Assembly: GCA_963842085.1 (NCBI GenBank)
Contig: CAWJET010000002.1
Coordinates: 768,001-832,000 of the forward strand
Length of the DNA stretch: 64,000 nucleotides
Direction: 5' to 3'
Origin: an uncultured delta proteobacterium
Lineage (GTDB): Bacteria > Desulfobacterota > Binatia > Binatales > Binataceae
Under the pieces are notes generated by a model. It searched no databases. It was not told the DNA's origin and worked only from the letters and a program-made list of their open reading frames with translations. Made by a program: the position numbers and the translations under genes. Below, in pieces: positions 1-64,000 of this stretch; position 1 is the first letter of the stretch, and every line of letters begins with the position of its first letter.

Positions 1-817
1 CTTCGAGCCCAAATCGTTCAGCTACCCCGACCTGGCTTATCGCGACCAACAATTTCTCGACCTGGTGGGCGAGCCGGTCGAGCTGCATCACGCGATGGGC
101 GAGACGGATGACGCGACCTGGGTCTGGATGCCGACGCGGCGGCTGGCGATGGTCGGCGATTTGATCGTCTCGTCGATGCCTAACACGGGCAATCCCAACA
201 AGGTGCAGCGTTACACGCTTGAATGGGCGGAGACGCTCGAGGCGATCGCGAAGCGCGCACCGCGATACGTTCTGCCGGGACACGGACCCGCGTATCGCGG
301 CGAGCAGCTATGCAACGAGGTGCTGCGCGAGACGGCGCGCGCGCTCCGCTTCGTCCACGATGAAGTCGTGCGCCGGCTGAACGCCGGTCAATGGCCGGTG
401 GACATCGTCGAGGCCGATATCTCAATCCCGGCCGACCTCGCGGCGAAACCGTACCTGCAACCGATCTACGGATGCGTCCCGTTCGTGGTGCGCGACGTTA
501 TCCGCTGCTACGCCGGATGGTGGTCGGGCGAGCCGTCGCAGATGTTCCCGGCGACGCGCAAAGAACGCGGCGAAGACATCATGGCAATCTGCGGCCGCGA
601 CGCGATCATCGCAAAAGCGCGAGCACTAAAGGACGCATCCCAGCTCAAGCGCGCACTGGCGGTCGCCGAGATCGCGTTGAACGCGCATCCGTCGGATACT
701 GAAGCGATAACGCTGAACGCAGAAATCCTCGAGGCGATGGCGACGGGCGAGCGCTCGTTCATCGCGCGCAACTTCTTCGCCGGCGCCGCCCGCCAACTGC
801 GCGAGCACGCCAAGTAG
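1..817 (+). CDS. Alkyl-sulfatase-like metallo-beta-lactamase-fold hydrolase, 5'-truncated by the window edge
   Basis: GET-D-D, GD and LPGHG motifs; YAGWW dimerisation-domain motif; the frame appears open back to the window start. Confidence 0.8.
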   Translation, partial: FEPKSFSYPDLAYRDQQFLDLVGEPVELHHAMGETDDATWVWMPTRRLAMVGDLIVSSMPNTGNPNKVQRYTLEWAETLEAIAKRAPRYVLPGHGPAYRGEQLCNEVLRETARALRFVHDEVVRRLNAGQWPVDIVEADISIPADLAAKPYLQPIYGCVPFVVRDVIRCYAGWWSGEPSQMFPATRKERGEDIMAICGRDAIIAKARALKDASQLKRALAVAEIALNAHPSDTEAITLNAEILEAMATGERSFIARNFFAGAARQLREHAK

Positions 818-860
818 CCGCCGTGGATCTCACTGACCGCGACGACGGACATGAGATCGG

Positions 861-1439
861 TCAATGTCTGAGCAGCGATTTCCGCATCGCCTGATGTTTG
901 GTTTGCGGATGAAGCCATACATTCATAACCGCCGGACAGAATGACGGATCGTCAACCTCGCCGGTGCTCGAATCATTCAAATAGGCAAACGTCCGGTTGG
1001 TGTCCGAGCAGAAGATGACGATCTGATCACCTTGCTGAACGCTGGGAATAACCTTCTTCATTTCCGCCTGCCAGATTCGAAGCTTGCTCTCATCGCCCAC
1101 CTTAAGATCGCGCATCTCGGCGATCGCGTTCTTCACCAAAGTGTCCGCAGAGACGGCTCGGTTCGGCTCGATATCGAGCGCATGCGGCGTGGCGGCAGAC
1201 CATCGCGGGCCGACTATCCATAATGTCGCGTCGTACATCTGGATGCCCCACCACGAGTGGCGGCCGCTCCCGAACGGATGTATTCCCGGAGCCTGGGAAA
1301 GCACCTGCGGTGGCAGCGGCCTGTTCCCGCCCGGCGGAGCGGCGATCGCGGAGGTGGCGGAAATCAACACCAGGAGGATGGTCCCGAGTCGCAAAAACGC
1401 AGCGCCGGTAGGAATTCCGCGTGTCATCGCCAGCCGCAT
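861..1439 (-). CDS. Secreted chalcone-isomerase-like (Chalcone_3) protein
   Basis: Signal peptide; G-S-G..WWG..YDATLW and DPSF...WL..T....R..LL pattern. Confidence 0.7.
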   Translation of the reverse strand: MRLAMTRGIPTGAAFLRLGTILLVLISATSAIAAPPGGNRPLPPQVLSQAPGIHPFGSGRHSWWGIQMYDATLWIVGPRWSAATPHALDIEPNRAVSADTLVKNAIAEMRDLKVGDESKLRIWQAEMKKVIPSVQQGDQIVIFCSDTNRTFAYLNDSSTGEVDDPSFCPAVMNVWLHPQTKHQAMRKSLLRH

Positions 1440-1614
1440 GGTGGCCGAGAGTCAGGCGGCCCGCAACCGAAGGATATCTTCGAGCGTCATGCAAAGCGGC
1501 AGCGTATTTTCGTGCTGTTTCGACGGCATACGGCGGCTCATACCAAGCTGCGGCGTTGCCCGCAACTTCTCGCGCGAGGTCGAGCCTTGGCATCCGGGCG
1601 GACTCGTTTACGCC

Positions 1615-1651
1615 CTACTTCGGCGTGTCAGGGATCAGCTTCAACTTGCCC
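1615..1651 (-). repeat. Diverged copy of the uvrB 3' end
   Basis: 32/37 nt identical to 2729-2765; encodes [11 protein letters not shown] versus Uvr[12 protein letters not shown]. Confidence 0.85.
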
Positions 1652-1655
1652 CTCA

Positions 1656-1697
1656 TCGCCGGCGCCGCCCGCCAACTGCGCGACCGCGCGAAGTAGC
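1656..1697 (+). repeat. Diverged copy of the 3' end of the MBL hydrolase gene
   Basis: 39/42 nt identical to 777-818; encodes AGAARQLRDRAK* versus AGAARQLREHAK*. Confidence 0.85.
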
Positions 1698-1731
1698 GGA
1701 TACCTTTCGTCATCATTCCCGTGAAGGTGGC

Positions 1732-2682
1732 TCAATCTACGTCGGAAGTCCTGGTGGACCGAGGATCGGGCGCGAATAAATCGGCGTGCTGCGCGACAAA
1801 GTCGCGCACACTCAACGCGGGCCTTTTCGTGATCGCCTCGACATCGTGACTGATGCGATCATAGCGGTTGACGGAGTGCAGGCGGGCCATCGTCAGCAGA
1901 TGGTGGACGACATGCTCCGGCAGGTTGCGCTTGGCCAACTCCTGATCACGCCACTGCTCCAAAGGCACATCAACGTACCTGATGGTTCGGCCCAGCGCGC
2001 TTGAATATTCCGCCGCCACGGCATGCATGTCCTCAGACCTTGGCCCGGTCAGTTCATACACCTTGCCGATATGAGCGGCCGGGCTTGCCAAAATCGTCGC
2101 CATCACCTCGGCCACATCCGCAACCGCAACCGGAGATGTCCGCCCGGTGCCGAAGGGCAACCGGATTGTGCCATCCCGGGCAATCGATTCGGCAGCCCAG
2201 GCCAGGAAGAAGAAGTTTTCCAGGAACACCGTCGGGCGGACATGCACGACCGGCAGTCCTGACCAGCTCAAGACCTGCTCGGCGAGCAGATGCTGGCGCT
2301 GCTGCGGAGACTCCGTCATGTTGAGGAGAGTCATTTGCGACACGGTCATTTGTGAGATGTTGACGAACACCTCCAGATCGCCGCGCTCGCGCGCCACGGC
2401 TGCCGCGATGACGGTGGCCTCCAGATAGGGCGGGGACACGCTCATCCCGAAGTAAATGCGCCGGCAACCCTCCAACGCACGCGCCACATCCGCGCCCTGC
2501 GTCATGTCACCGACGACAACCTCGGCGCCGGTCGCGCGCAGCGCCTCAGCGCGTTCATCCTCGCGCCGGACCAGCGCCCGGACCGGCAGGCCGCGCCCGC
2601 GCAGCAGCTCCACGACGGTGCGGCCAACCGCGCCGACGCTACCGGCGGCGCCGGTGACAAGGATGGGGTTCTCAACCGGCAT
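1732..2682 (-). CDS. NmrA-like NAD(P)H-binding protein
   Basis: ILVTGAAG Rossmann motif, VRALVR, RPTVF, YELTGP. Confidence 0.9.
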   Translation of the reverse strand: MPVENPILVTGAAGSVGAVGRTVVELLRGRGLPVRALVRREDERAEALRATGAEVVVGDMTQGADVARALEGCRRIYFGMSVSPPYLEATVIAAAVARERGDLEVFVNISQMTVSQMTLLNMTESPQQRQHLLAEQVLSWSGLPVVHVRPTVFLENFFFLAWAAESIARDGTIRLPFGTGRTSPVAVADVAEVMATILASPAAHIGKVYELTGPRSEDMHAVAAEYSSALGRTIRYVDVPLEQWRDQELAKRNLPEHVVHHLLTMARLHSVNRYDRISHDVEAITKRPALSVRDFVAQHADLFAPDPRSTRTSDVD

Positions 2683-2728
2683 CTCGGTGTTTCACTTCCC
2701 ACTCAGGCTCGCGTTACAAGGCGCGGTG

Positions 2729-4972
2729 CTACTCCGGGCGGTCGGGGATCAGCTTCAACTTGCCCTGCTTGACGGGACGGCTGGACCGCGATGTTCCCGC
2801 TGCCGCCCCAGTCGCTGCTCCCGCGCCGCGGCGGCCTCGAGTCTTTGCCGGGATGCCGGCATCCTTTGTCTTGCCGCGCGCTTCCACGCCGGCGTGCTGA
2901 TGCGCTGAGCCGGGCGGGAGCGACGGCTGCTCGGGACGGCGCGGCTGATCCATCCCGAAGGCGTGCTGCTCGAGTTTCTTGATCTGGTCGCGCAGATCGG
3001 CGGCGCGCTCGTAGTCGAGATTCTCCGCCGCGTCCATCATCTGCTTGCGCAGCTCTGTGATCCGATCGGGCAGCTCGTGCGCGGGGATGAAGTCTTCGTC
3101 CGCCTGTTTATCGTCGCCGATTTCGGGCACCACCGCCCACTCGGGCGAGTACATCTCGACCAGCGACGCGTCGATCGCCTTGGTGATCGACATCGGCATG
3201 ATGCCGTGCTGCTCGTTGTATGCGAGTTGCTTGGCGCGCCGGCGGTTGGTCTCGCCGATAGCCTGTTCCATCGACTTGGTAACGACGTCGGCATACATCA
3301 TGACGCGGCCGTTGATGTGGCGGGCGGCGCGGCCGGTAGTCTGGATCAGCGACCGCGCCGAGCGCAGGTAGCCCTCCTTGTCGGCGTCGAGAATCGCAAC
3401 CAGCGACACCTCCGGCAGGTCGAGGCCTTCGCGCAGCAGGTTGATCCCGACCAGTACGTCGAATTCGCCCTTGCGCAGGCTGCGGATGATCTCGACCCGC
3501 TCGATCGTCTCGATGTCCGAGTGCAGGTAGCGCACGCGGACGCCGAGGTCGTGGTAATAGTCGGTCAAATCCTCGGCCATCTTCTTGGTCAGGCAGGTCA
3601 CCAGCACGCGCTCGTTCACTGCGACGCGTTTGTGAATCTCCTCGAGCAGATCATCGACCTGCGTACCGGCCTTGCGCACCTCGATTTCGGGATCGATAAG
3701 CCCGGTCGGGCGAATGAGCTGCTCGACGATGAGCCCGCCTGATTTCTCCTGTTCGTAGTCGCCGGGCGTCGCCGAAACATAGACCGCCTGCACGACGTGC
3801 GATTCCCATTCCTCGAAATTCAAGGGGCGATTGTCGAGCGCCGAAGGCAGCCGGAAGCCGAAGTCAACGAGCACCTGCTTGCGCGAACGATCGCCGCGAT
3901 ACATCCCGCCGATTTGCGGCACTGTGACGTGGCTCTCGTCGATGAAAAACAGCGAATTGTTCGGGAAGTAGTCGAGCAGTGTCGGCGGCGCCTGTCCCGG
4001 CAGGCGTCCGGTCAGGTGGCGCGAATAGTTCTCGATTCCGGGGCAGAAGCCCATCTCGGCCAGCAGCTCGAGGTCGTACATCGTGCGCTGCTCCAGGCGC
4101 TGGGCCTCCAGCAGCCGATTCTCCGTGCGGAAGAACTCGAGACGCTCTTTCAGTTCGACGCGGATGTCCCGCACCGCGATTTCCATCCGGTCCGACGTGG
4201 TCACGTAATGCGATGCCGGGTAGATCGCGACGCTTTGCAGCTTGCGTATCGCCTTGCCGCGGAGCGCGTCGATTTCGTACAACGCCTCGACTTGGTCGCC
4301 GAAGAACTCGACTCGCACCGCGCGCTGCTCTTCGTAGGCGGGAAAAATCTCGACGGTGTCGCCGCGCACCCGGAATGTCCCGCGATGAAAATCGTAGTCG
4401 TTGCGTTGATACTGGATGTCCACCAGCTTGCGCAGCATCTTGTCGCGGTCGATGGTCTGCCCCTCTTCGAGAAACACCAGCATCTCGAAGTACACCTCGG
4501 GCTCGCCCAGTCCGTAGATGCACGAGACCGACGCCACGATCAGCACGTCGTTGCGCTCGAGCAGCGCCTTGGTGGCGGAATGGCGCAGCTTGTCGATCTC
4601 GTCGTTGATGCTCGCGTCTTTCTCAATGAACGTGTCGGTCGAGGGCACGTACGCTTCGGGCTGATAGTAGTCGTAATACGAGACGAAGTAGCGGACTGCA
4701 TTTTCCGGGAACAGGCTCTTGAACTCGTTGTAGAGCTGGGCGGCCAGCGTCTTGTTTGGCGCCATCACGAGCGTCGGCCGGTTCACGCGCGCGATCACGT
4801 TGGCCATTGTGAACGTCTTGCCCGAGCCGGTGACGCCGAGCAGAACCTGGTGGGGGACGTGCTCGTTCAGATTGGCGACGATCGAATCGATCGCGGCCGG
4901 TTGGTCGCCCTCAGGCTTGTAACCCGAGACCAGCTTGAAGGTTCCCTCTTTGCCGCGCGCCAGTGAGAGCAT
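2729..4972 (-). CDS. uvrB: Excinuclease ABC subunit B
   Basis: [33 protein letters not shown]-terminal UVR domain. Confidence 0.98.
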
Positions 4973-5239
4973 GATAAAGAAAAGAGTTTAGCAGGGTTTG
5001 CGCTTTTTGCGGAAATTCGCAGCCGAGTCAGCCGGGATCAGAACGACGGTGGAACTGCCACGGGTAACCGAACTCTGACAGCGCCGTACACCTTAGGGTA
5101 GGCAAATGGGTAGGGCAAATCTGTCGACGCGAGAACACAGGTTTACACTCCGCGCATTTGCTAGGATATGACGCCAGCGAACGACGGCATATCGATTGCC
5201 GCCTAACTTGAACGGAGTTGAGATGAGGAGAAATCACGT

Positions 5240-5740
5240 ATGAAGCATTCGAAAACCATGCTAGCCGGCCTGATTTTGTTGCTCGCGGCCGCGATGCCGT
5301 CGATGGCGATGGCACAGTACGGGGAACCGCGCTTGGACCATTTCCTCGATAGCCATCCGGGCATGAAGACCCAACTCGAGCGAAATCCCGACCTGATTTA
5401 CAACAGGAACTTCCGCAAACAGCACCCCGATCTAGAGGCGTTCATGCAGAATCATCCCAACGTCTGGGGAAAGCTCGCGGGCAGCGGTCGCTGGGGCGCC
5501 TACGGCCCCGATCACAATTGGCACGAGGCTGACTGGTGGCATGAGCACGATCCCGGCTGGCTGTACAAGAACCATCCCGAATGGGCCGAGAATCATCCGG
5601 ACTGGAGAGCCGACCAAACTAACCATCCCGAATGGTTCAGACATCCGATCGAGGCAATGCATCACGAAGAAGCCGTACATCACGAGCACGAAGAAGCCGT
5701 ACATCACGAGGAAGCCGTCGAGCACCACCACCATGACTAG
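5240..5740 (+). CDS. Secreted His/Trp-rich repeat protein
   Basis: RBS GAGGAG; signal peptide ending AMA; repeated HP-x-(W/L) motifs; HHEEAV repeats and poly-His tail. Confidence 0.75.
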   Translation: MKHSKTMLAGLILLLAAAMPSMAMAQYGEPRLDHFLDSHPGMKTQLERNPDLIYNRNFRKQHPDLEAFMQNHPNVWGKLAGSGRWGAYGPDHNWHEADWWHEHDPGWLYKNHPEWAENHPDWRADQTNHPEWFRHPIEAMHHEEAVHHEHEEAVHHEEAVEHHHHD

Positions 5741-5840
5741 TTCGACCTAGACGACTGCTCCGGACACAGTCTCTTTGCGGACGTTCGGAGCGTTATATGA
5801 GCCGAGCTTGACCGGGAAACCCGGGCACCTTCACCGCTAC

Positions 5841-5849
5841 TTATCCACA
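5841..5849 (+). promoter_or_regulatory. Single consensus DnaA box upstream of the ompA cluster
   Basis: TTATCCACA perfect match; isolated, so function is uncertain. Confidence 0.35.
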
Positions 5850-6058
5850 GCAATCCCGGGCTGCGCCGACAGAACGGCGGCCAGCCCGGGTAAAAAATCT
5901 CGCTTTTCACCCCCGGACGTGTTGCATTCTTGTTACAAATATAACTATATTTCCCCGTCAATTGGGTGGGGTAATACCCGTTTGCACATGGGTTCGCGAT
6001 TCGGGGGCAAGTGAGGGGTCCACTTCGCGCGTAGACGCATCTGGGTGAGGAGGAGTTC

Positions 6059-6778
6059 ATGAGACTGAAATCGAGGCTATTGAATGCGGTCGCCGGCGTC
6101 GCGGGTGTCGCGCTACTTGCGTCGGGCGTGAGCGGTTGCGCGTACTTGCAGCAGCCGCGTCATTGGGGAACCTGCGCGATCGTCGGAGGACTGCTTGGCG
6201 CAGGCGTCGGCGCTGCCTCTGGCATCGTCATCGCCGACAACAGCCAGAGCAAACGAAATGATCAAAGCGCCAGTAATGACGCCCGGGCTTGGGCTGGTGT
6301 GGGTGGAGCAGTCGTAGGCGCGGGAGTCGGCGCGTTAGCTGGCCACTACCTCTGCGACGAGATCATTCAGCCGCCACCGCCTCCGCCGCCACCGCCACCT
6401 CCTCCGCCGCCGCCACCTCCTCCGCCGCCGCCGGTCAAGGAGAAGCTGGTGCTCCGCGGTGTGCATTTCGACTTCAACAAGTCGAATATCCGTCCGGGTG
6501 ACGCCGCCGTTCTGGACGAGGCCGCAACGACTCTGAAGGCCAATCCGAACGTGACGATCAACGTCAACGGCTACTGCGACGCTATCGGCGGCGAGGAATA
6601 CAACCTCAAGCTGTCCGATCGCCGTGCAGACGCCGTGGTGGATTACCTGGTGAAAGCCGGAATCCCGTCGAGCCAGTTGATTCCGCACGGGTACGGCAAG
6701 ACCGATTTCGTCGCGACCAACGACACGGCCGAGGGCCGCGCCCAGAACCGGCGCGTCGAACTGGTGCCTAACGAATAG
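6059..6778 (+). CDS. OmpA-family lipoprotein 1 (glycine zipper, Pro21 linker, OmpA_C)
   Basis: Lipobox VSGC; VHFDFNKS, N..LS..RA..V and GRAQNRRVE motifs. Confidence 0.93.
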   Translation: MRLKSRLLNAVAGVAGVALLASGVSGCAYLQQPRHWGTCAIVGGLLGAGVGAASGIVIADNSQSKRNDQSASNDARAWAGVGGAVVGAGVGALAGHYLCDEIIQPPPPPPPPPPPPPPPPPPPPPVKEKLVLRGVHFDFNKSNIRPGDAAVLDEAATTLKANPNVTINVNGYCDAIGGEEYNLKLSDRRADAVVDYLVKAGIPSSQLIPHGYGKTDFVATNDTAEGRAQNRRVELVPNE

Positions 6779-6806
6779 GTCGAGCCGAGACTGAAACCGT
6801 CCGCAA

Positions 6807-6845
6807 GCGGCCGCAGTCCCCGAGGGGCTGCGGCCGCATCTTTTT
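6807..6845 (+). terminator. Intrinsic terminator (repeat copy 1)
   Basis: GCGGCCGCAGTCCC...GGGCTGCGGCCGC stem followed by a T tract. Confidence 0.8.
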
Positions 6846-6972
6846 GTGAACGAGTTATTACGAATCTCACCCTATGAAACTGATTTTCGGCCTCAATGGA
6901 CCTGCCTAAGCAAAAATGGCAGAATTCGCGCGGTTTCGGTTCCTGAATAGCTTGAACCTAGGGAGGGTGCTC

Positions 6973-7653
6973 GTGTTTAAGTGGAAGAATTGGATAGGAG
7001 CAGCGGCATCTGTCGCTCTACTGACGGTCTCGTCGTGCGCGTCGTGGACGCCTGAGCAGAAGGAGTACACAGCCATCGGAGCGGGCAGCGGCGCGCTCAT
7101 CGGTGGAGGCGTAGGGTGTGCAATTGGTCTCCAAACAGATGAAGATGATCCCAAGGCAGTAGGTCTTGGATGCGGCTTGGGCGTGCTGACCGGCGCGCTG
7201 GTCGGCGGCGTGGCCGGCTACCTGCTGGCGCCGAAGCCGGTGCCGCCGCCTCCGCCACCGCCGCCACCACCGCCGCCACCGCCACCGCCACCGCCCCCGC
7301 CGCCGCCGGTCAAGCAGAAGCTGGTGCTGCGCGGAGTGCATTTCGACTTCAACAAGGCCGTCATCCGCCCGGGTGATGCCGCCGTGCTAGACGAGGCCAT
7401 TACGACTCTGAAGGCCAATCCCAACGTCGTGATCAACGTGAACGGTTACTGCGACGCTATCGGCGACGAGGAATACAACTTGAAACTGTCACGCTACCGT
7501 GGGAACGCCGTGGCAAATTACCTGTTGAACGGCGGAATCCAAGCGACCCAGTTGAGGGTGCACGGCTACGGCAAGACCGACTTCGTCGCGACCAACAAGA
7601 CGGCTGAGGGTCGCGCTCAGAACCGGCGCGTCGAGCTGGTACCCGAAGAATAA
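6973..7653 (+). CDS. OmpA-family lipoprotein 2 (Pro22 linker)
   Basis: GGGAGG RBS then GTG at 6973; lipobox VSSC; OmpA_C motifs. Confidence 0.92.
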   Translation: MFKWKNWIGAAASVALLTVSSCASWTPEQKEYTAIGAGSGALIGGGVGCAIGLQTDEDDPKAVGLGCGLGVLTGALVGGVAGYLLAPKPVPPPPPPPPPPPPPPPPPPPPPPVKQKLVLRGVHFDFNKAVIRPGDAAVLDEAITTLKANPNVVINVNGYCDAIGDEEYNLKLSRYRGNAVANYLLNGGIQATQLRVHGYGKTDFVATNKTAEGRAQNRRVELVPEE

Positions 7654-7681
7654 GCCGGGCTGGATTCTGCACGTCCGTAAC

Positions 7682-7720
7682 CGGCCGCAGTCCCGTCGAG
7701 GGGGCTGCGGCCGCTCTTTT
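7682..7720 (+). terminator. Intrinsic terminator (repeat copy 2)
   Basis: Same stem as 6807, followed by TCTTTT. Confidence 0.8.
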
Positions 7721-7849
7721 GTGTAAACGAACTATTACGGATCTCGCGCTATCCGACGGGTTCGCTTCCCCGATGGACCTTGCTCCCCAAAAGTGGCAGA
7801 ATGCCGGAAGTTTAATTCCGGAACAGTTCGAACCTTGGGAGGGGTGCCT

Positions 7850-8533
7850 GTGCTTAAATCGAAAAGTTGGATTGCTGTAGCGGCGTGTGTCGTCCTTTTG
7901 ATGGTCTCTGGTTGCGCGAATCTATCGGCGCCTCGACGCTGGGGCACATGCGCTGTAGTCGGCGGACTCGTCGGCGCGGGCGCCGGAGCGGGAATTGGCG
8001 TCGCAATCAATGAGAACACCGGTGACCACGAAAACCAGGTCGCATGGTCGACAGGCCTCGGCGGTGCGGGTGCGGTTCTGGGCGCCCTGGCCGGACACTA
8101 CATATGCGACCCGATAATCCAACCGCCGCCACCGCCTCCGCCACCACCACCGCCTCCACCGCCTCCTCCTCCGCCGCCTCCGCCGCCGGTCCGGCAGAAG
8201 CTGGTGCTGCGCGGAGTGCACTTCGATTTCAACAAGTCGAGGATTCGGCCGGGCGATGCCGCCGTTCTGGATGAGGCCGCAGCGACTTTGAAGGCCAATC
8301 CGAACGTCACCATCAACGTCAACGGCTACTGCGATGCGATCGGCGGCGAGGAATACAACCTCAAGCTGTCCGATCGCCGTGCAGACGCCGTGGTGGATTA
8401 CCTGGTGAAAGCCGGAATCCCGTCGAGCCAGCTGATTCCGCACGGGTACGGCAAGACCGATTTCGTCGCGACCAACGACACGGCTGAGGGCCGCGCCCAG
8501 AATCGCCGCGTCGAACTGGTGCCGAACGACTAA
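7850..8533 (+). CDS. OmpA-family lipoprotein 3 (Pro22 linker)
   Basis: GGAGG RBS then GTG at 7850; lipobox VSGC; OmpA_C nearly identical to copy 1. Confidence 0.92.
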   Translation: MLKSKSWIAVAACVVLLMVSGCANLSAPRRWGTCAVVGGLVGAGAGAGIGVAINENTGDHENQVAWSTGLGGAGAVLGALAGHYICDPIIQPPPPPPPPPPPPPPPPPPPPPPVRQKLVLRGVHFDFNKSRIRPGDAAVLDEAAATLKANPNVTINVNGYCDAIGGEEYNLKLSDRRADAVVDYLVKAGIPSSQLIPHGYGKTDFVATNDTAEGRAQNRRVELVPND

Positions 8534-8562
8534 GGCCGGCCCAGGGCTGAAACGTCTGTAAC

Positions 8563-8597
8563 CGGCCGCAGTCCCACCGGGGGCTGCGGCCGCTTTT
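8563..8597 (+). terminator. Intrinsic terminator (repeat copy 3)
   Basis: Same stem, followed by TTTT. Confidence 0.75.
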
Positions 8598-8664
8598 CAG
8601 GCGCCCCGGGCCGTGCCCCGGGGTGATGACGACGGCGCGCATTTTTGCTATAGAAACCATCGCT

Positions 8665-9282
8665 ATGATGTCTATACGAACAGTAGGATTAGGAGCCGCC
8701 GCGGCGCTCGCTATCACCGCGCTGATCGTTACGTCGCCGGCTCAGGCCCAATCGCAAGCACCGAGCGCCGTCGCGCCGGCAGTTCACGCCGACAATGACG
8801 CAATAACCGGGTCGCCACCTCCTGCCACAGCATCGGATAGCGCGGCCGTTCCGGTGGCTTACGCTCCGCCGGCGCCGAAGAAGACACTGGGGCAAAAGGT
8901 CAGCGCGCTGGTGGCGAAGCTTACCCCCGATCGGATCAAGCGCGACCTCGAATTCAAGAAAGCATCCGCGTTGTTCCCCGACTTCTGCAGGCATTGGGAG
9001 CAGGATTTGCGCGAGCGCGAGGCCAACAACCGATCGAAACTGCAGTTCAGCTTGAAAGATGGTTTCGAGACCGCGACCTACACCGCCTACGGCAAGATCG
9101 CCGGCTGCGAATCGCATCAATCGAAGGACGGCTACTCGATCGGCAAGATTACCTACGAGGAATTTGTCTACTACATCGTCGGCAAGTCCGAGGACGAAGC
9201 CAGGCAAGCGACTCCCAAGACCATCAGCGACACGCGCACCACAGAGATCTTCCGCTGGGACAATGGCAAATGGTTCTACTAG
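8665..9282 (+). CDS. Secreted hypothetical protein
   Basis: Signal peptide ending AQA; Ala/Pro linker; globular C-terminus with two Cys; start uncertain. Confidence 0.7.
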   Translation: MMSIRTVGLGAAAALAITALIVTSPAQAQSQAPSAVAPAVHADNDAITGSPPPATASDSAAVPVAYAPPAPKKTLGQKVSALVAKLTPDRIKRDLEFKKASALFPDFCRHWEQDLREREANNRSKLQFSLKDGFETATYTAYGKIAGCESHQSKDGYSIGKITYEEFVYYIVGKSEDEARQATPKTISDTRTTEIFRWDNGKWFY

Positions 9283-9309
9283 CGCGGGCGTAAAATAGAG
9301 CCGGAAAGA

Positions 9310-9337
9310 AGCGCCGTTGGGAGACTCCAGCGGCGCT
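9310..9337. terminator. Hairpin between convergent genes
   Basis: AGCGCCGTTGG...CCAGCGGCGCT. Confidence 0.55.
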
Positions 9338-9359
9338 CGTCGTTTCAATTCGCGCGTTT

Positions 9360-10592
9360 CTAGTTCAACTCCTTGCTGCTGTAGTTCAGGATTCGGCGCG
9401 CGACAATTATCATGTTGATCTGCTGCGTGCCTTCGAAGATGTCGTTGATCTTCGCGTCGCGCATCCACTTCTCGACCAGGATTTTGCGCGAATAGCCCAG
9501 CGGCCCGAGCAGTTCGACCGCCTTCTGCGTGATCAACGTGACCGCCAGTCCCGCCTTCGCCTTGGCCATCGAGGCCTCGAGGCTGTTGCGCTTGCCGGTG
9601 TCGAGCATCCAGGCCGCGCGCCAGGTGAGCAATCGCGCGGCCTGCAGTTGCACTTCCATCTCCATGAAATCGCGCTCGACCGCGGTCAGGCGGCGCGGCG
9701 AGAGTCCGTAGCGAATCGGCACGTTCTGCTGCTTGAGGAAGTCGCGCACAAAGTCGAGCGCCGCGCGCCCTACTCCGATGGCCATCGCGGCAACGATCGG
9801 CCGGGTCGCGTCGAAGGTCGCCATCACGTCCTTGAAGCCGCCTTCCTTGCGGACCTCGGCGCTGCCCAGGAGATGGTCGAGCGGAATCCGGCAGTTGTCG
9901 AAAACGATCGCCGCGGTGTCGGAAGCGCGGATGCCAAGCTTGTTCTCGACCCTGACCACCGTCATGCCGGGGGTGTTGTGCTCGACCACGAACGGCTTGA
10001 TTCCGGGACGTCCCGCGGTCTTGTCCACCGTCGCCCACACCACGACGAAGCCTTCGGACTTCTCGGCCGCCATCTCGCCGGCGGTGCAGAATATTTTGGT
10101 GCCGTTGATCACCCAATGGTCGCCGTCGCGGGTTGCGGTGGTCGTGACCGCCGACGAATCGGAACCGAAGCCCGGCTCGGTAATTGCCATCGCGCCCCAC
10201 TTCGGCTTGCCCTCCTTGAATCGCTTGAGGAAGCGCTCCTTCTGTTCGGGCGTCCCCGCCGCCATCACCGCCGCGCCGCCGAGTCCCGAGTTGGGCGTGG
10301 ACAGGTACAGGCCGGCGTCGCCCCAGCACAGTTCCTCGGTGCTGAGCACGGTCAGCAGATTGCCGCGCCGGGGGGTCGACGGCGCCGCGCCATCGGCCTT
10401 CTTGCTCCTGTCGACGCCGACCTGGACGTCGGCGGCAGCGGACGCCGACCACATCGACTCGTAGAACTGGGTGGGCTTGGTGTGCTCGTGCTCGTCGCAG
10501 TCGCGCGAGATCGGACGCATCATGTGTTCCGACACCGCGTGGTACATCTGCAGCCGACTCAGAATTTGTGGTTCGAGTTCGAAATCGATCAT
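9360..10592 (-). CDS. Acyl-CoA dehydrogenase (FadE23-like)
   Basis: AMAITEPGFGSD, INGTKIF, KLGIRAS, IFEGT with catalytic Glu. Confidence 0.95.
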   Translation of the reverse strand: MIDFELEPQILSRLQMYHAVSEHMMRPISRDCDEHEHTKPTQFYESMWSASAAADVQVGVDRSKKADGAAPSTPRRGNLLTVLSTEELCWGDAGLYLSTPNSGLGGAAVMAAGTPEQKERFLKRFKEGKPKWGAMAITEPGFGSDSSAVTTTATRDGDHWVINGTKIFCTAGEMAAEKSEGFVVVWATVDKTAGRPGIKPFVVEHNTPGMTVVRVENKLGIRASDTAAIVFDNCRIPLDHLLGSAEVRKEGGFKDVMATFDATRPIVAAMAIGVGRAALDFVRDFLKQQNVPIRYGLSPRRLTAVERDFMEMEVQLQAARLLTWRAAWMLDTGKRNSLEASMAKAKAGLAVTLITQKAVELLGPLGYSRKILVEKWMRDAKINDIFEGTQQINMIIVARRILNYSSKELN

Positions 10593-10616
10593 GACTGTAT
10601 CTCCGTCGCAGCCTGA

Positions 10617-11726
10617 CTAGACCGTTGTGATTCCGTCGATAGCGGCAAATCCGCGCGCATTGCGCAGCCACATCTCGACCGGATGCTCGCGGATGTAGCC
10701 GTGGCCGCCGAGGACCTGCACGCCGTTGTCCGTCACTTTGAGCGCGCTTTGGGCGACGTAATTTTTCGCCAGGTAACTCGCCTTCAGCGCATCGCGGCCC
10801 TTGTCGAGTTCGCATGCCGCTTCCCACACCAGCAGGCGCGCCGCGTCGATCTCGATCGCCATGTCGGCGAGGATAAACGCGATCGCCTGCTTGGTCGCGA
10901 TCGGCACGCCGAACGCCTTGCGCTCCTTGGCGTAGTCGCGCGCGTATTCGAACGCGGCATTCATTACGCCAACGCCCATCGCGGCAAACGCAACCCGCGC
11001 CTCGCTCATCAGGCGCGAAAAGTCGATTCCCTTGTCGCCGCCTACGCGCGAGTCGGCGCCGACGCGGCAGTCTTTCAAGGTCACTTCGTAAGTCGCGAGA
11101 GCTTTGAGTCCCATGTTCTTCTCGCGCTCCGAAACCGCAACGCCCGCCGCGCCGCGCGGAACGATAAAGGCGTCCACGCCGGCAAAACCCTTGGCGGCGT
11201 CGGTCGTCGCGTACACCAGCATCGAATCGGATTCGGCCGCGAGCGGCACGTAGCACTTGGCGCCGTTCAGGACGTATCCGCTGCCGTCGCGCTTGGCCGA
11301 GAGCTGCTGCGCCGACAGATCGAAATCGAAGCGCGGCTCCATGACGGCCGCCGTCGCGGCGGCGAAGTCGGCGCCGGTGAATCGCTTCAAATGTTTGGCG
11401 CGCTGATCGTCGGTGCCCATCTCGACGATTGGAAATGCGAACAGCCGCGGCGCGAGCACGTGCAACGCGATCGAAATGTCGCCGAAACCGAGCTCCTCCG
11501 CGACGATCGCGCCGGTCACCGCCGAGCGGGCGTCGCCGCCGCCGCCGAATTTTTCCGGGACAGCGCCGCTGACAAATCCAAATTGCCACGCCTTGGCCAC
11601 CAGCGCGGCGGGAATCGCGCCGCTTTCGTCGGCGGGCCGCGCCGCGGGACGAATCTCCTCGCGCGCGAACGCACCGACGCTGTCGCGGATCATCCGTTGC
11701 TCTTCGCTGAGTTCGAAGTCGATCAT
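10617..11726 (-). CDS. Acyl-CoA dehydrogenase (FadE24-like partner subunit)
   Basis: LNGAKCYV, R.AFG.PI...Q, GGHGY; lacks the C-terminal IFEGT Glu. Confidence 0.92.
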   Translation of the reverse strand: MIDFELSEEQRMIRDSVGAFAREEIRPAARPADESGAIPAALVAKAWQFGFVSGAVPEKFGGGGDARSAVTGAIVAEELGFGDISIALHVLAPRLFAFPIVEMGTDDQRAKHLKRFTGADFAAATAAVMEPRFDFDLSAQQLSAKRDGSGYVLNGAKCYVPLAAESDSMLVYATTDAAKGFAGVDAFIVPRGAAGVAVSEREKNMGLKALATYEVTLKDCRVGADSRVGGDKGIDFSRLMSEARVAFAAMGVGVMNAAFEYARDYAKERKAFGVPIATKQAIAFILADMAIEIDAARLLVWEAACELDKGRDALKASYLAKNYVAQSALKVTDNGVQVLGGHGYIREHPVEMWLRNARGFAAIDGITTV

Positions 11727-11763
11727 AACTGAAGAAGCGTCCCCTTTCGATTAAAGTAACACT

Positions 11764-12870
11764 TTAAGTTCTGACAAGCACCGTAACGCCGGAGCGCGCC
11801 GACTCATACGCCGCTTCCACCATCCGCTGCGCTGCCACCCCGGCGTCGAATTCAGGATCGGGTTCACACGCTCCCTTGAGCGCAGCAACGAAGGTCGCAT
11901 CCTCGGCGGCCTAGGGAATCGCGAGCCAATCCTTGATTGGCGCCAGGTAGGGCCGCTCGCGCAGGATTTTTTGAGTGAATCTCGCCATCACAACATCGGC
12001 CGCGATAGTCTCCTCGTTGGCGCCGAACGCGCGCTGAAAAACGATCGGCCCGAGCGTATCGGCGTCGGACGCAGCAAACAAGTTCTCGGCGAAGACTTCA
12101 AGCCGCCGATTACTCGCGCGCGCGATCATCCGGTGCCAGATCGAAGTGAGCTGTCCGTGGAAGCCGCCCGCGAATTCCATCCCGGTCGCGCCGAAGTCCT
12201 CGACTCCGTCGGCGCCGTTTAGGTTGCGCGTGCGGCAATAGAGGCTGGTGACGGGACCGAACATCCACGTCAGCAGGTCGAAGTCGTGAACGCTATGCTC
12301 GATCAGCGTGCCGCCGGCGGTCAGCGACGGATCGTTGCGCCACGCGCTCGCGTGCGCGCCGCGCGTCGGAAAGTCCTGGTCGTCGCGCATCGTGACGCTG
12401 AGCAATCTGCCGACGTCTTTCTCCGCGAACATCGCCTTGATCACGTTGTACACGGGCGAAAATCGCAGCACGAGGCCGACCTGGCTAATCACGCCCGACG
12501 CCTTGATCGCGGCCGCCATCTCCGATGCTTCCGCCGCGGTCATCGCGAGCGGCTTCTCGCAGAAAATATGCTTGCCCGCGCGCGCGGCAGCGATACAGGC
12601 CTGGCGATGCATCGCGGTCGGCGTGCAAATCCATACGGCGTCGATCGAGGGATCCGCGATTATCTCTTCGGCCGACTCGAGCGCCCGCGCGCCCTGCCAT
12701 CTCGAGGCCAGCCGCTGCGCCGCCACGTGCGACAGGTCGGCAACGGACGCCACGCGCACGCTTTGCTCGGTACAATCGGCGACGTAGCGGAGCATCATCG
12801 AATGCGTCTGGGCGATAAGGCCGGCGCCGATGATTCCGACGCGAATCTGTCCGCTGACGTGCGTTGGCAT
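11764..12870 (-). pseudogene. Gfo/Idh/MocA oxidoreductase with an in-frame TAG at 11911-11913
   Basis: GIIGAG and CEKP motifs; the frame continues past TAG as AAEDATFVAAL...VEAAYESARSG to TAA at 11764. Confidence 0.75.
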
Positions 12871-13031
12871 CAGGGATTCCCGGATTTCTCTTCGCGGCGA
12901 AGCCTTTCCAGCTCGCGCTCGCGCTTGTACTTGGTCGGGTCGTCGATGGTGCGCGACGGCGGCGCCATCGGCTTGCGGATTTTCGCGATCAGATCGCCCG
13001 CGCGATGCTTCTTAGGTTTGCGTTGCGGCAT
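12870..13031 (-). CDS. Small basic hypothetical protein (53 aa)
   Basis: MPQRKPKK...RKPMAPPSR..DDPTKYKR; stop overlaps the start of the oxidoreductase (TGATG). Confidence 0.6.
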   Translation of the reverse strand: MPQRKPKKHRAGDLIAKIRKPMAPPSRTIDDPTKYKRERELERLRREEKSGNP

Positions 13032-13238
13032 ATCGCGGTGCTGATTCAGTTTGCCGAGGCGGCTAACTCGCGCCATTTTGACTGACCGAGTTCAGGCGAA
13101 AAGAGCGATTTCATACCATAGGCTGTGGTTTTGGGGTGGCCACCCACTAGGGGTGGGTTCGTTCCGTCAAAAAATGTTTTCTTGCCTTGCCCGTTGTGCT
13201 CAAAGCAACCTAACCGCGAACCCCCATCGGCAACTTCA

Positions 13239-13456
13239 GAGGTTGTCAGCGAATTGAACAATTGGAGAAGCGGAGCGCGCGCAGCGCGCGAACCAGGAGA
13301 CCGGAACCGGCTTCGCGTGGCGCGAAGCTGTCCGAGGTCCCTCCTCCCGTCGCTAACGCTCCCGTCGTCGGGATGACAAGCTGTGGCGCGCTCGCTTCGT
13401 AAGAGCAATGACCTCGAGCCGGCGCTCCGATAGCTAACCAATTCCCTCACAAACTC
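13239..13456. mobile_element. MITE with 18-bp imperfect TIRs, TCA target duplication and an internal REP-like hairpin
   Basis: GAGGTTGTCAGCGAATTG versus reverse complement GAGTTTGTGAGGGAATTG (15/18); TCA at 13236-13238 and 13457-13459. Confidence 0.55.
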
Positions 13457-13620
13457 TCAGGGCAGGCTCTTCCCGCTCGGGAAGGGGAACAAGATGAGAG
13501 GGGGCTGATGCGGGGCATCATGGCGGTGGTCCGTGCAGTAGTGGTAGCACAGAAAATCGGCCGCAGGCAGGCTGTATAGTTCATCTCCATCTCAGTGAAA
13601 CTGAACCAGTGCCCATATTG

Positions 13621-14411
13621 CTAGGCGGCAAAGCCGACGAAGCTCATCTGCAAGCCGGTCGTCTTTCCGCCGGCCGCGCGTCGCGAGAAAAAACGATCGG
13701 AGGCGCATCGAGTGCACGGCCCGACGCTCGCGATGTTCGCAGGCGAGAGGCCAGCTCGCTCGAGCTGGTCGCGCACGACGGCGCGCAAGTCGATAAAGGC
13801 CTTGCCGGGACGCCCTATCCATATATGTTTGCGCGCGCCGTCAATCTCCCGGCTGAAGCGCTCGCCAAGCTCGGCGTCAACCTCGAAACAACACTGGCCG
13901 ATCGACGGACCCATCGCGGCGCGAATGTCGGACGCGTGAGCACCGAGCTGGTCCATCGCGCGGACGCCGGCGGCAGCGATATCGGCAAGCACCCCCGCCA
14001 TCCGGCATGGAGCGCGCCGGCTATTTTTCGTTTCGAATCGACCATCAGGACGGGCACACAGTCGGCGGTGAATATTCCCAGCATGACGCCTGGCTCGGCA
14101 GTGACTATGCCGTCGCCGGCCGGCCGCAGCGCAGCGGTGTCGCGAGTCGCGGCGTGAACGACGTTGCCATGCACCTGGTTCAGCCGCGCGACGAGTTTGA
14201 GATCCGGCACGTCGCGGCGGATGCGCTGCCAGTTGGTATCGACGGCGCATTCGTCGTCGCCGACCCAATAGGAGAGATTCATCGAGGCGAACGCGCCCGT
14301 GCTGACGCCACCCGTGCGCCCGATGAAGCCGTGACAAACAGAAGCATCGGGCCATGCGCGAAGGATTTCGACGCGGCTTGAGTCGGGCGACGATTCAATG
14401 TGGGTTTCCAC
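13621..14411 (-). pseudogene. pgeF: Peptidoglycan editing factor / polyphenol oxidase family (YfiH), frameshifted in a G5 run near 13992-13996 (possibly an assembly error)
   Basis: QVHG, TADC and HAGWRG in one frame; GPSI..CCFEV, CT.C and FFSRR in another; adding one G restores WRGVLAD. Confidence 0.85.
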
Positions 14412-14741
14412 TTCAAAGTGCTCGGCAGCGAATGCAGTTTACTGATTTCATTTCTATCGCCGTCGGTCGAATATCAGAGGCAGGCTACGGAACAGTGCGT
14501 CACTGGCCGAGGTCGATACCGATCCTTGAAGACGGGGGATCTCAGGGTCCGGGATGTAGAGAGGCGCGGGAGGGTTGCCCTTTAGACCTTTTGCCCGCCC
14601 GACCCTTCGTGAACGCTTATTCAGCGGTTTGTTCTTCCGCGACATTCGCTACTAATCCACAACCCGCCGAGGGTCCGGGTTGTTCGCTCGTCGCAGGATA
14701 ACCTATAATTCTGATCTTTGGAATTTGAGGTTTTGGCGCCT

Positions 14742-14963
14742 ATGAACGGCTACGAATATCTGGTGGCGCGAAATCGCCTGATGCAGCGGCTCGAAGCGGA
14801 ACTGGCGCGGCTCGCTCCGCTGCCGGCGGCCGAACGCGAGGCTGAGACCCGGCGCATCCAGGCGAAATTCGACGTCCAGCTGGCCGAGTTGTACGCGAAA
14901 GTCGCCGACGAATATCCGGGCGAACGCAAGAAGAAGGCGCGTCCGATCGCAGACCCTCGGTAA
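14742..14963 (+). CDS. Small helical hypothetical protein upstream of uvrA
   Basis: GAGG RBS; typical codon usage; co-oriented with uvrA. Confidence 0.65.
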   Translation: MNGYEYLVARNRLMQRLEAELARLAPLPAAEREAETRRIQAKFDVQLAELYAKVADEYPGERKKKARPIADPR

Positions 14964-14979
14964 GCGGCTGGGAGCAAGC

Positions 14980-17898
14980 TTGGATCGCTCAATCAGTATC
15001 CGGGGCGCGCGCACTCACAACCTGGCCGATATTTCGCTCGAAATTCCCCGCGAGCGGCTGACTGTCGTCACGGGAGTGTCAGGCTCGGGCAAGTCGAGTC
15101 TTGTTTTCGACACCGTTTATGCCGAGGGGCAGCGGCGCTACGTGCAGAGCCTCTCGACTTACGCGCGGCTGTTCCTGGAGCGGATGGAGCGGCCGGACGT
15201 CGATGCGATTTCCGAGATTCCGCCGGCGCTCGCGCTGCGTCAGAAGAACACCATCAAGAATGCGCGCTCGACGGTCGGCACCGTCACCGAAATCAGCGAC
15301 TACCTGCGCCTGCTGTTCGCGACGGTCGGGCACACGATTTGTCCGCGATGCGGCGGCGAAGTGAGCCGCGACAGCGTCGAGAGCGCCGCCGCGCAAATCC
15401 TCGCCGCGCCCGGGCTCTACGTGATACTGGCGCCGTTCGACACGGGATCGCGCTCGATTGCCGACGCGACAGGCTACCTGATTCAGAACGGGTACCATCG
15501 CCTGTACGCCGACAACGGGATCACCGAGACCGCGGAGTTCGCCGCGCGCGCGATTGCCGCCGAAGCGCAGAACGGTTCCACGCCGCCGCCTGACAATACG
15601 ATGATGGTCGTCGTCGATCGCATCTCGGTGAGCAACGAAAGCGAAGGCGAGAGCGAGCGCGTGCGCGAGGCGCTCGAGAAGGCATTCTACTTAGGCGCCG
15701 GACGCGCGCGAGCGGTGCGCGTCGAGCGCGATAATGGCAATACGCATAGCGTCGGCGCGATCGATTTCGACCGGCGCTTCAACTGCTCGCGCTGCGCGAC
15801 GGCGTTTGCGGAGCCGACCACGGCGCTGTTTTCGTCGAACAGTCCGATCGGCGCGTGCCCCGAATGCGAAGGCTTTGGCCGTACGGTCGAGCTCGATCTC
15901 GACAAGGTAATTCCGAATCCGAACCTGTCGATGCGCAACGGGCTGGTCGCGCCGTGGCGCACGCCGGCGTATCGGGAGATGAACGAGTGGATGCTGAAGC
16001 TGGCGCGGCGCAGAAAAATCCGCACGTCGGCGCCGTTTCGCGAGATGACCGACGAGGAGCGCGCCTGGCTGCTGGACGGCGACGAGGGTCCGCGCTCGAA
16101 GTGGGACGAAGACAAATGGCCGGGCGTGCACGGCTTCTTCAAGTGGCTGGCGGGCCGGCGCTACAAGACTCACGTCCGGATTATGCTCGCGAAGTATCGG
16201 CGCTTCGTCACCTGCCCCGCATGCGGCGGCGCCAAGCTGAAGACCGAGGCGCTTAACGTGCTCGTGGACGGCGTGTCGATCGCCGACGTCGGGCGGCTGT
16301 CGATTCGCGACCTCGTCGTTTGGCTCGACAAAATCAGTTCGATCCCGGAAGTCGCGACGCGCGCGGCGGTCGTGATGCGCGAACTGCGCAATCGCGTCGG
16401 CTACCTGGTCGAAGTGGGCCTCGGCTACCTGACCGTCGAGCGGCAGGCGCGGACGCTGTCGGGCGGCGAGGCGCAGCGGATTCATCTCGCGAGCGCGCTC
16501 GGCAGCGTGCTGGTGGGGACGCTGTATGCCCTTGACGAGCCGACGGTGGGACTGCACGCGGCGGACGCGCGGCGGCTGCTGGCGGTGCTGTACAGCCTGC
16601 GCGACTTCGGCAATACGGTTATCGTCGTCGAGCACGATCCCGCGATGATCGCGGGCGCGGATCACATCGTCGAGCTTGGCCCCAGCGGCGGCAGCGAGGG
16701 CGGCGAGCTCACCTACTCGGGGCCGCCGGCGAAGGCGAATCTTGACAGCATGGCGTCGTCGCCGGGACGCGTGCTGCTGATGCGGGCGCTGGCGAAGCGG
16801 CGGAAATTCAGCCGGCGCGATGCCGCGGTTCGAATCGTCGGCGCGCGCGAGCACAATCTCGACGCTATCGACGTGGCGCTGCCGACCGGCCGCATGATTT
16901 GCGTGACAGGAGTTTCGGGATCAGGAAAATCGACGCTGGTCGAGGACGTTCTCTACAACAACTATCTGCGCCGCTCCGGCGATACGTCGGCGGAGCGCGG
17001 TGAATGCGACCGGATCGACGGCCTGGAGCTGATTGGCGAGATGGTGCACATGGGGCAGGAGTTGCCGACGCGCTCGATGCGCTCGAATCCGGCGACCTAT
17101 CTGAAAATCTACGACGAGATCCGCAAGTTGTTTGCGGCCAGTCCCGAGGCGCGCCGGATGGGCGTGCAGCCGCGGCATTTTTCGTTCAACGTGACGGGCG
17201 GGCGATGCGAGAAATGCAACGGCACCGGCACCGTCACGATCGAGATGCATTTCATGGCGGACCTCGAGGTGAAGTGCGACGCGTGCGATGGGCGCCGCTT
17301 CCAGAGCCATATCCTCGCGATCAAGCTCGGCGAACTGAATATCACGCAGGTGCTCGATCTTACTGTGGAGGACGCGCGCGCGTTCTTCGTCCATCATCGC
17401 GCGATCGTCAAGCGGCTGGACGCGTTGATTGCGGTCGGCCTCGGCTACATCCGGCTCGGACAGACCACCTCGACCCTGTCCGGCGGCGAGGCGCAGCGCC
17501 TCAAGCTCGCGCGGTTTCTACTGGCCGATCTCGAACCCGCGCCGGCGGGCGAGGACGGCAGGCATCTGCCGCGAATGTTCATCCTTGACGAGCCGACGAC
17601 CGGGCTCAGCTCGACCGATATCAAGCGTTTGATCAAAGTGCTCAACCGGCTGGTCGCCGAGGGCAACACGCTGGTCGTGATTGAGCACAACCTCGAGTTC
17701 ATTGCGAACGCCGACTACGTAATCGATCTCGGACCCGGTGGCGGCGACGAAGGCGGGCGCGTCGTGGCGACAGGTTCTCCGCTGGATGTCGCGGCGTGCG
17801 AGAAATCGGAGACCGGCCGCGAGTTGCGGCGCTTATTCGGATTGCCGGAGCGTGGCCGGCAGGTCCGTTCGGCTTTGCGCACCGCGGCGGGAGTATAG
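14980..17898 (+). CDS. uvrA: Excinuclease ABC subunit A (UvrA family)
   Basis: Two GVSGSGKS Walker A motifs, two LSGGEAQR signatures, CxxC zinc fingers, YAEGQRRY. Confidence 0.93.
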   Translation: MDRSISIRGARTHNLADISLEIPRERLTVVTGVSGSGKSSLVFDTVYAEGQRRYVQSLSTYARLFLERMERPDVDAISEIPPALALRQKNTIKNARSTVGTVTEISDYLRLLFATVGHTICPRCGGEVSRDSVESAAAQILAAPGLYVILAPFDTGSRSIADATGYLIQNGYHRLYADNGITETAEFAARAIAAEAQNGSTPPPDNTMMVVVDRISVSNESEGESERVREALEKAFYLGAGRARAVRVERDNGNTHSVGAIDFDRRFNCSRCATAFAEPTTALFSSNSPIGACPECEGFGRTVELDLDKVIPNPNLSMRNGLVAPWRTPAYREMNEWMLKLARRRKIRTSAPFREMTDEERAWLLDGDEGPRSKWDEDKWPGVHGFFKWLAGRRYKTHVRIMLAKYRRFVTCPACGGAKLKTEALNVLVDGVSIADVGRLSIRDLVVWLDKISSIPEVATRAAVVMRELRNRVGYLVEVGLGYLTVERQARTLSGGEAQRIHLASALGSVLVGTLYALDEPTVGLHAADARRLLAVLYSLRDFGNTVIVVEHDPAMIAGADHIVELGPSGGSEGGELTYSGPPAKANLDSMASSPGRVLLMRALAKRRKFSRRDAAVRIVGAREHNLDAIDVALPTGRMICVTGVSGSGKSTLVEDVLYNNYLRRSGDTSAERGECDRIDGLELIGEMVHMGQELPTRSMRSNPATYLKIYDEIRKLFAASPEARRMGVQPRHFSFNVTGGRCEKCNGTGTVTIEMHFMADLEVKCDACDGRRFQSHILAIKLGELNITQVLDLTVEDARAFFVHHRAIVKRLDALIAVGLGYIRLGQTTSTLSGGEAQRLKLARFLLADLEPAPAGEDGRHLPRMFILDEPTTGLSSTDIKRLIKVLNRLVAEGNTLVVIEHNLEFIANADYVIDLGPGGGDEGGRVVATGSPLDVAACEKSETGRELRRLFGLPERGRQVRSALRTAAGV

Positions 17899-17921
17899 TG
17901 GAGATCGGGCAAGGAGGACGG

Positions 17922-18089
17922 ATGCGGCGATTCAATCGGTTGGCGCGCGGCGCGACGCAGCTCGGCTTCGTGGACATACTCACCGCAGTGATCCTGCTCG
18001 GGATTCTGCTCTACGCCGCGACCCTTCAATTCTCCGTGTACAATCGGCCGCCGGCCGCGACTCCCACCGGCACTGCCACGAGCCGCTAG
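17922..18089 (+). CDS. Small membrane peptide (55 aa), possibly pilin-like
   Basis: AGGAGG RBS; basic N-terminus followed by one hydrophobic helix. Confidence 0.5.
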   Translation: MRRFNRLARGATQLGFVDILTAVILLGILLYAATLQFSVYNRPPAATPTGTATSR

Positions 18090-18093
18090 TTAC

Positions 18094-18990
18094 TTGCCCG
18101 ACGCAGTAAAAGAACGGCTCGATCATTATCTCGTGCGGACGGGCTTTGCGCCGTCACGGCGCGTGGCGCAGGAGCTGGTCGAGCGCGGGATGGTGCGAAT
18201 CAACGGACGGCGCTCGAAGAAAAGCGAAATTGTCGGCTCGGAGGATCGGGTTGAAGTTGCCGCGACGAATCGGCGCGCGGCAATCGAGCCGAACGCCGGC
18301 CTCGCGCTCGAAGTTATCCACGAAGATGCGGCCGTGATCGTCGTGAACAAGCCCGGCGGCGTGCCGTGTCATCCGCTGAATGCCGATGAGCGCGACACCG
18401 TGATGAACGCGGTCGTCGCGCGCTTTCCCGAAATCGCGAGCGCGGGCGAGAAGCCGCTCGAAGGCGGATTGGTGCATCGGCTGGACAACGGCACCTCGGG
18501 CGCGCTGCTGATCGCGCGCAACCGCGGGGCATTCGAAAAACTGCGCGACGCGATTCGCGCCGGGCGAATTGCGCGCCGCTATGAGGCGCTGGTAGCGGGA
18601 GCGTTCGAGCAGAAAATTCAGATCGACGCGCCGATCGCGCATCATGCGAAGAATGCGCGCAAGATGGTGGCTGGCGATCCTTCCAGTGCGAATCCGAAAC
18701 GCGCCGGCCGCGACGCGACGACCGTCGTTGAGCCAGTTCGGCGGGTCGGCGAGTTCACGCTGTTGTCAGTCGCGCCGAAGACCGGCAGCCGCCATCAGAT
18801 TCGCGTGCACCTGGCGATCCTCGGCCATCCGATTGTTGGCGACATACTTTATGGCGGCCCGCCGAGCGCGAGCCTTGCGCACGGGCGCTTCTGGCTGCAT
18901 CTATGCGACGTGGCGTTCGACTCGCCGGCGGTTGGTCACGTCAAGGCGACTGCGCCTCTCCCGGAGGATTTGAAGAAACTTCTGGACTAG
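18094..18990 (+). CDS. RluA-family pseudouridine synthase with S4 domain
   Basis: RLDHYL (S4), NKPGG, HRLDNGTSG catalytic Asp, TG..HQIRVH, HPIVGD..YG. Confidence 0.93.
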   Translation: MPDAVKERLDHYLVRTGFAPSRRVAQELVERGMVRINGRRSKKSEIVGSEDRVEVAATNRRAAIEPNAGLALEVIHEDAAVIVVNKPGGVPCHPLNADERDTVMNAVVARFPEIASAGEKPLEGGLVHRLDNGTSGALLIARNRGAFEKLRDAIRAGRIARRYEALVAGAFEQKIQIDAPIAHHAKNARKMVAGDPSSANPKRAGRDATTVVEPVRRVGEFTLLSVAPKTGSRHQIRVHLAILGHPIVGDILYGGPPSASLAHGRFWLHLCDVAFDSPAVGHVKATAPLPEDLKKLLD

Positions 18991-18996
18991 CCCGCT

Positions 18997-19557
18997 TCAG
19001 TTGCACGCGCATCGCGTGCATTCAGTAGTGAGCGGTACTACATCCGAACGTGGCAGGAGGACATTTTGTCCCACTGAGGTCCCTACCTGCGCGCGCTGGG
19101 TAAAGGCGGTGCCATTGTAGATTGTTGGCCTTTGCTGGTTCAGCGTGGAACCCTCCGGCGGGATGTACGGTGAGGGCGCGTTGGCGTTCAGCAGGTAGTT
19201 TGCGCACTGGCCCCGAGCAGCCTGGCTCGCCAGAACATAGCTGGACGACGAGACGATGCCTGCCCACTCAGTCCACGTTCCCGGCGCCGAGCAGGTGCAT
19301 CGGAATGCGCGCGGCGTCGGCGCTGCGGTCGCGACACCGAGCGGCACAGTCCCCGGCGCGGCGGCGAGTGCAGGCAGCGCTCCGATCGTCGAGAAGGCCT
19401 GCGGCTGACCGGGAGCCGCGGGTGCAGTCAGTGGCACCGGTCCCGGCGCCGCGGTAACTTGCGCGAATGGCTGCCGCGACAGTCTTGACTCGCCGAGCGC
19501 CAGCACAAGGAGCGGGGACACTATGAGTACTCCGATTACCAGCCTGACAGCGCGCAT
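18997..19557 (-). CDS. Secreted Cys-containing hypothetical protein
   Basis: Hydrophobic N-terminus; Pro/Ala linker; CTC, C and CxxCxC. Confidence 0.6.
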   Translation of the reverse strand: MRAVRLVIGVLIVSPLLVLALGESRLSRQPFAQVTAAPGPVPLTAPAAPGQPQAFSTIGALPALAAAPGTVPLGVATAAPTPRAFRCTCSAPGTWTEWAGIVSSSSYVLASQAARGQCANYLLNANAPSPYIPPEGSTLNQQRPTIYNGTAFTQRAQVGTSVGQNVLLPRSDVVPLTTECTRCACN

Positions 19558-19791
19558 ACCATCTCCACCTGCGACTAGCGAAAAAGTCCGGCCGCGCTTG
19601 ATTACGCAAGACAAGCCTGGCGGCCTTGGCTATAATCGCGACCTGATTGGCGCCGCGCAAGCGCTTTGCTCGGGTTCGATTCGGCGCCGGCAACTCGATC
19701 TCAACTGCTGAGTACGATCGCGCAATCGGCGTGCGCGGAAGTGGCGGGCCATCGCGGGTGATGGCGACAGGTACCAAGGAGGTTCGTTCGG

Positions 19792-21690
19792 ATGTCCAGA
19801 CATAAGTACGTTTCTTTTACGATGCTGATTGTTTCCCTGCTGCTGCTCGGAACCTCGCCGGGATTTGGTCAGAATCCGAATCCGCTCGCGGTGACCGGAT
19901 CGCTGCCGACCACGCCGTTGCCGCCGCCGACTCTGACCGGACCGATCCAGATGCAGTCGGTACCGGTCGGGCCGCAAGAGCCGCCGCACGCCAGCGTGCC
20001 GCCGAGCGCCTCCAACCAGTTCGAGCATCATGATGATTTGTTGAACCTGCCGCGCATCTTCGCGCATCAGTGGTCGCTGACCAAGGAGATCGCGCCCGAC
20101 AACCTGATCAGCGAGCGTTATATGCGTTCGGAAGATTCCAACGTGCGCGGCCTGACGCTCAAGGAAGCAATCTACATCGCGATACAGAACAACCCGGCGC
20201 TGAAGGCCGCCGAACTCGACCCGATCGCCTCGATGGAGACCGTCAGGGAGGCCAACGGAACCTTCGATCCGAACCTGACCGCGCAGGGCGATATCGAGAA
20301 GACCGTGGTGCCGGTCACCTCGGCCTTGCAGACCAGCGGCAGTGCGTACGTGCAGAAATTTTACGATTGGAACTTCGGCCTCAACAAGGTTTCGTCGGTC
20401 ACCAACGGAACCTGGGGCGTGACCTTCAACAACGATCGTTCGCTGTCGAATTCGACCTTCGCCGGCGTGAATCCGGCGTATCAGCCGAACCTCGCACTCT
20501 CGCTCTCACAGCCGTTGCTGCAGAACTTCGGCTGGCAGTTCGCGACCATCAATGTCCGGATCGCCGAGTCGGGCCAGAAGCAGGCGCAATGGACTTACGG
20601 CCAGGCGCTGCAGGATTTCGTGCAAAAGATCGGCGGCGACTACTGGAACGTCGTGCTCTCCGAGGAAAACCTCCAGGTCGCGCGCGCCGCGCTCCGCTTC
20701 AATCTCGACCTGGTCCGCCAGAACGCGATTAGCGTCAAGGTCGGTACCCTGGCGCCGATCGATTTGCAGGAAGCGCAATCCGCGGCCGCCACTGCGGAGG
20801 CCAACGTTTACACCGCCGAAGCCAACCTGAAGAATTCGCGCACACAGCTTCGGCAGGACGTGATGCTCAATCCCTACGGCACCTTCCTGCCCGAGGAAAT
20901 CCAACCCCTCACGCGCCCAAATCCCCAGGAGCAGATTGTCGTCGATGAGGAGCGAGCGCTCGAGCTAGCGGTACAGTACGTGCCGTCGCTGGGCAACATG
21001 CGCGAGGCGATTCGCGATGCGTTGCTGCAAGTGAAGTTCTCGGAGAACCAGGTCCTGCCGCAGCTGAACCTGGGCGCGCAAGTCGGCCTGACCTCGACGG
21101 CGGGAACTACGCCCTGTCTGATCAGCAAATTGATCCCGGCTGGAACTGGAAACTGCGGTACGTCTGCCATGCCCGGCCTCAAGGCGCCCTTCGGCGGAAT
21201 TTACGGCGATGCGCTCGATCGCCTGTGGGGTTTCAGCTACTACAACTATGCCGCGGTGCTGACGTTTCAGATGCCGCTGGACAACGCCGTGCCGCGCGCC
21301 GCTCTGGCGCAGGCTCGGGTGCAATACGAGCAGCAGCGCGTGCTGTATCGAGCGGCGCTGTCGCAAGCGGTCGTCAATGTGGAGAGCGCGATCTCCAATC
21401 TTTATGCGGACCAGAAGCGCGCGGCCGCGACGGCGTCGGCGACCTACTACGCTCGCCAGTCGCTCCACGATGAGCAAGTGAGGTTCCGCGTCGGGATGGC
21501 GACGACGCACGATCTGCTGCAATTCCAGGAAGAGGAAGTTAGCGCCGAGGGCAACCAGGTGCAGGCCGAGGTCGATCTCGAGAACGCCAAGCTCGCGCTC
21601 GCCCACTCCGACGGCACGCTGCTGAGGCAGTTCAACATCAATTGGGAAGTGCAGAATCCGCACGAAGTGCCGTGGTACGCGGCCTTCTAA
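19792..21690 (+). CDS. TolC-family outer membrane efflux protein
   Basis: Signal peptide; LTLKEAI..A..NNP, QPLL, G.LA..D and RFRVG..T..D OEP repeats. Confidence 0.9.
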   Translation: MSRHKYVSFTMLIVSLLLLGTSPGFGQNPNPLAVTGSLPTTPLPPPTLTGPIQMQSVPVGPQEPPHASVPPSASNQFEHHDDLLNLPRIFAHQWSLTKEIAPDNLISERYMRSEDSNVRGLTLKEAIYIAIQNNPALKAAELDPIASMETVREANGTFDPNLTAQGDIEKTVVPVTSALQTSGSAYVQKFYDWNFGLNKVSSVTNGTWGVTFNNDRSLSNSTFAGVNPAYQPNLALSLSQPLLQNFGWQFATINVRIAESGQKQAQWTYGQALQDFVQKIGGDYWNVVLSEENLQVARAALRFNLDLVRQNAISVKVGTLAPIDLQEAQSAAATAEANVYTAEANLKNSRTQLRQDVMLNPYGTFLPEEIQPLTRPNPQEQIVVDEERALELAVQYVPSLGNMREAIRDALLQVKFSENQVLPQLNLGAQVGLTSTAGTTPCLISKLIPAGTGNCGTSAMPGLKAPFGGIYGDALDRLWGFSYYNYAAVLTFQMPLDNAVPRAALAQARVQYEQQRVLYRAALSQAVVNVESAISNLYADQKRAAATASATYYARQSLHDEQVRFRVGMATTHDLLQFQEEEVSAEGNQVQAEVDLENAKLALAHSDGTLLRQFNINWEVQNPHEVPWYAAF

Positions 21691-21711
21691 CGGATTAGTC
21701 CGCCAAACGAA

Positions 21712-21749
21712 AATGCGGCGCCGATCGCATCGCGATTCGGCGCCGCATT
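21712..21749. terminator. Bidirectional terminator
   Basis: 13-bp perfect stem AATGCGGCGCCGA/TCGGCGCCGCATT between convergent genes. Confidence 0.7.
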
Positions 21750-21769
21750 ATTACGCGCGCTGGAGGATC

Positions 21770-22120
21770 TCAACGATGGCCGCCACCGCCGTGACCGCCG
21801 CCACCGCCGTGGCCGCCAGCGTGCACGGCGCCGCCCTCATGAGCACCGCCGCCGCCGTGATAGAACACCGTATGATGGCCCTCGCCACTGTAGTGCCCCT
21901 CCCAACTATGGTGAACGTCGAATCCGGGACTGTAGCCCCAGCCATTTCCCCAGCCTCCACCCCAACCATATGAGTACGGCGCATAGCCATACGACGGATA
22001 ACCCCCGCCGTAGTAGCCGCCTTCGTCATAACAGCCGCTGACGCCGAATGCGATCGCTCCGAGCAATACGACTGCTCCGATCGTGAGACCCAGGCTGAAA
22101 TATTTTCCCTGTGAGCGCAT
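21770..22120 (-). CDS. Gly/Tyr/His-rich lipoprotein
   Basis: ATG at 22120; lipobox VSGC; low-complexity mature part. Confidence 0.7.
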   Translation of the reverse strand: MRSQGKYFSLGLTIGAVVLLGAIAFGVSGCYDEGGYYGGGYPSYGYAPYSYGWGGGWGNGWGYSPGFDVHHSWEGHYSGEGHHTVFYHGGGGAHEGGAVHAGGHGGGGGHGGGGHR

Positions 22121-22121
22121 G

Positions 22122-22628
22122 TCAGGGAACTCCCCACGCCGGCTTGCCGTCGTCCTTATAGAACGCCAGGCCGGGTGTCTTGCCAGCTGGAACATCGAGG
22201 CTGGTTCGCAGATGACCATTGGGGCCGTAGAGACCGAGTCCGGGTAGACCGTCGTCTCCCAGCGCCATGGTCGCGCGTACCTTGCCGTCCTGGTCGTAGA
22301 GGTCCACGCCGGGAGTACCGTTCGCAGCGAGGTCAACGGTAACGCGGGTACGGCCGGCCGGGTCTTCAAGATTGAACCCCACCGCGCCGTCGGACAAGAC
22401 GCCCATCGAGCCGCGCAGCTTTCCAGCGCTGTCGCGCAACAGGAATTGTTGCGCCTGCACCGTGTCGGGCACCGCCGAACTCGTCTCCGCCATCGTAAAC
22501 AGCGCACCGCAGAGCAGCATCAGCGCACCCGTCATCATTCGCAGATGCTTGTTACTGCGCTGGAGTTTGGCCTGCTGCAGTTCCAGCCGTGAAAGCCGTC
22601 CGATCAGTTCACCTGTCGATTGCTCCAT
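22122..22628 (-). CDS. Membrane-anchored beta-repeat hypothetical protein
   Basis: Coiled coil plus TM helix, then ~22-aa repeats (L.D..GK.R...G...DG.P). Confidence 0.75.
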   Translation of the reverse strand: MEQSTGELIGRLSRLELQQAKLQRSNKHLRMMTGALMLLCGALFTMAETSSAVPDTVQAQQFLLRDSAGKLRGSMGVLSDGAVGFNLEDPAGRTRVTVDLAANGTPGVDLYDQDGKVRATMALGDDGLPGLGLYGPNGHLRTSLDVPAGKTPGLAFYKDDGKPAWGVP

Positions 22629-22652
22629 AAATTCATCCTCAACCTGCGGGTT

Positions 22653-23063
22653 TCAGTGATGCCCCAGGATCGTCACTTGACGGCTCGCGAAGCGCCATCC
22701 CGCCGGCGTCTTGCGCAGCTTGTCGGTGTAGTATCCCACGGTCGATTGCTGCACCCGCCCGTCCTTGCAGTGGTAATAGAGCAGGTGCGCTGTGCCGGTG
22801 CCGCTGGCGCCGTCGAGCTCGAAGGCCGGATTGGCGACGACGTGGAGCACCTGCGCGCCGCCTAGCGATTCCTTGTACAGCGCCGCGAATCGCCTGAGCC
22901 CGTCGCGTCCGCTGTGCTTGCCGAAGCGCGGGCTCTCGAAAGTGCCGTCCTCGGTGAAGCAATCGATCCAGTCCTCGTAACGGCCGCTGTCGATCGTCCA
23001 GCAGTAACGTGCGTTGAGGCCGCGAATTTCCTCGCGATCCTCGAGTGTCCCCGTAATCGCCAT
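22653..23063 (-). CDS. SnoaL-like / NTF2-family protein
   Basis: LEDREEI..L.ARY...D, FTEDG, Y.D.L.K...GWRF. Confidence 0.9.
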   Translation of the reverse strand: MAITGTLEDREEIRGLNARYCWTIDSGRYEDWIDCFTEDGTFESPRFGKHSGRDGLRRFAALYKESLGGAQVLHVVANPAFELDGASGTGTAHLLYYHCKDGRVQQSTVGYYTDKLRKTPAGWRFASRQVTILGHH

Positions 23064-23105
23064 GGCGTCAACTCCCCGAATCGCCGCCCCTGTTCTGAGC
23101 GGCGG

Positions 23106-24320
23106 TCAAATCACGTTGGCCTCGCGCAGCCGCGCGACATCGTCCCACGAGTAGCCGAGCATCTCGGTCAGCAACAGCTCGGTATGCTCGCCGAGTTCGG
23201 GCGCATGCCCGCGCGGCTCTCCCGGCGTTGCGCTCAACTTAACCGGCATCCCGAGCAGTGTCAGATTGCCGAGCGCGGGGTGCTCGTAGTCCACGACGTA
23301 ATCGTTGGCCCTGACCTGCGGATCGTCGGGCAGGTCGGACACCGAATTCACGATCGTATAGATGAAGTCGCCGCGTTTCTTGAGGATTCGCATCCACTCA
23401 TCGCGCGGACGCGCCGCAAACACCTCGTCGAATATCGCGACCAGCGCAGCCGAATTCCTACCGCGGGTCTTGACATCGGCAAAGCGCGGATCCTCGACCA
23501 GCTCCGCTTTGCCGATAACTTCGCAGAAATCTTTCCAATAGCGATCGGGCTGGAGCATCGCCAGCGAGATCCATTTGTCGTCGGCGCATCGATAATGGTT
23601 CCACAACGGATTGTAGGCGTTGGCGCGCGTGTTGCGCGGAAATTCCTTGCCCATGATCGTCCGCGCGACGACGTTCAGCCCCTGCAGCGCCATCATCGAG
23701 CCCAGGTGCGACGCATCCACCTCCTGCCCGATGCCCGTCCGCTCGCGCGCGAACAGCGCCGCCAGCACTCCATAGGCGAGCATGATCGCGCCCATCTGAT
23801 CGGCGATGCCGCCGTAGACGTAGGTCGGCGTCGTGGTCCCGCTTCCGACCGCGTTCATGATTCCCGAGCGCGCCTGCCCAAGGTAGTCGAACGACGGCTC
23901 GCCGCTGTCCGGGCCCTCGGGGCCGTAGCCCGATGCGCTGGCGTAGATGAGTCGCGGGTTGTGCGCGGCCAGGTCCGCATAGCCGAGCCCCAGCCGTTTC
24001 GCGACGCCCTTGCGAAAATTTTGCACGAAGACGTCGCTGTGCGCGGCCAGCCGATGCACAATCTCGCGCGCCGCGGGCTGCTTCAGGTTCAGCGCGATAC
24101 TTTTCTTGTGCTTGTTGTTGGCTTCGAAATAGTAATTGCGTCCGCCCTTGTTGGTCGCGCTGCCCGCGACCGCGGTGATTCCGCGGCCCGGGTCGCCTCG
24201 CTCGCGCTCCTCGATCTTGATCACCTCGGCGCCCAGGTCGGCCAGCATCTGCGTGGCGACCGGCCCCTGCTGCCAGATCGTCCAGTCGATAATTCGAATT
24301 CCGTCAAGCGGACCGCCCAT
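23106..24320 (-). CDS. Family III CoA-transferase (CaiB/BaiF)
   Basis: PLDGIRIID, LADLGAEVIKIE, NFR.G, APELGEHT. Confidence 0.95.
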   Translation of the reverse strand: MGGPLDGIRIIDWTIWQQGPVATQMLADLGAEVIKIEERERGDPGRGITAVAGSATNKGGRNYYFEANNKHKKSIALNLKQPAAREIVHRLAAHSDVFVQNFRKGVAKRLGLGYADLAAHNPRLIYASASGYGPEGPDSGEPSFDYLGQARSGIMNAVGSGTTTPTYVYGGIADQMGAIMLAYGVLAALFARERTGIGQEVDASHLGSMMALQGLNVVARTIMGKEFPRNTRANAYNPLWNHYRCADDKWISLAMLQPDRYWKDFCEVIGKAELVEDPRFADVKTRGRNSAALVAIFDEVFAARPRDEWMRILKKRGDFIYTIVNSVSDLPDDPQVRANDYVVDYEHPALGNLTLLGMPVKLSATPGEPRGHAPELGEHTELLLTEMLGYSWDDVARLREANVI

Positions 24321-24379
24321 GCTTTTCTCTATAGCACAACCCCCTTGAGTTTGGACGCCGCCGGACGCATCAATCATAT

Positions 24380-25120
24380 ATGCCTGCGCTCGCCCAGGTC
24401 CTCGACTTTCTTTATCCTCCCCGATGCACCGCGTGTGGAACGCGGCTCGCATCCGAAGCGGGACAACGACAGCGGGTTTGCGCGCGATGCGTGGCGCGAG
24501 TCGAGCGGATGCCGGAGCCGCGCTGCGAAGTTTGCGGCGGACCGCTCGAGTCCGCCGTCAGCGACGCGACGCGATGCGCCCGATGCCTCGCGCATCCGCC
24601 GCGCTATCGAATCGCGCGCACGATCGCGCGTTATCGCACCACCGCCGAGGACGAACCTGGCAGCCTGCCGGCGCTGATTCGCCGTCACAAGTACGGCCTC
24701 GATCAATCGGTTGGGCGGGCGCTGGTGGAGTACATCGGCGACGAGCTGCCGGTGTCGGCCGGCGACTACGACATCGTCATCCCCGTGCCGTTGCATTGGC
24801 GGCGCTTGTGGTGGCGCGGATTCAACCAGGCCGCGCTGCTTGCCGCGGAGGTGGCAAGGCGTCTCGACCTTCCGTTGGATACCACCGCGATGTCACGCCG
24901 GCGCTTCACACCGCCGCAGACCGCGCGCCATCATGGCGAGCGAATCAAGAACGTGCGCCGCGCGTTCGCGGTCACGCATCCCGAACGCATCAGGAATCGC
25001 CGCGTACTGATCGTCGATGACGTCATGACCACGGGCGCCACCGTCGATGAATGCGCGCGGGTGCTGATCGCGGCAGGCGCGGCTTGCGTGGACGTCTTCA
25101 CGCTCGCGCGCGTGCTATGA
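24380..25120 (+). CDS. comF: ComF-family double zinc ribbon / phosphoribosyltransferase
   Basis: Four CxxC motifs, PVPLH..R...RGFNQ, VDDVMTTGAT. Confidence 0.9.
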   Translation: MPALAQVLDFLYPPRCTACGTRLASEAGQRQRVCARCVARVERMPEPRCEVCGGPLESAVSDATRCARCLAHPPRYRIARTIARYRTTAEDEPGSLPALIRRHKYGLDQSVGRALVEYIGDELPVSAGDYDIVIPVPLHWRRLWWRGFNQAALLAAEVARRLDLPLDTTAMSRRRFTPPQTARHHGERIKNVRRAFAVTHPERIRNRRVLIVDDVMTTGATVDECARVLIAAGAACVDVFTLARVL

Positions 25121-25692
25121 GCGAACCGCAACGGGCCGACTGGGACGAGCGCCATCGCGGCAAGCCGGCGGGCGAAGCGGAGCCGTTCCTGGCGGAGATG
25201 CTCGCGCGGATACCCCGCGGCGTCGCGCTCGACGTCGTCGCCGGACGGGGGCGCAACGCGCTCGCGCTTGCGCGAGCGGGGCTGGCGGTGGTCGCGGTTG
25301 ATTTCTCATCCGAAGCGATGCGCCTGCTGGCCGCGACGGCGCGGACCGCGCGGCTGGCCATCTGGCCCGTGGTCGCAAACTTGGCTAGCTTTCACCTCAA
25401 GGACGAGTCTTTCGACGCGATAGTGAATATTAATTTCCTTGACCGCGCGATCTTCCAGAAATTTGCGCGCGCTCTCCGGCCCGGCGGCATTTTGATCGCC
25501 GATACGTTCCTGGTTGACCAGGCTAAGATCGGTCATCCGCACGATCCGCGCTTTCTGCTCGCGCACGGCGAGCTTCGCGCGCTCGCGGGAGGACTCGAGA
25601 TCGAAGAATACCGCGAAGGGTTGGTCACGCATGCAAACGGCGAGCGAGCCTTTCGCGCGTCGATGGCGGCGCGGCGGAGGAAATCGAGCTGA
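25117..25692 (+). CDS. Class I SAM-dependent methyltransferase (TehB-like)
   Basis: WDER, LDV.AG.GRN, AVDFS, LRPGG; ATGA overlap with comF. Confidence 0.85.
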   Translation: MSEPQRADWDERHRGKPAGEAEPFLAEMLARIPRGVALDVVAGRGRNALALARAGLAVVAVDFSSEAMRLLAATARTARLAIWPVVANLASFHLKDESFDAIVNINFLDRAIFQKFARALRPGGILIADTFLVDQAKIGHPHDPRFLLAHGELRALAGGLEIEEYREGLVTHANGERAFRASMAARRRKSS

Positions 25693-26726
25693 TGGCGCCC
25701 GGGATGACATACAAAGCCGCCGGCGTCGATATCGCGCTGAAGCAGAGCCTGATTCCGCTCTTCGGTTCGATCGCCAGGGCTACTTCGGGTGCGCACGTGA
25801 TTGGCGGAGTCGGCGGATTCGGCGCGCTGGTTGGACTCAACGGCGCCCGCAAGATGCGCGCGCCGGTACTGGTCGCGGGAACAGACAGCGTCGGCACCAA
25901 GCTCATGATCGCGTTCGCGACCGGGCGTCACGACACCGTCGGCATCGACTGCGTCGCGATGTGCGTGAACGACATCATCTGCCACGCGGCGCGCCCGCTG
26001 TTCTTTCTCGATTACATCGGCTCCGGCAAGCTCGAAAAGAAAATCGCGCTCGATATCGTCAAGGGCGTCGCGCACGGATGCATCCAGGCCGGCATGAGCC
26101 TGGTCGGTGGCGAGACCGCGCAGCTCAGCGGACTGTACAAGCCCGGCGAGTACGACCTGGCCGGCTTCGCGGTGGGAATAGTCGAGCGCGCGCGAATTCC
26201 CGAGCCGTCGAACGTGCACGCCGGCGACGTGCTTATAGGAATCGCGTCCAGCGGCCTTCACTCTAACGGTTTTTCACTGGTGCGCCGCGTTCTGCGACAG
26301 GCGAAACTCAAGCTGGGCGCGCACGTCGCCGAACTGGGATGCACGCTCGGCGAGGAACTCCTGCGTCCCACGCTTATCTACGCGCGTGTCGTAGTCGAAC
26401 TGTTCGGACGCTTTAGAATAAATGGTCTCGCCAATATCACCGGCGGCGGCGTGCTCGAGAACCTGCCGCGCGTGATGCCCGCAAACACCCGCGCGATCGT
26501 CGAACGTGGCAGTTGGCCGGCGCCGCCCATCTTCGCCTTGATCCAGCGTCTTGGCAAAATCTCCCGCGCCGAAATGGATCGCACCTTCAACAATGGCCTC
26601 GGGATGGTCGCGATCGTGCCCGCGCGCGAGGCTGATCGCGTCGTCGCTCATTTGCGCCGGCGCGAATATGCGGCTTATGTTGTCGGCGAAGTAAGGCGCG
26701 GCCAGCGCGGAGTGTCGATTCGCTGA
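25692..26726 (+). CDS. purM: Phosphoribosylformylglycinamidine cyclo-ligase
   Basis: YKAAGVD, GIDCVAM.VND, GGETA, SSGLHSNGFSL, TFN.G.G. Confidence 0.97.
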   Translation: MAPGMTYKAAGVDIALKQSLIPLFGSIARATSGAHVIGGVGGFGALVGLNGARKMRAPVLVAGTDSVGTKLMIAFATGRHDTVGIDCVAMCVNDIICHAARPLFFLDYIGSGKLEKKIALDIVKGVAHGCIQAGMSLVGGETAQLSGLYKPGEYDLAGFAVGIVERARIPEPSNVHAGDVLIGIASSGLHSNGFSLVRRVLRQAKLKLGAHVAELGCTLGEELLRPTLIYARVVVELFGRFRINGLANITGGGVLENLPRVMPANTRAIVERGSWPAPPIFALIQRLGKISRAEMDRTFNNGLGMVAIVPAREADRVVAHLRRREYAAYVVGEVRRGQRGVSIR

Positions 26727-26741
26727 GCCGCGACTAATTCG

Positions 26742-27410
26742 ATGGCGCAAAATCCGACGGTCAAACTCGGCGTCCTGATTTCCGGCAGCGGCACCAATCT
26801 GCAAGCCATTATCGACGCGATTCTGCGCGGCGAGCTCAAGGCCAAAATCCGTCTCGTCATATCCAATCGCGCCGACGCGCAAGGACTCGAGCGCGCCCGC
26901 CGCCACGGAATCGCGACGACGGTCATCGACAACCGCGAGTTTCCCTCGCGCGAGGACTTCGACCGCGCCGTGCTCGCCGCGCTGCGCGATCGCTCCGTCG
27001 AGCTGGTGGCGTTGGCGGGCTTCATGCGCCTGCTGTCGTCGGTGATGCTCGAGGCATTTCCCGGACGCATCATGAATATCCACAACAGCCTGCTGCCGTC
27101 GTTTCCCGGCATTCATGGGCCGCGGGACGCGATCGAATACGGCGTCAAGATCGCAGGATGCACCGTCTTCTTCGTCACGCCGGGCGTCGATGTCGGCCCG
27201 GTGATCGTGCAAGCGGCTGTGCCCGTGCTGCCCGGCGACGACGAACAACGGCTCGCGGCGCGAATCCTCACCCAGGAGCATCGCATCTTTCCGCACGCGA
27301 TCGCGCTCTTCCAGCAGGGCCGTCTCGAGATCCAGGGTCGCCACGTGATCATCAAGGGCGACTCGTCCAAGCCGAGTTCGGCGCCGCTGGTGAATCCTCC
27401 AGTGGATTGA
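26742..27410 (+). CDS. purN: Phosphoribosylglycinamide formyltransferase
   Basis: ISGSGTNLQA, LAGFM, NIH.SLLP.FPG, EH. Confidence 0.96.
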   Translation: MAQNPTVKLGVLISGSGTNLQAIIDAILRGELKAKIRLVISNRADAQGLERARRHGIATTVIDNREFPSREDFDRAVLAALRDRSVELVALAGFMRLLSSVMLEAFPGRIMNIHNSLLPSFPGIHGPRDAIEYGVKIAGCTVFFVTPGVDVGPVIVQAAVPVLPGDDEQRLAARILTQEHRIFPHAIALFQQGRLEIQGRHVIIKGDSSKPSSAPLVNPPVD

Positions 27411-28102
27411 TTCGGAAATTGAAAACACTTTCGGTAATCGTGCCGATGCTCAACGAAGCGGCCACGATCGCGGGCACGCTCGACGCGCTTCGCCGCGGCG
27501 CTCCCGACGCGGAGATCGTCGTGGTTGACGGCGGCAGCACCGACTTGAGCATTGCGACCGCTCGGCCGTTGTGCGACGCGGTGATCAGCGCATCGCGCGG
27601 CCGCGCCCAGCAGATGAACGCCGGCGCGCGCGCGTCGCGCGGCGAGGTATTGGCTTTCGTGCATGCGGACACGATCGTGCCGCAGACTTTTGCCGCCGAC
27701 ATCGCGTCGGCGCTGTCCGATCCCGCGGTAGTCGGCGGACGCTTCGACGTCAAACTCGACTCAAGCGCCCTGCCCTTCCGGATTATCGGTGCGATGATCA
27801 GCCTGCGCTCGCGAATCAGCCGCACCGGCACCGGCGACCAGGCGATCTTCGTGCGACGCGACGTTTTCGATCGCCTCGGCGGTTTCCCTGCGCTGGAGCT
27901 GTGCGAAGACCTCGAATTCTCGCGACGCTTGAAGCGCGCCGGACGCGTCGTCTGCCTGCGCGCGCGGGTGACAACGTCGGCACGTCGATGGCATCGCGAC
28001 GGAGTCATCCGCACCGTCATCCGAATGTGGCTGATTCGCGCGATGTACCTGATGGGTGTGCCGCCCGCTCGCCTGAAACGGATGTACGCCGATACCCGCT
28101 AG
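27407..28102 (+). CDS. GT2 glycosyltransferase (TIGR04283-like)
   Basis: LSVIVP.LNE, VDGGS.D, GRA.QMN.GA, HAD, GDQ, ED, TSARRW. Confidence 0.88.
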   Translation: MIRKLKTLSVIVPMLNEAATIAGTLDALRRGAPDAEIVVVDGGSTDLSIATARPLCDAVISASRGRAQQMNAGARASRGEVLAFVHADTIVPQTFAADIASALSDPAVVGGRFDVKLDSSALPFRIIGAMISLRSRISRTGTGDQAIFVRRDVFDRLGGFPALELCEDLEFSRRLKRAGRVVCLRARVTTSARRWHRDGVIRTVIRMWLIRAMYLMGVPPARLKRMYADTR

Positions 28103-28164
28103 CCGCGGCGCGATACTGGACAGACTTTTTCGCTCGAATAAGAATGGCTCCAGCGAGGTACGAC

Positions 28165-28434
28165 GTGGCGAAAGTCGAAGTGTACACAACCACCTATTGC
28201 CCGTTCTGCACGCGGGCCAAGAACCTGCTCAAGAACAAGCGCGTCGCTTTCGATGAAATCGACGTCACCGACGACGACGAGTTGCGCGCGAAGATGATCG
28301 AGATGTCCGGCGGACGCCGCACCGTCCCCGAAATTTTCATCAACGGCAAGATCGTCGGCGGTTTCGACGAATTGAAGGCGCTCGACGACTCCGGAAAGCT
28401 CGACGGTCTATTGGCTGAGTCGGCGCCAGCCTGA
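28165..28434 (+). CDS. grxC: Glutaredoxin 3
   Basis: YTTTYCPFC, TVPEIFI, GGFDEL. Confidence 0.93.
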   Translation: MAKVEVYTTTYCPFCTRAKNLLKNKRVAFDEIDVTDDDELRAKMIEMSGGRRTVPEIFINGKIVGGFDELKALDDSGKLDGLLAESAPA

Positions 28435-28475
28435 AAGCGTCACCGCCCGGCGTTCAACGATTTGTTAAAATAGAG

Positions 28476-28506
28476 ACCGGCGCATCACGTGTCGCGACGC
28501 GCCGGT
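28476..28506. terminator. Hairpin between convergent genes
   Basis: ACCGGCGC...GCGCCGGT. Confidence 0.5.
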
Positions 28507-28530
28507 GCTGCGATAGCTTTTAGCGAGCGG

Positions 28531-28974
28531 TCAGTTGTTGTTCGGCGAAGCGACCAATCCCTCGTTCATATGATGCAAGGCTTCGCGGTCAACCGACGAA
28601 TCGTATTGAATCGCCTTGGCGCTGACCGTGACCTGCGAGCCGTCGGCCGAGACCGTGTCGTTCTCGTTGACGATCGCGTCGATAGTGTCGGGCCATTTTG
28701 CATAGGCCATCGCCTTCAGCTTGTCGCTGATCTTCTCCTCATCGATCGCGTCGGGCGAAAACGGCACCGTGTAGGTCAGGTCGCCAAGCGTCGTGTATGG
28801 CTTGCCCGGCGGCGGCGCTTCGGTGGTGACCCAGATATGCGCCATGTCAACGCGATGCACGAACACCTGCTGCTTCTGTACTTCTTCCTGGCGAGCAGCT
28901 TCAACGGCGGCGCAGCCGGAAATCCCCAGCGCCAGTCCAATCGCCAACCATGTTAGAATTTTCGATGAACGCAT
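28531..28974 (-). CDS. Hypothetical lipoprotein
   Basis: Lipobox ISGC; GAGGA RBS. Confidence 0.75.
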   Translation of the reverse strand: MRSSKILTWLAIGLALGISGCAAVEAARQEEVQKQQVFVHRVDMAHIWVTTEAPPPGKPYTTLGDLTYTVPFSPDAIDEEKISDKLKAMAYAKWPDTIDAIVNENDTVSADGSQVTVSAKAIQYDSSVDREALHHMNEGLVASPNNN

Positions 28975-29141
28975 GTTCTTCCTCGTCGGTCCCCGTCGAT
29001 CTGGTTTCAATTATAGCCGCCGCGCCGCAGATGTCTAATCGTGCTCTGTCGGGTGTCGGGCTGACAGTTTATTCCACCGAATGCCTCGCTTGGGCAAGCG
29101 TTCGAGTGTTCGTTCTTGGCCGTGATCGGTAGTATTCCCGC

Positions 29142-29978
29142 GTGACCAGATTCGCCGCCTGCTTCATCCTCGTCTTCGGAGAACTCGCCTGGGGCGGGCT
29201 TTTCGCCCTGGCGATTCCGCCTTTCTTTAAGGTCGAGCGCGGCTTTTACAAATCGAGCGCTTCGGTTTACCTGGCCGCCTCGCTGACCACCGCCGTCGGC
29301 CTGGGATTGCTGGCGTCGCGCGGCGGCGGGTCCGCGGGACCGGGCGCCGGGTCATTGTGGACGGCGGCGGCGCTGTGGACCCTGTCGAGCACCGCAACCG
29401 CCGTCTATCTTTACACCCTTTGGACCGAAAACGGCCTGCTGCGCGCGCGAGCGTACGCGCTCGGCTTGGGCCTCGGCCTCGTCGCCCTGATTGCCAACGT
29501 GATGCTCCTGATGCCGTCCGGTTTCGGCGCGGCCGCCGCCGTCGCCTACGGACTTACCGCCATCACCTCGGCGCTGGTCCTGGGACTGGTGAGCGGCGCG
29601 ATGCTGTTTGGACATTGGTATCTCATCGACCTCGAGATGCCGGTCGATTACTTGCGCACCTTCATCCGGTTGCTGGGGATCGTGCTGGTCGCGGACTTGG
29701 TCGCGCTCGGCCTCGCGATCGCAATCCCTGCGACCCTCGGCAGCACCGGCGCGGTTGCCGCCGTGCACGAGCTATTCGCCTCGCATTCAGGACTGCTGGC
29801 AGTCCGCCTTATACTCGGCCCGGTCGCGACGATCGTGCTGGTCTGGATGTGCTGGCAGACGCTGAAAATTCCTCAGACGATGGCGGCAACCGGCCTGCTC
29901 TACATCGCAGTGATGTCGGTGCTGGTCGGAGAAATGCTCGGCCGCTTCATCCTGTTCAGAACCGCCATCCCGCTCTGA
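29142..29978 (+). CDS. Multi-pass membrane protein
   Basis: About 8 TM helices; MLFGHWYL and ATGLLY..V..V..GE motifs. Confidence 0.8.
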   Translation: MTRFAACFILVFGELAWGGLFALAIPPFFKVERGFYKSSASVYLAASLTTAVGLGLLASRGGGSAGPGAGSLWTAAALWTLSSTATAVYLYTLWTENGLLRARAYALGLGLGLVALIANVMLLMPSGFGAAAAVAYGLTAITSALVLGLVSGAMLFGHWYLIDLEMPVDYLRTFIRLLGIVLVADLVALGLAIAIPATLGSTGAVAAVHELFASHSGLLAVRLILGPVATIVLVWMCWQTLKIPQTMAATGLLYIAVMSVLVGEMLGRFILFRTAIPL

Positions 29979-29989
29979 TTCGGCTCGTC

Positions 29990-30796
29990 TCAGACAAAAC
30001 TCTTCTTCTCTTCGAAAAAGAATGCTCTGTCAGCCGCGATGACGACGATCGAAATGACCAACAAGACACCAGTCACGATGCATTTGGTAAATTGTTCGGT
30101 CTGGAACGCCTCCGACGTTGCATCCAGTGCCATATGGAACAGGATCGCAAGCACGATGCTGCGATTGTTTTTGTAGTACAGCCAGTTGATGAGGATGGCT
30201 GCGGGGACGACGCTGACAAAGAAGTTGACGACGTAAATCGGGCTCATCTCCCACAAGCCGTGTTGATAGTTGTGATCGATGAAGAACAGCGGCACGTGCC
30301 ACATCGCCCATAGGAGAGCGAACAACAGCGTCGCGGGCAGCATGCCGAATTTCGCCCGGAGACTGTCCATTCCGTAGCCGCGCCATCCGAGCTCTTCGAA
30401 AGTGGGAGCTAGAAGGATGATCGGCAGCATCGCCGCCAATCCGCCCGAAAAGCGGAACTGATCGGCGGATCGGCCAACAACCACCGACAGCGCTGTCGAA
30501 AGAAACAACGCCAACGGCATCAGCAGCAGGGTGATCAGTAGGTAGCCCGGCTTGATCAGCCTGAGACTTACGAGTCTATCCTTGAAATCACGCTTCAGAT
30601 CCCGGCTTCCTGAACACCAGGTCATGATCAGCGCCGCGAAAAAGGGTCCTAGCAGGCCGAGCAGCGCGAAAAGATTGCTGAGGATGCTCATTCCAGGCCG
30701 GTAGCTGTAGTGCGCGGCGAATATCCACGGCGTCCAAGTCAGTAGGAACACCAGCGCAAAATAGCTAAGCGGTCTGTATCTGTAGGAATCGCTCAC
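29990..30796 (-). CDS. CPBP (CAAX) intramembrane glutamic endopeptidase
   Basis: EELGWRG, W..WH.P, H...D motifs; lower GC than neighbours. Confidence 0.92.
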   Translation of the reverse strand: MSDSYRYRPLSYFALVFLLTWTPWIFAAHYSYRPGMSILSNLFALLGLLGPFFAALIMTWCSGSRDLKRDFKDRLVSLRLIKPGYLLITLLLMPLALFLSTALSVVVGRSADQFRFSGGLAAMLPIILLAPTFEELGWRGYGMDSLRAKFGMLPATLLFALLWAMWHVPLFFIDHNYQHGLWEMSPIYVVNFFVSVVPAAILINWLYYKNNRSIVLAILFHMALDATSEAFQTEQFTKCIVTGVLLVISIVVIAADRAFFFEEKKSFV

Positions 30797-30888
30797 GCGG
30801 TCCGCTCGATTCGATTACTCGCGCCCTCGGGAGTTGGAGCCAGACCTTTCGACGAGTCCGAGTCCTGAAGCTCGGGGCTGGGCTACTG

Positions 30889-30965
30889 TGGCGCGCCCGG
30901 AGGGATTCGAACCCCCAACCCTCAGATCCGAAGTCTGATGCTCTATCCAGTTGAGCTACGGGCGC
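30889..30965 (-). tRNA. tRNA-Arg (anticodon TCG), 77 nt, CCA encoded
   Basis: GCGCCCG/CGGGCGC acceptor stem, TAGCTCAACTGGATAGAGC D arm, TCAGA-CTTCGGA-TCTGA anticodon arm, GTTCGAATC T loop. Confidence 0.96.
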
Positions 30966-31017
30966 GCGCTAGGAAACATAAGGGGTTTTCGGCGTGGAAG
31001 CCAGAGGCCGGGTGGTC

Positions 31018-31041
31018 TGACACCCGAAGTTGACACCCGAA
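31018..31041 (+). repeat. Putative integrase arm-type sites (left)
   Basis: TGACACCCGAA twice; the same TGACACCC core occurs twice at 49363-49381. Confidence 0.6.
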
Positions 31042-31180
31042 CTGGGTCGAGCTCAGGGGGTGAGCATCAAACATTTTGGGGTGGTGACGCATTCGGATCG
31101 CGACGTGTCGCGAGTGGCGCACCAACCGGTCACAGTGGGCTGTGTATACGCGCGCGACCACCCGCGGGGGGCCATTAGAA

Positions 31181-31293
31181 TAGGAAAAATCATCGTCACT
31201 CTCGTCACCATCGTCACTCGACCTTAAAATCAAGGAGTTACGGATGACGATCGCGGTGACGGTCGTTTCTTTGGCAATCGTCACCGAACCGAA
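31181..31293. repeat. Iteron-like array (TCGTCAC/GTGACG), putative replication origin
   Basis: Three direct copies, an AT-rich spacer TTAAAATCAAGGAGTTA, then inverted copies. Confidence 0.55.
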
Positions 31294-31475
31294 AGTGACG
31301 GTCGCGCCACTCGCCAGAGGTCGCACGTCGCGAACATCTGCCGGCGCGCGCGCGCCCATACGCGGCGCATGGCGTTGCCCTATTACGTGTTCCCCGTCAG
31401 CACAAGTTGGACAATTCGAGGCGATTGAGGAAGAGAGGGTTTTTGGCTCATCTTTAACCGCGGAAGGAGCGGTAG

Positions 31476-31850
31476 ATGAGATCGAAAATCGATGCGCAGT
31501 CGGATGGGGCGGAAAAGGCGGTACGCGACATAAGGCGGGCGACCCGCCGGCACTTCTCGGCTGAGGACAAGGTCCGGATCGTGATCGCCGGCCTGCGCGG
31601 CGAGGATAGCGTGGCCGAGTTGTGCCGCAAGGAAGGGATCAACCAGAACCTCTACTATCGCTGGTCCAAGGACTTCCTGGAGGCGGGCAAGAGGCGGCTG
31701 GCCGGCGATACCGCGCGTGAAGCGACCAGCGATGAAGTCAAGGAGCTGCGGGCGGAGAGCCATCAGCTCAAGGAACTGCTGGCCGAACTGATGATGGAGA
31801 ACCGCCTGCTCAAAAAAAGCGTGCTGGCGGATGGGGAGTCCGATATATGA
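31476..31850 (+). CDS. IS transposase OrfA (HTH); A7G frameshift signal at 31812-31819
   Basis: RRHFSAEDK.RIV, ELCRKEGI...YYRW; AAAAAAAG. Confidence 0.9.
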   Translation: MRSKIDAQSDGAEKAVRDIRRATRRHFSAEDKVRIVIAGLRGEDSVAELCRKEGINQNLYYRWSKDFLEAGKRRLAGDTAREATSDEVKELRAESHQLKELLAELMMENRLLKKSVLADGESDI

Positions 31851-32860
31851 GGTACGCGGCCGCCGAGAAGCTGGAGATCATCCGGCTGGTCGAGCAGTCG
31901 TCGCTGCCGGTGCGGCGCACCCTGGAGCAGATCGGCATCCCACGGTCCACCTTCTATTGCTGGTACGATCGCTATCGAACTCGCGATGATGAAGGGCTGG
32001 AGGATCGCACGCCGGCGCCGCGGCGGGTGTGGAACAAGCTCCCAGCTGCAGTTACTCAGGCCGTGCTCGAGCTTGCGCTCAAAGAACCGCAGCTATCGCC
32101 GCGGGAGTTGGCGGTCTCGTTCGTCGACCAGCAGCAGTACTTCGTCTCGGAAGCCTCAGTTTATCGGCTGCTGAAGGCGCACGACCTGATCACCAGCCCG
32201 GCCTTCATCTTGATGAAGGCAGCCGACAGCTTCGCCCATCCAACCACCGCACCCAATCAACTCTGGCAGACCGACTTTACCTACCTGCGGGTGATCGGCT
32301 GGGGCTGGTTCTATCTGTCGACTGTCCTTGATGACTTCTCGCGCTATATCCTGGCCTGGAAGCTGTGTACCACCATGACTGCCACCGATGTCTCCGACAC
32401 CCTCGCGATGGCGCTGCGCAACTCCGGGTTGGAGCGCGTCCGCGTCCGGCACCGGCCGCGCCTGCTGAGCGACAACGGACCGTCGTACGTGTCGGCCCAG
32501 CTTGGCTCCTGGCTCGCGGAGCATGGCATGATGCATACCCGCGGCAAGCCCTATCACCCGATGACCCAGGGTAAGATCGAACGTTACCATCGTTCGATGA
32601 AGAACCAGATCCTGCTCGAGAACTACTACCTGCCCGGTCAGCTCGAAGCGCGCCTGGCCGAGTTCGTCGACTACTACAACTCGCGCCGCTACCACGAAAG
32701 TCTCAACAACCTGACCCCGGCCGACGTCTACTTCGGCCGAGGTCCCGCGATTCTGTCACGGAGGAAAAATGCCAAACTGAAAACCATCGAAGCCAGACGC
32801 CGGCTGCATCATTCGTTCGCAGCCAAAGGTTCAACTCAGATGGACCAGATCCTCTCTTAA
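31847..32860 (+). CDS. IS transposase OrfB (DDE integrase core)
   Basis: WQTDFTY, DDFSR, SDNG, GKIER. Confidence 0.93.
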   Translation: MRYAAAEKLEIIRLVEQSSLPVRRTLEQIGIPRSTFYCWYDRYRTRDDEGLEDRTPAPRRVWNKLPAAVTQAVLELALKEPQLSPRELAVSFVDQQQYFVSEASVYRLLKAHDLITSPAFILMKAADSFAHPTTAPNQLWQTDFTYLRVIGWGWFYLSTVLDDFSRYILAWKLCTTMTATDVSDTLAMALRNSGLERVRVRHRPRLLSDNGPSYVSAQLGSWLAEHGMMHTRGKPYHPMTQGKIERYHRSMKNQILLENYYLPGQLEARLAEFVDYYNSRRYHESLNNLTPADVYFGRGPAILSRRKNAKLKTIEARRRLHHSFAAKGSTQMDQILS

Positions 32861-33308
32861 TTCCTGTGCCAACTTGTCCAATAGGTTCTGACGACGTACA
32901 GGCCATATTCCGGCCATATTCCTATGTATTTCGACGAATCCACCGCGCGTTAGCGGACATTAACGTTCCCTTCTAGTCAGCCGACGGAAGAGGCTTAGCG
33001 TGAGATTTCTTGGCAACAAGGGCGTCTCCTACGAAGAGCGCGGTGTCGTGAAATGGCGGTGCGAAGGTTGCGGTTCTCGGTTCGATCTTTTAACCGACCG
33101 ATGAGAATACCGCCCAACGAGATTCCGGAATGCCCCGACATCTGCTGGAGGAAACTCGCTGAGGACTAGGGCGTCGCGCCCGACTGGTGAAAACCGGAAA
33201 CGCAGAGGACTCCGGCGGGGGCTCAGATCAACCGCCAGAGACCTTTGATTCCCTTGTGTGTCGCAGCAGTCCGGCTCGCGCGCTTAGAAGAATTCGCCTG
33301 GGAATCGC

Positions 33309-33812
33309 TCAGCCCAAATCTGACGGGCTGTAAACGGTGAGTTCCGGAATGATGTCAAAATCAGCGTCGCGAGTAGCGAGCGATCGGATGTCACGCTCAA
33401 AGCATGCCGCTGCAATGAGCGAGTCGTTCGTCAGAAGACCGTGTTCGGATCTGATTCGCTGCGCAGCACGATGGCGCGCCTCGTTGGAGGCGAGGACGAC
33501 CAAGTTCCACTGGAAGATCCGAGCCGTCAGTTCCCAATACTTGCGCAATCCTCGAATGGCGTCGTGCTTCGATTTCAGCGCAGATGCTGCCGGTCTGCTG
33601 ATCAGGCCCAGGTCCATAGCTTCTTTGACCATCAGCCGATGACAGACCTCGCCGACCACCTCGGTCGTCGTCACACCTGCGACCTCTTCCTTCCGGCAAC
33701 GCTCTATCAGGTCCGCGCACTGGCCCGACTCCCCCAATAGACCGTAGATGAAGATGTTAGCATCAACGAAAACGAGGGTCCCGCCGGGCAGTGCGGGCAG
33801 CGGGCGAGGCAT
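33309..33812 (-). CDS. PIN-domain (VapC-like) toxin
   Basis: FVDANIF, E, ND, T.D.DF. Confidence 0.88.
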   Translation of the reverse strand: MPRPLPALPGGTLVFVDANIFIYGLLGESGQCADLIERCRKEEVAGVTTTEVVGEVCHRLMVKEAMDLGLISRPAASALKSKHDAIRGLRKYWELTARIFQWNLVVLASNEARHRAAQRIRSEHGLLTNDSLIAAACFERDIRSLATRDADFDIIPELTVYSPSDLG

Positions 33813-34082
33813 CTAAAGATATTCGAGGTCCGGATCTTCTGCGATCCACTTGAGGGTCTCGGGGTCGAGCTTCTTAAAAGTCGAAGCAATCTCGATCGCT
33901 TCCTTCCAGGCCTGCTCGGCGCGCGCGATACGCTGAGCACGGCCCTTGGCGGGCCAATGCTTGCGAATGAACGCCGCTACCTTTGGGCTCGTCTCCTTCA
34001 TCGATGAATCGGAGACCTTCGCCACCCGATTCGCGGACTTGGCCCCTGGAGAAGATGAGCGTTTTGCACGCGCTCCACTCAT
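33813..34082 (-). CDS. Putative antitoxin upstream of the PIN toxin
   Basis: Stop codon abuts the toxin ATG; acidic C-terminus WIAEDPDLEY. Confidence 0.6.
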   Translation of the reverse strand: MSGARAKRSSSPGAKSANRVAKVSDSSMKETSPKVAAFIRKHWPAKGRAQRIARAEQAWKEAIEIASTFKKLDPETLKWIAEDPDLEYL

Positions 34083-34363
34083 GTTTACCAATCTACCACT
34101 CAACCGCGGCGAGAGCGACGACCGCGAGCGGGCCCTTGTACCGACGGAGCTCGCCCGAAAACACAGCACGGCGCCGAACTTGAACAGTTCCCCGCCTTCG
34201 AGCGGATGACCTCAGCACATTCCTCAACACCCGATTTGCCAACACGACTCGAAACAACGCCCAAACTCGCGGATTTCATGCGCTAACAAATGCGCATTTG
34301 CGCCTACGCCTCGCTTCGCCTACTCTGTAGACTTCCCGAATGGTGAGGGAATTGGGGTAAGGG

Positions 34364-36975
34364 GTGGGAGCAGCAGTCGCTTCAAACAGAGGTTCGGACC
34401 GTACACTTCCTCAACCGGGCGACATCGTGAGGGTCCGCACCCGACGATACCTCGTGGAATCGGTCGAGCCAGGCTCGGATCCGATCGTCGCCTCCGTCTG
34501 TTTGGACGACGACGCTCAAGGCGACCCGCTCGAAGTCGTATGGAACCTCGAGCTCGACACCGAAATTCTGGGCAAAGACGTATGGAAGTCGATCGGTCGA
34601 AAGGGATTCGACAGCAGGCGCTATTTCGCCGCGTACGTTCACACGCTTCGATGGAACTGCGTCACGGCAACCGACCCTCGACTCTTTCAAGCGCCTTTCC
34701 GAGCCGGCATTCGCCTCGACGCCTATCAGTTGGAGCCTTTGCGCAAGTCACTGCTGCTCCCGCGCGTTAATATTTTTATCGCCGACGACGTTGGCCTAGG
34801 AAAAACCATCGAAGCCGGACTTATTGCCAGCGAACTTCTTCTGCGCCGGCGCGTTCGAGAAATCGTGGTTGCATGTCCGCCCACGATGCTGCCGCAGTGG
34901 AAGGACGAGATGGAAGCACGATTCGGCCTCACCTTCCAAATCCTCGATCGCAACTACATTGACCAAGTCCGCCAGCAGTACGGTTTTGCTGTCAATCGGT
35001 GGACGACCTTCCCTCGTTTTCTTGTTTCGCACAATCTGCTCATTGACGAAGCATACGCAGGGCCGCTCTGCGCATGGCTCGAAAACTTTCGAGCGGGCAC
35101 CTTGTTGATTCTGGACGAGGCGCATCATGCCGCTCCATCCAGCGGCGCCCGTTACGCGATCGACTCACGAATCACCCGCGCGATACGAGATATCGCGCCA
35201 CGTTTTGAACATCGGCTGTTTCTCTCTGCGACTCCTCACAACGGTCACTCGAACAGCTTCAGCGCATTGCTCGAAATCCTTGATTCTTATCGCTTCACGC
35301 GAGGTGTCCCGATTCTCAAGGGTCAGCTTGACCAGATGATGGTGCGGCGGCTCAAAGAAGACATTCGTCGTCTCGAGGGCGGATTTCCCGAGAGAATCGT
35401 CAAACAGGTCGGTATCGACGGACTGCCTACCGATGCACCCGAACTGCGACTCGCCAAGCTCCTGAGCGATTATGCGGATGTTCGAAGCGTCCGCACCGCG
35501 GGCGCAACCAGGAAGAAACAGGCCGAGGCGAAGCTGCTGATATCGGGACTTCAACAACGCCTGCTCTCATCGATTGAGGCCTTCGCGAAGACTCTGAAGG
35601 TTCATCGCCGCACCATCGAGAAACTCCGGGCAGCGGAGAGCCCCACCAAAACCCAGTCTGAGATCGACCCGCAGCTCATCCTCGGCAACTTTGATTCCGA
35701 CGATGAGCGCAGTCAGTTGCCCGAAGAGGAGCAAGAGAAGCTTCAGGACGCTGCCGTCGAGGCCGCCACCGAAAATACACGCGGAGATTCCGCGAAGGCT
35801 GACCTGCGAACCGAGCAGCAATTGCTCAACGAAATGGAGCAGGTCGCCGAAGCAGCCCGCGGTTTGCCAGATGCCAGAGTCCTCAAATTGATCGAATGGA
35901 TTAAATCCAACATGTGCGCCGGTGTGAGAGTGCCTGGGCAGCCGTCTCTGCAACCCAACGCCCCTTGGTCGGACTCGCGATTGCTCATATTTACGGAATA
36001 CGAAGACACACGGCGCTACATCGTCGCGATGCTTCGGGCGGCCGTGTCGGAAACACAGAATGCCGAAGAGCGCGTGAAGGTTTTTTCCGGCACCACAGCT
36101 GCGAGGGATCGCGAAGCGATCAAGCTCGCCTTTAATTCATCGCCCTCTGAGAATCCATTGCGGATTCTCGTTGCAACCGATGCCGCGCGCGAAGGCATCA
36201 ATCTTCAGGCTCACTGGTCGAACTTGTTTCACTTCGATCTGCCGTGGAATCCAAGCCGTATCGAGCAACGCAACGGACGTATCGATCGTAAGCTTCAACC
36301 CGCGGAGAAGGTCTTCTGCCACTACTTCTTCTACAAACAACGCGATGAAGATCGAATCTTAAAAGCCCTTTGGTCAGGAAGACGGACACCATACGTCGGG
36401 AGCTCGGTAGTCTCGCCGAGGTGCTCGAAGAACGGCTGCACCAAGCGGTCAAATTTTGAATTTCAAGGCGCGAGATCGACCAGAAAGTGCGCGATATTGA
36501 AAATGCCGGTCTCGAACCCGAGAAACGCGTGACGGCGGACGAAGAACTCGAATCGGCAAGGACACGACAGGACGCACTACTGGGCGAAATCGAAAGGCTC
36601 CAGGACCGACTCGAAAAAGCTAAAGAGTGGATCGCGCTGGACAACGATGCTCTCCGCGATGCGATATCGTGCTCGCTGGAGATGCTGAATGCCGAGCCTT
36701 TGAAACCGGCCGAGGCCAAGGGACAGGCCCGATTCGAGTTTCCGAATCTTGAAGCCAGGCATGGTGCAGACCCCACTTGGTCGACCACGCTCGACAATCT
36801 TCGCAAGCCCCCCAAAGATGGAAAGCGCGACTTCGAGTGGCGCAAGAACTCACCGATCCGGCCAGTAGTTTTCAACGCGCCACTCGGCATTGACGACGAT
36901 GTCGTTCAGCTTCATCTCCAACATCGAGTCGTTCAACGCCTTCTGGGCAGATTTCTCTCGCAAGGATTCGTAATC
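34364..36975 (+). pseudogene. drmD: DISARM SNF2-like helicase DrmD; frameshift near 36370, in-frame TGA at 36457, 3'-truncated
   Basis: LRWNCVTATDP.LFQAPFRAGI, ADDVGLGKTIEAG, DEAHH, SATPHNG, ATDAAREG, PWNP.R.EQRNGRIDR; continues VRKTDTIRRELGSL in another frame. Confidence 0.85.
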
Positions 36976-36991
36976 GACGCGGAAATCGAAG

Positions 36992-37070
36992 AAATTCCCT
37001 GTATTTTTCCTGATGATCAGGGAATTTGACGCTGGAGAGCAGTTCGCATCAGACTGCGTCATCCCGCAGC
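36992..37070. other. Inverted repeat plus tRNA-3'-end-like hairpin; possible end of another mobile element that truncates drmD
   Basis: AAATTCCCTG-N16-CAGGGAATTT, then GCAGTTCGCATCAGACTGC. Confidence 0.45.
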
Positions 37071-37233
37071 CAGTCATAACAAAACGCGTTATCTCCCGGA
37101 TCTGGTCGCGAACCGAGACGAATCAAGTTTTGAGAAACGGCAAGCGTTCGCGCGGGTCTAGACCCGCGCAGCGTGCGCAAACACCCGCCATCTGTTATGG
37201 TCTGCGACGAACTTGTTCCGGAGGTAAACAGCT

Positions 37234-37527
37234 ATGGCAACATTCATGGTTCTGGCCCGCTACACGCATCAGGGTGTCGAGCACGTGAAGGCCTCGCCCG
37301 AACGACTCGAGGCGGTCAAGAAGGCTTTCCACACCAAGGGCGCGGAGGTGAAGGCCTTCTATACCTTGATGGGTGAGTACGATTCCCTCCTGATTGTGGA
37401 GGCCCCGTCGGACGAGATCATGGCGCAACTTGCGCTCGGAGTGGAAAGCAAAGGCAACGTGCGCACCGAGACCCATCGCGCCTTCAGCGAAGCCGAGTTC
37501 CGCAAGATCGTAGCGGGAATGTCTTAG
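37234..37527 (+). CDS. GYD-domain protein
   Basis: YT.QG, Y..MGEYD....EAP, GNVRTET..AF. Confidence 0.9.
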   Translation: MATFMVLARYTHQGVEHVKASPERLEAVKKAFHTKGAEVKAFYTLMGEYDSLLIVEAPSDEIMAQLALGVESKGNVRTETHRAFSEAEFRKIVAGMS

Positions 37528-38086
37528 GCCCTGCCACACAGGCGATGGCGCAGCGCCGCGGCCAGTTCTCATCTTGTCGGTGAGTTCTCGACGAGAGTCG
37601 CCATGTTCTCCACGCTGGCTTTGGTTGCGGTGGGGGGCGCAATCGTGGAGAATGCTCAACTTTTGCTGGAACACCTGCTGCGCTTTCTAACTCAGGACAC
37701 TAGCGCGGGCGGATAGTCCAGCCGCGGCCCGAGCAGATCACCTCGCCCGCCTGGTTGTAAAAGACGTTGTCATGGACCACGAACAGGCGTTCCCACTGTC
37801 CGCCATTTGTCGGTCGCGCGCCCGTCTGCTAAATCGTTCTCGATATGAACCCCCGCCACGCCGCCGCGCTCGCGCTTGTGGGCTGATAAAAGAAAGGCAC
37901 GCGGGGGCTTCACCATGAGGGCATGTGGCCGAGCGTGCCATCGGCTACCCCTGGGGGGGAGTGCGAAGCCGACCATCTTCATTTAGTAGCCGCACGCAAT
38001 TATCGCTACCCACGGCGCGTTCCGAGCGGAACGATTCCGAACTTTCGCATCACGCTTATCCACAGCAAAGGAAGTTAAGCCACCCC

Positions 38087-39300
38087 TGTGCTCCGCAATA
38101 ATGATCGGTACTCAGGCAGCACGAGCGACGACACTGTACTCGTGGTGAATTCCGTTTAGGACTGGGCGAGCGACAATTGAAACTGGCCGGTCGAAATGGT
38201 GTCGGTGGCGTTGCAGGAGCGGGAAGGCTGCATGTGGACCGGGAACACCCGGTCCCAAGGAGGAATGTGGTCTGCCTTGGTTGTAGTGGGCCATCCAAGA
38301 CACCAGAGTTTTCCTCAAATGCCCTTCGCTCAGCGGAATGATCCAATCGAGGCACTCCCGCCGCAGAGTCCCGATCAGCCGTTCACAAAGCGAGTTCGCC
38401 CGCGGACTATGCACCGGCGTGGTGATCACCTTGAGGCCTAGGTGCGTCAGCGAAGCATTCAATTCGGCCGAAAAGATCCTGTCGTGGTCATGAATGATGA
38501 AGCGATACTCGTGGTCGGACGGGATAGCTTCTCGCAATTGCTGAAGCGTCCAGGCGGCGGTGGGATGAGCGGTGGCATTTAAGTGAATCAATCGACGCGA
38601 GGCATGCTCCATAGCCACAAATACGTAGAGGATTCGAAAGGTGGCGGTCACCGCGACGCAGAAGTCACACGCGATGATTCCCCGAGCGTGATTCCTTAGA
38701 AAAGTCGCCCACCGCTGGTCGCCACGCGGTCCTCCGGGCGGCGCCGCCGGCAACTTCTGCACGTACTTTCTGATTGTCCGCGGCGACACGCGCAGACCGA
38801 GCTTGAGCAGCAGTTCGTTTGCGATGCGCTCCTCGCCCCACGAGGGGTTCTCGCGCGCCATTTTGCGAATCAGATGTTGAAGTTCGAGAGGGGTTGGCCG
38901 TCGGCCAGCTTCGGACTGCCAGCGCCAGAAGAGGCGGAAGCCCTTGCGGTGCCAGGCAACCAAGGTCTTGGGCCTCACGACGACCAACGCGTTGCGCCAA
39001 TCGAACCAGCGGCTGAGCAGCACGAGCGTCAGGCGGGTCGGATTGTCGGCACGTCGGGGCTTGACCTTGCGCTCTTGATAAAAGGCGAGCTGCTTGCGCA
39101 GGAACAGATTCTCGGCCGCTAGCGAGGTTCTGGAGCGCAAGCCGAGACACAGAAAGTGAACTAGATCATACACGACCCTTAGCCAACTCAGCCCTGCGCC
39201 CACCATGCAACCGGCCCTCTTTCGTCAACGGATGTCTCCGTAAAATCCCTAAGAACTATGCGCGTTTCAAACCAGAGCGAAATGATTTTTGCGGACCACA
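38087..39300 (-). mobile_element. IS481-like element (TGT...ACA)
   Basis: IRs TGTGCTCCGCAATAATGAT and TGTGGTCCGCAAAAATCAT (16/19); no target duplication. Confidence 0.75.
38112..39206 (-). CDS. Integrase-core-domain transposase
   Basis: ENL.LR.QL, ENP.WG, ACDF, HD.D..F, ER.IGTLRRECLD, YN..RPH. Confidence 0.9.
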   Translation of the reverse strand: MVGAGLSWLRVVYDLVHFLCLGLRSRTSLAAENLFLRKQLAFYQERKVKPRRADNPTRLTLVLLSRWFDWRNALVVVRPKTLVAWHRKGFRLFWRWQSEAGRRPTPLELQHLIRKMARENPSWGEERIANELLLKLGLRVSPRTIRKYVQKLPAAPPGGPRGDQRWATFLRNHARGIIACDFCVAVTATFRILYVFVAMEHASRRLIHLNATAHPTAAWTLQQLREAIPSDHEYRFIIHDHDRIFSAELNASLTHLGLKVITTPVHSPRANSLCERLIGTLRRECLDWIIPLSEGHLRKTLVSWMAHYNQGRPHSSLGPGVPGPHAAFPLLQRHRHHFDRPVSIVARPVLNGIHHEYSVVARAA

Positions 39301-39764
39301 AGATCCCAATCCCGAATAGATCTGACAAGTTACCACCGTTCAGTTGCTCAGCGTTGGCGATAACGACGCGTTCTTCCCGACTAACGCTAAATCTCACGCG
39401 ACCGGCTTCGGTCTCAGGAAATCTGCCCGCAGCTAAAGTGTCCGTCTCGATCGGAGCGTGAGCAACTCGACTTTACGATCACCAAAAAACCAGCGCTGCC
39501 GCCCCATATGCCGCGACGCCGGTTCGAAGACTGTGCGCCAGCGGTGCCGCAGTTGTTGCAACGACCGTCAGCCGGTCGGCTCCACGACGTAATTCCATGG
39601 GCTACTGATGGCCAATTAGACGCGACCCGCATGCTTGGCAGTTCGTGATTTCGCCGACCTCGTCACCAACGACGCCGGCACACGCGGTGAAATCCAACGC
39701 TGCGCGCGAAGACGAGCCGCAGCGATTCTGAGTGGCGGATGGGCGCACATCATGATAAGCCGTC

Positions 39765-40595
39765 GTGATGCGATTTTCCATGCGACTCCTGCACTTAGAG
39801 ATAGCCACCGGCCTAATAATTGTTCTCGCCGCGAAGCTGTGGTGCGGCTCGATGGCGTGGGCTTATCCGGGCGGGCCGTTGCAGGATGTTACCGACGCAG
39901 CACCGTACTGTGCCGGCTGTCATTCTTCGACCGACGCTAATCAGCTGCGCGACATGCAGGGGCCGCGGAAGCAGCAGATGCTTGCCGCCAGCCACATTTC
40001 CGCGATCAAGGCCGGCCAGGGCAACTATTCGAAACTTACTCTCGAGCAGCGAAACCAACTCGCCGCCGACGTTGAGAAGGTTGATGACAACGCCAAGGTC
40101 TCCATCGACGTTCCTGCGGTCGTGAGTCGCGGAGCGGATTTCGCGGCCCGCGTCGAAGCGCAAGGCGGCTCCGGACCAGTGGTTGGGCTAATGCTGCTGG
40201 ATGGGGACCTGCGCAACCAGTCGCGGGCCATCGAGGCCGAAGGTTTTACGATCGTTGGAGCGCCGGGAGTCATTGGCCCCGACGGAAAGCCGCAAGAGCA
40301 GTGGGAGGCTCGCCGCTACGACGATCTCGCGCGCAATTTGAATTTCCTAGTGGTGTTCGCAGTCAAGGCTGATCTTGCAACGAATCAGTTCTCGACCTCG
40401 AAGGTTACCTACAATTTGACCGCGCCGTCGAAGCCCGGAAGGTACACGATGTGCGCAGCATTTCTGTACGGGACCGAGAAAGCATCGCCGATCGGACGCG
40501 TCGAAATGCACGGACAAATCCTGCCCCTGGGCGGCTACGCTGGTGCTTCGGGTCGAATAAGATTTTCCGAACTGAAGACGATCGAAGTGCGTTAA
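39765..40595 (+). CDS. Secreted protein with a single CxxCH heme-binding motif
   Basis: Signal peptide ending AWA; YCAGCH; beta-rich C-terminus. Confidence 0.7.
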   Translation: MMRFSMRLLHLEIATGLIIVLAAKLWCGSMAWAYPGGPLQDVTDAAPYCAGCHSSTDANQLRDMQGPRKQQMLAASHISAIKAGQGNYSKLTLEQRNQLAADVEKVDDNAKVSIDVPAVVSRGADFAARVEAQGGSGPVVGLMLLDGDLRNQSRAIEAEGFTIVGAPGVIGPDGKPQEQWEARRYDDLARNLNFLVVFAVKADLATNQFSTSKVTYNLTAPSKPGRYTMCAAFLYGTEKASPIGRVEMHGQILPLGGYAGASGRIRFSELKTIEVR

Positions 40596-40768
40596 TCCAA
40601 CCGCCACCTCCACATGATCGCGTCTAAATCGAAGGCACGCCGTACCACGGTTGAATCGGGTGCGTCGTCACTCAAGCCCGCCTCTTCCGCAGTGAACACT
40701 CGTTTTCGCGGGAAGCAGTCTTTGGCTTTTTGCACGTCCCAGTCCAGAAGGAATTTGTAGCCCTGCAT
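40592..40768 (-). pseudogene. Possible truncated DUF5615/PIN-like toxin fragment (58 aa)
   Basis: MQGYKFLLDWDV...TAEEAGLSDDAPD..V...A resembles the DUF5615 N-terminus. Confidence 0.35.
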
Positions 40769-40871
40769 CTCAGGTTCGCTTCAGAGTAGTCGTGTGACCT
40801 TGAGGCCGTTGCTGAGCATCCAGACCTGCTCGATCCTGTCCGGCCTCGCTAATTGAGCAAGCGCTTGCTCG

Positions 40872-41378
40872 ATGACCCGAACTCCGTGGGCGGATGCGAT
40901 GGCCGGCGATCTCAAGGGCGGCATCGCCCGGATGCGAGAGGGAGGAATGATGGCTTTTGGGGTAAAGGAGGATCAGGTCTCATCACCCCCGATTGCCGCC
41001 GTCCTCGGCCTGATGGGACGGTTCGAGGAGGGTCTTCGCATCATCGACAAGTCATCCTCGACCATCGAGCGGACCGGCCAGCGAATACATGAGGCGGAGG
41101 TATATCGCGTGAAGGGCGAACTGCTGCTGATGCAGGACGCCTCGAATGCCGCGCCCGCCGAGCAATGCTTCCGCACCGCGATCGAGGTTTCGCTACGCCA
41201 GAAGGCGAAGTCATGGGAGCTGCGCGCGGCGACGAGTCTGGCGCGCCTGCTAGACCAGCAAGGCAAGCGCGACGAAGCCCGCGCGATGCTCGCTGGCATC
41301 TACAACTGGTTCACCGAAGGCTTCGACACCGCCGACTTGAAGGACGCCAAGGCCCTGCTCGATGAGTTGAACGACTAA
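40872..41378 (+). pseudogene. C-terminal TPR fragment of an adenylate cyclase/ATPase-type protein
   Basis: EAE.YR.KGELL, AKSWELRAA.SLARL, WFTEGFDT.DL..AK; N-terminal domains missing. Confidence 0.8.
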
Positions 41379-41499
41379 ATGTCTTGTGCGCACTGTCGGC
41401 GCGGCCCAGCCGTAGGTTGCATTAGCTCGGACTGTTGGTAGTTTGAGCGGGTAGTAAATGTCGGGCGGCGAAACGCGAGCCGCCCGCTTCTGATCTGTA

Positions 41500-44341
41500 A
41501 TGACTCAGGCCGGCACGGCAACCCTGCTGTTCACCGATCTGGTGAACTCGACCGAGCTTCTCAGCCGGGCCGGCGACGAGCGCGCCCAGCAGATTTTCAG
41601 GGCCCATCACAAGCTGCTGAGCGATGCGGTCGTGGCGCACGGTGGCCACGAGGTCAAGTGGCTCGGCGACGGATTGATGGTTGCGTTCCCATCGGCGGCC
41701 GACGCGGTGCGCTGCGCGATCGCGATGCAACAGAGCGGACGGCGTCCCTTGGCGGGAGCGCGCTTGGGCTTGCGCGCCGGACTGCACGTCGGAGAAGCGC
41801 TGCGCGATGAAGCCGACTACTTCGGGACTGCGGTAGTAGTGGCGCGGCGGCTGTGTGAGCGCGCCGCCGCGGGCCAAATCATCGCGAGCTCGCTGGTGTC
41901 GGGGCTGCTTGCAGGACGTGAGAACTTCAGCTTCCGCGACCTAGGCGCCCTTGAGTTGAAAGGATTCGCGGTACCTGTCCCTGCGTGCGAGGTGCTCTAC
42001 GAGCACGACGAGCCAACCGCGATCCTGCGCCAGATGCCGTTCGTCGGACGCGCGGGCCAGATGGCCCGGCTGGAACACAAGCTTGCAGATGTACGCGCCG
42101 GACGCGGCGGTCTGGTGATGGTCGTTGGCGAGCCGGGTATCGGCAAGACCCGCACGCTCGAGGAATTCGCCGCAAACTCCCGCGCACACGGCGCGCTGGT
42201 GCTGTGGGGGCGCTGTTACGAGGGCGAATGGGCGCCGCCTTACCGCCCCTTTGCGGAGGCGATAACTGAGTACGCGCGCGCCGCCGACACGGAACATCTG
42301 CGCCGTGAGCTCGCTTATGGAGGACCGCCGCTGGCGCGGCTCGTTCCGATCATCCGCGAGCGCATCGCGGACCTCGGCGAACCAGCGCCGCTCCAACCAG
42401 AGGAGGAGCGCTTCCGACTACTCGACGCGGTTTCGCAACTTCTCATCGCCGTGTCCGCACGCACACCATTGGTCCTCGTGCTGGACGATTTGCATTGGGC
42501 GGATCGCGGGACGATCGCGATGCTGCGTCATGTCGCACGCTTCATCGCCCACAATCGTATTTTGGTGATTGGCGCTTACCGCGACGTCGAGCTCGACCGC
42601 CAGCATCCGCTCTCCGACGCGCTCGCCGCGCTCAGGCGCGAGGCCGAATACGAACGTATCAACCTCAAAGGGCTCGACAGTCGCGAGGTCGGAGAACTGC
42701 TCCAGACGGTCACCGACCAGGACGTGCCCGAGCCATTGGTCAAAGCGATCGACGCGGAAACGGAGGGCAACCCGTTCTTCATCCGCGAAGTGCTGTTGCA
42801 TCTGATCGAGGAAGGGAAGATCTCCCGCCAGGACGGCCGCTGGAGGTCGGACCTGGCAATCGAGGAGTTGGGCATTCCCGAGGGCGTGCGGCAGGTGATC
42901 GGACGGCGATTGTCGCGGCTCTCCGACGAGGCGAATCGCGTACTGGCGGCGGCGTCTGCATTCAACGGCGCCTTCCACTTCGGAATCGCCGCGAAAGTAG
43001 CGGGCCTTGACGAGGGCGCGGCCTTGAAGGCGGTGGACGCGGCGCTAGATGCGCAACTGATCCGCCCCGGTACCGAGGCCGACAGTTACGATTTCACCCA
43101 CGCGCTTATCCGCCACACCCTGTACGGCGAAATGAACCCATCCAGGCAGGTCCGGACCCATCGGCAGATCGCGGAGGCTATGGAGGAGTTCTGGGGCGCG
43201 CGAGTTGCTGAGCATGCGGCCGAGGTGGCCTATCAATATTCGCGCAGCGCGGCGCTTCCGGGCGCCGAGCGCGGCGCGGTTCACGCGATCGCGGCCGCGG
43301 ATCGGGCGGAGGCTGCCTATGCCCATGATGATGTCGCCGCCTTCTTCAAAATCGCGCTCGAGCTGTTGCCGCAAACGGACTCGCGGCGGCCGCGCGTGCT
43401 CGGTCGCCTCGGACTTACGCTCGCATGGATGCTGGAATCCGAGGAGGCTCTGAAGATCGCCGGCCAGGCGGGAGATCTAATCGCAGCTTCGGAAGGAAAC
43501 GCGGCAGCAGCCAACTATCTTGCGGAGGCTACGGAAGCGATGGGTCAGGCGGGGTTCTTCCGTGAAGCTGGCGCTCTGGCGGTTCAAGGGCTTCGATACA
43601 CGGGTGATCGCCGAGACAACACCTGGGCAATATTGACGGCGCGGGACCTGACACGCGAGGAGTCCGAGAGCCCTGACTACATGGGACTCCCATTGGACTC
43701 GCCTCGCCGGCGGGAGTTGTACGAGTTTGTACGCAACCGAAGAGCGGAGGCCATGCACTTTTACGGCCTTATGGCGTTCCGATCCCGCGATGAAGTTCTG
43801 GCCGGTGCCGCCGCCGATTCCATTGATTCCACCAGCCTCCCTTGGGCGCTAACCTTCGCCGCCGGCGAATACCGCCGCGCCTTGCCGCTCTGGCAAGAGC
43901 GAGCCGCTCGCAGCGAGAGGCAGGGACGAATTGCCGTGGCCGTCGAGGGCTGGGCGCAGGCCGCGCGCTGCCTCAATGCGCTCGGCGATCTCGCGGCGGC
44001 GCGGGCAGCCTACCAGAAGGAGAGAACCGCGGGCTCACGGCTGACCACCACATCTACGCAGGTTCTGCAGCTCCTAACTGCAAGAGATGAGATGTGGCTG
44101 GCGCTGGACGAGAACTGGGAGAAGGCCATCGCGCCATATGAATCGGGCGCTGAAGAGGGCGTCGAGGTCACTTGGTTCTTGGCAGCATTCCGAGCCGCCC
44201 GCGCCCGCATCTACGCGCATCTGGGAAGGGAGAAGCAAGCGCTCGACTTGTTGAACATGGTCATCGCGCCGCTCGAGCGAGCGCCGGGTTGGGCCCCGAA
44301 TTACACCCGGACCGCTTGCGACGCGGCCTCGACGCTCTGGA
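41500..44341 (+). CDS. Class III nucleotidyl cyclase + AAA (STAND) ATPase + TPR-like repeats; 3' end cut by IS3
   Basis: LFTDLV.ST, GDG, G..V..A.RL; GEPGIGKT, DDLHWAD, GNPFF; homology ends at the IS IR. Confidence 0.88.
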
Positions 44342-44455
44342 TGGAGCTGCCCCGTTTCGGTGGACGGTTTAGGGCTTGGTTTTAGTTCATTGGTTTTGTC
44401 TCGTCGAGAGTTCCGTTTTGATGTTCATCTGGTACCAGCTTTTCGGCCCCAGCCC

Positions 44456-45436
44456 TCACCGATTGGGGCTGGGGCCGGAAAGCGTTATGGAATCTTGATC
44501 CGAGAGCGCGGCGCCGTGCAGCGCGCCGGCCGCCGCGTTGTTCGGCGGCCAAGCGGTGCGCAGAGCGGTCGAGCTCCGCATGCTTTGATTCGGTTCGGCC
44601 CGATAGATTTGTTCGTACTCGAGCGGCGAACGATAGCCGAGGGCGGAGTGGCGGCGGTGCGGATTGTACCAGCCCTCGATGAAGTCGAAGATCGCCATCC
44701 TCGCCTCGACCTGGGTTTTGAAACGGTGGCGGTCGAGCAGCTCGCATTCCAGGGTGGCGAAAAAGCTTTCGCACATCGCGTTGTCGAAACAGTCGCCTAC
44801 CGAACCCATCGAGGCACGCACTCCTGCCTCACGGCAACGCATGCCGAACGCGATCGAGGTGTATTGGGTGCCCTGGTCGGAATGATGGATTACCGTGGTC
44901 GGCCGGCGCTGCCCGAGCGCCATATTGAGCGCTGCCAACACCAGCTCGGTGCGCAGATGATTCTCCATCGCCCACCCAATCACGCGGCGGCTAAACGCGT
45001 CGAGGACAACCGCCAGGTACAGAAAGCCGGCCCAGGTTGGAACATAGGTGATATCGGCGACCCACAGCTGATTGGGCGCCGCCGCGGTGAAGTTACGCTC
45101 GACCAGATCCGGCGCCGGTCGCGCGGCGCGATCGCGAACCGTGGTGGTGATCCACTTGCGCCGGCTGACTCCGTGAAGTCCCGCCGCGCGCATCAGCCGC
45201 GCCACCCGCTTACGTCCGACCGCGATGCCGTCGGCTAACAGCTCGGCATGAATGCGCGGAGCGCCATAGCTGGTGCGCGACCGTTCATGAATCGCGCGAA
45301 TGCGCGCCGTCAATTGCGCGTCGGCCCGAGCCCACGCCGACCGCGGTCGTCTTAGCCACGCCCAGTAGCCGCTGGTGGAGACCTCCAGCACCCGGCACAT
45401 CGTGGCGATTGCGTACATGGCCTGATTCGCGCTCAC
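44456..45436 (-). CDS. IS3 transposase OrfB
   Basis: YG.PRI, W.ADITY, DAFSRR, HSDQG.QY, DNA..ESFF. Confidence 0.93.
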   Translation of the reverse strand: MSANQAMYAIATMCRVLEVSTSGYWAWLRRPRSAWARADAQLTARIRAIHERSRTSYGAPRIHAELLADGIAVGRKRVARLMRAAGLHGVSRRKWITTTVRDRAARPAPDLVERNFTAAAPNQLWVADITYVPTWAGFLYLAVVLDAFSRRVIGWAMENHLRTELVLAALNMALGQRRPTTVIHHSDQGTQYTSIAFGMRCREAGVRASMGSVGDCFDNAMCESFFATLECELLDRHRFKTQVEARMAIFDFIEGWYNPHRRHSALGYRSPLEYEQIYRAEPNQSMRSSTALRTAWPPNNAAAGALHGAALSDQDSITLSGPSPNR

Positions 45437-45747
45437 GAATTGGAACGCCGTGACGGCACTGAGCCGGTCTCCGTGGCGAACCAGGCCGCGGCTTTTGATA
45501 GGATCTCACGCTCTTCGCGCAAAATCCGGTTCTCGCGCCGCAGTCGGCTCAATTCCTCGCGCTCACTTGTGGTCAGGCCATCGTTTCTCACTCCTTCATC
45601 CAGCTCTGCCTGTCTCACCCACTGCCGAATCGACTCTAACGTCGGCTCAAACTCTCGCGCCAATTCCGTCAGCGGCCGGCCTGCGCGCGCCAGTTCGACT
45701 ATCCGCCGCCGATACTCAGCCGGGTATGGTGGATGTGTCTTGGCCAT
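45433..45747 (-). CDS. IS3 transposase OrfA
   Basis: YPAEYRRRIV HTH, leucine zipper, IL.KAAAWF. Confidence 0.92.
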   Translation of the reverse strand: MAKTHPPYPAEYRRRIVELARAGRPLTELAREFEPTLESIRQWVRQAELDEGVRNDGLTTSEREELSRLRRENRILREEREILSKAAAWFATETGSVPSRRSNS

Positions 45748-45804
45748 CGTCTTTCCTCCCTCACTCTCTTCCCCAACACACTCCACGAAACCGGGTCAAC
45801 TCCA

Positions 45805-46830
45805 GAGTATCACACCCGGCCGCTTCGACAGCGGCTTCTCGGCGAGCGTCACCGCGACGGCGTTCTCCGAGATGTAGGCGAGCACGCGGCTGGTGTCCCA
45901 TCCCTCGGCCAGCGCGTCGGCGAGGTCCCAGCCCTTCGCCCACGCGGGGTTGAACCTGACGATCTCGGGGCGCAGACCGACCTCGCGGAAGTACTCCTCG
46001 AGCAGGAACATCGCCTTGCGGCCCTCGGCGTCGGCGTCCGGCCAGAGCACGAGCCGGGGCCGGTTCTCGCCGGCCCCGCGATTCAGGATCGGCCCCCAGT
46101 CGGTGAACTTCGGGCCGATGCGCCTCACGCCGCCGGCCCAGGTGACGCAAATCCAGTCGGGGAGCAGCTGGCGCGCGGCGTCGGCGGTCTTTTCTCCTTC
46201 GACGATGATTAGGGGCGCGTCGTCGCTGAGGGCCAGCAGTTCGAGGCCGTACAGCGGCCGCGGCGCCGGCAGGTCGCGCCAGCGCCACTCCGTCGCGCCG
46301 GTCTGCATGTTCTGGCAGAAGGTCAGCGGCAGCACGTCCTTCGAGCCGTCGGGACGGTCGAACCGGACGCGCCAGCACAGGGGCACGCCGTCCGCGTTCA
46401 GGTAGCACCACATCGCAGTCGGCGCGGCGTCGCCCATGCGGCTCGGGGGCAGGACCGGGAAGTCCTCGGCCGTCATCGGCGCGTAGTCGGGGATCGTGGC
46501 CATCGGGACCCACGGGTTCTGGGTGACGCCGAGCGGCCGGTTCAGGCCGAGCAGGATGCCGAGCTCCTTGCCCGCGTCCTTGTAGGAGAGCTTGTTTATC
46601 GCGGCGAACAGCGAGATCGCGTCGTTGCCGCTGACGCCGGCGCGGGCGAAGTCCGCCCAGGCGCTGGTCCTGATGTTGACCTTGAGCGAGTTGCCCGGCT
46701 CGCCCGCGACGGAGCCGGCGACGAACTCGTTGCCCTCGATCCGGCCGCCGGGAAGCCACTCCTGAAGCAGCGCGGGATAGCGCGCGAGCGCTTCGCGCCG
46801 GATGAGCTCGAACCACTCTCTAGCCGACAT
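45805..46830 (-). pseudogene. Toprim DNA primase of a phage satellite/plasmid type, truncated by IS3
   Basis: WLPGG...G.E, W.DFA, RPLY, VEGEK.ADA, WPD.D..G, KGWD.AD; no helicase domain remains. Confidence 0.85.
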
Positions 46831-46880
46831 CGTGCAACCCCTCTGTCGCCATCTGCGGCCATCTCGCTCTCAGTGAGTTA

Positions 46881-47075
46881 TCACCGCGCCGCCTCGCCGA
46901 CCTTCTTCTCAAGCGCCTCGCGCGCCATCGCTTCAAGCGCTTCCCTCGGAATCCGAATCGCGTTGCCAAACTTTCTCGACGGGACAACGCCCCGGCGCAC
47001 TAGGATGTACGCCATGCTGCGCGAAATCTGCGCCTGCTCGGCGAATTCGCGGACCCGAAGAAAAACCGTCTCCAT
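46881..47075 (-). CDS. Excisionase-family HTH protein
   Basis: FL.V.E.A....ISRS..Y.L...G..P..K.G..IRIP. Confidence 0.85.
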   Translation of the reverse strand: METVFLRVREFAEQAQISRSMAYILVRRGVVPSRKFGNAIRIPREALEAMAREALEKKVGEAAR

Positions 47076-47288
47076 GGGGAACCTCGCTTAGTTACTATTT
47101 GCGATCTTGTAGGGAGGGCTGCATACCGTCAAGCCCCTTATCGCACAAACCCGCCCTCATTCGTCGAAGTTCATCGCGAACATCCCGTTGACATAGCAGA
47201 TTTCCATTGACGTTGAAGGGGTATTGCGTCTAACGGCGGTCCAATTTACAATTAGCCGTAGTTATTTCTGCTGAAGGCCTTAATCCTT

Positions 47289-48062
47289 ATGACAAATCAG
47301 TGGCTGTCCAGTGTCTGGCGAGATGCCGTCCGGCGCTGCGGTCAGAGACCCGACGAACGGGCCGACGCCCTGCTCCGTCTGCTGCAGCGCAAAGGCTTGG
47401 ATTCGCTGAAGGGGGCCGCTCTCGACGCGGCGCTCGCCGACCTCGCCCTGATATGCGTGGTGGGCGGTCGCTACCACCTGCCCGAAGGCCTCGCTGTCCA
47501 GCCCGAGGTCACAGGGCCGCAGGTGGCCGAATTCGCCGACATGACGATGTGGCGGCTGCGCGACCTGCTCAAAAACCGACGGGTACATGTCCCGGTGTCC
47601 CAGATCACGTTAGAGATCGGCTGGAAGGAATCACAAGAGCGCCTAGGGACAATCGTTTTTTGGGCCCGCGACTTCTTGGGGACTTGCAGCCTGGGCGCAT
47701 GGCAACTGCTGGCGGACCATTTGGGCCGGATCCAGACGTGTCAACGGCCTAAGTGCGGCAACTTGTTCGTGGTCCGTAGGCGCAAGGTCTACTGCTCGCC
47801 CCAGTGCGCCGCTAGGGTTCACGTTAAGCGGTTCCTCGACAGTCTAGGACCCGAGGAGCGCGGCTTCATTCGCAGAGCGACTTATCTCCGTCAGCTGCTG
47901 AAACGCGATCGCGTGCATGCTGAGCACTACCTCGCTCGCCTGATGCGCAAGGATCAGAAGACCGCGAGCCGGCTCGCGAAGGAAGTAATTGAAGGGAAAG
48001 CACGGCGACGCTCAACCGTCGTCAAAAAGAGAGGCCACAGAGATGTCAAGATTCAAGGGTGA
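47289..48062 (+). CDS. CGNR-type zinc finger protein, putative element regulator
   Basis: RI.TC..P.C..LF......YCS..C..R; divergent from xis; overlaps the int start. Confidence 0.7.
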   Translation: MTNQWLSSVWRDAVRRCGQRPDERADALLRLLQRKGLDSLKGAALDAALADLALICVVGGRYHLPEGLAVQPEVTGPQVAEFADMTMWRLRDLLKNRRVHVPVSQITLEIGWKESQERLGTIVFWARDFLGTCSLGAWQLLADHLGRIQTCQRPKCGNLFVVRRRKVYCSPQCAARVHVKRFLDSLGPEERGFIRRATYLRQLLKRDRVHAEHYLARLMRKDQKTASRLAKEVIEGKARRRSTVVKKRGHRDVKIQG

Positions 48063-49194
48063 AGGAACAATTTTCCGGCGCCGCGACGGGCGGTGGTGTG
48101 CCCGCATTGACCTCGGTTGGGTCAACGGTAGGCGCAAGCAGAAGTTCTTCTACGCCCACAACCGCGCCGCCGCTGCCGACCTGCTCGTCGAGGCGTTGCA
48201 CAAGCGCAAACAGGGCGAGACGATTCCGACCAATCGCACCACACTCGGCCGATTTATGCAGGGCTGGCTCGAAACGGTCAAAGCAACGCGCAGGCCGCGC
48301 ACCCATCAGCAATATGAGATGCTCAACCGGCTGCACGTCGAGCCAGCTCTCGGGCAAATGCAACTAACGCGGCTGGACGCGCAAGCGGTGCAAGCATTGC
48401 TTGACGCGAAGGTCAAACAGGGTCTCTCCCCTGGCACGGTGCGGCACGTGCGAACCCTGCTACGGCGAGCGCTCAACGTTGCGCTAAAGCGCAAACTCGT
48501 ATCGCTCAACGTGGCCGCGCTCGCTGACGAACTGCCCCCGCGCCGAAAGCCAGAGATCAAACCCCTCACCGAAGAGCAGGTTCGAAGCCTGCTTGTCGCC
48601 GCCCGCGAGCACTATCCACGCTGGGAGGCACTATTCGCGCTCGCTGTCCGCCTCGGTTTGCGGCGCGGTGAACTGGCGGCCCTACGCTGGGACGATGTAA
48701 ATCTCGAACGTCGCGAACTCCGGGTAGCGCAGTCCCTGCAACGCGTCCCCGGCCAGCCGCTCACGAGCGCCGAGCCGAAGACGCAGGGGGCGCGGCGGGT
48801 CATCGTGATGCCGAAGGAGATTATCAAACTCTTGCGCGTCCACCGCGCACGTCAGGCGCAAGAGCGCCTGGTCGCGGGCTCGGAGTGGAACGACAGCGGC
48901 TTGATCTTCGCGAACACAATCGGCAAGCCGCAGGAACCAAGGAGGATCAACACGGTTTTCGACAACCTCAAGAAGAAGGCAGGGCTTCCGGCCTCGACGC
49001 GGGTTCACGACCTCCGACATACCGCCGGAGTGCGCCTGCTCGAACACAAAGTGGCCCTCTACGACGTAAGCCAACTGCTAGGTCATTCTTCGATCGCGAT
49101 CACCGCGGACGTCTACGCGCACTGGACACCGAAGATGCAACGCGACCTCGCCGACCGCATCGACACCATAGCCAACGCCGAGCTGCATCCGTAG
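48043..49194 (+). CDS. Tyrosine recombinase / integrase
   Basis: GEGTI.RR.DGRW arm-binding N-terminus; GLRRGE, PKT, HDLRH, LGH and Y catalytic residues intact. Confidence 0.96.
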   Translation: MSRFKGEGTIFRRRDGRWCARIDLGWVNGRRKQKFFYAHNRAAAADLLVEALHKRKQGETIPTNRTTLGRFMQGWLETVKATRRPRTHQQYEMLNRLHVEPALGQMQLTRLDAQAVQALLDAKVKQGLSPGTVRHVRTLLRRALNVALKRKLVSLNVAALADELPPRRKPEIKPLTEEQVRSLLVAAREHYPRWEALFALAVRLGLRRGELAALRWDDVNLERRELRVAQSLQRVPGQPLTSAEPKTQGARRVIVMPKEIIKLLRVHRARQAQERLVAGSEWNDSGLIFANTIGKPQEPRRINTVFDNLKKKAGLPASTRVHDLRHTAGVRLLEHKVALYDVSQLLGHSSIAITADVYAHWTPKMQRDLADRIDTIANAELHP

Positions 49195-49283
49195 CCCGTT
49201 GGAGCTCCTGTCGAACGCTCGGCTGCGCAAGTTTCGCGACAACCCGCGCAAGTCGCGCAACGCCGCAATTCGCGGCCGCAAAC

Positions 49284-49328
49284 GGTGACGGTGACGATCA
49301 GGTGACGATGGTGACGATGATTTCCCTA
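49284..49328. repeat. Second iteron-like array, inverted relative to 31181-31217
   Basis: GGTGACG four times, then ATGATTTCCCTA. Confidence 0.6.
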
Positions 49329-49362
49329 CTCTCGGACCCTGAGGAAAAGAGAAATACACTGC

Positions 49363-49381
49363 TGACACCCATTTGACACCC
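49363..49381 (+). repeat. Putative integrase arm-type sites (right)
   Basis: TGACACCC twice. Confidence 0.55.
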
Positions 49382-49507
49382 CAAGGTCGGTCAAAAATCG
49401 TTGACTACCCAACCGCAGAATACGCCATGACACGCGAGCGCGCGTAGGCGGACGGGTTTTGAAAGTGGTGACACGCGGTATGCAGCGATGGACAGGTAGG
49501 TAGCGAC

Positions 49508-49540
49508 TCCGAAGTCTGATGCTCTATCCAGTTGAGCTAC
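49508..49540 (-). repeat. att core: displaced 5' half of tRNA-Arg
   Basis: Identical to 30927-30959; identity ends exactly at the edge of the anticodon loop. Confidence 0.92.
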
Positions 49541-49559
49541 AGGCAGCATACCGCCGGTG

Positions 49560-49603
49560 GTGTAACAGTAGATTTGACACCTCGTCCAAAGATTTGTTAC
49601 ACT
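49560..49603 (+). promoter_or_regulatory. sigma70 promoter and operator of higBA
   Basis: TTGACA-N18-TACACT with an extended TG; flanking inverted repeat GTGTAACA...TGTTACAC. Confidence 0.65.
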
Positions 49604-49611
49604 GAGGTTTG

Positions 49612-49887
49612 GTGATCGCGAGTTTTAAGCACAAGGGTCTCAAGGAAATATTTGAGACCGGCAAGAGTGCAAGGGTGGATCCGCGACTCCATCAACGCTG
49701 CTCTGACCTGCTCGACGCAATAGAGGCGGCCGTGAATCAACAAGATCTTAACCTGCCCGGCTTCAATTTCCATCCGCTAAGGGGCAAGCCCGTCCGGTAC
49801 AGCATGCACGTCAATGGTCCGTGGACGATCACTTTCGAATGGAGCGCTCCGAGAGCCAGTAGAGTCGATTTAGAGCAGTATCACTAG
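49612..49887 (+). CDS. higB: HigB/RelE-family toxin
   Basis: I.SFKHKGL, PG...HPL.G, S..VNGPW.ITF, VDLEQYH. Confidence 0.92.
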   Translation: MIASFKHKGLKEIFETGKSARVDPRLHQRCSDLLDAIEAAVNQQDLNLPGFNFHPLRGKPVRYSMHVNGPWTITFEWSAPRASRVDLEQYH

Positions 49888-49925
49888 CCCGAGGAGGGCA
49901 TGAGAGGCACAAGAGGCAATTATCC

Positions 49926-50261
49926 ATGAAGTCAGATGAACTTGCCGTCGAGCGGGACAAGATTAGGCGCGCGCCGGTGCATCCGGGCGTCTTCTTCGGG
50001 CGCAACATCTTGCCCGAGTTTCGCCGTCAGAATCGTACGATCGGGGAGATTGCCACCCTGCTTGACGTCAGCCGACAGACCTTGCACCGCGTGATGGCCG
50101 GCCAGGGCTCAGTCACTCCCGATATGGCCGCCCGACTAGGCAAGTTGTGCGGCAACGGACCCGATCTGTGGTTGAACATGCAGGCGCGCTATGACGCCTG
50201 GGAGGCGACGCACCGCCTAGCTGGCGAGTTGAAGAAGATTCCGACTCTCAGAGAGGCATGA
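49926..50261 (+). CDS. higA: HigA antitoxin
   Basis: P.HPG, L.VSRQTL, VTPDMA.RL, WL.MQ..YD. Confidence 0.92.
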   Translation: MKSDELAVERDKIRRAPVHPGVFFGRNILPEFRRQNRTIGEIATLLDVSRQTLHRVMAGQGSVTPDMAARLGKLCGNGPDLWLNMQARYDAWEATHRLAGELKKIPTLREA

Positions 50262-50340
50262 TCGAACCGAAGCCCTCGAACTCGCGGCTGTAGCTCCTCA
50301 TCTACCTTGCCGTTCTTGGAGAGTTGCACCGCCGTCGTGG

Positions 50341-50395
50341 TTGACTCGCACATCCCCGCCATTCATATTAGTGAAACAATGACTGACTGGTCAGT
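50341..50395 (+). promoter_or_regulatory. tetR promoter and operator
   Basis: TTGACT-N17-CATATT; palindrome ACTGAC-TG-GTCAGT at 50382-50395. Confidence 0.7.
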
Positions 50396-50397
50396 TT

Positions 50398-51060
50398 ATG
50401 AATAGAACACAAACAAATTCCGCTGGAATTTCCAATGGTCGCCCCTTCCACGTCCACGACGAGCAGGCCGCCAAGCGCGAGCGTATCCTCGGCGCCGCGC
50501 TTAAGCTCTTCGCGCACGAGCCCTACCAAGCCGTCACCATGGACCGCGTGGCGGAGGCCGCCGGGGTGGCCAAGGGCACATTATATCTCTACTTTCCGTC
50601 GAAAGACGCGCTCTACCTCGGCGTTTTGAGCGACGGACTCGACACCGCCTACCGCACCTATCAAAGCAGCGCCGATCCGAAGCTGCCGGTGGTGGAGCGG
50701 CTGCGCCGTTCGATCGCGGTGACGGTTGAGTTTTACGATCAGCGGCGCGATTTCCTTCAGTTTTTCGCAACCGAGGAGCCGCGGCTGTCGGAGGCGCGCA
50801 ATCGCATCATCGAAGGTTCGCGCGAGCGCGGCTTCAACTTCTTCGCCTCGCTGATCGAGGAAGGAATCCGCACCGGCGTGTTCACGCGCGTCGATCCGCG
50901 CCTTGCGACGTTTACGATCCAGGGCGCGATTCGCTCGCTGCTGTTGTACTACGGCCCCGGCCGCCCGGTCTCCGAGCTCAGCCGCGAACTCGGCGACTTG
51001 ATGCTGCGCTCGCTCGGCGCAGACCCGTCGGGTCACTTCAAGCCGGTGCATCCGCAATGA
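50398..51060 (+). CDS. TetR/AcrR regulator
   Basis: R.RIL.AA..LF, VA..AGVAKGTLYLYF.SK. Confidence 0.95.
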   Translation: MNRTQTNSAGISNGRPFHVHDEQAAKRERILGAALKLFAHEPYQAVTMDRVAEAAGVAKGTLYLYFPSKDALYLGVLSDGLDTAYRTYQSSADPKLPVVERLRRSIAVTVEFYDQRRDFLQFFATEEPRLSEARNRIIEGSRERGFNFFASLIEEGIRTGVFTRVDPRLATFTIQGAIRSLLLYYGPGRPVSELSRELGDLMLRSLGADPSGHFKPVHPQ

Positions 51061-51944
51061 TCAGAACGCTGGTTCGCCGGGTTATTCGGCTCGCAATCCT
51101 GGCCGGGGTCGTCCTTGGATTTTATTTTTTCGGACGCACCTACTTGTGGCCGCCCGAGGATCGTTCGACGATCAAGGTCGTCGGGATGATCGAGGCGCCC
51201 GAGGTCAACATCACCAGCCGCATTGCGGGCCGTATCCGGCAACTCGACTTGCTCGAGGGTGACCACGTCAAGAAGGGACAGGTGGTCTGCCGGATCGAGG
51301 ATGTCGATCTCAGAAATGAGCTGGCCAAGTCGAAGGCCGACCTAGCTCATGCCGAGGCCAACCTGGCGCAGGCGCGGCGCGACCTCGCGCGCGACGAAAC
51401 ACTTACCAAAGCAAACGTGATTGCGACCAAGACTCGCGACGACGCCATCACCACCGTCGAGCAGGACGAGGCCGACGTGCTAAGCGCGCAGGCCAACGCT
51501 GATTTCTACGCCGATCAAATCGTCGATACCGAGATAAAATCACCGGTTGACGGCGTCATCGTCAGCAAGGCGCTCGAAGTCGGCGAATGGGTGACGCCGG
51601 GGGTGCCGATTCTGACCGTCGACGACCTCTCGACGATCTGGGCGCGCGTCGACGTCGAGGAAACCGACCTTGGCTCGCTCTACATCGGCAAGTCGGCGCA
51701 GGTCGAATTGCCCACGACGCCACCGCAGATCTTCACCGGGCGGGTCATGGCCATAGGGCAGGAGGGCGAGTTCGCGACCGAGCGCGACGTGCGCCGCGGA
51801 CGTCAGGATATTCGGACCTTCTACGTCAAGGTCCAGGTGCTGCAGGCCGAGGACGAACTCAAACCGGGGATGACGGCTGAAGTCAGCTTTCCGAGAAACG
51901 ATGGAACCCGAGTCACTAGCAATACAGACCAAAGACCTTACTAA
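51057..51944 (+). CDS. HlyD-family efflux adaptor
   Basis: N-terminal TM helix; GRI....EGD.VKKGQ, SP.DG, LKPGM. Confidence 0.92.
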   Translation: MIRTLVRRVIRLAILAGVVLGFYFFGRTYLWPPEDRSTIKVVGMIEAPEVNITSRIAGRIRQLDLLEGDHVKKGQVVCRIEDVDLRNELAKSKADLAHAEANLAQARRDLARDETLTKANVIATKTRDDAITTVEQDEADVLSAQANADFYADQIVDTEIKSPVDGVIVSKALEVGEWVTPGVPILTVDDLSTIWARVDVEETDLGSLYIGKSAQVELPTTPPQIFTGRVMAIGQEGEFATERDVRRGRQDIRTFYVKVQVLQAEDELKPGMTAEVSFPRNDGTRVTSNTDQRPY

Positions 51945-52908
51945 GCGCTTCGGCGCTTTCACCGCGGTCGACAAGGTCAACTTCGAGGTCCGTCGCGGCG
52001 AGGTGTTCGGACTGCTCGGCCCCAACGGCGCCGGCAAGACGACCGTGGTGCGGATGCTCACGACGCTGCTGCCGCCGAGCGACGGCCAGGCGTTTGTCGC
52101 CGGCTTTGACGTCGCGCGGTATCCGCGCCAGGTGCGCGAAAACATCGGCGTCATTCCCCAGGCGCTGACCTCCGATCTCGATCTCACCGGATGGGAGAAC
52201 GTCGACATCTACGGCGAGTTCTTCGGCCTGTCGCGCCGCGAGCGCCGCGAACGCGGGCATCGCCTGCTCCACATGGTCGGCTTGACCGAGCGCGCCAACG
52301 ATCTGGTCGCGACCTACTCGGGCGGGATGCGCCGGCGGCTCGAAATCGCGCGCGGCCTGATTCACTCGCCCGACGTGTTGTTCCTCGACGAGCCGACCAT
52401 CGGACTTGACCCGCAGAGCCGCCGCGCGGTGTGGGACCTGCTCGAAGCGCTGCGCAAGGAAAGCGAGATAACCATCTCGCTGACGACGCACTACATGGAC
52501 GAGGCCGAGTCGCTGTGCGATCGGATCGCAATCGTGGACGGCGGCAAGATAATCGCGCTCGACACGCCGATCGGACTCAAATCGATGGTGCCGGGCGCGG
52601 ACCGCATCGATCTGATCGTCGAAAAGAATCCCGCCGCGATCGCCGAGATGCTGCGGCCGATGCCGTATCTGCGCTCGGTGAATCTCGACGGCGGCAACCG
52701 CCTGCAGCTTTCGGCCAACGACGGCGCGCACGCGATTCCGAAAATTCTCGACGCCGTCGAACAAGCCGGCGACCGCGTGAACTCGATCACCGTGCAGAAA
52801 CTCTCGCTCGAAGACGTCTTCATCCATTTCACCGGGCGCACGCTCCGCGACGAGCCGGCCAAGAAGGTCAGCCTGTTCGTGGGCGCCGGGATGCCGCAGC
52901 AGCGCTGA
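51901..52908 (+). CDS. ABC transporter ATP-binding protein (DrrA-like)
   Basis: GPNGAGKT, YSGGMRRR, LDEPT.GLDP. Confidence 0.95.
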   Translation: MEPESLAIQTKDLTKRFGAFTAVDKVNFEVRRGEVFGLLGPNGAGKTTVVRMLTTLLPPSDGQAFVAGFDVARYPRQVRENIGVIPQALTSDLDLTGWENVDIYGEFFGLSRRERRERGHRLLHMVGLTERANDLVATYSGGMRRRLEIARGLIHSPDVLFLDEPTIGLDPQSRRAVWDLLEALRKESEITISLTTHYMDEAESLCDRIAIVDGGKIIALDTPIGLKSMVPGADRIDLIVEKNPAAIAEMLRPMPYLRSVNLDGGNRLQLSANDGAHAIPKILDAVEQAGDRVNSITVQKLSLEDVFIHFTGRTLRDEPAKKVSLFVGAGMPQQR

Positions 52909-52919
52909 GGAGGCCGCCG

Positions 52920-54044
52920 ATGTTCGGGCTGAAATTCCTCGCAGTCATGCGCCGCGACCTCAAGAAGCTGACGCGCAATCCGATCACGCTCATGTCGGTC
53001 ATCCTGATGCCGATCGTTTATCTCGTGATAATCGGCAACTCCTTCCAAGGCCAGCTCAAGCATCTGCCGATCGTCGTGGTCGAGCAGGATCACGGAATCT
53101 ACGCGCGCCGAGTCGTCGAACAGTTGCTGGCGCTGCAGGCCGGACCCAAGACCGTGGACGTCACCTTCGAGAACGACCCCGGCAACGCAGTCGACGAAGT
53201 CCGCGACGGGCTCTACAAGGGTGTGGTCGTCATTCCGCCCGACTTCAGCCACGACGTCGCCGAAGGCCGTATCGCGCAGATCGGGTTGTTCACCGACAAT
53301 GTCGACAGCATCAGCTCCGAGACGCTCGAAAGCGTGCTCGATGAAGCGGCCGCAACCGTCAGGGTTAGCTTCGTCACCGCGCGCGAGCCCAAGCTCAACG
53401 ACATCTCGCTGCGCCCGAGCTGGCTGTTCCCCTACGTCGATTACGATCGATCGCTCATCCCCGGCGTCATCGTGATGGCCATCTTCATGGGCTCGCTGAT
53501 GTCCGGCGTGTTCAACTGGGTAATGGATAAATTCATGGGCGTCACCGAATGCTACCTGGTGACTCCACTTTCGCGATGGGACATTGCCGGCGGCATCCTC
53601 GCCAGCGGCGTGACCGTAACCAGCATCGGCGGCGTGTTGGTCTTGTTCCTGGGCCTAATCATTACGCGCGGCCACCTCCTCGGCGGACCCATGGCGCTCG
53701 CAATGCTGGTCGGAATAATCGTCATCAGCGCGACCGGGCTGCTGGCGATGACGTTCTCGATGCTGGGACGCGCCGGGCATCCGCGGCTGGTCGGAGTGTT
53801 CTCTGGATTTCTGAACGTGATCCTGTTTTTCCCGAGCGGCGCGATCTATCCGGTCGAGAGTTTCCCGCCGTGGTTGCGAGCCTTCGCGCACTTCAATCCC
53901 GAGACTCATTCAGTGAGCGCAATCAAACAGATCCTGTTCAAGGGCGCCGACTTCACCGCCGTAAGCGGCGACATAGCGTTCCTGCTGGTGTTCATGGTCC
54001 TGATGCTGGTACTGGCGAGCGTATCCTTCAAACGCACCCTGTAG
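52920..54044 (+). CDS. ABC-2 permease
   Basis: GAGGAGG RBS; six TM helices; SGA.YP.E..P.W. Confidence 0.92.
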   Translation: MFGLKFLAVMRRDLKKLTRNPITLMSVILMPIVYLVIIGNSFQGQLKHLPIVVVEQDHGIYARRVVEQLLALQAGPKTVDVTFENDPGNAVDEVRDGLYKGVVVIPPDFSHDVAEGRIAQIGLFTDNVDSISSETLESVLDEAAATVRVSFVTAREPKLNDISLRPSWLFPYVDYDRSLIPGVIVMAIFMGSLMSGVFNWVMDKFMGVTECYLVTPLSRWDIAGGILASGVTVTSIGGVLVLFLGLIITRGHLLGGPMALAMLVGIIVISATGLLAMTFSMLGRAGHPRLVGVFSGFLNVILFFPSGAIYPVESFPPWLRAFAHFNPETHSVSAIKQILFKGADFTAVSGDIAFLLVFMVLMLVLASVSFKRTL

Positions 54045-54123
54045 CTCCGCCGCGAGCCTTCGAGCATCCAAAGTTCAGTGGCTTCAGCTTTAGCCTCTCT
54101 CTATCAGGAGAGGAGACAGAGTT

Positions 54124-54492
54124 TCAGCGCGCGAGAGCTTCGCGGATAACCCGCTGCAGCTCGGCGATCGAGACCGGCTTCAGGAGCGAGATGTTGGCGC
54201 CGGCTAAGTGCGCGGAGTTGTTGAGTTCGGGCGTGTTGTGTCCCGACATCACGATGATCGGCGTGGTCTGCGATTTCGCGCGGACGTGGCGAACGATCTC
54301 GATGCCGCTGGTGTCGGGCAGGCTCAGGTCAGTTATCACGAGATCGGGCGACTCGGCGTCGATTAGCTCGATTGCTTCGTTCGCGTCGAATGCGGCGATA
54401 CATCGATGGCCCGCGCGCTCGAGCAGGCGCACGTAGGCGTCCACGAGATCGCGTTCGTCGTCCACGATCAGAATTTTCGCCGGCTCAGCCAT
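54124..54492 (-). CDS. Single-domain response regulator
   Basis: ILIVDDE, D..LP, SG, KP. Confidence 0.93.
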   Translation of the reverse strand: MAEPAKILIVDDERDLVDAYVRLLERAGHRCIAAFDANEAIELIDAESPDLVITDLSLPDTSGIEIVRHVRAKSQTTPIIVMSGHNTPELNNSAHLAGANISLLKPVSIAELQRVIREALAR

Positions 54493-54506
54493 TGACGTGA
54501 ATTGAG

Positions 54507-55925
54507 CTAGCGGCCCGATTGATTGCTTCGCGCCACAGCGATTTGCGGCGCCGCCGGCGCTTCATCGCGCGCGGGAGGAGCCGCGTGCTCCGCTGACGAC
54601 TCGGCCATCGTCGGCAGGGTTATCACGAAAGTGGTGCCTTCGCCCTTCACCGATTCAACCGCGATGGTGCCGCCGTGGTCCTGGATGATCCGCTGGCTCA
54701 GCCACAGGCCAAGTCCGGTGCCCTTGGGCTTGGTCGTGAAGAACGGCTGAAACAGTTTCCCGAGCACGTCGCTCGCGATTCCCGCGCCGTCGTCCGAGAT
54801 CGACAGCCGGAGATTACCGGTACGCCCGGGCGCCCGCGCGGTCTCGATGCGTATCAGGTGCGCGCCCGCGTCGCGGGCATTGAAGATGAAGTTGATCAGC
54901 ACCTGCTCGACGCCCGTCGGCTCGGCCATCACCGGCGGCAGCGACCGATCGAGGCTGGTCTCGTATCTGATCGCGCCCGCCTTCGCTTCGGCCCCGACTA
55001 TCAGCATCGCATCTTCGACCGCGACGTTCATGTCCACCGGTTGACGGGCGCCGGGGCGCTGACGCGCGAGCGAAAGCATGTTGTGCGAGATGCGGCTGGC
55101 GCGCTCGATGTTTTTCTCCAGGACCAGCAGGTCGTCGCGCGTCTGGGCGCTGAGATCCTGATCCGCCGCGAGCATCAGCTCGATTCGCGACGCCATCACG
55201 GCCAGCGGGTTGTTCAATTCGTGCGCGATTCCGGCCGCCACGGCAGCCAGCGCATCGACGGTTTCATTGCGGCGCGCCTCGCGCTCCATCGCCCGGCGCT
55301 CGCTGATGTCAGTGACGAACGCGATCACCAGTTTGCCGCGATGGGTATGCACGACGTTGAGGCTGATCTCGGCGGGAAATTCGCTGCCGTCTTTTCGGCG
55401 TCCCGCGACCTCCATCCCGCGGCCCATCATGCGGGACTTTGGCGCGGTAAAAAATGCGCTGCGATGCGCCTCGTGGCGATAGCGGAAGCGTTGCGGGATC
55501 AAGACCTCGATCGGCTGACCGACGAGTTCCATTTCATGGTAGCCGAACAGTTCCTGCCCGCGCGGATTGAGCTGGCGAATCATCCCGTTGCTGTCGGCTG
55601 AAATGATTCCCTCGACCGACGACTCGAAGTAGCCGCGCGCACGCACCAGCGCTTCCTCGCGCGCCGCGACCGAGATGCGAATCGTCTTCATGTAGCGTGC
55701 CGCGACCAGGTACAGCAGCAGCGCGTTCACGCTCACGAACATCAGCCGGTTGAGGGTGTATGAATGCGCCGGCATCAGCGATAGCACCCGATTGGAAACC
55801 GCTACCCAGATAAGTCCGCCGAGCGCGTAGTAGAGCGCTATCCGCACCGGGCGGCTGCGGTAGATCGGCACATGATTCAATGCGCCGTGCTCGGTCAGTT
55901 TGTGCAAGCCGTTATCGTGAGCCAT
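54507..55925 (-). CDS. PAS-domain sensor histidine kinase
   Basis: Two TM helices, PAS (RKDGSEFP), AHELNNP, N..N..DA, D.G.G, GTGLGL. Confidence 0.95.
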   Translation of the reverse strand: MAHDNGLHKLTEHGALNHVPIYRSRPVRIALYYALGGLIWVAVSNRVLSLMPAHSYTLNRLMFVSVNALLLYLVAARYMKTIRISVAAREEALVRARGYFESSVEGIISADSNGMIRQLNPRGQELFGYHEMELVGQPIEVLIPQRFRYRHEAHRSAFFTAPKSRMMGRGMEVAGRRKDGSEFPAEISLNVVHTHRGKLVIAFVTDISERRAMEREARRNETVDALAAVAAGIAHELNNPLAVMASRIELMLAADQDLSAQTRDDLLVLEKNIERASRISHNMLSLARQRPGARQPVDMNVAVEDAMLIVGAEAKAGAIRYETSLDRSLPPVMAEPTGVEQVLINFIFNARDAGAHLIRIETARAPGRTGNLRLSISDDGAGIASDVLGKLFQPFFTTKPKGTGLGLWLSQRIIQDHGGTIAVESVKGEGTTFVITLPTMAESSAEHAAPPARDEAPAAPQIAVARSNQSGR

Positions 55926-56048
55926 CAGACCGGTTACTTTAGTCTTCCGGCGGGCGCCAAGGTAGCGGGTCAAAAGCCAAGATTGCCCGATAGGACGGGA
56001 GCAGCACTGCGGCCAAAATACGAGTTGCGCTGCGCCCGGAGGGGCGCG

Positions 56049-56852
56049 CTAGTGACGGCTCAAATTCAGGGCCTCGAGCGAGGCGTGCGACTCCGGCCCC
56101 GCCTTCGGTCCGGCGAGCCGATGAATCGCATGGCCGATCGGGGTGGCGATACACGCGACGTTGGATACGCCGCCGTCGCCGTCGTGCAGCGGTAGAATCG
56201 TCATCTCAACTGCGATTTCGGCGCCGTCGATCCGGGCCTGAAAGGTCGGAAACCGTGGCACGATTTCCCCGCCAAACGCGCGCACGAGAAGCCGCCGGAC
56301 CTCGTCGCGGCGCCCGGCAGGCAGCAGCATTTCGCTGCTGCGTCCGATAATCTCGATATCACTGTAGCCGTACATCTGGCGCGCCGCCGCATTAATTGCC
56401 GTGATAGTGCCGTCCGCGTCCACGCAGTGAATTCCGTCAGGAATCGAGTTGACGATCATCGCCATCAGCTCGTGGAAATCATCGCGCCGCTTCGCCTCGA
56501 TCGCCGCGCCGATCACCGGGACGAGCTCCGCGAAGCCGTCGGGCTTGACCAGGTAATGATACAGGCCGTGCTTGAACGCACCCGCCACCACCTCTTCGCC
56601 GCCGTTGCCGGTCAGCATAATTACCCGGGTCCGCGGCCATCGTCCGCGCACGCGCTGCAGGACCGACAGGCCGTCGCTCCAGCCCAGCCAATAGTCCGTG
56701 ATCACGATATCGCAGCCGTCGCGTTTGAGATGCTCACTCAACCGAACTGGATCGTCCGCGGCCAAAATCCGGGCGCTCGGAAATCCGCGCCGCAACCGCG
56801 CTTGGATAACCATCCGATCGGTCGGGTCGTCCTCTACGAGCAACAAGTCCAT
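56049..56852 (-). CDS. Receiver + PAS protein
   Basis: LLVEDD, DY, TG, KP, followed by a PAS domain with no output domain. Confidence 0.88.
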   Translation of the reverse strand: MDLLLVEDDPTDRMVIQARLRRGFPSARILAADDPVRLSEHLKRDGCDIVITDYWLGWSDGLSVLQRVRGRWPRTRVIMLTGNGGEEVVAGAFKHGLYHYLVKPDGFAELVPVIGAAIEAKRRDDFHELMAMIVNSIPDGIHCVDADGTITAINAAARQMYGYSDIEIIGRSSEMLLPAGRRDEVRRLLVRAFGGEIVPRFPTFQARIDGAEIAVEMTILPLHDGDGGVSNVACIATPIGHAIHRLAGPKAGPESHASLEALNLSRH

Positions 56853-56892
56853 TCGCAGTCCTCGCGCCCACCACCCATCAATGTCAGCGCGG

Positions 56893-56909
56893 AGCAATCA
56901 ATATGCCAA
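56893..56909 (-). promoter_or_regulatory. sigma54 promoter
   Basis: TTGGCAT-ATTGA-TTGCT. Confidence 0.75.
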
Positions 56910-57162
56910 CACGCGTTGGATCCGCGACCGCGATAAAGCGACACACGAGAGGCTAAAATTGAGATCGAAAGGCTGCGCGAACCGCCCAGCCGTCAACAGA
57001 ATGTTCCGCTACGGACTAGAGCACGTCCCGCAATGACACACTCCGCGATTCCTCCTAACCGGGGTGCCGGGGCATGGCCCTTTGCCCAAGGAAGCGAGAA
57101 CCCCACGGTGTTTCGCTACAATTGCGTCGTCCCCTTCCCGATCGATTGACGACGCCGGGACC

Positions 57163-57828
57163 CTATCGCGCCTTTTTCTGCACCGCTGGCTTCTTCGCCT
57201 TTGGCGGACGTCCGCGACGCCGCTTTTCGACTCCCGTCGCCTCGAGCTCGTCCTCATCGGGGCCGAACGCGCTGTCTATCTGCACGTCGTCCTCGGCGGC
57301 GCGGAGCGGCTCGACATGCTCTTCCGACTCGTCCGGGATGCTCAGCTCTTCAGGGCCGGACCATCGGCCGCCGAACGGCTTGGCCAGTCCACTCTGACCG
57401 CTGCGAGCTTCGGTGTTCGCTTCGTTCTGGCAATCGACGCAATATTGGGCGAACGGAATAACCTGGAGCCGCGCCAGCGGGATTTCATCGCCGCATCGCG
57501 CGCAGGTTCCATAAATCCCCGCCCCGAGCCGGGCCATTGCCGCGTCGATCGCGCTGAGCCGTTCCTGCGCGCGATCGAAAAGCGCCGCATGGGTATCTAC
57601 TTCGGACAGCGATCGCGCCACATCCATTTCGTCGGCCGGAGGCTGCCCGCCGTTGCGGGCCTGCTCGCGCATCAATTCCTTCACCCGGGCGAGCGTCTCA
57701 GCGCGCTCCTTGGAAAGCAGGCGCTTGAGCGCATCGATCCGCCTTGCGCCGGTACTAAGTGCGGCTGCCATCTTGGTTTTCAGCCTCTTGCGAGTCTTGG
57801 TCGGTCGGGTTTTAGTTCGAGTCTTCAT
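57163..57828 (-). CDS. TraR/DksA C4 zinc-finger protein with basic termini
   Basis: D..D coiled-coil tip; YG.C..CG..I...RL...P....C..CQ. Confidence 0.9.
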   Translation of the reverse strand: MKTRTKTRPTKTRKRLKTKMAAALSTGARRIDALKRLLSKERAETLARVKELMREQARNGGQPPADEMDVARSLSEVDTHAALFDRAQERLSAIDAAMARLGAGIYGTCARCGDEIPLARLQVIPFAQYCVDCQNEANTEARSGQSGLAKPFGGRWSGPEELSIPDESEEHVEPLRAAEDDVQIDSAFGPDEDELEATGVEKRRRGRPPKAKKPAVQKKAR

Positions 57829-57870
57829 AGTTAAGGACCGTTTGCGCACATCGATCCGGTTTCTAATATG

Positions 57871-57886
57871 AGCATTGATCGTGCCT
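57871..57886 (-). promoter_or_regulatory. sigma54-like promoter
   Basis: AGGCAC-GATCA-ATGCT. Confidence 0.5.
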
Positions 57887-58203
57887 CGCGCCACTTTAGG
57901 GAAAACGCGCGCACACAATACTCTTGCTGGGCACGATTCGAGTCCATTAGCCCGATATACGGAAACCACCTCAAGTTGGTTGCCTCGCCGGGGACTTGCC
58001 ACACCCCGGACCGCGGCAGTTTAGCCGGATTGGACGTTGCACGCGAGAGCCTTTCTGACGAATGGACCGCTGCTGCGTCGAAATCTCGCTGCACAGGCGT
58101 CAATCGCAGTGATGCCGCATAATTGAGCAGCATCCAGCGTCCTCGACATCACCAAAGCTCAAGATTCCTAGTTGATTCCGCATCTTAGGACGGTCAAACC
58201 GAG

Positions 58204-58220
58204 TTGGCACAGACCATGCT
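58204..58220 (+). promoter_or_regulatory. sigma54-like promoter
   Basis: TTGGCAC-AGACC-ATGCT. Confidence 0.55.
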
Positions 58221-58264
58221 CGCCCAGCAGGCGTACAATTCGGCTCAAGGAGGGTCCAATTAGC

Positions 58265-58798
58265 ATGTCTGTATCTGCTTCAGAACAGGTTCTTCAATAT
58301 GGACCTTCGAATCAGACCCGGGTAATCGACGAATGCGCCGGCCCCGATCCGTGGCTGAGCGCTCGCTTCGAGCCGGATTTCCTGGTGCCGGTTCAGTTTT
58401 TCGATTTGACCCGGCGCCGGTCGATGCTCGATGGCGAGACGCGGCTGGTCTTCGCGGTGCTCGAAGACGCGGTCCGATGCTACGTGAAGACGGTAAACTC
58501 GTCGCGGCGATGCGACCGCGAGCAATTCGACGAGGTTCAGCGATGGTTCCACGCGGAGGCCGAAATCCGCAGCCCGTTTTCCTTTGAATACGTATGCGAC
58601 GTGCTTGGAATCGAACCCGAGGCGTTGCGAGGGCGGCTAGGATTGCTGAGCGTCAACGACTTGCCGACCAAGCAAATGCGCTCGGTGGGACGCCGGCAAG
58701 TCGTGCGCGCCGGGCGTTCGTCGCGCAAGCGATCGAACGGCGGCGACCCGGGTTCGTTAGCCCGAGACGCAGGAATGAGAGAGAGTGCCGGCGGTTGA
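58265..58798 (+). CDS. Conserved hypothetical protein
   Basis: AGGAGG RBS; P.QFF...GE.RL..AVLEDA...W...FSF..VC..LG..P..LR motif. Confidence 0.75.
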   Translation: MSVSASEQVLQYGPSNQTRVIDECAGPDPWLSARFEPDFLVPVQFFDLTRRRSMLDGETRLVFAVLEDAVRCYVKTVNSSRRCDREQFDEVQRWFHAEAEIRSPFSFEYVCDVLGIEPEALRGRLGLLSVNDLPTKQMRSVGRRQVVRAGRSSRKRSNGGDPGSLARDAGMRESAGG

Positions 58799-58900
58799 AA
58801 AGGTGAAAAATTGCGGGTGCGTCGCATCCTGATTTTTCCTCGCGCCCGGCGCTAATGTTATCGTGGTGCGCGGCCGCGAAGATCTGCCGCTGCGACGACG

Positions 58901-59518
58901 ATGAACAACCCGCCGGGAAGATTCGAATTCCGTATTTGGGGAAATCACCTTAGCACCTTTCGAGATCGGCTGGCCGCGATTGCGGCACCCTCCGAGCCGC
59001 AGGAAAGCGCGGAAACCTACATCCTGTCGCGCACGACCGACGCCGCCAACGCCAAGATTCGCGCCGGGGTGCTCGACATCAAGCTGATGACGGAGCAGCT
59101 CGGCCGGCTCGAGCGATGGCGCCCCGTGCTGAAGGCAGAATTCCCGCTGGATTCGCGTACGATCGTCGAGCAGGTGTCTCCCGATCTCGGCCTTGGGGCC
59201 CTCGAAATCGCGCAACCGTCGTACACTCACGCCGAGTTTATCCGCGACCTGATGAAGACCCATTCCAATCTCGCGCTGGTCGACGTTGTCAAGATGCGGC
59301 GGCAGTTCACGTCTCAAAGGTACGCTGCCGAATTCGCCGAAGTATCAATCGCCGGCGGCGCCACCTCGCAAACAATCGAGATCGAATCGGAAGACCCGGC
59401 CGCCGTGCTTCGAGCGATCGCAAGACTTGGCCTGAACTCCCAGGCGAACATAAGCTATGTTCGACACTTGAAGCTGATGACCGGGATGACGCCGCGAACC
59501 GGCACCTCGGCAAGTTGA
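58901..59518 (+). CDS. Divergent CYTH-like protein
   Basis: FEFR, ETY, KIR, K.R, EIES pattern. Confidence 0.6.
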   Translation: MNNPPGRFEFRIWGNHLSTFRDRLAAIAAPSEPQESAETYILSRTTDAANAKIRAGVLDIKLMTEQLGRLERWRPVLKAEFPLDSRTIVEQVSPDLGLGALEIAQPSYTHAEFIRDLMKTHSNLALVDVVKMRRQFTSQRYAAEFAEVSIAGGATSQTIEIESEDPAAVLRAIARLGLNSQANISYVRHLKLMTGMTPRTGTSAS

Positions 59519-59530
59519 CGGCGCAAAGAC

Positions 59531-59998
59531 ATGGCGAAGGAAATCGAACGCAAGTTCCTGGTGCGCCCGCGCAAATGGAGTGATCTGGGATCCGGCCTCG
59601 CCATTCGCCAGGGCTACCTATCCGCCACGGCGCAAAGCTCGGTCCGCGTGCGCACCTACGGAGACCGCGCCTATGTGACGATCAAGGGAAACACCTCGGA
59701 CATTACGCGCGACGAATACGAGTACGAGATTCCGGCGGTCGATGCGCACGAGATCCTGGGCAACCTGTGCGAGCATCCGCCGATCGAAAAGACCCGCTAC
59801 CGAATCGTGTTCAAGGGCCATACCTGGGAGGTTGATGAATTTGGCGGCGCGAACCGCGGACTGACGCTGGCCGAAGTCGAACTCAAGGATCCCAGAGAGC
59901 AAGTTGAGCTTCCTGACTGGATCGACCGCGAAGTGAGCGGCGATCCGCGCTATTTCAATTCGAACCTGTCGATCAAACCATTCTCCACCTGGAAATAA
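59531..59998 (+). CDS. CYTH-domain protein (class IV adenylate cyclase / triphosphatase family)
   Basis: EIERKFLV, QGYL, RVR, EYEY, EK.R, WEVD.F, AEVEL. Confidence 0.93.
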   Translation: MAKEIERKFLVRPRKWSDLGSGLAIRQGYLSATAQSSVRVRTYGDRAYVTIKGNTSDITRDEYEYEIPAVDAHEILGNLCEHPPIEKTRYRIVFKGHTWEVDEFGGANRGLTLAEVELKDPREQVELPDWIDREVSGDPRYFNSNLSIKPFSTWK

Positions 59999-60037
59999 TT
60001 TGCAGGTGAATTTTGTTGTGAGGAGGAGTGGAACTCA

Positions 60038-60598
60038 GTGAAAGTCTCTGACTTGATGACCCGCGAAGTGCGAGCGTGCACGATTCACGACTCGTTGAAT
60101 GGGGCGGCCCGGATAATGTGGGACCACGATTGCGGATGCGTGCCAATCGTCGATGGGCACGGCAGACTGGCGGGAATCGTCACCGACCGCGACATCTGCA
60201 TGGCGGCATACACCCAGGGCCTGGCGCTCGAGGCGATTCCGGTCGAGCGCGTGATGTCGGCTCAGGTGGTTTCATGTGCGCGCGGCGACGATCTGGCGAC
60301 CGCGCATCGCCTGATGCGAACGCACGAGATTCACCGTATCCCGGTGGTTGATTCGCGCGGCCGGCTGGTCGGAATCCTGTCTTTGAGCGATCTGGTCGGT
60401 CATGGCAGCGGAGAGAGCGCGGCACCGTCGGAGGCAGTGGAAATCGTCGCGACGTTATCCGCGATTCGCCGGCGTCGCGCACGCGCAGCGGCCGCCGCTG
60501 CTTCATCGAATGGAGACGCGGTCCCGGCCGGCGAATCGATTAACCCGCCGAAGAAAAAGCGCACGCGCGCAAGAAAGCCATCCGCCGATCTTCGCTAG
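60038..60598 (+). CDS. CBS-domain protein
   Basis: V.DLMT, G..TDRDI, RIPVVD..G.L.GI.SL.D. Confidence 0.92.
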   Translation: MKVSDLMTREVRACTIHDSLNGAARIMWDHDCGCVPIVDGHGRLAGIVTDRDICMAAYTQGLALEAIPVERVMSAQVVSCARGDDLATAHRLMRTHEIHRIPVVDSRGRLVGILSLSDLVGHGSGESAAPSEAVEIVATLSAIRRRRARAAAAAASSNGDAVPAGESINPPKKKRTRARKPSADLR

Positions 60599-60672
60599 GC
60601 GTTCGTCGCCCGGTGCGTTGCCGCGGTTATTCCGGGCTGCGCATCAAGCCGGTGCTCTGGTAGAATGCGCCG

Positions 60673-63069
60673 ATGGCTGAAGGGCAGCCACGAATTACCA
60701 CCGCGGGCTCGCGCGCCGCCGCCGCGTACGCACTGATGATCGGCGGCCTGGTGCTGGTGTACTTGTGGATTCGCTCGTACGGCGAGACGCTCGGCGCACC
60801 CGCGCACGTCGGGAGTAACGTCTTCGGCTCGGCCGCATCGCGTGCGAGCCAGGGCGACCTGCTGCACGTGCTGCTCGCGCTGGTGGTGGTGATCGCGACC
60901 GCGCGAGCGATGGGTTGGGTCTTCCGCAGCGCCAAGCAACCGCAGGTAGTCGGCGAAATTCTGGCCGGAGTCGTGCTTGGTCCGTCGCTGCTCGGGCGGC
61001 TGGCGCCGGGCGCGGAAGGATACCTGTTTCCGGCAGCGGTGGGGCCGTTTCTCAATATCATCGCCCAGGTTGGGGTCATCCTTTATATGTTCCTGGTCGG
61101 GCTCGAGCTCGACCCCGCGCTGCTCCGCAAACGCGGTCACACGACCGTCGCCATCTCCCACGCGAGCATCATCACGCCGTTCCTGCTCGGCGCGCTGATT
61201 GCGCTTTATCTTTATCCGAAGCTATCGACCAGCGACGTGCCGTTCACCTGCTTCTCGCTTTTCCTGGGCGTTTCGATGTCGGTAACCGCGTTTCCGGTGC
61301 TGGCGAGAATCTTAACCGATCGGAGGATTCACAAAACCCGCATGGGTGCGATCGCGCTGACCTGCGCGGCCGTGGACGACGTGACCGCGTGGTGCATGCT
61401 GGCCTTCGTGGTCAGCGTGGCGCGGGCGCAGGCGACCGGCGCAGTGGCGACGATCGCGATGGCGCTGGGGTTTATTCTCCTGATGATCCTGGTGGTGCGG
61501 CCGGCGATGGTCCGGCTGTCGCTGCTGTATGGAAATCGCGGGCGGCTGACGCAGGGCGTGATGGCGTCGATATTCATCGCGCTGCTGATCTCCGCGTCAG
61601 CCACCGAATTGATTGGCATCCATGCCGTGTTCGGCGCGTTCGCGCTTGGGGCCGTGATTCCGCATGACAGCGGGATGGCGCGCGAGCTCACGGACCGCCT
61701 CGAAGACATCGTCATCGTGCTGTTGCTGCCGGCATTTTTCGCATACACGGGACTGCGCACGCAGATCGGGCTGGTCAATGGATACGAGCAATGGATGATG
61801 TGTGCGCTAATCGTGGTCGTCGCGTCGGCCGGCAAGTTTGGCGGCAGCGTAGTCGCGGCGCGAATCACGGGGCTTGGCTGGCGCGACTCGTCGGCGCTCG
61901 GGGTTTTGATGAACACGCGCGGCCTGATGGAACTGATCGTGCTGAATATTGGGTTGGAAATGAACGTCATCTCGCCGACGCTGTTCGCGATGCTGGTGAT
62001 CATGGCGCTGGTCACCACCTTTGCAACGACGCCGATTCTGCATCTGATCACGCGCCGGCAACTTCCGGAGGTCGCGCCGTTTCCGGAGCTCGGCACGTTT
62101 TCGCCCGAACCGGCGGTTTCGCCGCAAGCTCCGATCCTCGCGCCGCATCCAACTCCGCATCCCGCACGGTATCCCGCACCGCGGCCGGCGCAGCCGCCGC
62201 ACCGTCCGATACTGGTCGGTACCGAACACAGCGCCATCCTGGTGCCGGTCTCGAACCCGGAAGGCGTGTCGATCCTGGTCGAGATCGCGCTGGCGGCTAC
62301 GCCGCACGACGCACCGCCGCCGCGCGTTCTCGCACTGGTGAAGACCCCGCCGGGCGGAGTGCGCTCGGGACTGCGCGAGGCCGAGCAGCGCGTGCCGCCC
62401 CGCTCTCCCGCACTGGCCGCGGCATTGGACCTCGCGTTGGAGCGCGGCAGCATCATCACGCCGCAAGCGGTATGGACGACGAACCCCGCGGCGGACATCC
62501 TGGCGTTTGCCAGGGAACCGCAAATCGGATGGTTGCTGCTCGGATCGCATCGCGCGGTCTTCGGATCCGACTTCATGGGCGGCGTGGTGCGCGAAATCCT
62601 CGACAAGGCGCGCGCGTTGCCGGTTCACGTTGCGGTCGTCATTCACGGCGGCGAACGGCCGCTGGACCGGGTGTTTGCGGTGGTGGATCGCGGGACGCAC
62701 GGGCGCGCGGCGCTCGACCTCGCGCTGCGCGTCGCATTGCGCAAGAAGTCCGGCCTGCACGCGGTGCTGGTGCCGGAGAATGGGGCGGAGGAGGACACGG
62801 AACTGCTCGAACTGATTCGCGACGCCGGTCGCGCGCTGGGACGGCGGCTGCATACCGACGTGTTGAGTGCGCCGACCGCTGCGCAACTGGCGCGTCAGAC
62901 GCCAGGCGGCCTGGTCGTAATCGCGACCAACCTCGCCGATAAGGTCGGCCTCTCGCCCGAAGATCTCACCGACCCCAAACGATGCGTGGTGGTGGTGCAG
63001 GGATCAGAAACCGCACCCGCCCGGCTCGGCGCCCGCACAATAGAGCATCATCGAAACGTCAAGCCTTAG
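60673..63069 (+). CDS. CPA2 cation:proton antiporter with C-terminal USP-like domains
   Basis: [31 protein letters not shown]. Confidence 0.93.
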
Positions 63070-63799
63070 CCGGCCCGGATTCGCGGGCCAGCTGCTCGTT
63101 GGTCACTTCCTCGACGCCGAGCCAATTGTAGAAGAAGCCGCCGATTGCGGCGCCGGCGATTGGCGCGACCCAGAACAGCCATAACTGCGCCAGTGCCCAT
63201 CCGCCGACGAACAGCGCCGGGCCGGTGCTGCGCGCAGGATTCACCGAAGTGTTGTCGACCGGGATGCTGATCAGATGAATCAGCGTCAGCACGAGACCGA
63301 TCGGAATGGGCGCGAAGCCGACGGCCACCCGCTTGTCGGTCGAGCCCAGGATCACGATCAGGAACATGAAGGTCAGCACGAACTCGGCGACAAAAGCCGC
63401 GAGAAGACTGTAGCCGCCCGGCGAATGCACGCCGTACCCGTTGGCCGCGAACCCTGCGCTCAGGTCGAATCCCGCGGCGCCGCTGGCAATCACGTAGAGC
63501 ACGGTCGAGGCGAGAATAGCGCCAATCAGTTGCGCGATAATGTAGGGTGGGACTTCGCGCGCCGGGAATCGCTTGCCGGCCCACAATCCGATCGTAACCG
63601 CGGGATTGATATGGCATCCCGAGATCGATCCGATCGTGAACGCCATCGTAAGGAGGGTCAGGCCAAACGCAAACGCCACTCCTAGAAATCCGATTCCGAC
63701 CTTGGGAAAGCCCGCGGCAAGCACAGCGCTGCCGCATCCGCCGAAAACGAGCCAGAAGGTGCCGATCAACTCCGCTGCAAAACGCCGCGACATGCTCAT
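63059..63799 (-). CDS. aqpZ: Aquaporin Z
   Basis: AE..GTF.LVFGGCG, two NPA motifs, NGYG.HSPGGY. Confidence 0.95.
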
Positions 63800-63894
63800 G
63801 GCCGCTCTCCCTGAAGTTCGAGACGTTGAATCGGTTCAGCGGTATCGCGGCGCGGAGTCAAACGCAAACCAATCAGACGAGTCGCAACAAATCG

Positions 63895-64000
63895 CTACTT
63901 CTTGATCGCCTCGACGTCGATTGAAATAGCCACCTCGTCGCCGACCAGCACGCCGCCCGCCTCCAGGGCTTTGTTCCAGGTGAGGCCGAAATCGCTGCGC
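63895..64000 (-). CDS. YceI-family protein, C-terminal part
   Basis: RSDFGLTWNKALEAGGVLVGDEVAISIDVEAIKK*. Confidence 0.85.
   Translation of the reverse strand, partial: RSDFGLTWNKALEAGGVLVGDEVAISIDVEAIKK

Follow-up and report, generated by a model that had tools for sequence, protein, structure and literature searches.

A genomic island that supplies the 5' end and upstream region of the tRNA-Arg(TCG) gene beside it

The window analysed here (the whole 64-kb stretch of DNA) contains a single tRNA gene, an intact tRNA-Arg(TCG) at 30889-30965 on the minus strand (ARAGORN), and island-free relatives, G001, G008 and G014 among them, carry a tRNA that matches it end to end at 100% identity. A 33-nt string within this gene (30927-30959) recurs as an exact direct repeat at 49508-49540; these are its two matches in the window at up to three mismatches, a result reached by 0 of 100 shuffles, and over the wider interval (30927-30963 against 49508-49544) identity is 36 of 37 positions. 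On the tRNA strand this shared block spans tRNA position 7 through to the final base of the anticodon loop (CTTCGGA). The gene thus comprises chromosomal sequence (30889-30926), the identity block of attL (30927-30959) and element-derived positions 1-6 (30960-30965), and on the island side the 5' acceptor strand GCGCCCG pairs fully with CGGGCGC. The second copy, the identity block of attR, is the displaced native 5' half of the tRNA from the anticodon loop to position 7; it lacks positions 1-6, and with CTGCCTG beside it the acceptor stem has C1 opposite C72, a mismatch, and two G-U pairs. A preliminary description of this DNA had proposed such a 33-bp att repeat, an island upstream of the intact tRNA, the damaged CTGCCTG end with its mispairing, and a TATGTT hexamer at 30975-30980. 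On re-reading the sequence every coordinate was borne out: the displaced fragment lies 18.6 kb upstream on the tRNA strand, and the AACATA at 30975-30980 reads TATGTT on that strand.

At 18.6 kb, the island itself takes in 30960-49507 and a single copy of the 33-bp block; it is bounded by two arms, delimited by their sequence and repeats. The P' arm (30960-31386, up to the start of the first insertion sequence) contains tRNA positions 1-6, four nucleotides (GCGC) and the -10-like TATGTT on the minus strand, which is predicted to act as a promoter element of the tRNA. It is single-copy in the genome until 31386, where a multi-copy insertion sequence end begins, and carries TGACACCC twice (31018-31038) and an array of TCGTCAC (31193, 31202, 31211 and 31278). 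The P arm (49195-49507), also unique in the genome, carries an array of GTGACGA (49285, 49291, 49302 and 49311), inverted relative to the array in P', and again two copies of TGACACCC (49363-49381), such that all four exact copies of this motif in the window fall within the two arms. The arm repeats probably have functional roles. A strict sigma-70 scan of the tRNA strand over 30800-31300 returned no promoter, and as it was equally blind to the conserved native promoter of a relative, it carries no information on this point.

Between the arms, the first copy of an IS3-family insertion sequence (31387-32872, plus strand) comprises orfA (31476-31850) and orfB (31847-32860), with Pfam matches to HTH_Tnp_1 and rve (96.3 bits); its terminal 34 bp are multi-copy in the genome, and contigs resume at 32873. 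There follow a PIN-domain (VapC-like) toxin (33309-33812, minus strand; Pfam PIN, 45.1 bits) and, upstream of it, a small ORF without a family match (33813-34169, minus strand), which by its position may encode the antitoxin. A DISARM DrmD-like SNF2 helicase (34364-37029, plus strand; NCBIfam NF038317) is split into two frames (34364-36532, 785.9 bits, and 36487-37029, 77.4 bits) and its match stops near profile position 810 of 1021; it is a broken, orphan remnant. A third transposase (38112-39206, minus strand; Pfam rve_3 and HTH_32) lies in a region of raised and variable contig depth, as repeats typically show. The cargo includes a TPR fragment (40872-41378, plus strand) and an adenylate/guanylate cyclase with an AAA_16 ATPase (41500-44385, plus strand), both identified with Pfam and NCBIfam. 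A second IS3-family copy (44456-45786, minus strand; orfB 44456-45436, orfA 45433-45786; Pfam) interrupts a primase/helicase gene, of which a truncated N-terminal third (Toprim) is present at 45796-46830 on the minus strand (NCBIfam PRK07078 positions 20-303 of 759; PHROG 239, DNA primase/helicase), and an IS-free joint from 44452 to 45758 occurs in contigs of 4/4 runs, its short side being only 23.

The recombination genes lie at the far end of the island. A small HTH_17 protein (46881-47075, minus strand; Pfam PF12728, 35.9 bits against a cut-off of 27) is a candidate excisionase, that is, a recombination directionality factor. An ORF with a CGNR zinc finger (47289-48062, plus strand; Pfam zf-CGNR, 28.5 bits) overlaps the annotated start of the tyrosine integrase (47989-49194, plus strand; PF00589, 100.9 bits against a cut-off of 27.1), which has a SAM-like N domain and matches the PHROG 1 integrase with an E value of 1.6e-72. 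Its translation contains RRGE, HDLRH, LGHSS and VYAH, which we take to be the tyrosine integrase motifs, and the gene reads toward the displaced tRNA fragment, adjoining it. Transposases at three loci and damage to both the primase/helicase and the DrmD gene give the island a partly decayed look.

Beyond the displaced fragment, the sequence has been altered secondarily. An 18-bp stretch (49541-49558), reading CTGCCT on the tRNA strand where GCGCCC is expected, has no match elsewhere in the genome. It adjoins a HigBA toxin-antitoxin cassette with its own promoter (49559-50266, plus strand; HigB 49609-49887, HigA 49926-50261; Pfam HigB-like toxin and HTH_31), which sits outside the island in the place expected for the native tRNA leader. 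Copies 88% and 84% identical to this cassette occur in G004:C15 and G002:C24, in unrelated contexts and without common flanks. Next come the decayed remains of the leader and promoter native to the tRNA (50267-50335, minus strand), recognised by alignment with 11 relatives and manual reading; they keep GAGTTCGAG and the TetR-side blocks, have lost TTGCGC and TAGACT, and are altered in spacing. The CTGCCTG end is part of a secondarily altered stretch made up of the 18 bp, the HigBA cassette and the decayed native promoter, and we assume that a discrete replacement event lies behind it. The perfect 33-bp fragment stands in sharp contrast to the heavily altered sequence beside it, unlike the pattern of uniform drift. 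The conserved right flank (50336-51060, plus strand; Pfam) holds a TetR operator-like palindrome (about 50380-50398) and a TetR gene (50398-51060).

What did this site look like before the island arrived? Within the genus, for which our comparison set was 24 relatives, the sequences on either side are conserved: on the left across window 28400-29978, and on the right from window position 50379 on, where 22 same-genus relatives are 80-89% identical. In at least 10 of the 24 (G001, G002, G004, G005, G008, G009, G013, G014, G015 and G017), no more than about 200 bp separates the intact tRNA from the TetR flank, against 19.4 kb in the window, and their orthologous site does not carry the island. 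Upstream of the native tRNA, TTGCGC-N17-TAGACT and a leader of about 28 nt are conserved in 11/11 aligned relatives, a set that includes the displaced fragments of G007 and G016. Because this native promoter is nothing like 30966-31100, from which it is absent, the element supplies tRNA positions 1-6 and the upstream region. The preliminary description had claimed as much for the 5' acceptor strand and the sequence ahead of it, and would have given up the idea had island-free relatives shared that upstream sequence; they carry a different, conserved one.

Sister islands in the genus share this arrangement. In G007 (63 kb) and G016 (48.6 kb), islands at the same site separate the intact tRNA from a displaced piece, positions 1-40, that adjoins the native promoter; there the native promoter is kept and the displaced half is perfect, with a single D-loop base setting it apart from the rebuilt tRNA. 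It follows that in these genomes the element provides the working 5' half, and that the crossover lies 3' of the D loop. In the window, repeat identity ends exactly at the 3' edge of the anticodon loop (to the left, TCAGA against GCGAC). Fragments of the 5' half occur in 5 of the 24 relatives (G007, G010, G016, G017 and G018) and 3' fragments in another list of 5/24 (G004, G008, G009, G014 and G019), with conventional 3'-type islands occupying the same tRNA in G004, G009 and G014. Within this one genus, the tRNA-Arg site is used in the 5' mode by elements with no fewer than four distinct attP arms and with integrases of two distant families, only 29% identical to each other.

The integrase of the window has no relative more than 47% identical in the collections searched. 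The closest in-genus homologue (47%; G056, L045) has the 5' half of a tRNA-Ser(GCT), positions 1-38, 58 bp past its stop codon, and this fragment also ends at the anticodon loop. The suggestion that homologues of the integrase also duplicate tRNA 5' halves holds for this locus, but 6 of the 11 in-genus homologue loci are conventional, with int facing the 3' end of an intact tRNA. Our view of the att habit of this integrase family rests on that one homologue.

We propose, with considerable confidence, that this is a site-specific island whose integrase recombined attP with the anticodon-loop region of the tRNA-Arg(UCG) gene, that its P' arm mimics the 5' half of the tRNA, and that decay came later. 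In the common type of attP, the stretch that resembles the tRNA extends from the crossover to the 3' end of the gene. Here it is the other arm, P', that would resemble the tRNA, over position 1 to the anticodon loop, and it would bring an upstream sequence of its own. The tyrosine integrase would have recombined this attP with the chromosomal gene, the crossover probably falling within the anticodon loop; the outcome would be a working gene at the integrase-distal junction (P' arm of the element, core, native 3' half) and a native 5' half that, with its promoter, sits 18.6 kb away beside the integrase. The topology would be that of conventional islands, with only the arm that bears the look-alike being different. 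After integration the island would have decayed, with two IS3 copies, the third transposase, the truncated primase/helicase and the broken DrmD as its marks; the displaced fragment would have lost its first six positions and leader to the 18-bp stretch and HigBA cassette, and the orphaned native promoter would have degenerated. Precise excision would now join the tRNA body to CTGCCTG and the HigBA cassette, not to the native promoter. Given the damage to fragment, leader and promoter, it would therefore no longer restore a normal gene in this genome. This is an incidental consequence, not a designed lock.

Could the damaged end be something other than altered native sequence? It might be that 49541-50335 (the 18 bp, HigBA and the altered leader) is the leftover of an older 5'-replacing element in tandem, with CTGCCTG as the decayed tRNA mimic that it carried. 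The tRNA is a hot spot, as the counts of 5' and 3' fragments above attest, HigBA-like modules lie near the same tRNA in G001 and G007, and CTGCCT pairs with the 3' strand at 5/6 positions (chance about 0.04 by our own estimate). Against this, no second integrase, second att block or arm repeats were found to the right of 49540, the HigBA copies in G004 and G002 share no flanks with the window copy, and TTGACACCT at 49574 is the counterpart of a conserved TTGAC in the promoter region of the cassette itself. We consider this origin improbable.

The preliminary description went further, proposing that tRNA-Arg(UCG) depends on the element in such a way that excision would cost the cell, or toggle, its CGA decoder, stabilising the element as an addiction lock or recombination switch. 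The structural dependence of the tRNA on the element is seen in the sequence, the excised gene here would have the mispaired acceptor stem and no native promoter, the tRNA is conserved (22 of the 24 same-genus relatives match it end to end at 93% or better), and a rough tally over 1286 long ORFs puts CGA at about 10% of Arg codons. However, the damage is secondary and specific to this genome, since neither the displaced half nor the promoter is damaged in G007 and G016. Nor is this the sole tRNA able to decode CGA: tRNA-Arg(ACG) can read CGA through inosine given TadA, and because the genome has both tRNA-Arg(ACG) and TadA (191.5 bits against a cut-off of 150), decoding is formally redundant. 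ARAGORN still calls a tRNA in the post-excision gene, and the element looks degraded. A search of Logan contigs (4 runs, 2 studies) for attB or attP junctions, in which one repeat copy would be joined to the other, came back empty, though rare forms tend to be dropped from contigs. A lock or switch of this kind is thus very unlikely. A different idea, which we regard as doubtful, is that selection on the tRNA may hold the element in place, the native half having been destroyed, the sole UCG-anticodon tRNA-Arg being completed by and transcribed from a decaying element, and unrelated elements having repeatedly evolved 5'-replacing attP arms at this site. Finally, that the 18.6 kb entered by IS-driven or illegitimate insertion, with the 33-bp copy a chance match or duplicated piece, is scarcely credible: three transposase genes do lie inside the region, but the direct repeat has no mismatch and stops at the anticodon loop, a tyrosine integrase and repeat-rich arms flank it, and the independent islands of G007 and G016 share its boundary.

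In light of the site-specific reading, the empty sites and sister islands show that whether a tRNA is rebuilt at its 3' or 5' side depends only on which attP arm bears the look-alike. The 5' mode would hand the host tRNA an element-borne promoter, making its expression, and not its integrity alone, a property of a mobile element. A genus with both modes and several integrases at one anticodon loop would offer a convenient natural system for studying the evolution of att arms and for asking if islands of this type alter tRNA levels. For annotation, island finders must accept 5' fragments and an integrase beside the fragment.

Replacement of a tRNA 5' half is real, yet it is an already catalogued minority mode and not an exception: Islander lists a 5' tDNA fragment in 159 of 3919 islands (Hudson, Lau and Williams 2015; PMC4383910). 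As in those islands, an intact tDNA and a cognate direct fragment bracket a tyrosine-integrase island, here with the integrase inside, the 5' fragment upstream of the tDNA, a boundary centred on the anticodon and a length within 2-200 kb. From the part of that paper on which we draw, there is no difference in kind; what sets this island apart is an integrase without a relative above 47% identity and a displaced fragment that is secondarily damaged, whereas the criteria given there tolerate damaged fragment ends only at 3' ends (PMC4383910). The arg2A-VII islands of Klebsiella pneumoniae (clade I.d integrases) likewise lie upstream of a tRNA-Arg gene, a position that their authors contrast with all their other islands (bioRxiv 10.1101/2020.11.02.365908). 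Going by the description in the portion of that preprint used here, they differ in their D-loop sublocation, against the anticodon-loop block end found here, and in host lineage and integrase.

In the tRNA-dependent lysogeny of mycobacteriophages, tRNA function after integration also depends on element sequence, but there, according to the passages drawn on here, integration through a core of only about 10 bp does not rebuild the host gene, and the phage brings a complete tRNA of its own (Guerrero-Bustamante and Hatfull 2024; PMC10865867). The present island falls outside that class: its block measures 33 bp, the junction restores the tRNA, and the window has no other tRNA gene. Elements specific for dusA restore the 5' end of their target gene. 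Their integrases resemble the present one in integrating into the 5' end of a gene, with the difference that the target is protein-coding (PMC4482086, in the part used here). The conventional class A islands and prophages of the anticodon loop, which duplicate the 3' part of the tRNA, share the target sublocation, the enzyme family, the recombination topology and, in the 6 of 11 in-genus homologue loci, an int gene reading toward tRNA sequence. They differ in that the look-alike here is on the opposite attP arm, and therefore int lies beside the fragment and the element must supply the leader and promoter.

The tRNA-Arg(TCG) gene (30889-30965, minus strand), the sole tRNA that ARAGORN finds in the window, shares with the far end of the island a 33-base block (30927-30959) that recurs as an exact copy, in direct orientation, at 49508-49540. 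A repeat search of the window that allowed up to 3 mismatches gave two matches in total, with 0 of 100 shuffles reaching two, and an extended comparison of the two copies found 36 of 37 bases identical. In tRNA numbering the block spans position 7 to the final base of the anticodon loop (CTTCGGA); to its left the two copies diverge immediately. The acceptor strand adjoining the island reads GCGCCCG and is perfectly paired, while the distal copy goes on as CTGCCTG. The preliminary description had given the coordinates and character of the tRNA, the repeat, the acceptor strand and a -10-like hexamer correctly, as confirmed by re-reading the sequence, ARAGORN and the repeat search.

Here, we conclude that tRNA positions 1-6 and all upstream sequence are supplied by the element's inner left end. 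This is based on comparison with 24 same-genus relatives, among which the left flank (28400-29978) and the right flank (from 50379, encoding TetR and then an HlyD-type protein) are 80-89% conserved. The intact tRNA lies about 200 bp or less from the right flank in at least 10 of the 24 (G001, G002, G004, G005, G008, G009, G013, G014, G015 and G017); the corresponding distance in the window is 19.4 kb. When 11 relatives were aligned over the interval between tRNA position 1 and the TetR operator, TTGCGC, 17 bases and TAGACT, followed by a leader of about 28 nt, were conserved in all of them (11/11), which suggests that TTGCGC-N17-TAGACT is the native promoter. Window 30966-31100 has no resemblance to this native upstream region and is unique in the genome, hence its assignment to the element. 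Thus, the earlier proposal that the island provides the 5' end and upstream region of the tRNA holds, and the 11 aligned relatives do not share the window's upstream sequence. The rebuilt tRNA is nevertheless 100% identical to that of island-free relatives. On the other side of the gene, just downstream, an Rce1-like CAAX protease gene (29990-30796) occupies the same place in only one of the 24 relatives (G004, 80% identity), so the tRNA 3' side is variable too.

Two sister genomes have islands at the same site, 63 kb long in G007 and 48.6 kb in G016. Each is bounded on one side by an intact tRNA and on the other by a displaced piece covering positions 1-40, which matches the tRNA at 100% identity and directly adjoins the native promoter and TetR flank. 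In both, a single D-loop base distinguishes the rebuilt tRNA from the displaced half; therefore the working 5' half is element-derived and the exchange took place 3' of the D loop. Their integrase, a 429-aa open frame that is 99.3% identical between the two and only 29% identical to the window's, lies just upstream of the rebuilt tRNA, in the same orientation. Fragments of the 5' half ending at the anticodon loop are also present in G010, G017 and G018, bringing the total to 5 of 24 relatives. The arms beside these fragments differ from those of the window, being of the G007 type in G018 (an unpublished genome) and of two other types in G010 and G017, and in a tblastn search the window's integrase had no match in the 6 kb next to the displaced fragments (G007, G016 and others). 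G004, G009, G014, G008 and G019 have 3'-fragment copies of this tRNA, of the conventional kind, and tRNA-Arg(TCG) is a hot spot used in both 5' and 3' modes. In three of these genomes (G004, contig C7; G009, contig C6; G014, contig C6) the fragment covers the tRNA from about position 27 to its 3' end, as in conventional islands, and is separated from the intact gene by 1.1 kb, 16.6 kb and 3.1 kb, respectively.

By what route might an island come to supply a tRNA 5' half? Recombination between attP (X-O-Y-int) and attB (5'-O-3') always yields 5'-O-Y-int ... X-O-3'. Conventional islands have a Y that resembles the tRNA 3' part, which makes the int-side junction the working gene. In the window, arm Y (49195-49507) has no tRNA similarity, and arm X (30960-31386) carries tRNA positions 31 to 1 together with the upstream region. 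With the look-alike on X, not Y, the far junction is the gene and the native 5' half stays beside int. The recombination topology is the same as in conventional islands, with the look-alike lying on the opposite attP arm. The boundary of the block and the G007/G016 difference suggest a crossover within the anticodon loop.

The displaced copy in the window has had a further history. To the right of the block lie 18 bp of unassigned origin (49541-49558), a HigB/HigA cassette (49559-50266), what is left of the native leader and promoter, degenerate but still recognisable (50267-50335), and then the conserved TetR operator. Within the leader and promoter remnant GAGTTCGAG is retained, TTGCGC and TAGACT are lost and the spacing is altered. 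Copies of HigB/HigA are found in G004 (88%) and G002 (84%), in unrelated contexts and with no common flanks. The CTGCCTG end is therefore part of a stretch altered after, or apart from, integration, and is not the normal outcome of this element class. That the 33-bp block is perfect while the adjoining sequence is heavily altered is contrary to uniform drift, and we assume that the contrast arose either from a discrete replacement tied to the arrival of the cassette or from an older-element remnant. Two candidate features of this stretch were rejected: TTGACACCT at 49574, which might have been a third arm site or have signalled a tandem element, aligns with a TTGAC conserved in the G004 and G002 copies of HigBA, and AGGCAGCAT at 49541, considered as the native AGGCAnGCAT block moved by deletion, is ruled out by the decayed block still present near 50290.

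Repeats in the two arms may represent arm-type sites for the integrase and an accessory protein. All four copies of TGACACCC in the 64-kb window fall in the arms (31018, 31031, 49363 and 49374), and TCGTCAC is repeated at 31193, 31202, 31211 and 31278, with its complement repeated at 49285-49311. The arms also share a 43-bp inverted similarity (84%; 31177-31217 and 49291-49332) with TCGTCAC units at a 9-bp period, an array that looks iteron-like. Ahead of the tRNA, AACATA at 30975-30980 reads TATGTT on the tRNA strand and ends 9 bases before position 1, which makes it a possible -10 element; it has no good -35. A consensus promoter scan of the tRNA strand upstream of the gene found no promoter, but was equally blind to the conserved native promoter in G002 and was therefore given no weight.

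The 18.6-kb island represents a small, heavily damaged integrative element whose core (int, xis-like, primase) is of the replication type. Its tyrosine integrase (47989-49194, plus strand; PF00589, 100.9 bits; PHROG 1) reads towards the distal repeat and stops 313 bp short of it. The core also includes a 64-aa HTH_17 protein (46881-47075, minus strand), a candidate excisionase, and the N-terminal third of a primase/helicase (45796-46830) interrupted by an IS3-family element (44456-45786). A second IS3-family element (about 31387-32872), a third transposase (38112-39206), a PIN toxin (33309-33812), a DISARM DrmD-like helicase in two frames with a premature end (34364-37029; NF038317, 785.9 bits), and a cyclase with an AAA_16 ATPase (41500-44385) are also present. 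In contigs of all four soil-metagenome runs, a joint from 44452 to 45758 skips 1305 bp, corresponding to the IS3 copy at 44456-45786, with a short supporting side (23 bases). A form of the island without this copy thus seems to coexist; if so, its primase/helicase gene would be uninterrupted. Window base 37033, just past the second DrmD frame, is absent from contigs of the same four runs (for example, at a depth of 65/65 in run X1), possibly through an indel in the assembly.

The integrase has no close relative in the collections searched: a genome-contig scan gave three loci, all at 40% identity or less, and the closest matches reached at most 36.2% in plasmids and 34.4% in phages. Within the genus, matches at E<=1e-30 occur in 14 of 47 genomes including the window's own, the other 13 all at 47% or less. 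Conventional arrangements, with an intact tRNA whose 3' end faces int, account for 6 of 11 in-genus homologue loci. The closest homologue (47%, in G056, a further genome of the genus) instead adjoins the 5' half of tRNA-Ser(GCT), positions 1-38, which begins 58 bp past its stop and ends at the anticodon loop, on a contig without the intact gene. Hence the 5' habit is not unique to the window's element in its clade. In G056 (loci L045 and L063) the contig bearing the 5' half measures 270 kb and the intact tRNA-Ser(GCT) gene is on contig C30. Three further copies of positions 11-39 or 11-36 (C32:332145-332173, C32:335759-335787 and C8:158260-158285) may reflect a family of 5'-type att sites, or attP on a large replicon.

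What might this mean for the host? Precise excision in the window's genome would leave the tRNA gene without its native promoter and with two G-U pairs and a C1-C72 mismatch. This predicted gene is still recognised as a tRNA by ARAGORN, which says little on function. The preliminary description saw here an addiction lock or a recombination switch for CGA decoding, with tRNA integrity and expression now dependent on the element. Some cost of loss is suggested by the presence of the tRNA, at 93% identity or above, in 22 of 24 relatives (completeness is 85% and 89% in the two remaining assemblies) and by the share of CGA among Arg codons, about 10% in a rough set of 1286 long ORFs. However, inosine at the wobble position reads CGA, and the genome encodes tRNA-Arg(ACG), along with tRNA-Arg(CCG), and TadA (191.5 bits against a cut-off of 150). 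CGA is thus readable through inosine by the established wobble rule, and its decoding is formally redundant. Moreover, the G007 and G016 islands leave the native half intact, the window's element is degraded, and no attB/attP joint was found over 30300-50200 in contigs of four soil-metagenome runs from two studies, where contigs break at the repeat and rare excision would be invisible. On these grounds a lock or switch is unlikely, and an incidental dependence of the tRNA on the element is plausible. Elsewhere in the genome, ARAGORN calls an ambiguous 93-nt tRNA-?(Arg|Ser)(cg) (contig C1:685341-685433) and an over-long 91-nt tRNA-Arg(tct) (C1:808951-809041), which may be tRNA-like att remnants or intron-bearing genes.

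An island in 5' mode is already known as a minority kind of arrangement. Of the 3919 islands tabulated in the Islander paper, 3760 have a 3' fragment and 159 a 5' fragment, and the configuration filter described there explicitly admits 5' fragments upstream of the tDNA (PMC4383910). Likewise, arg2A-VII islands are described in a Klebsiella survey as integrating upstream of tRNA-Arg, unlike all other islands there (bioRxiv 10.1101/2020.11.02.365908). We draw a distinction from tRNA-dependent lysogeny as described in PMC10865867: there, complementation is by a separate phage tRNA and no rebuilding occurs, whereas the tRNA of the window is rebuilt. Beyond these precedents, the case is of modest interest for having both modes at a single anticodon loop within one genus, for the several unrelated arms and integrases acting on the same site, and for the secondary loss of the native half.
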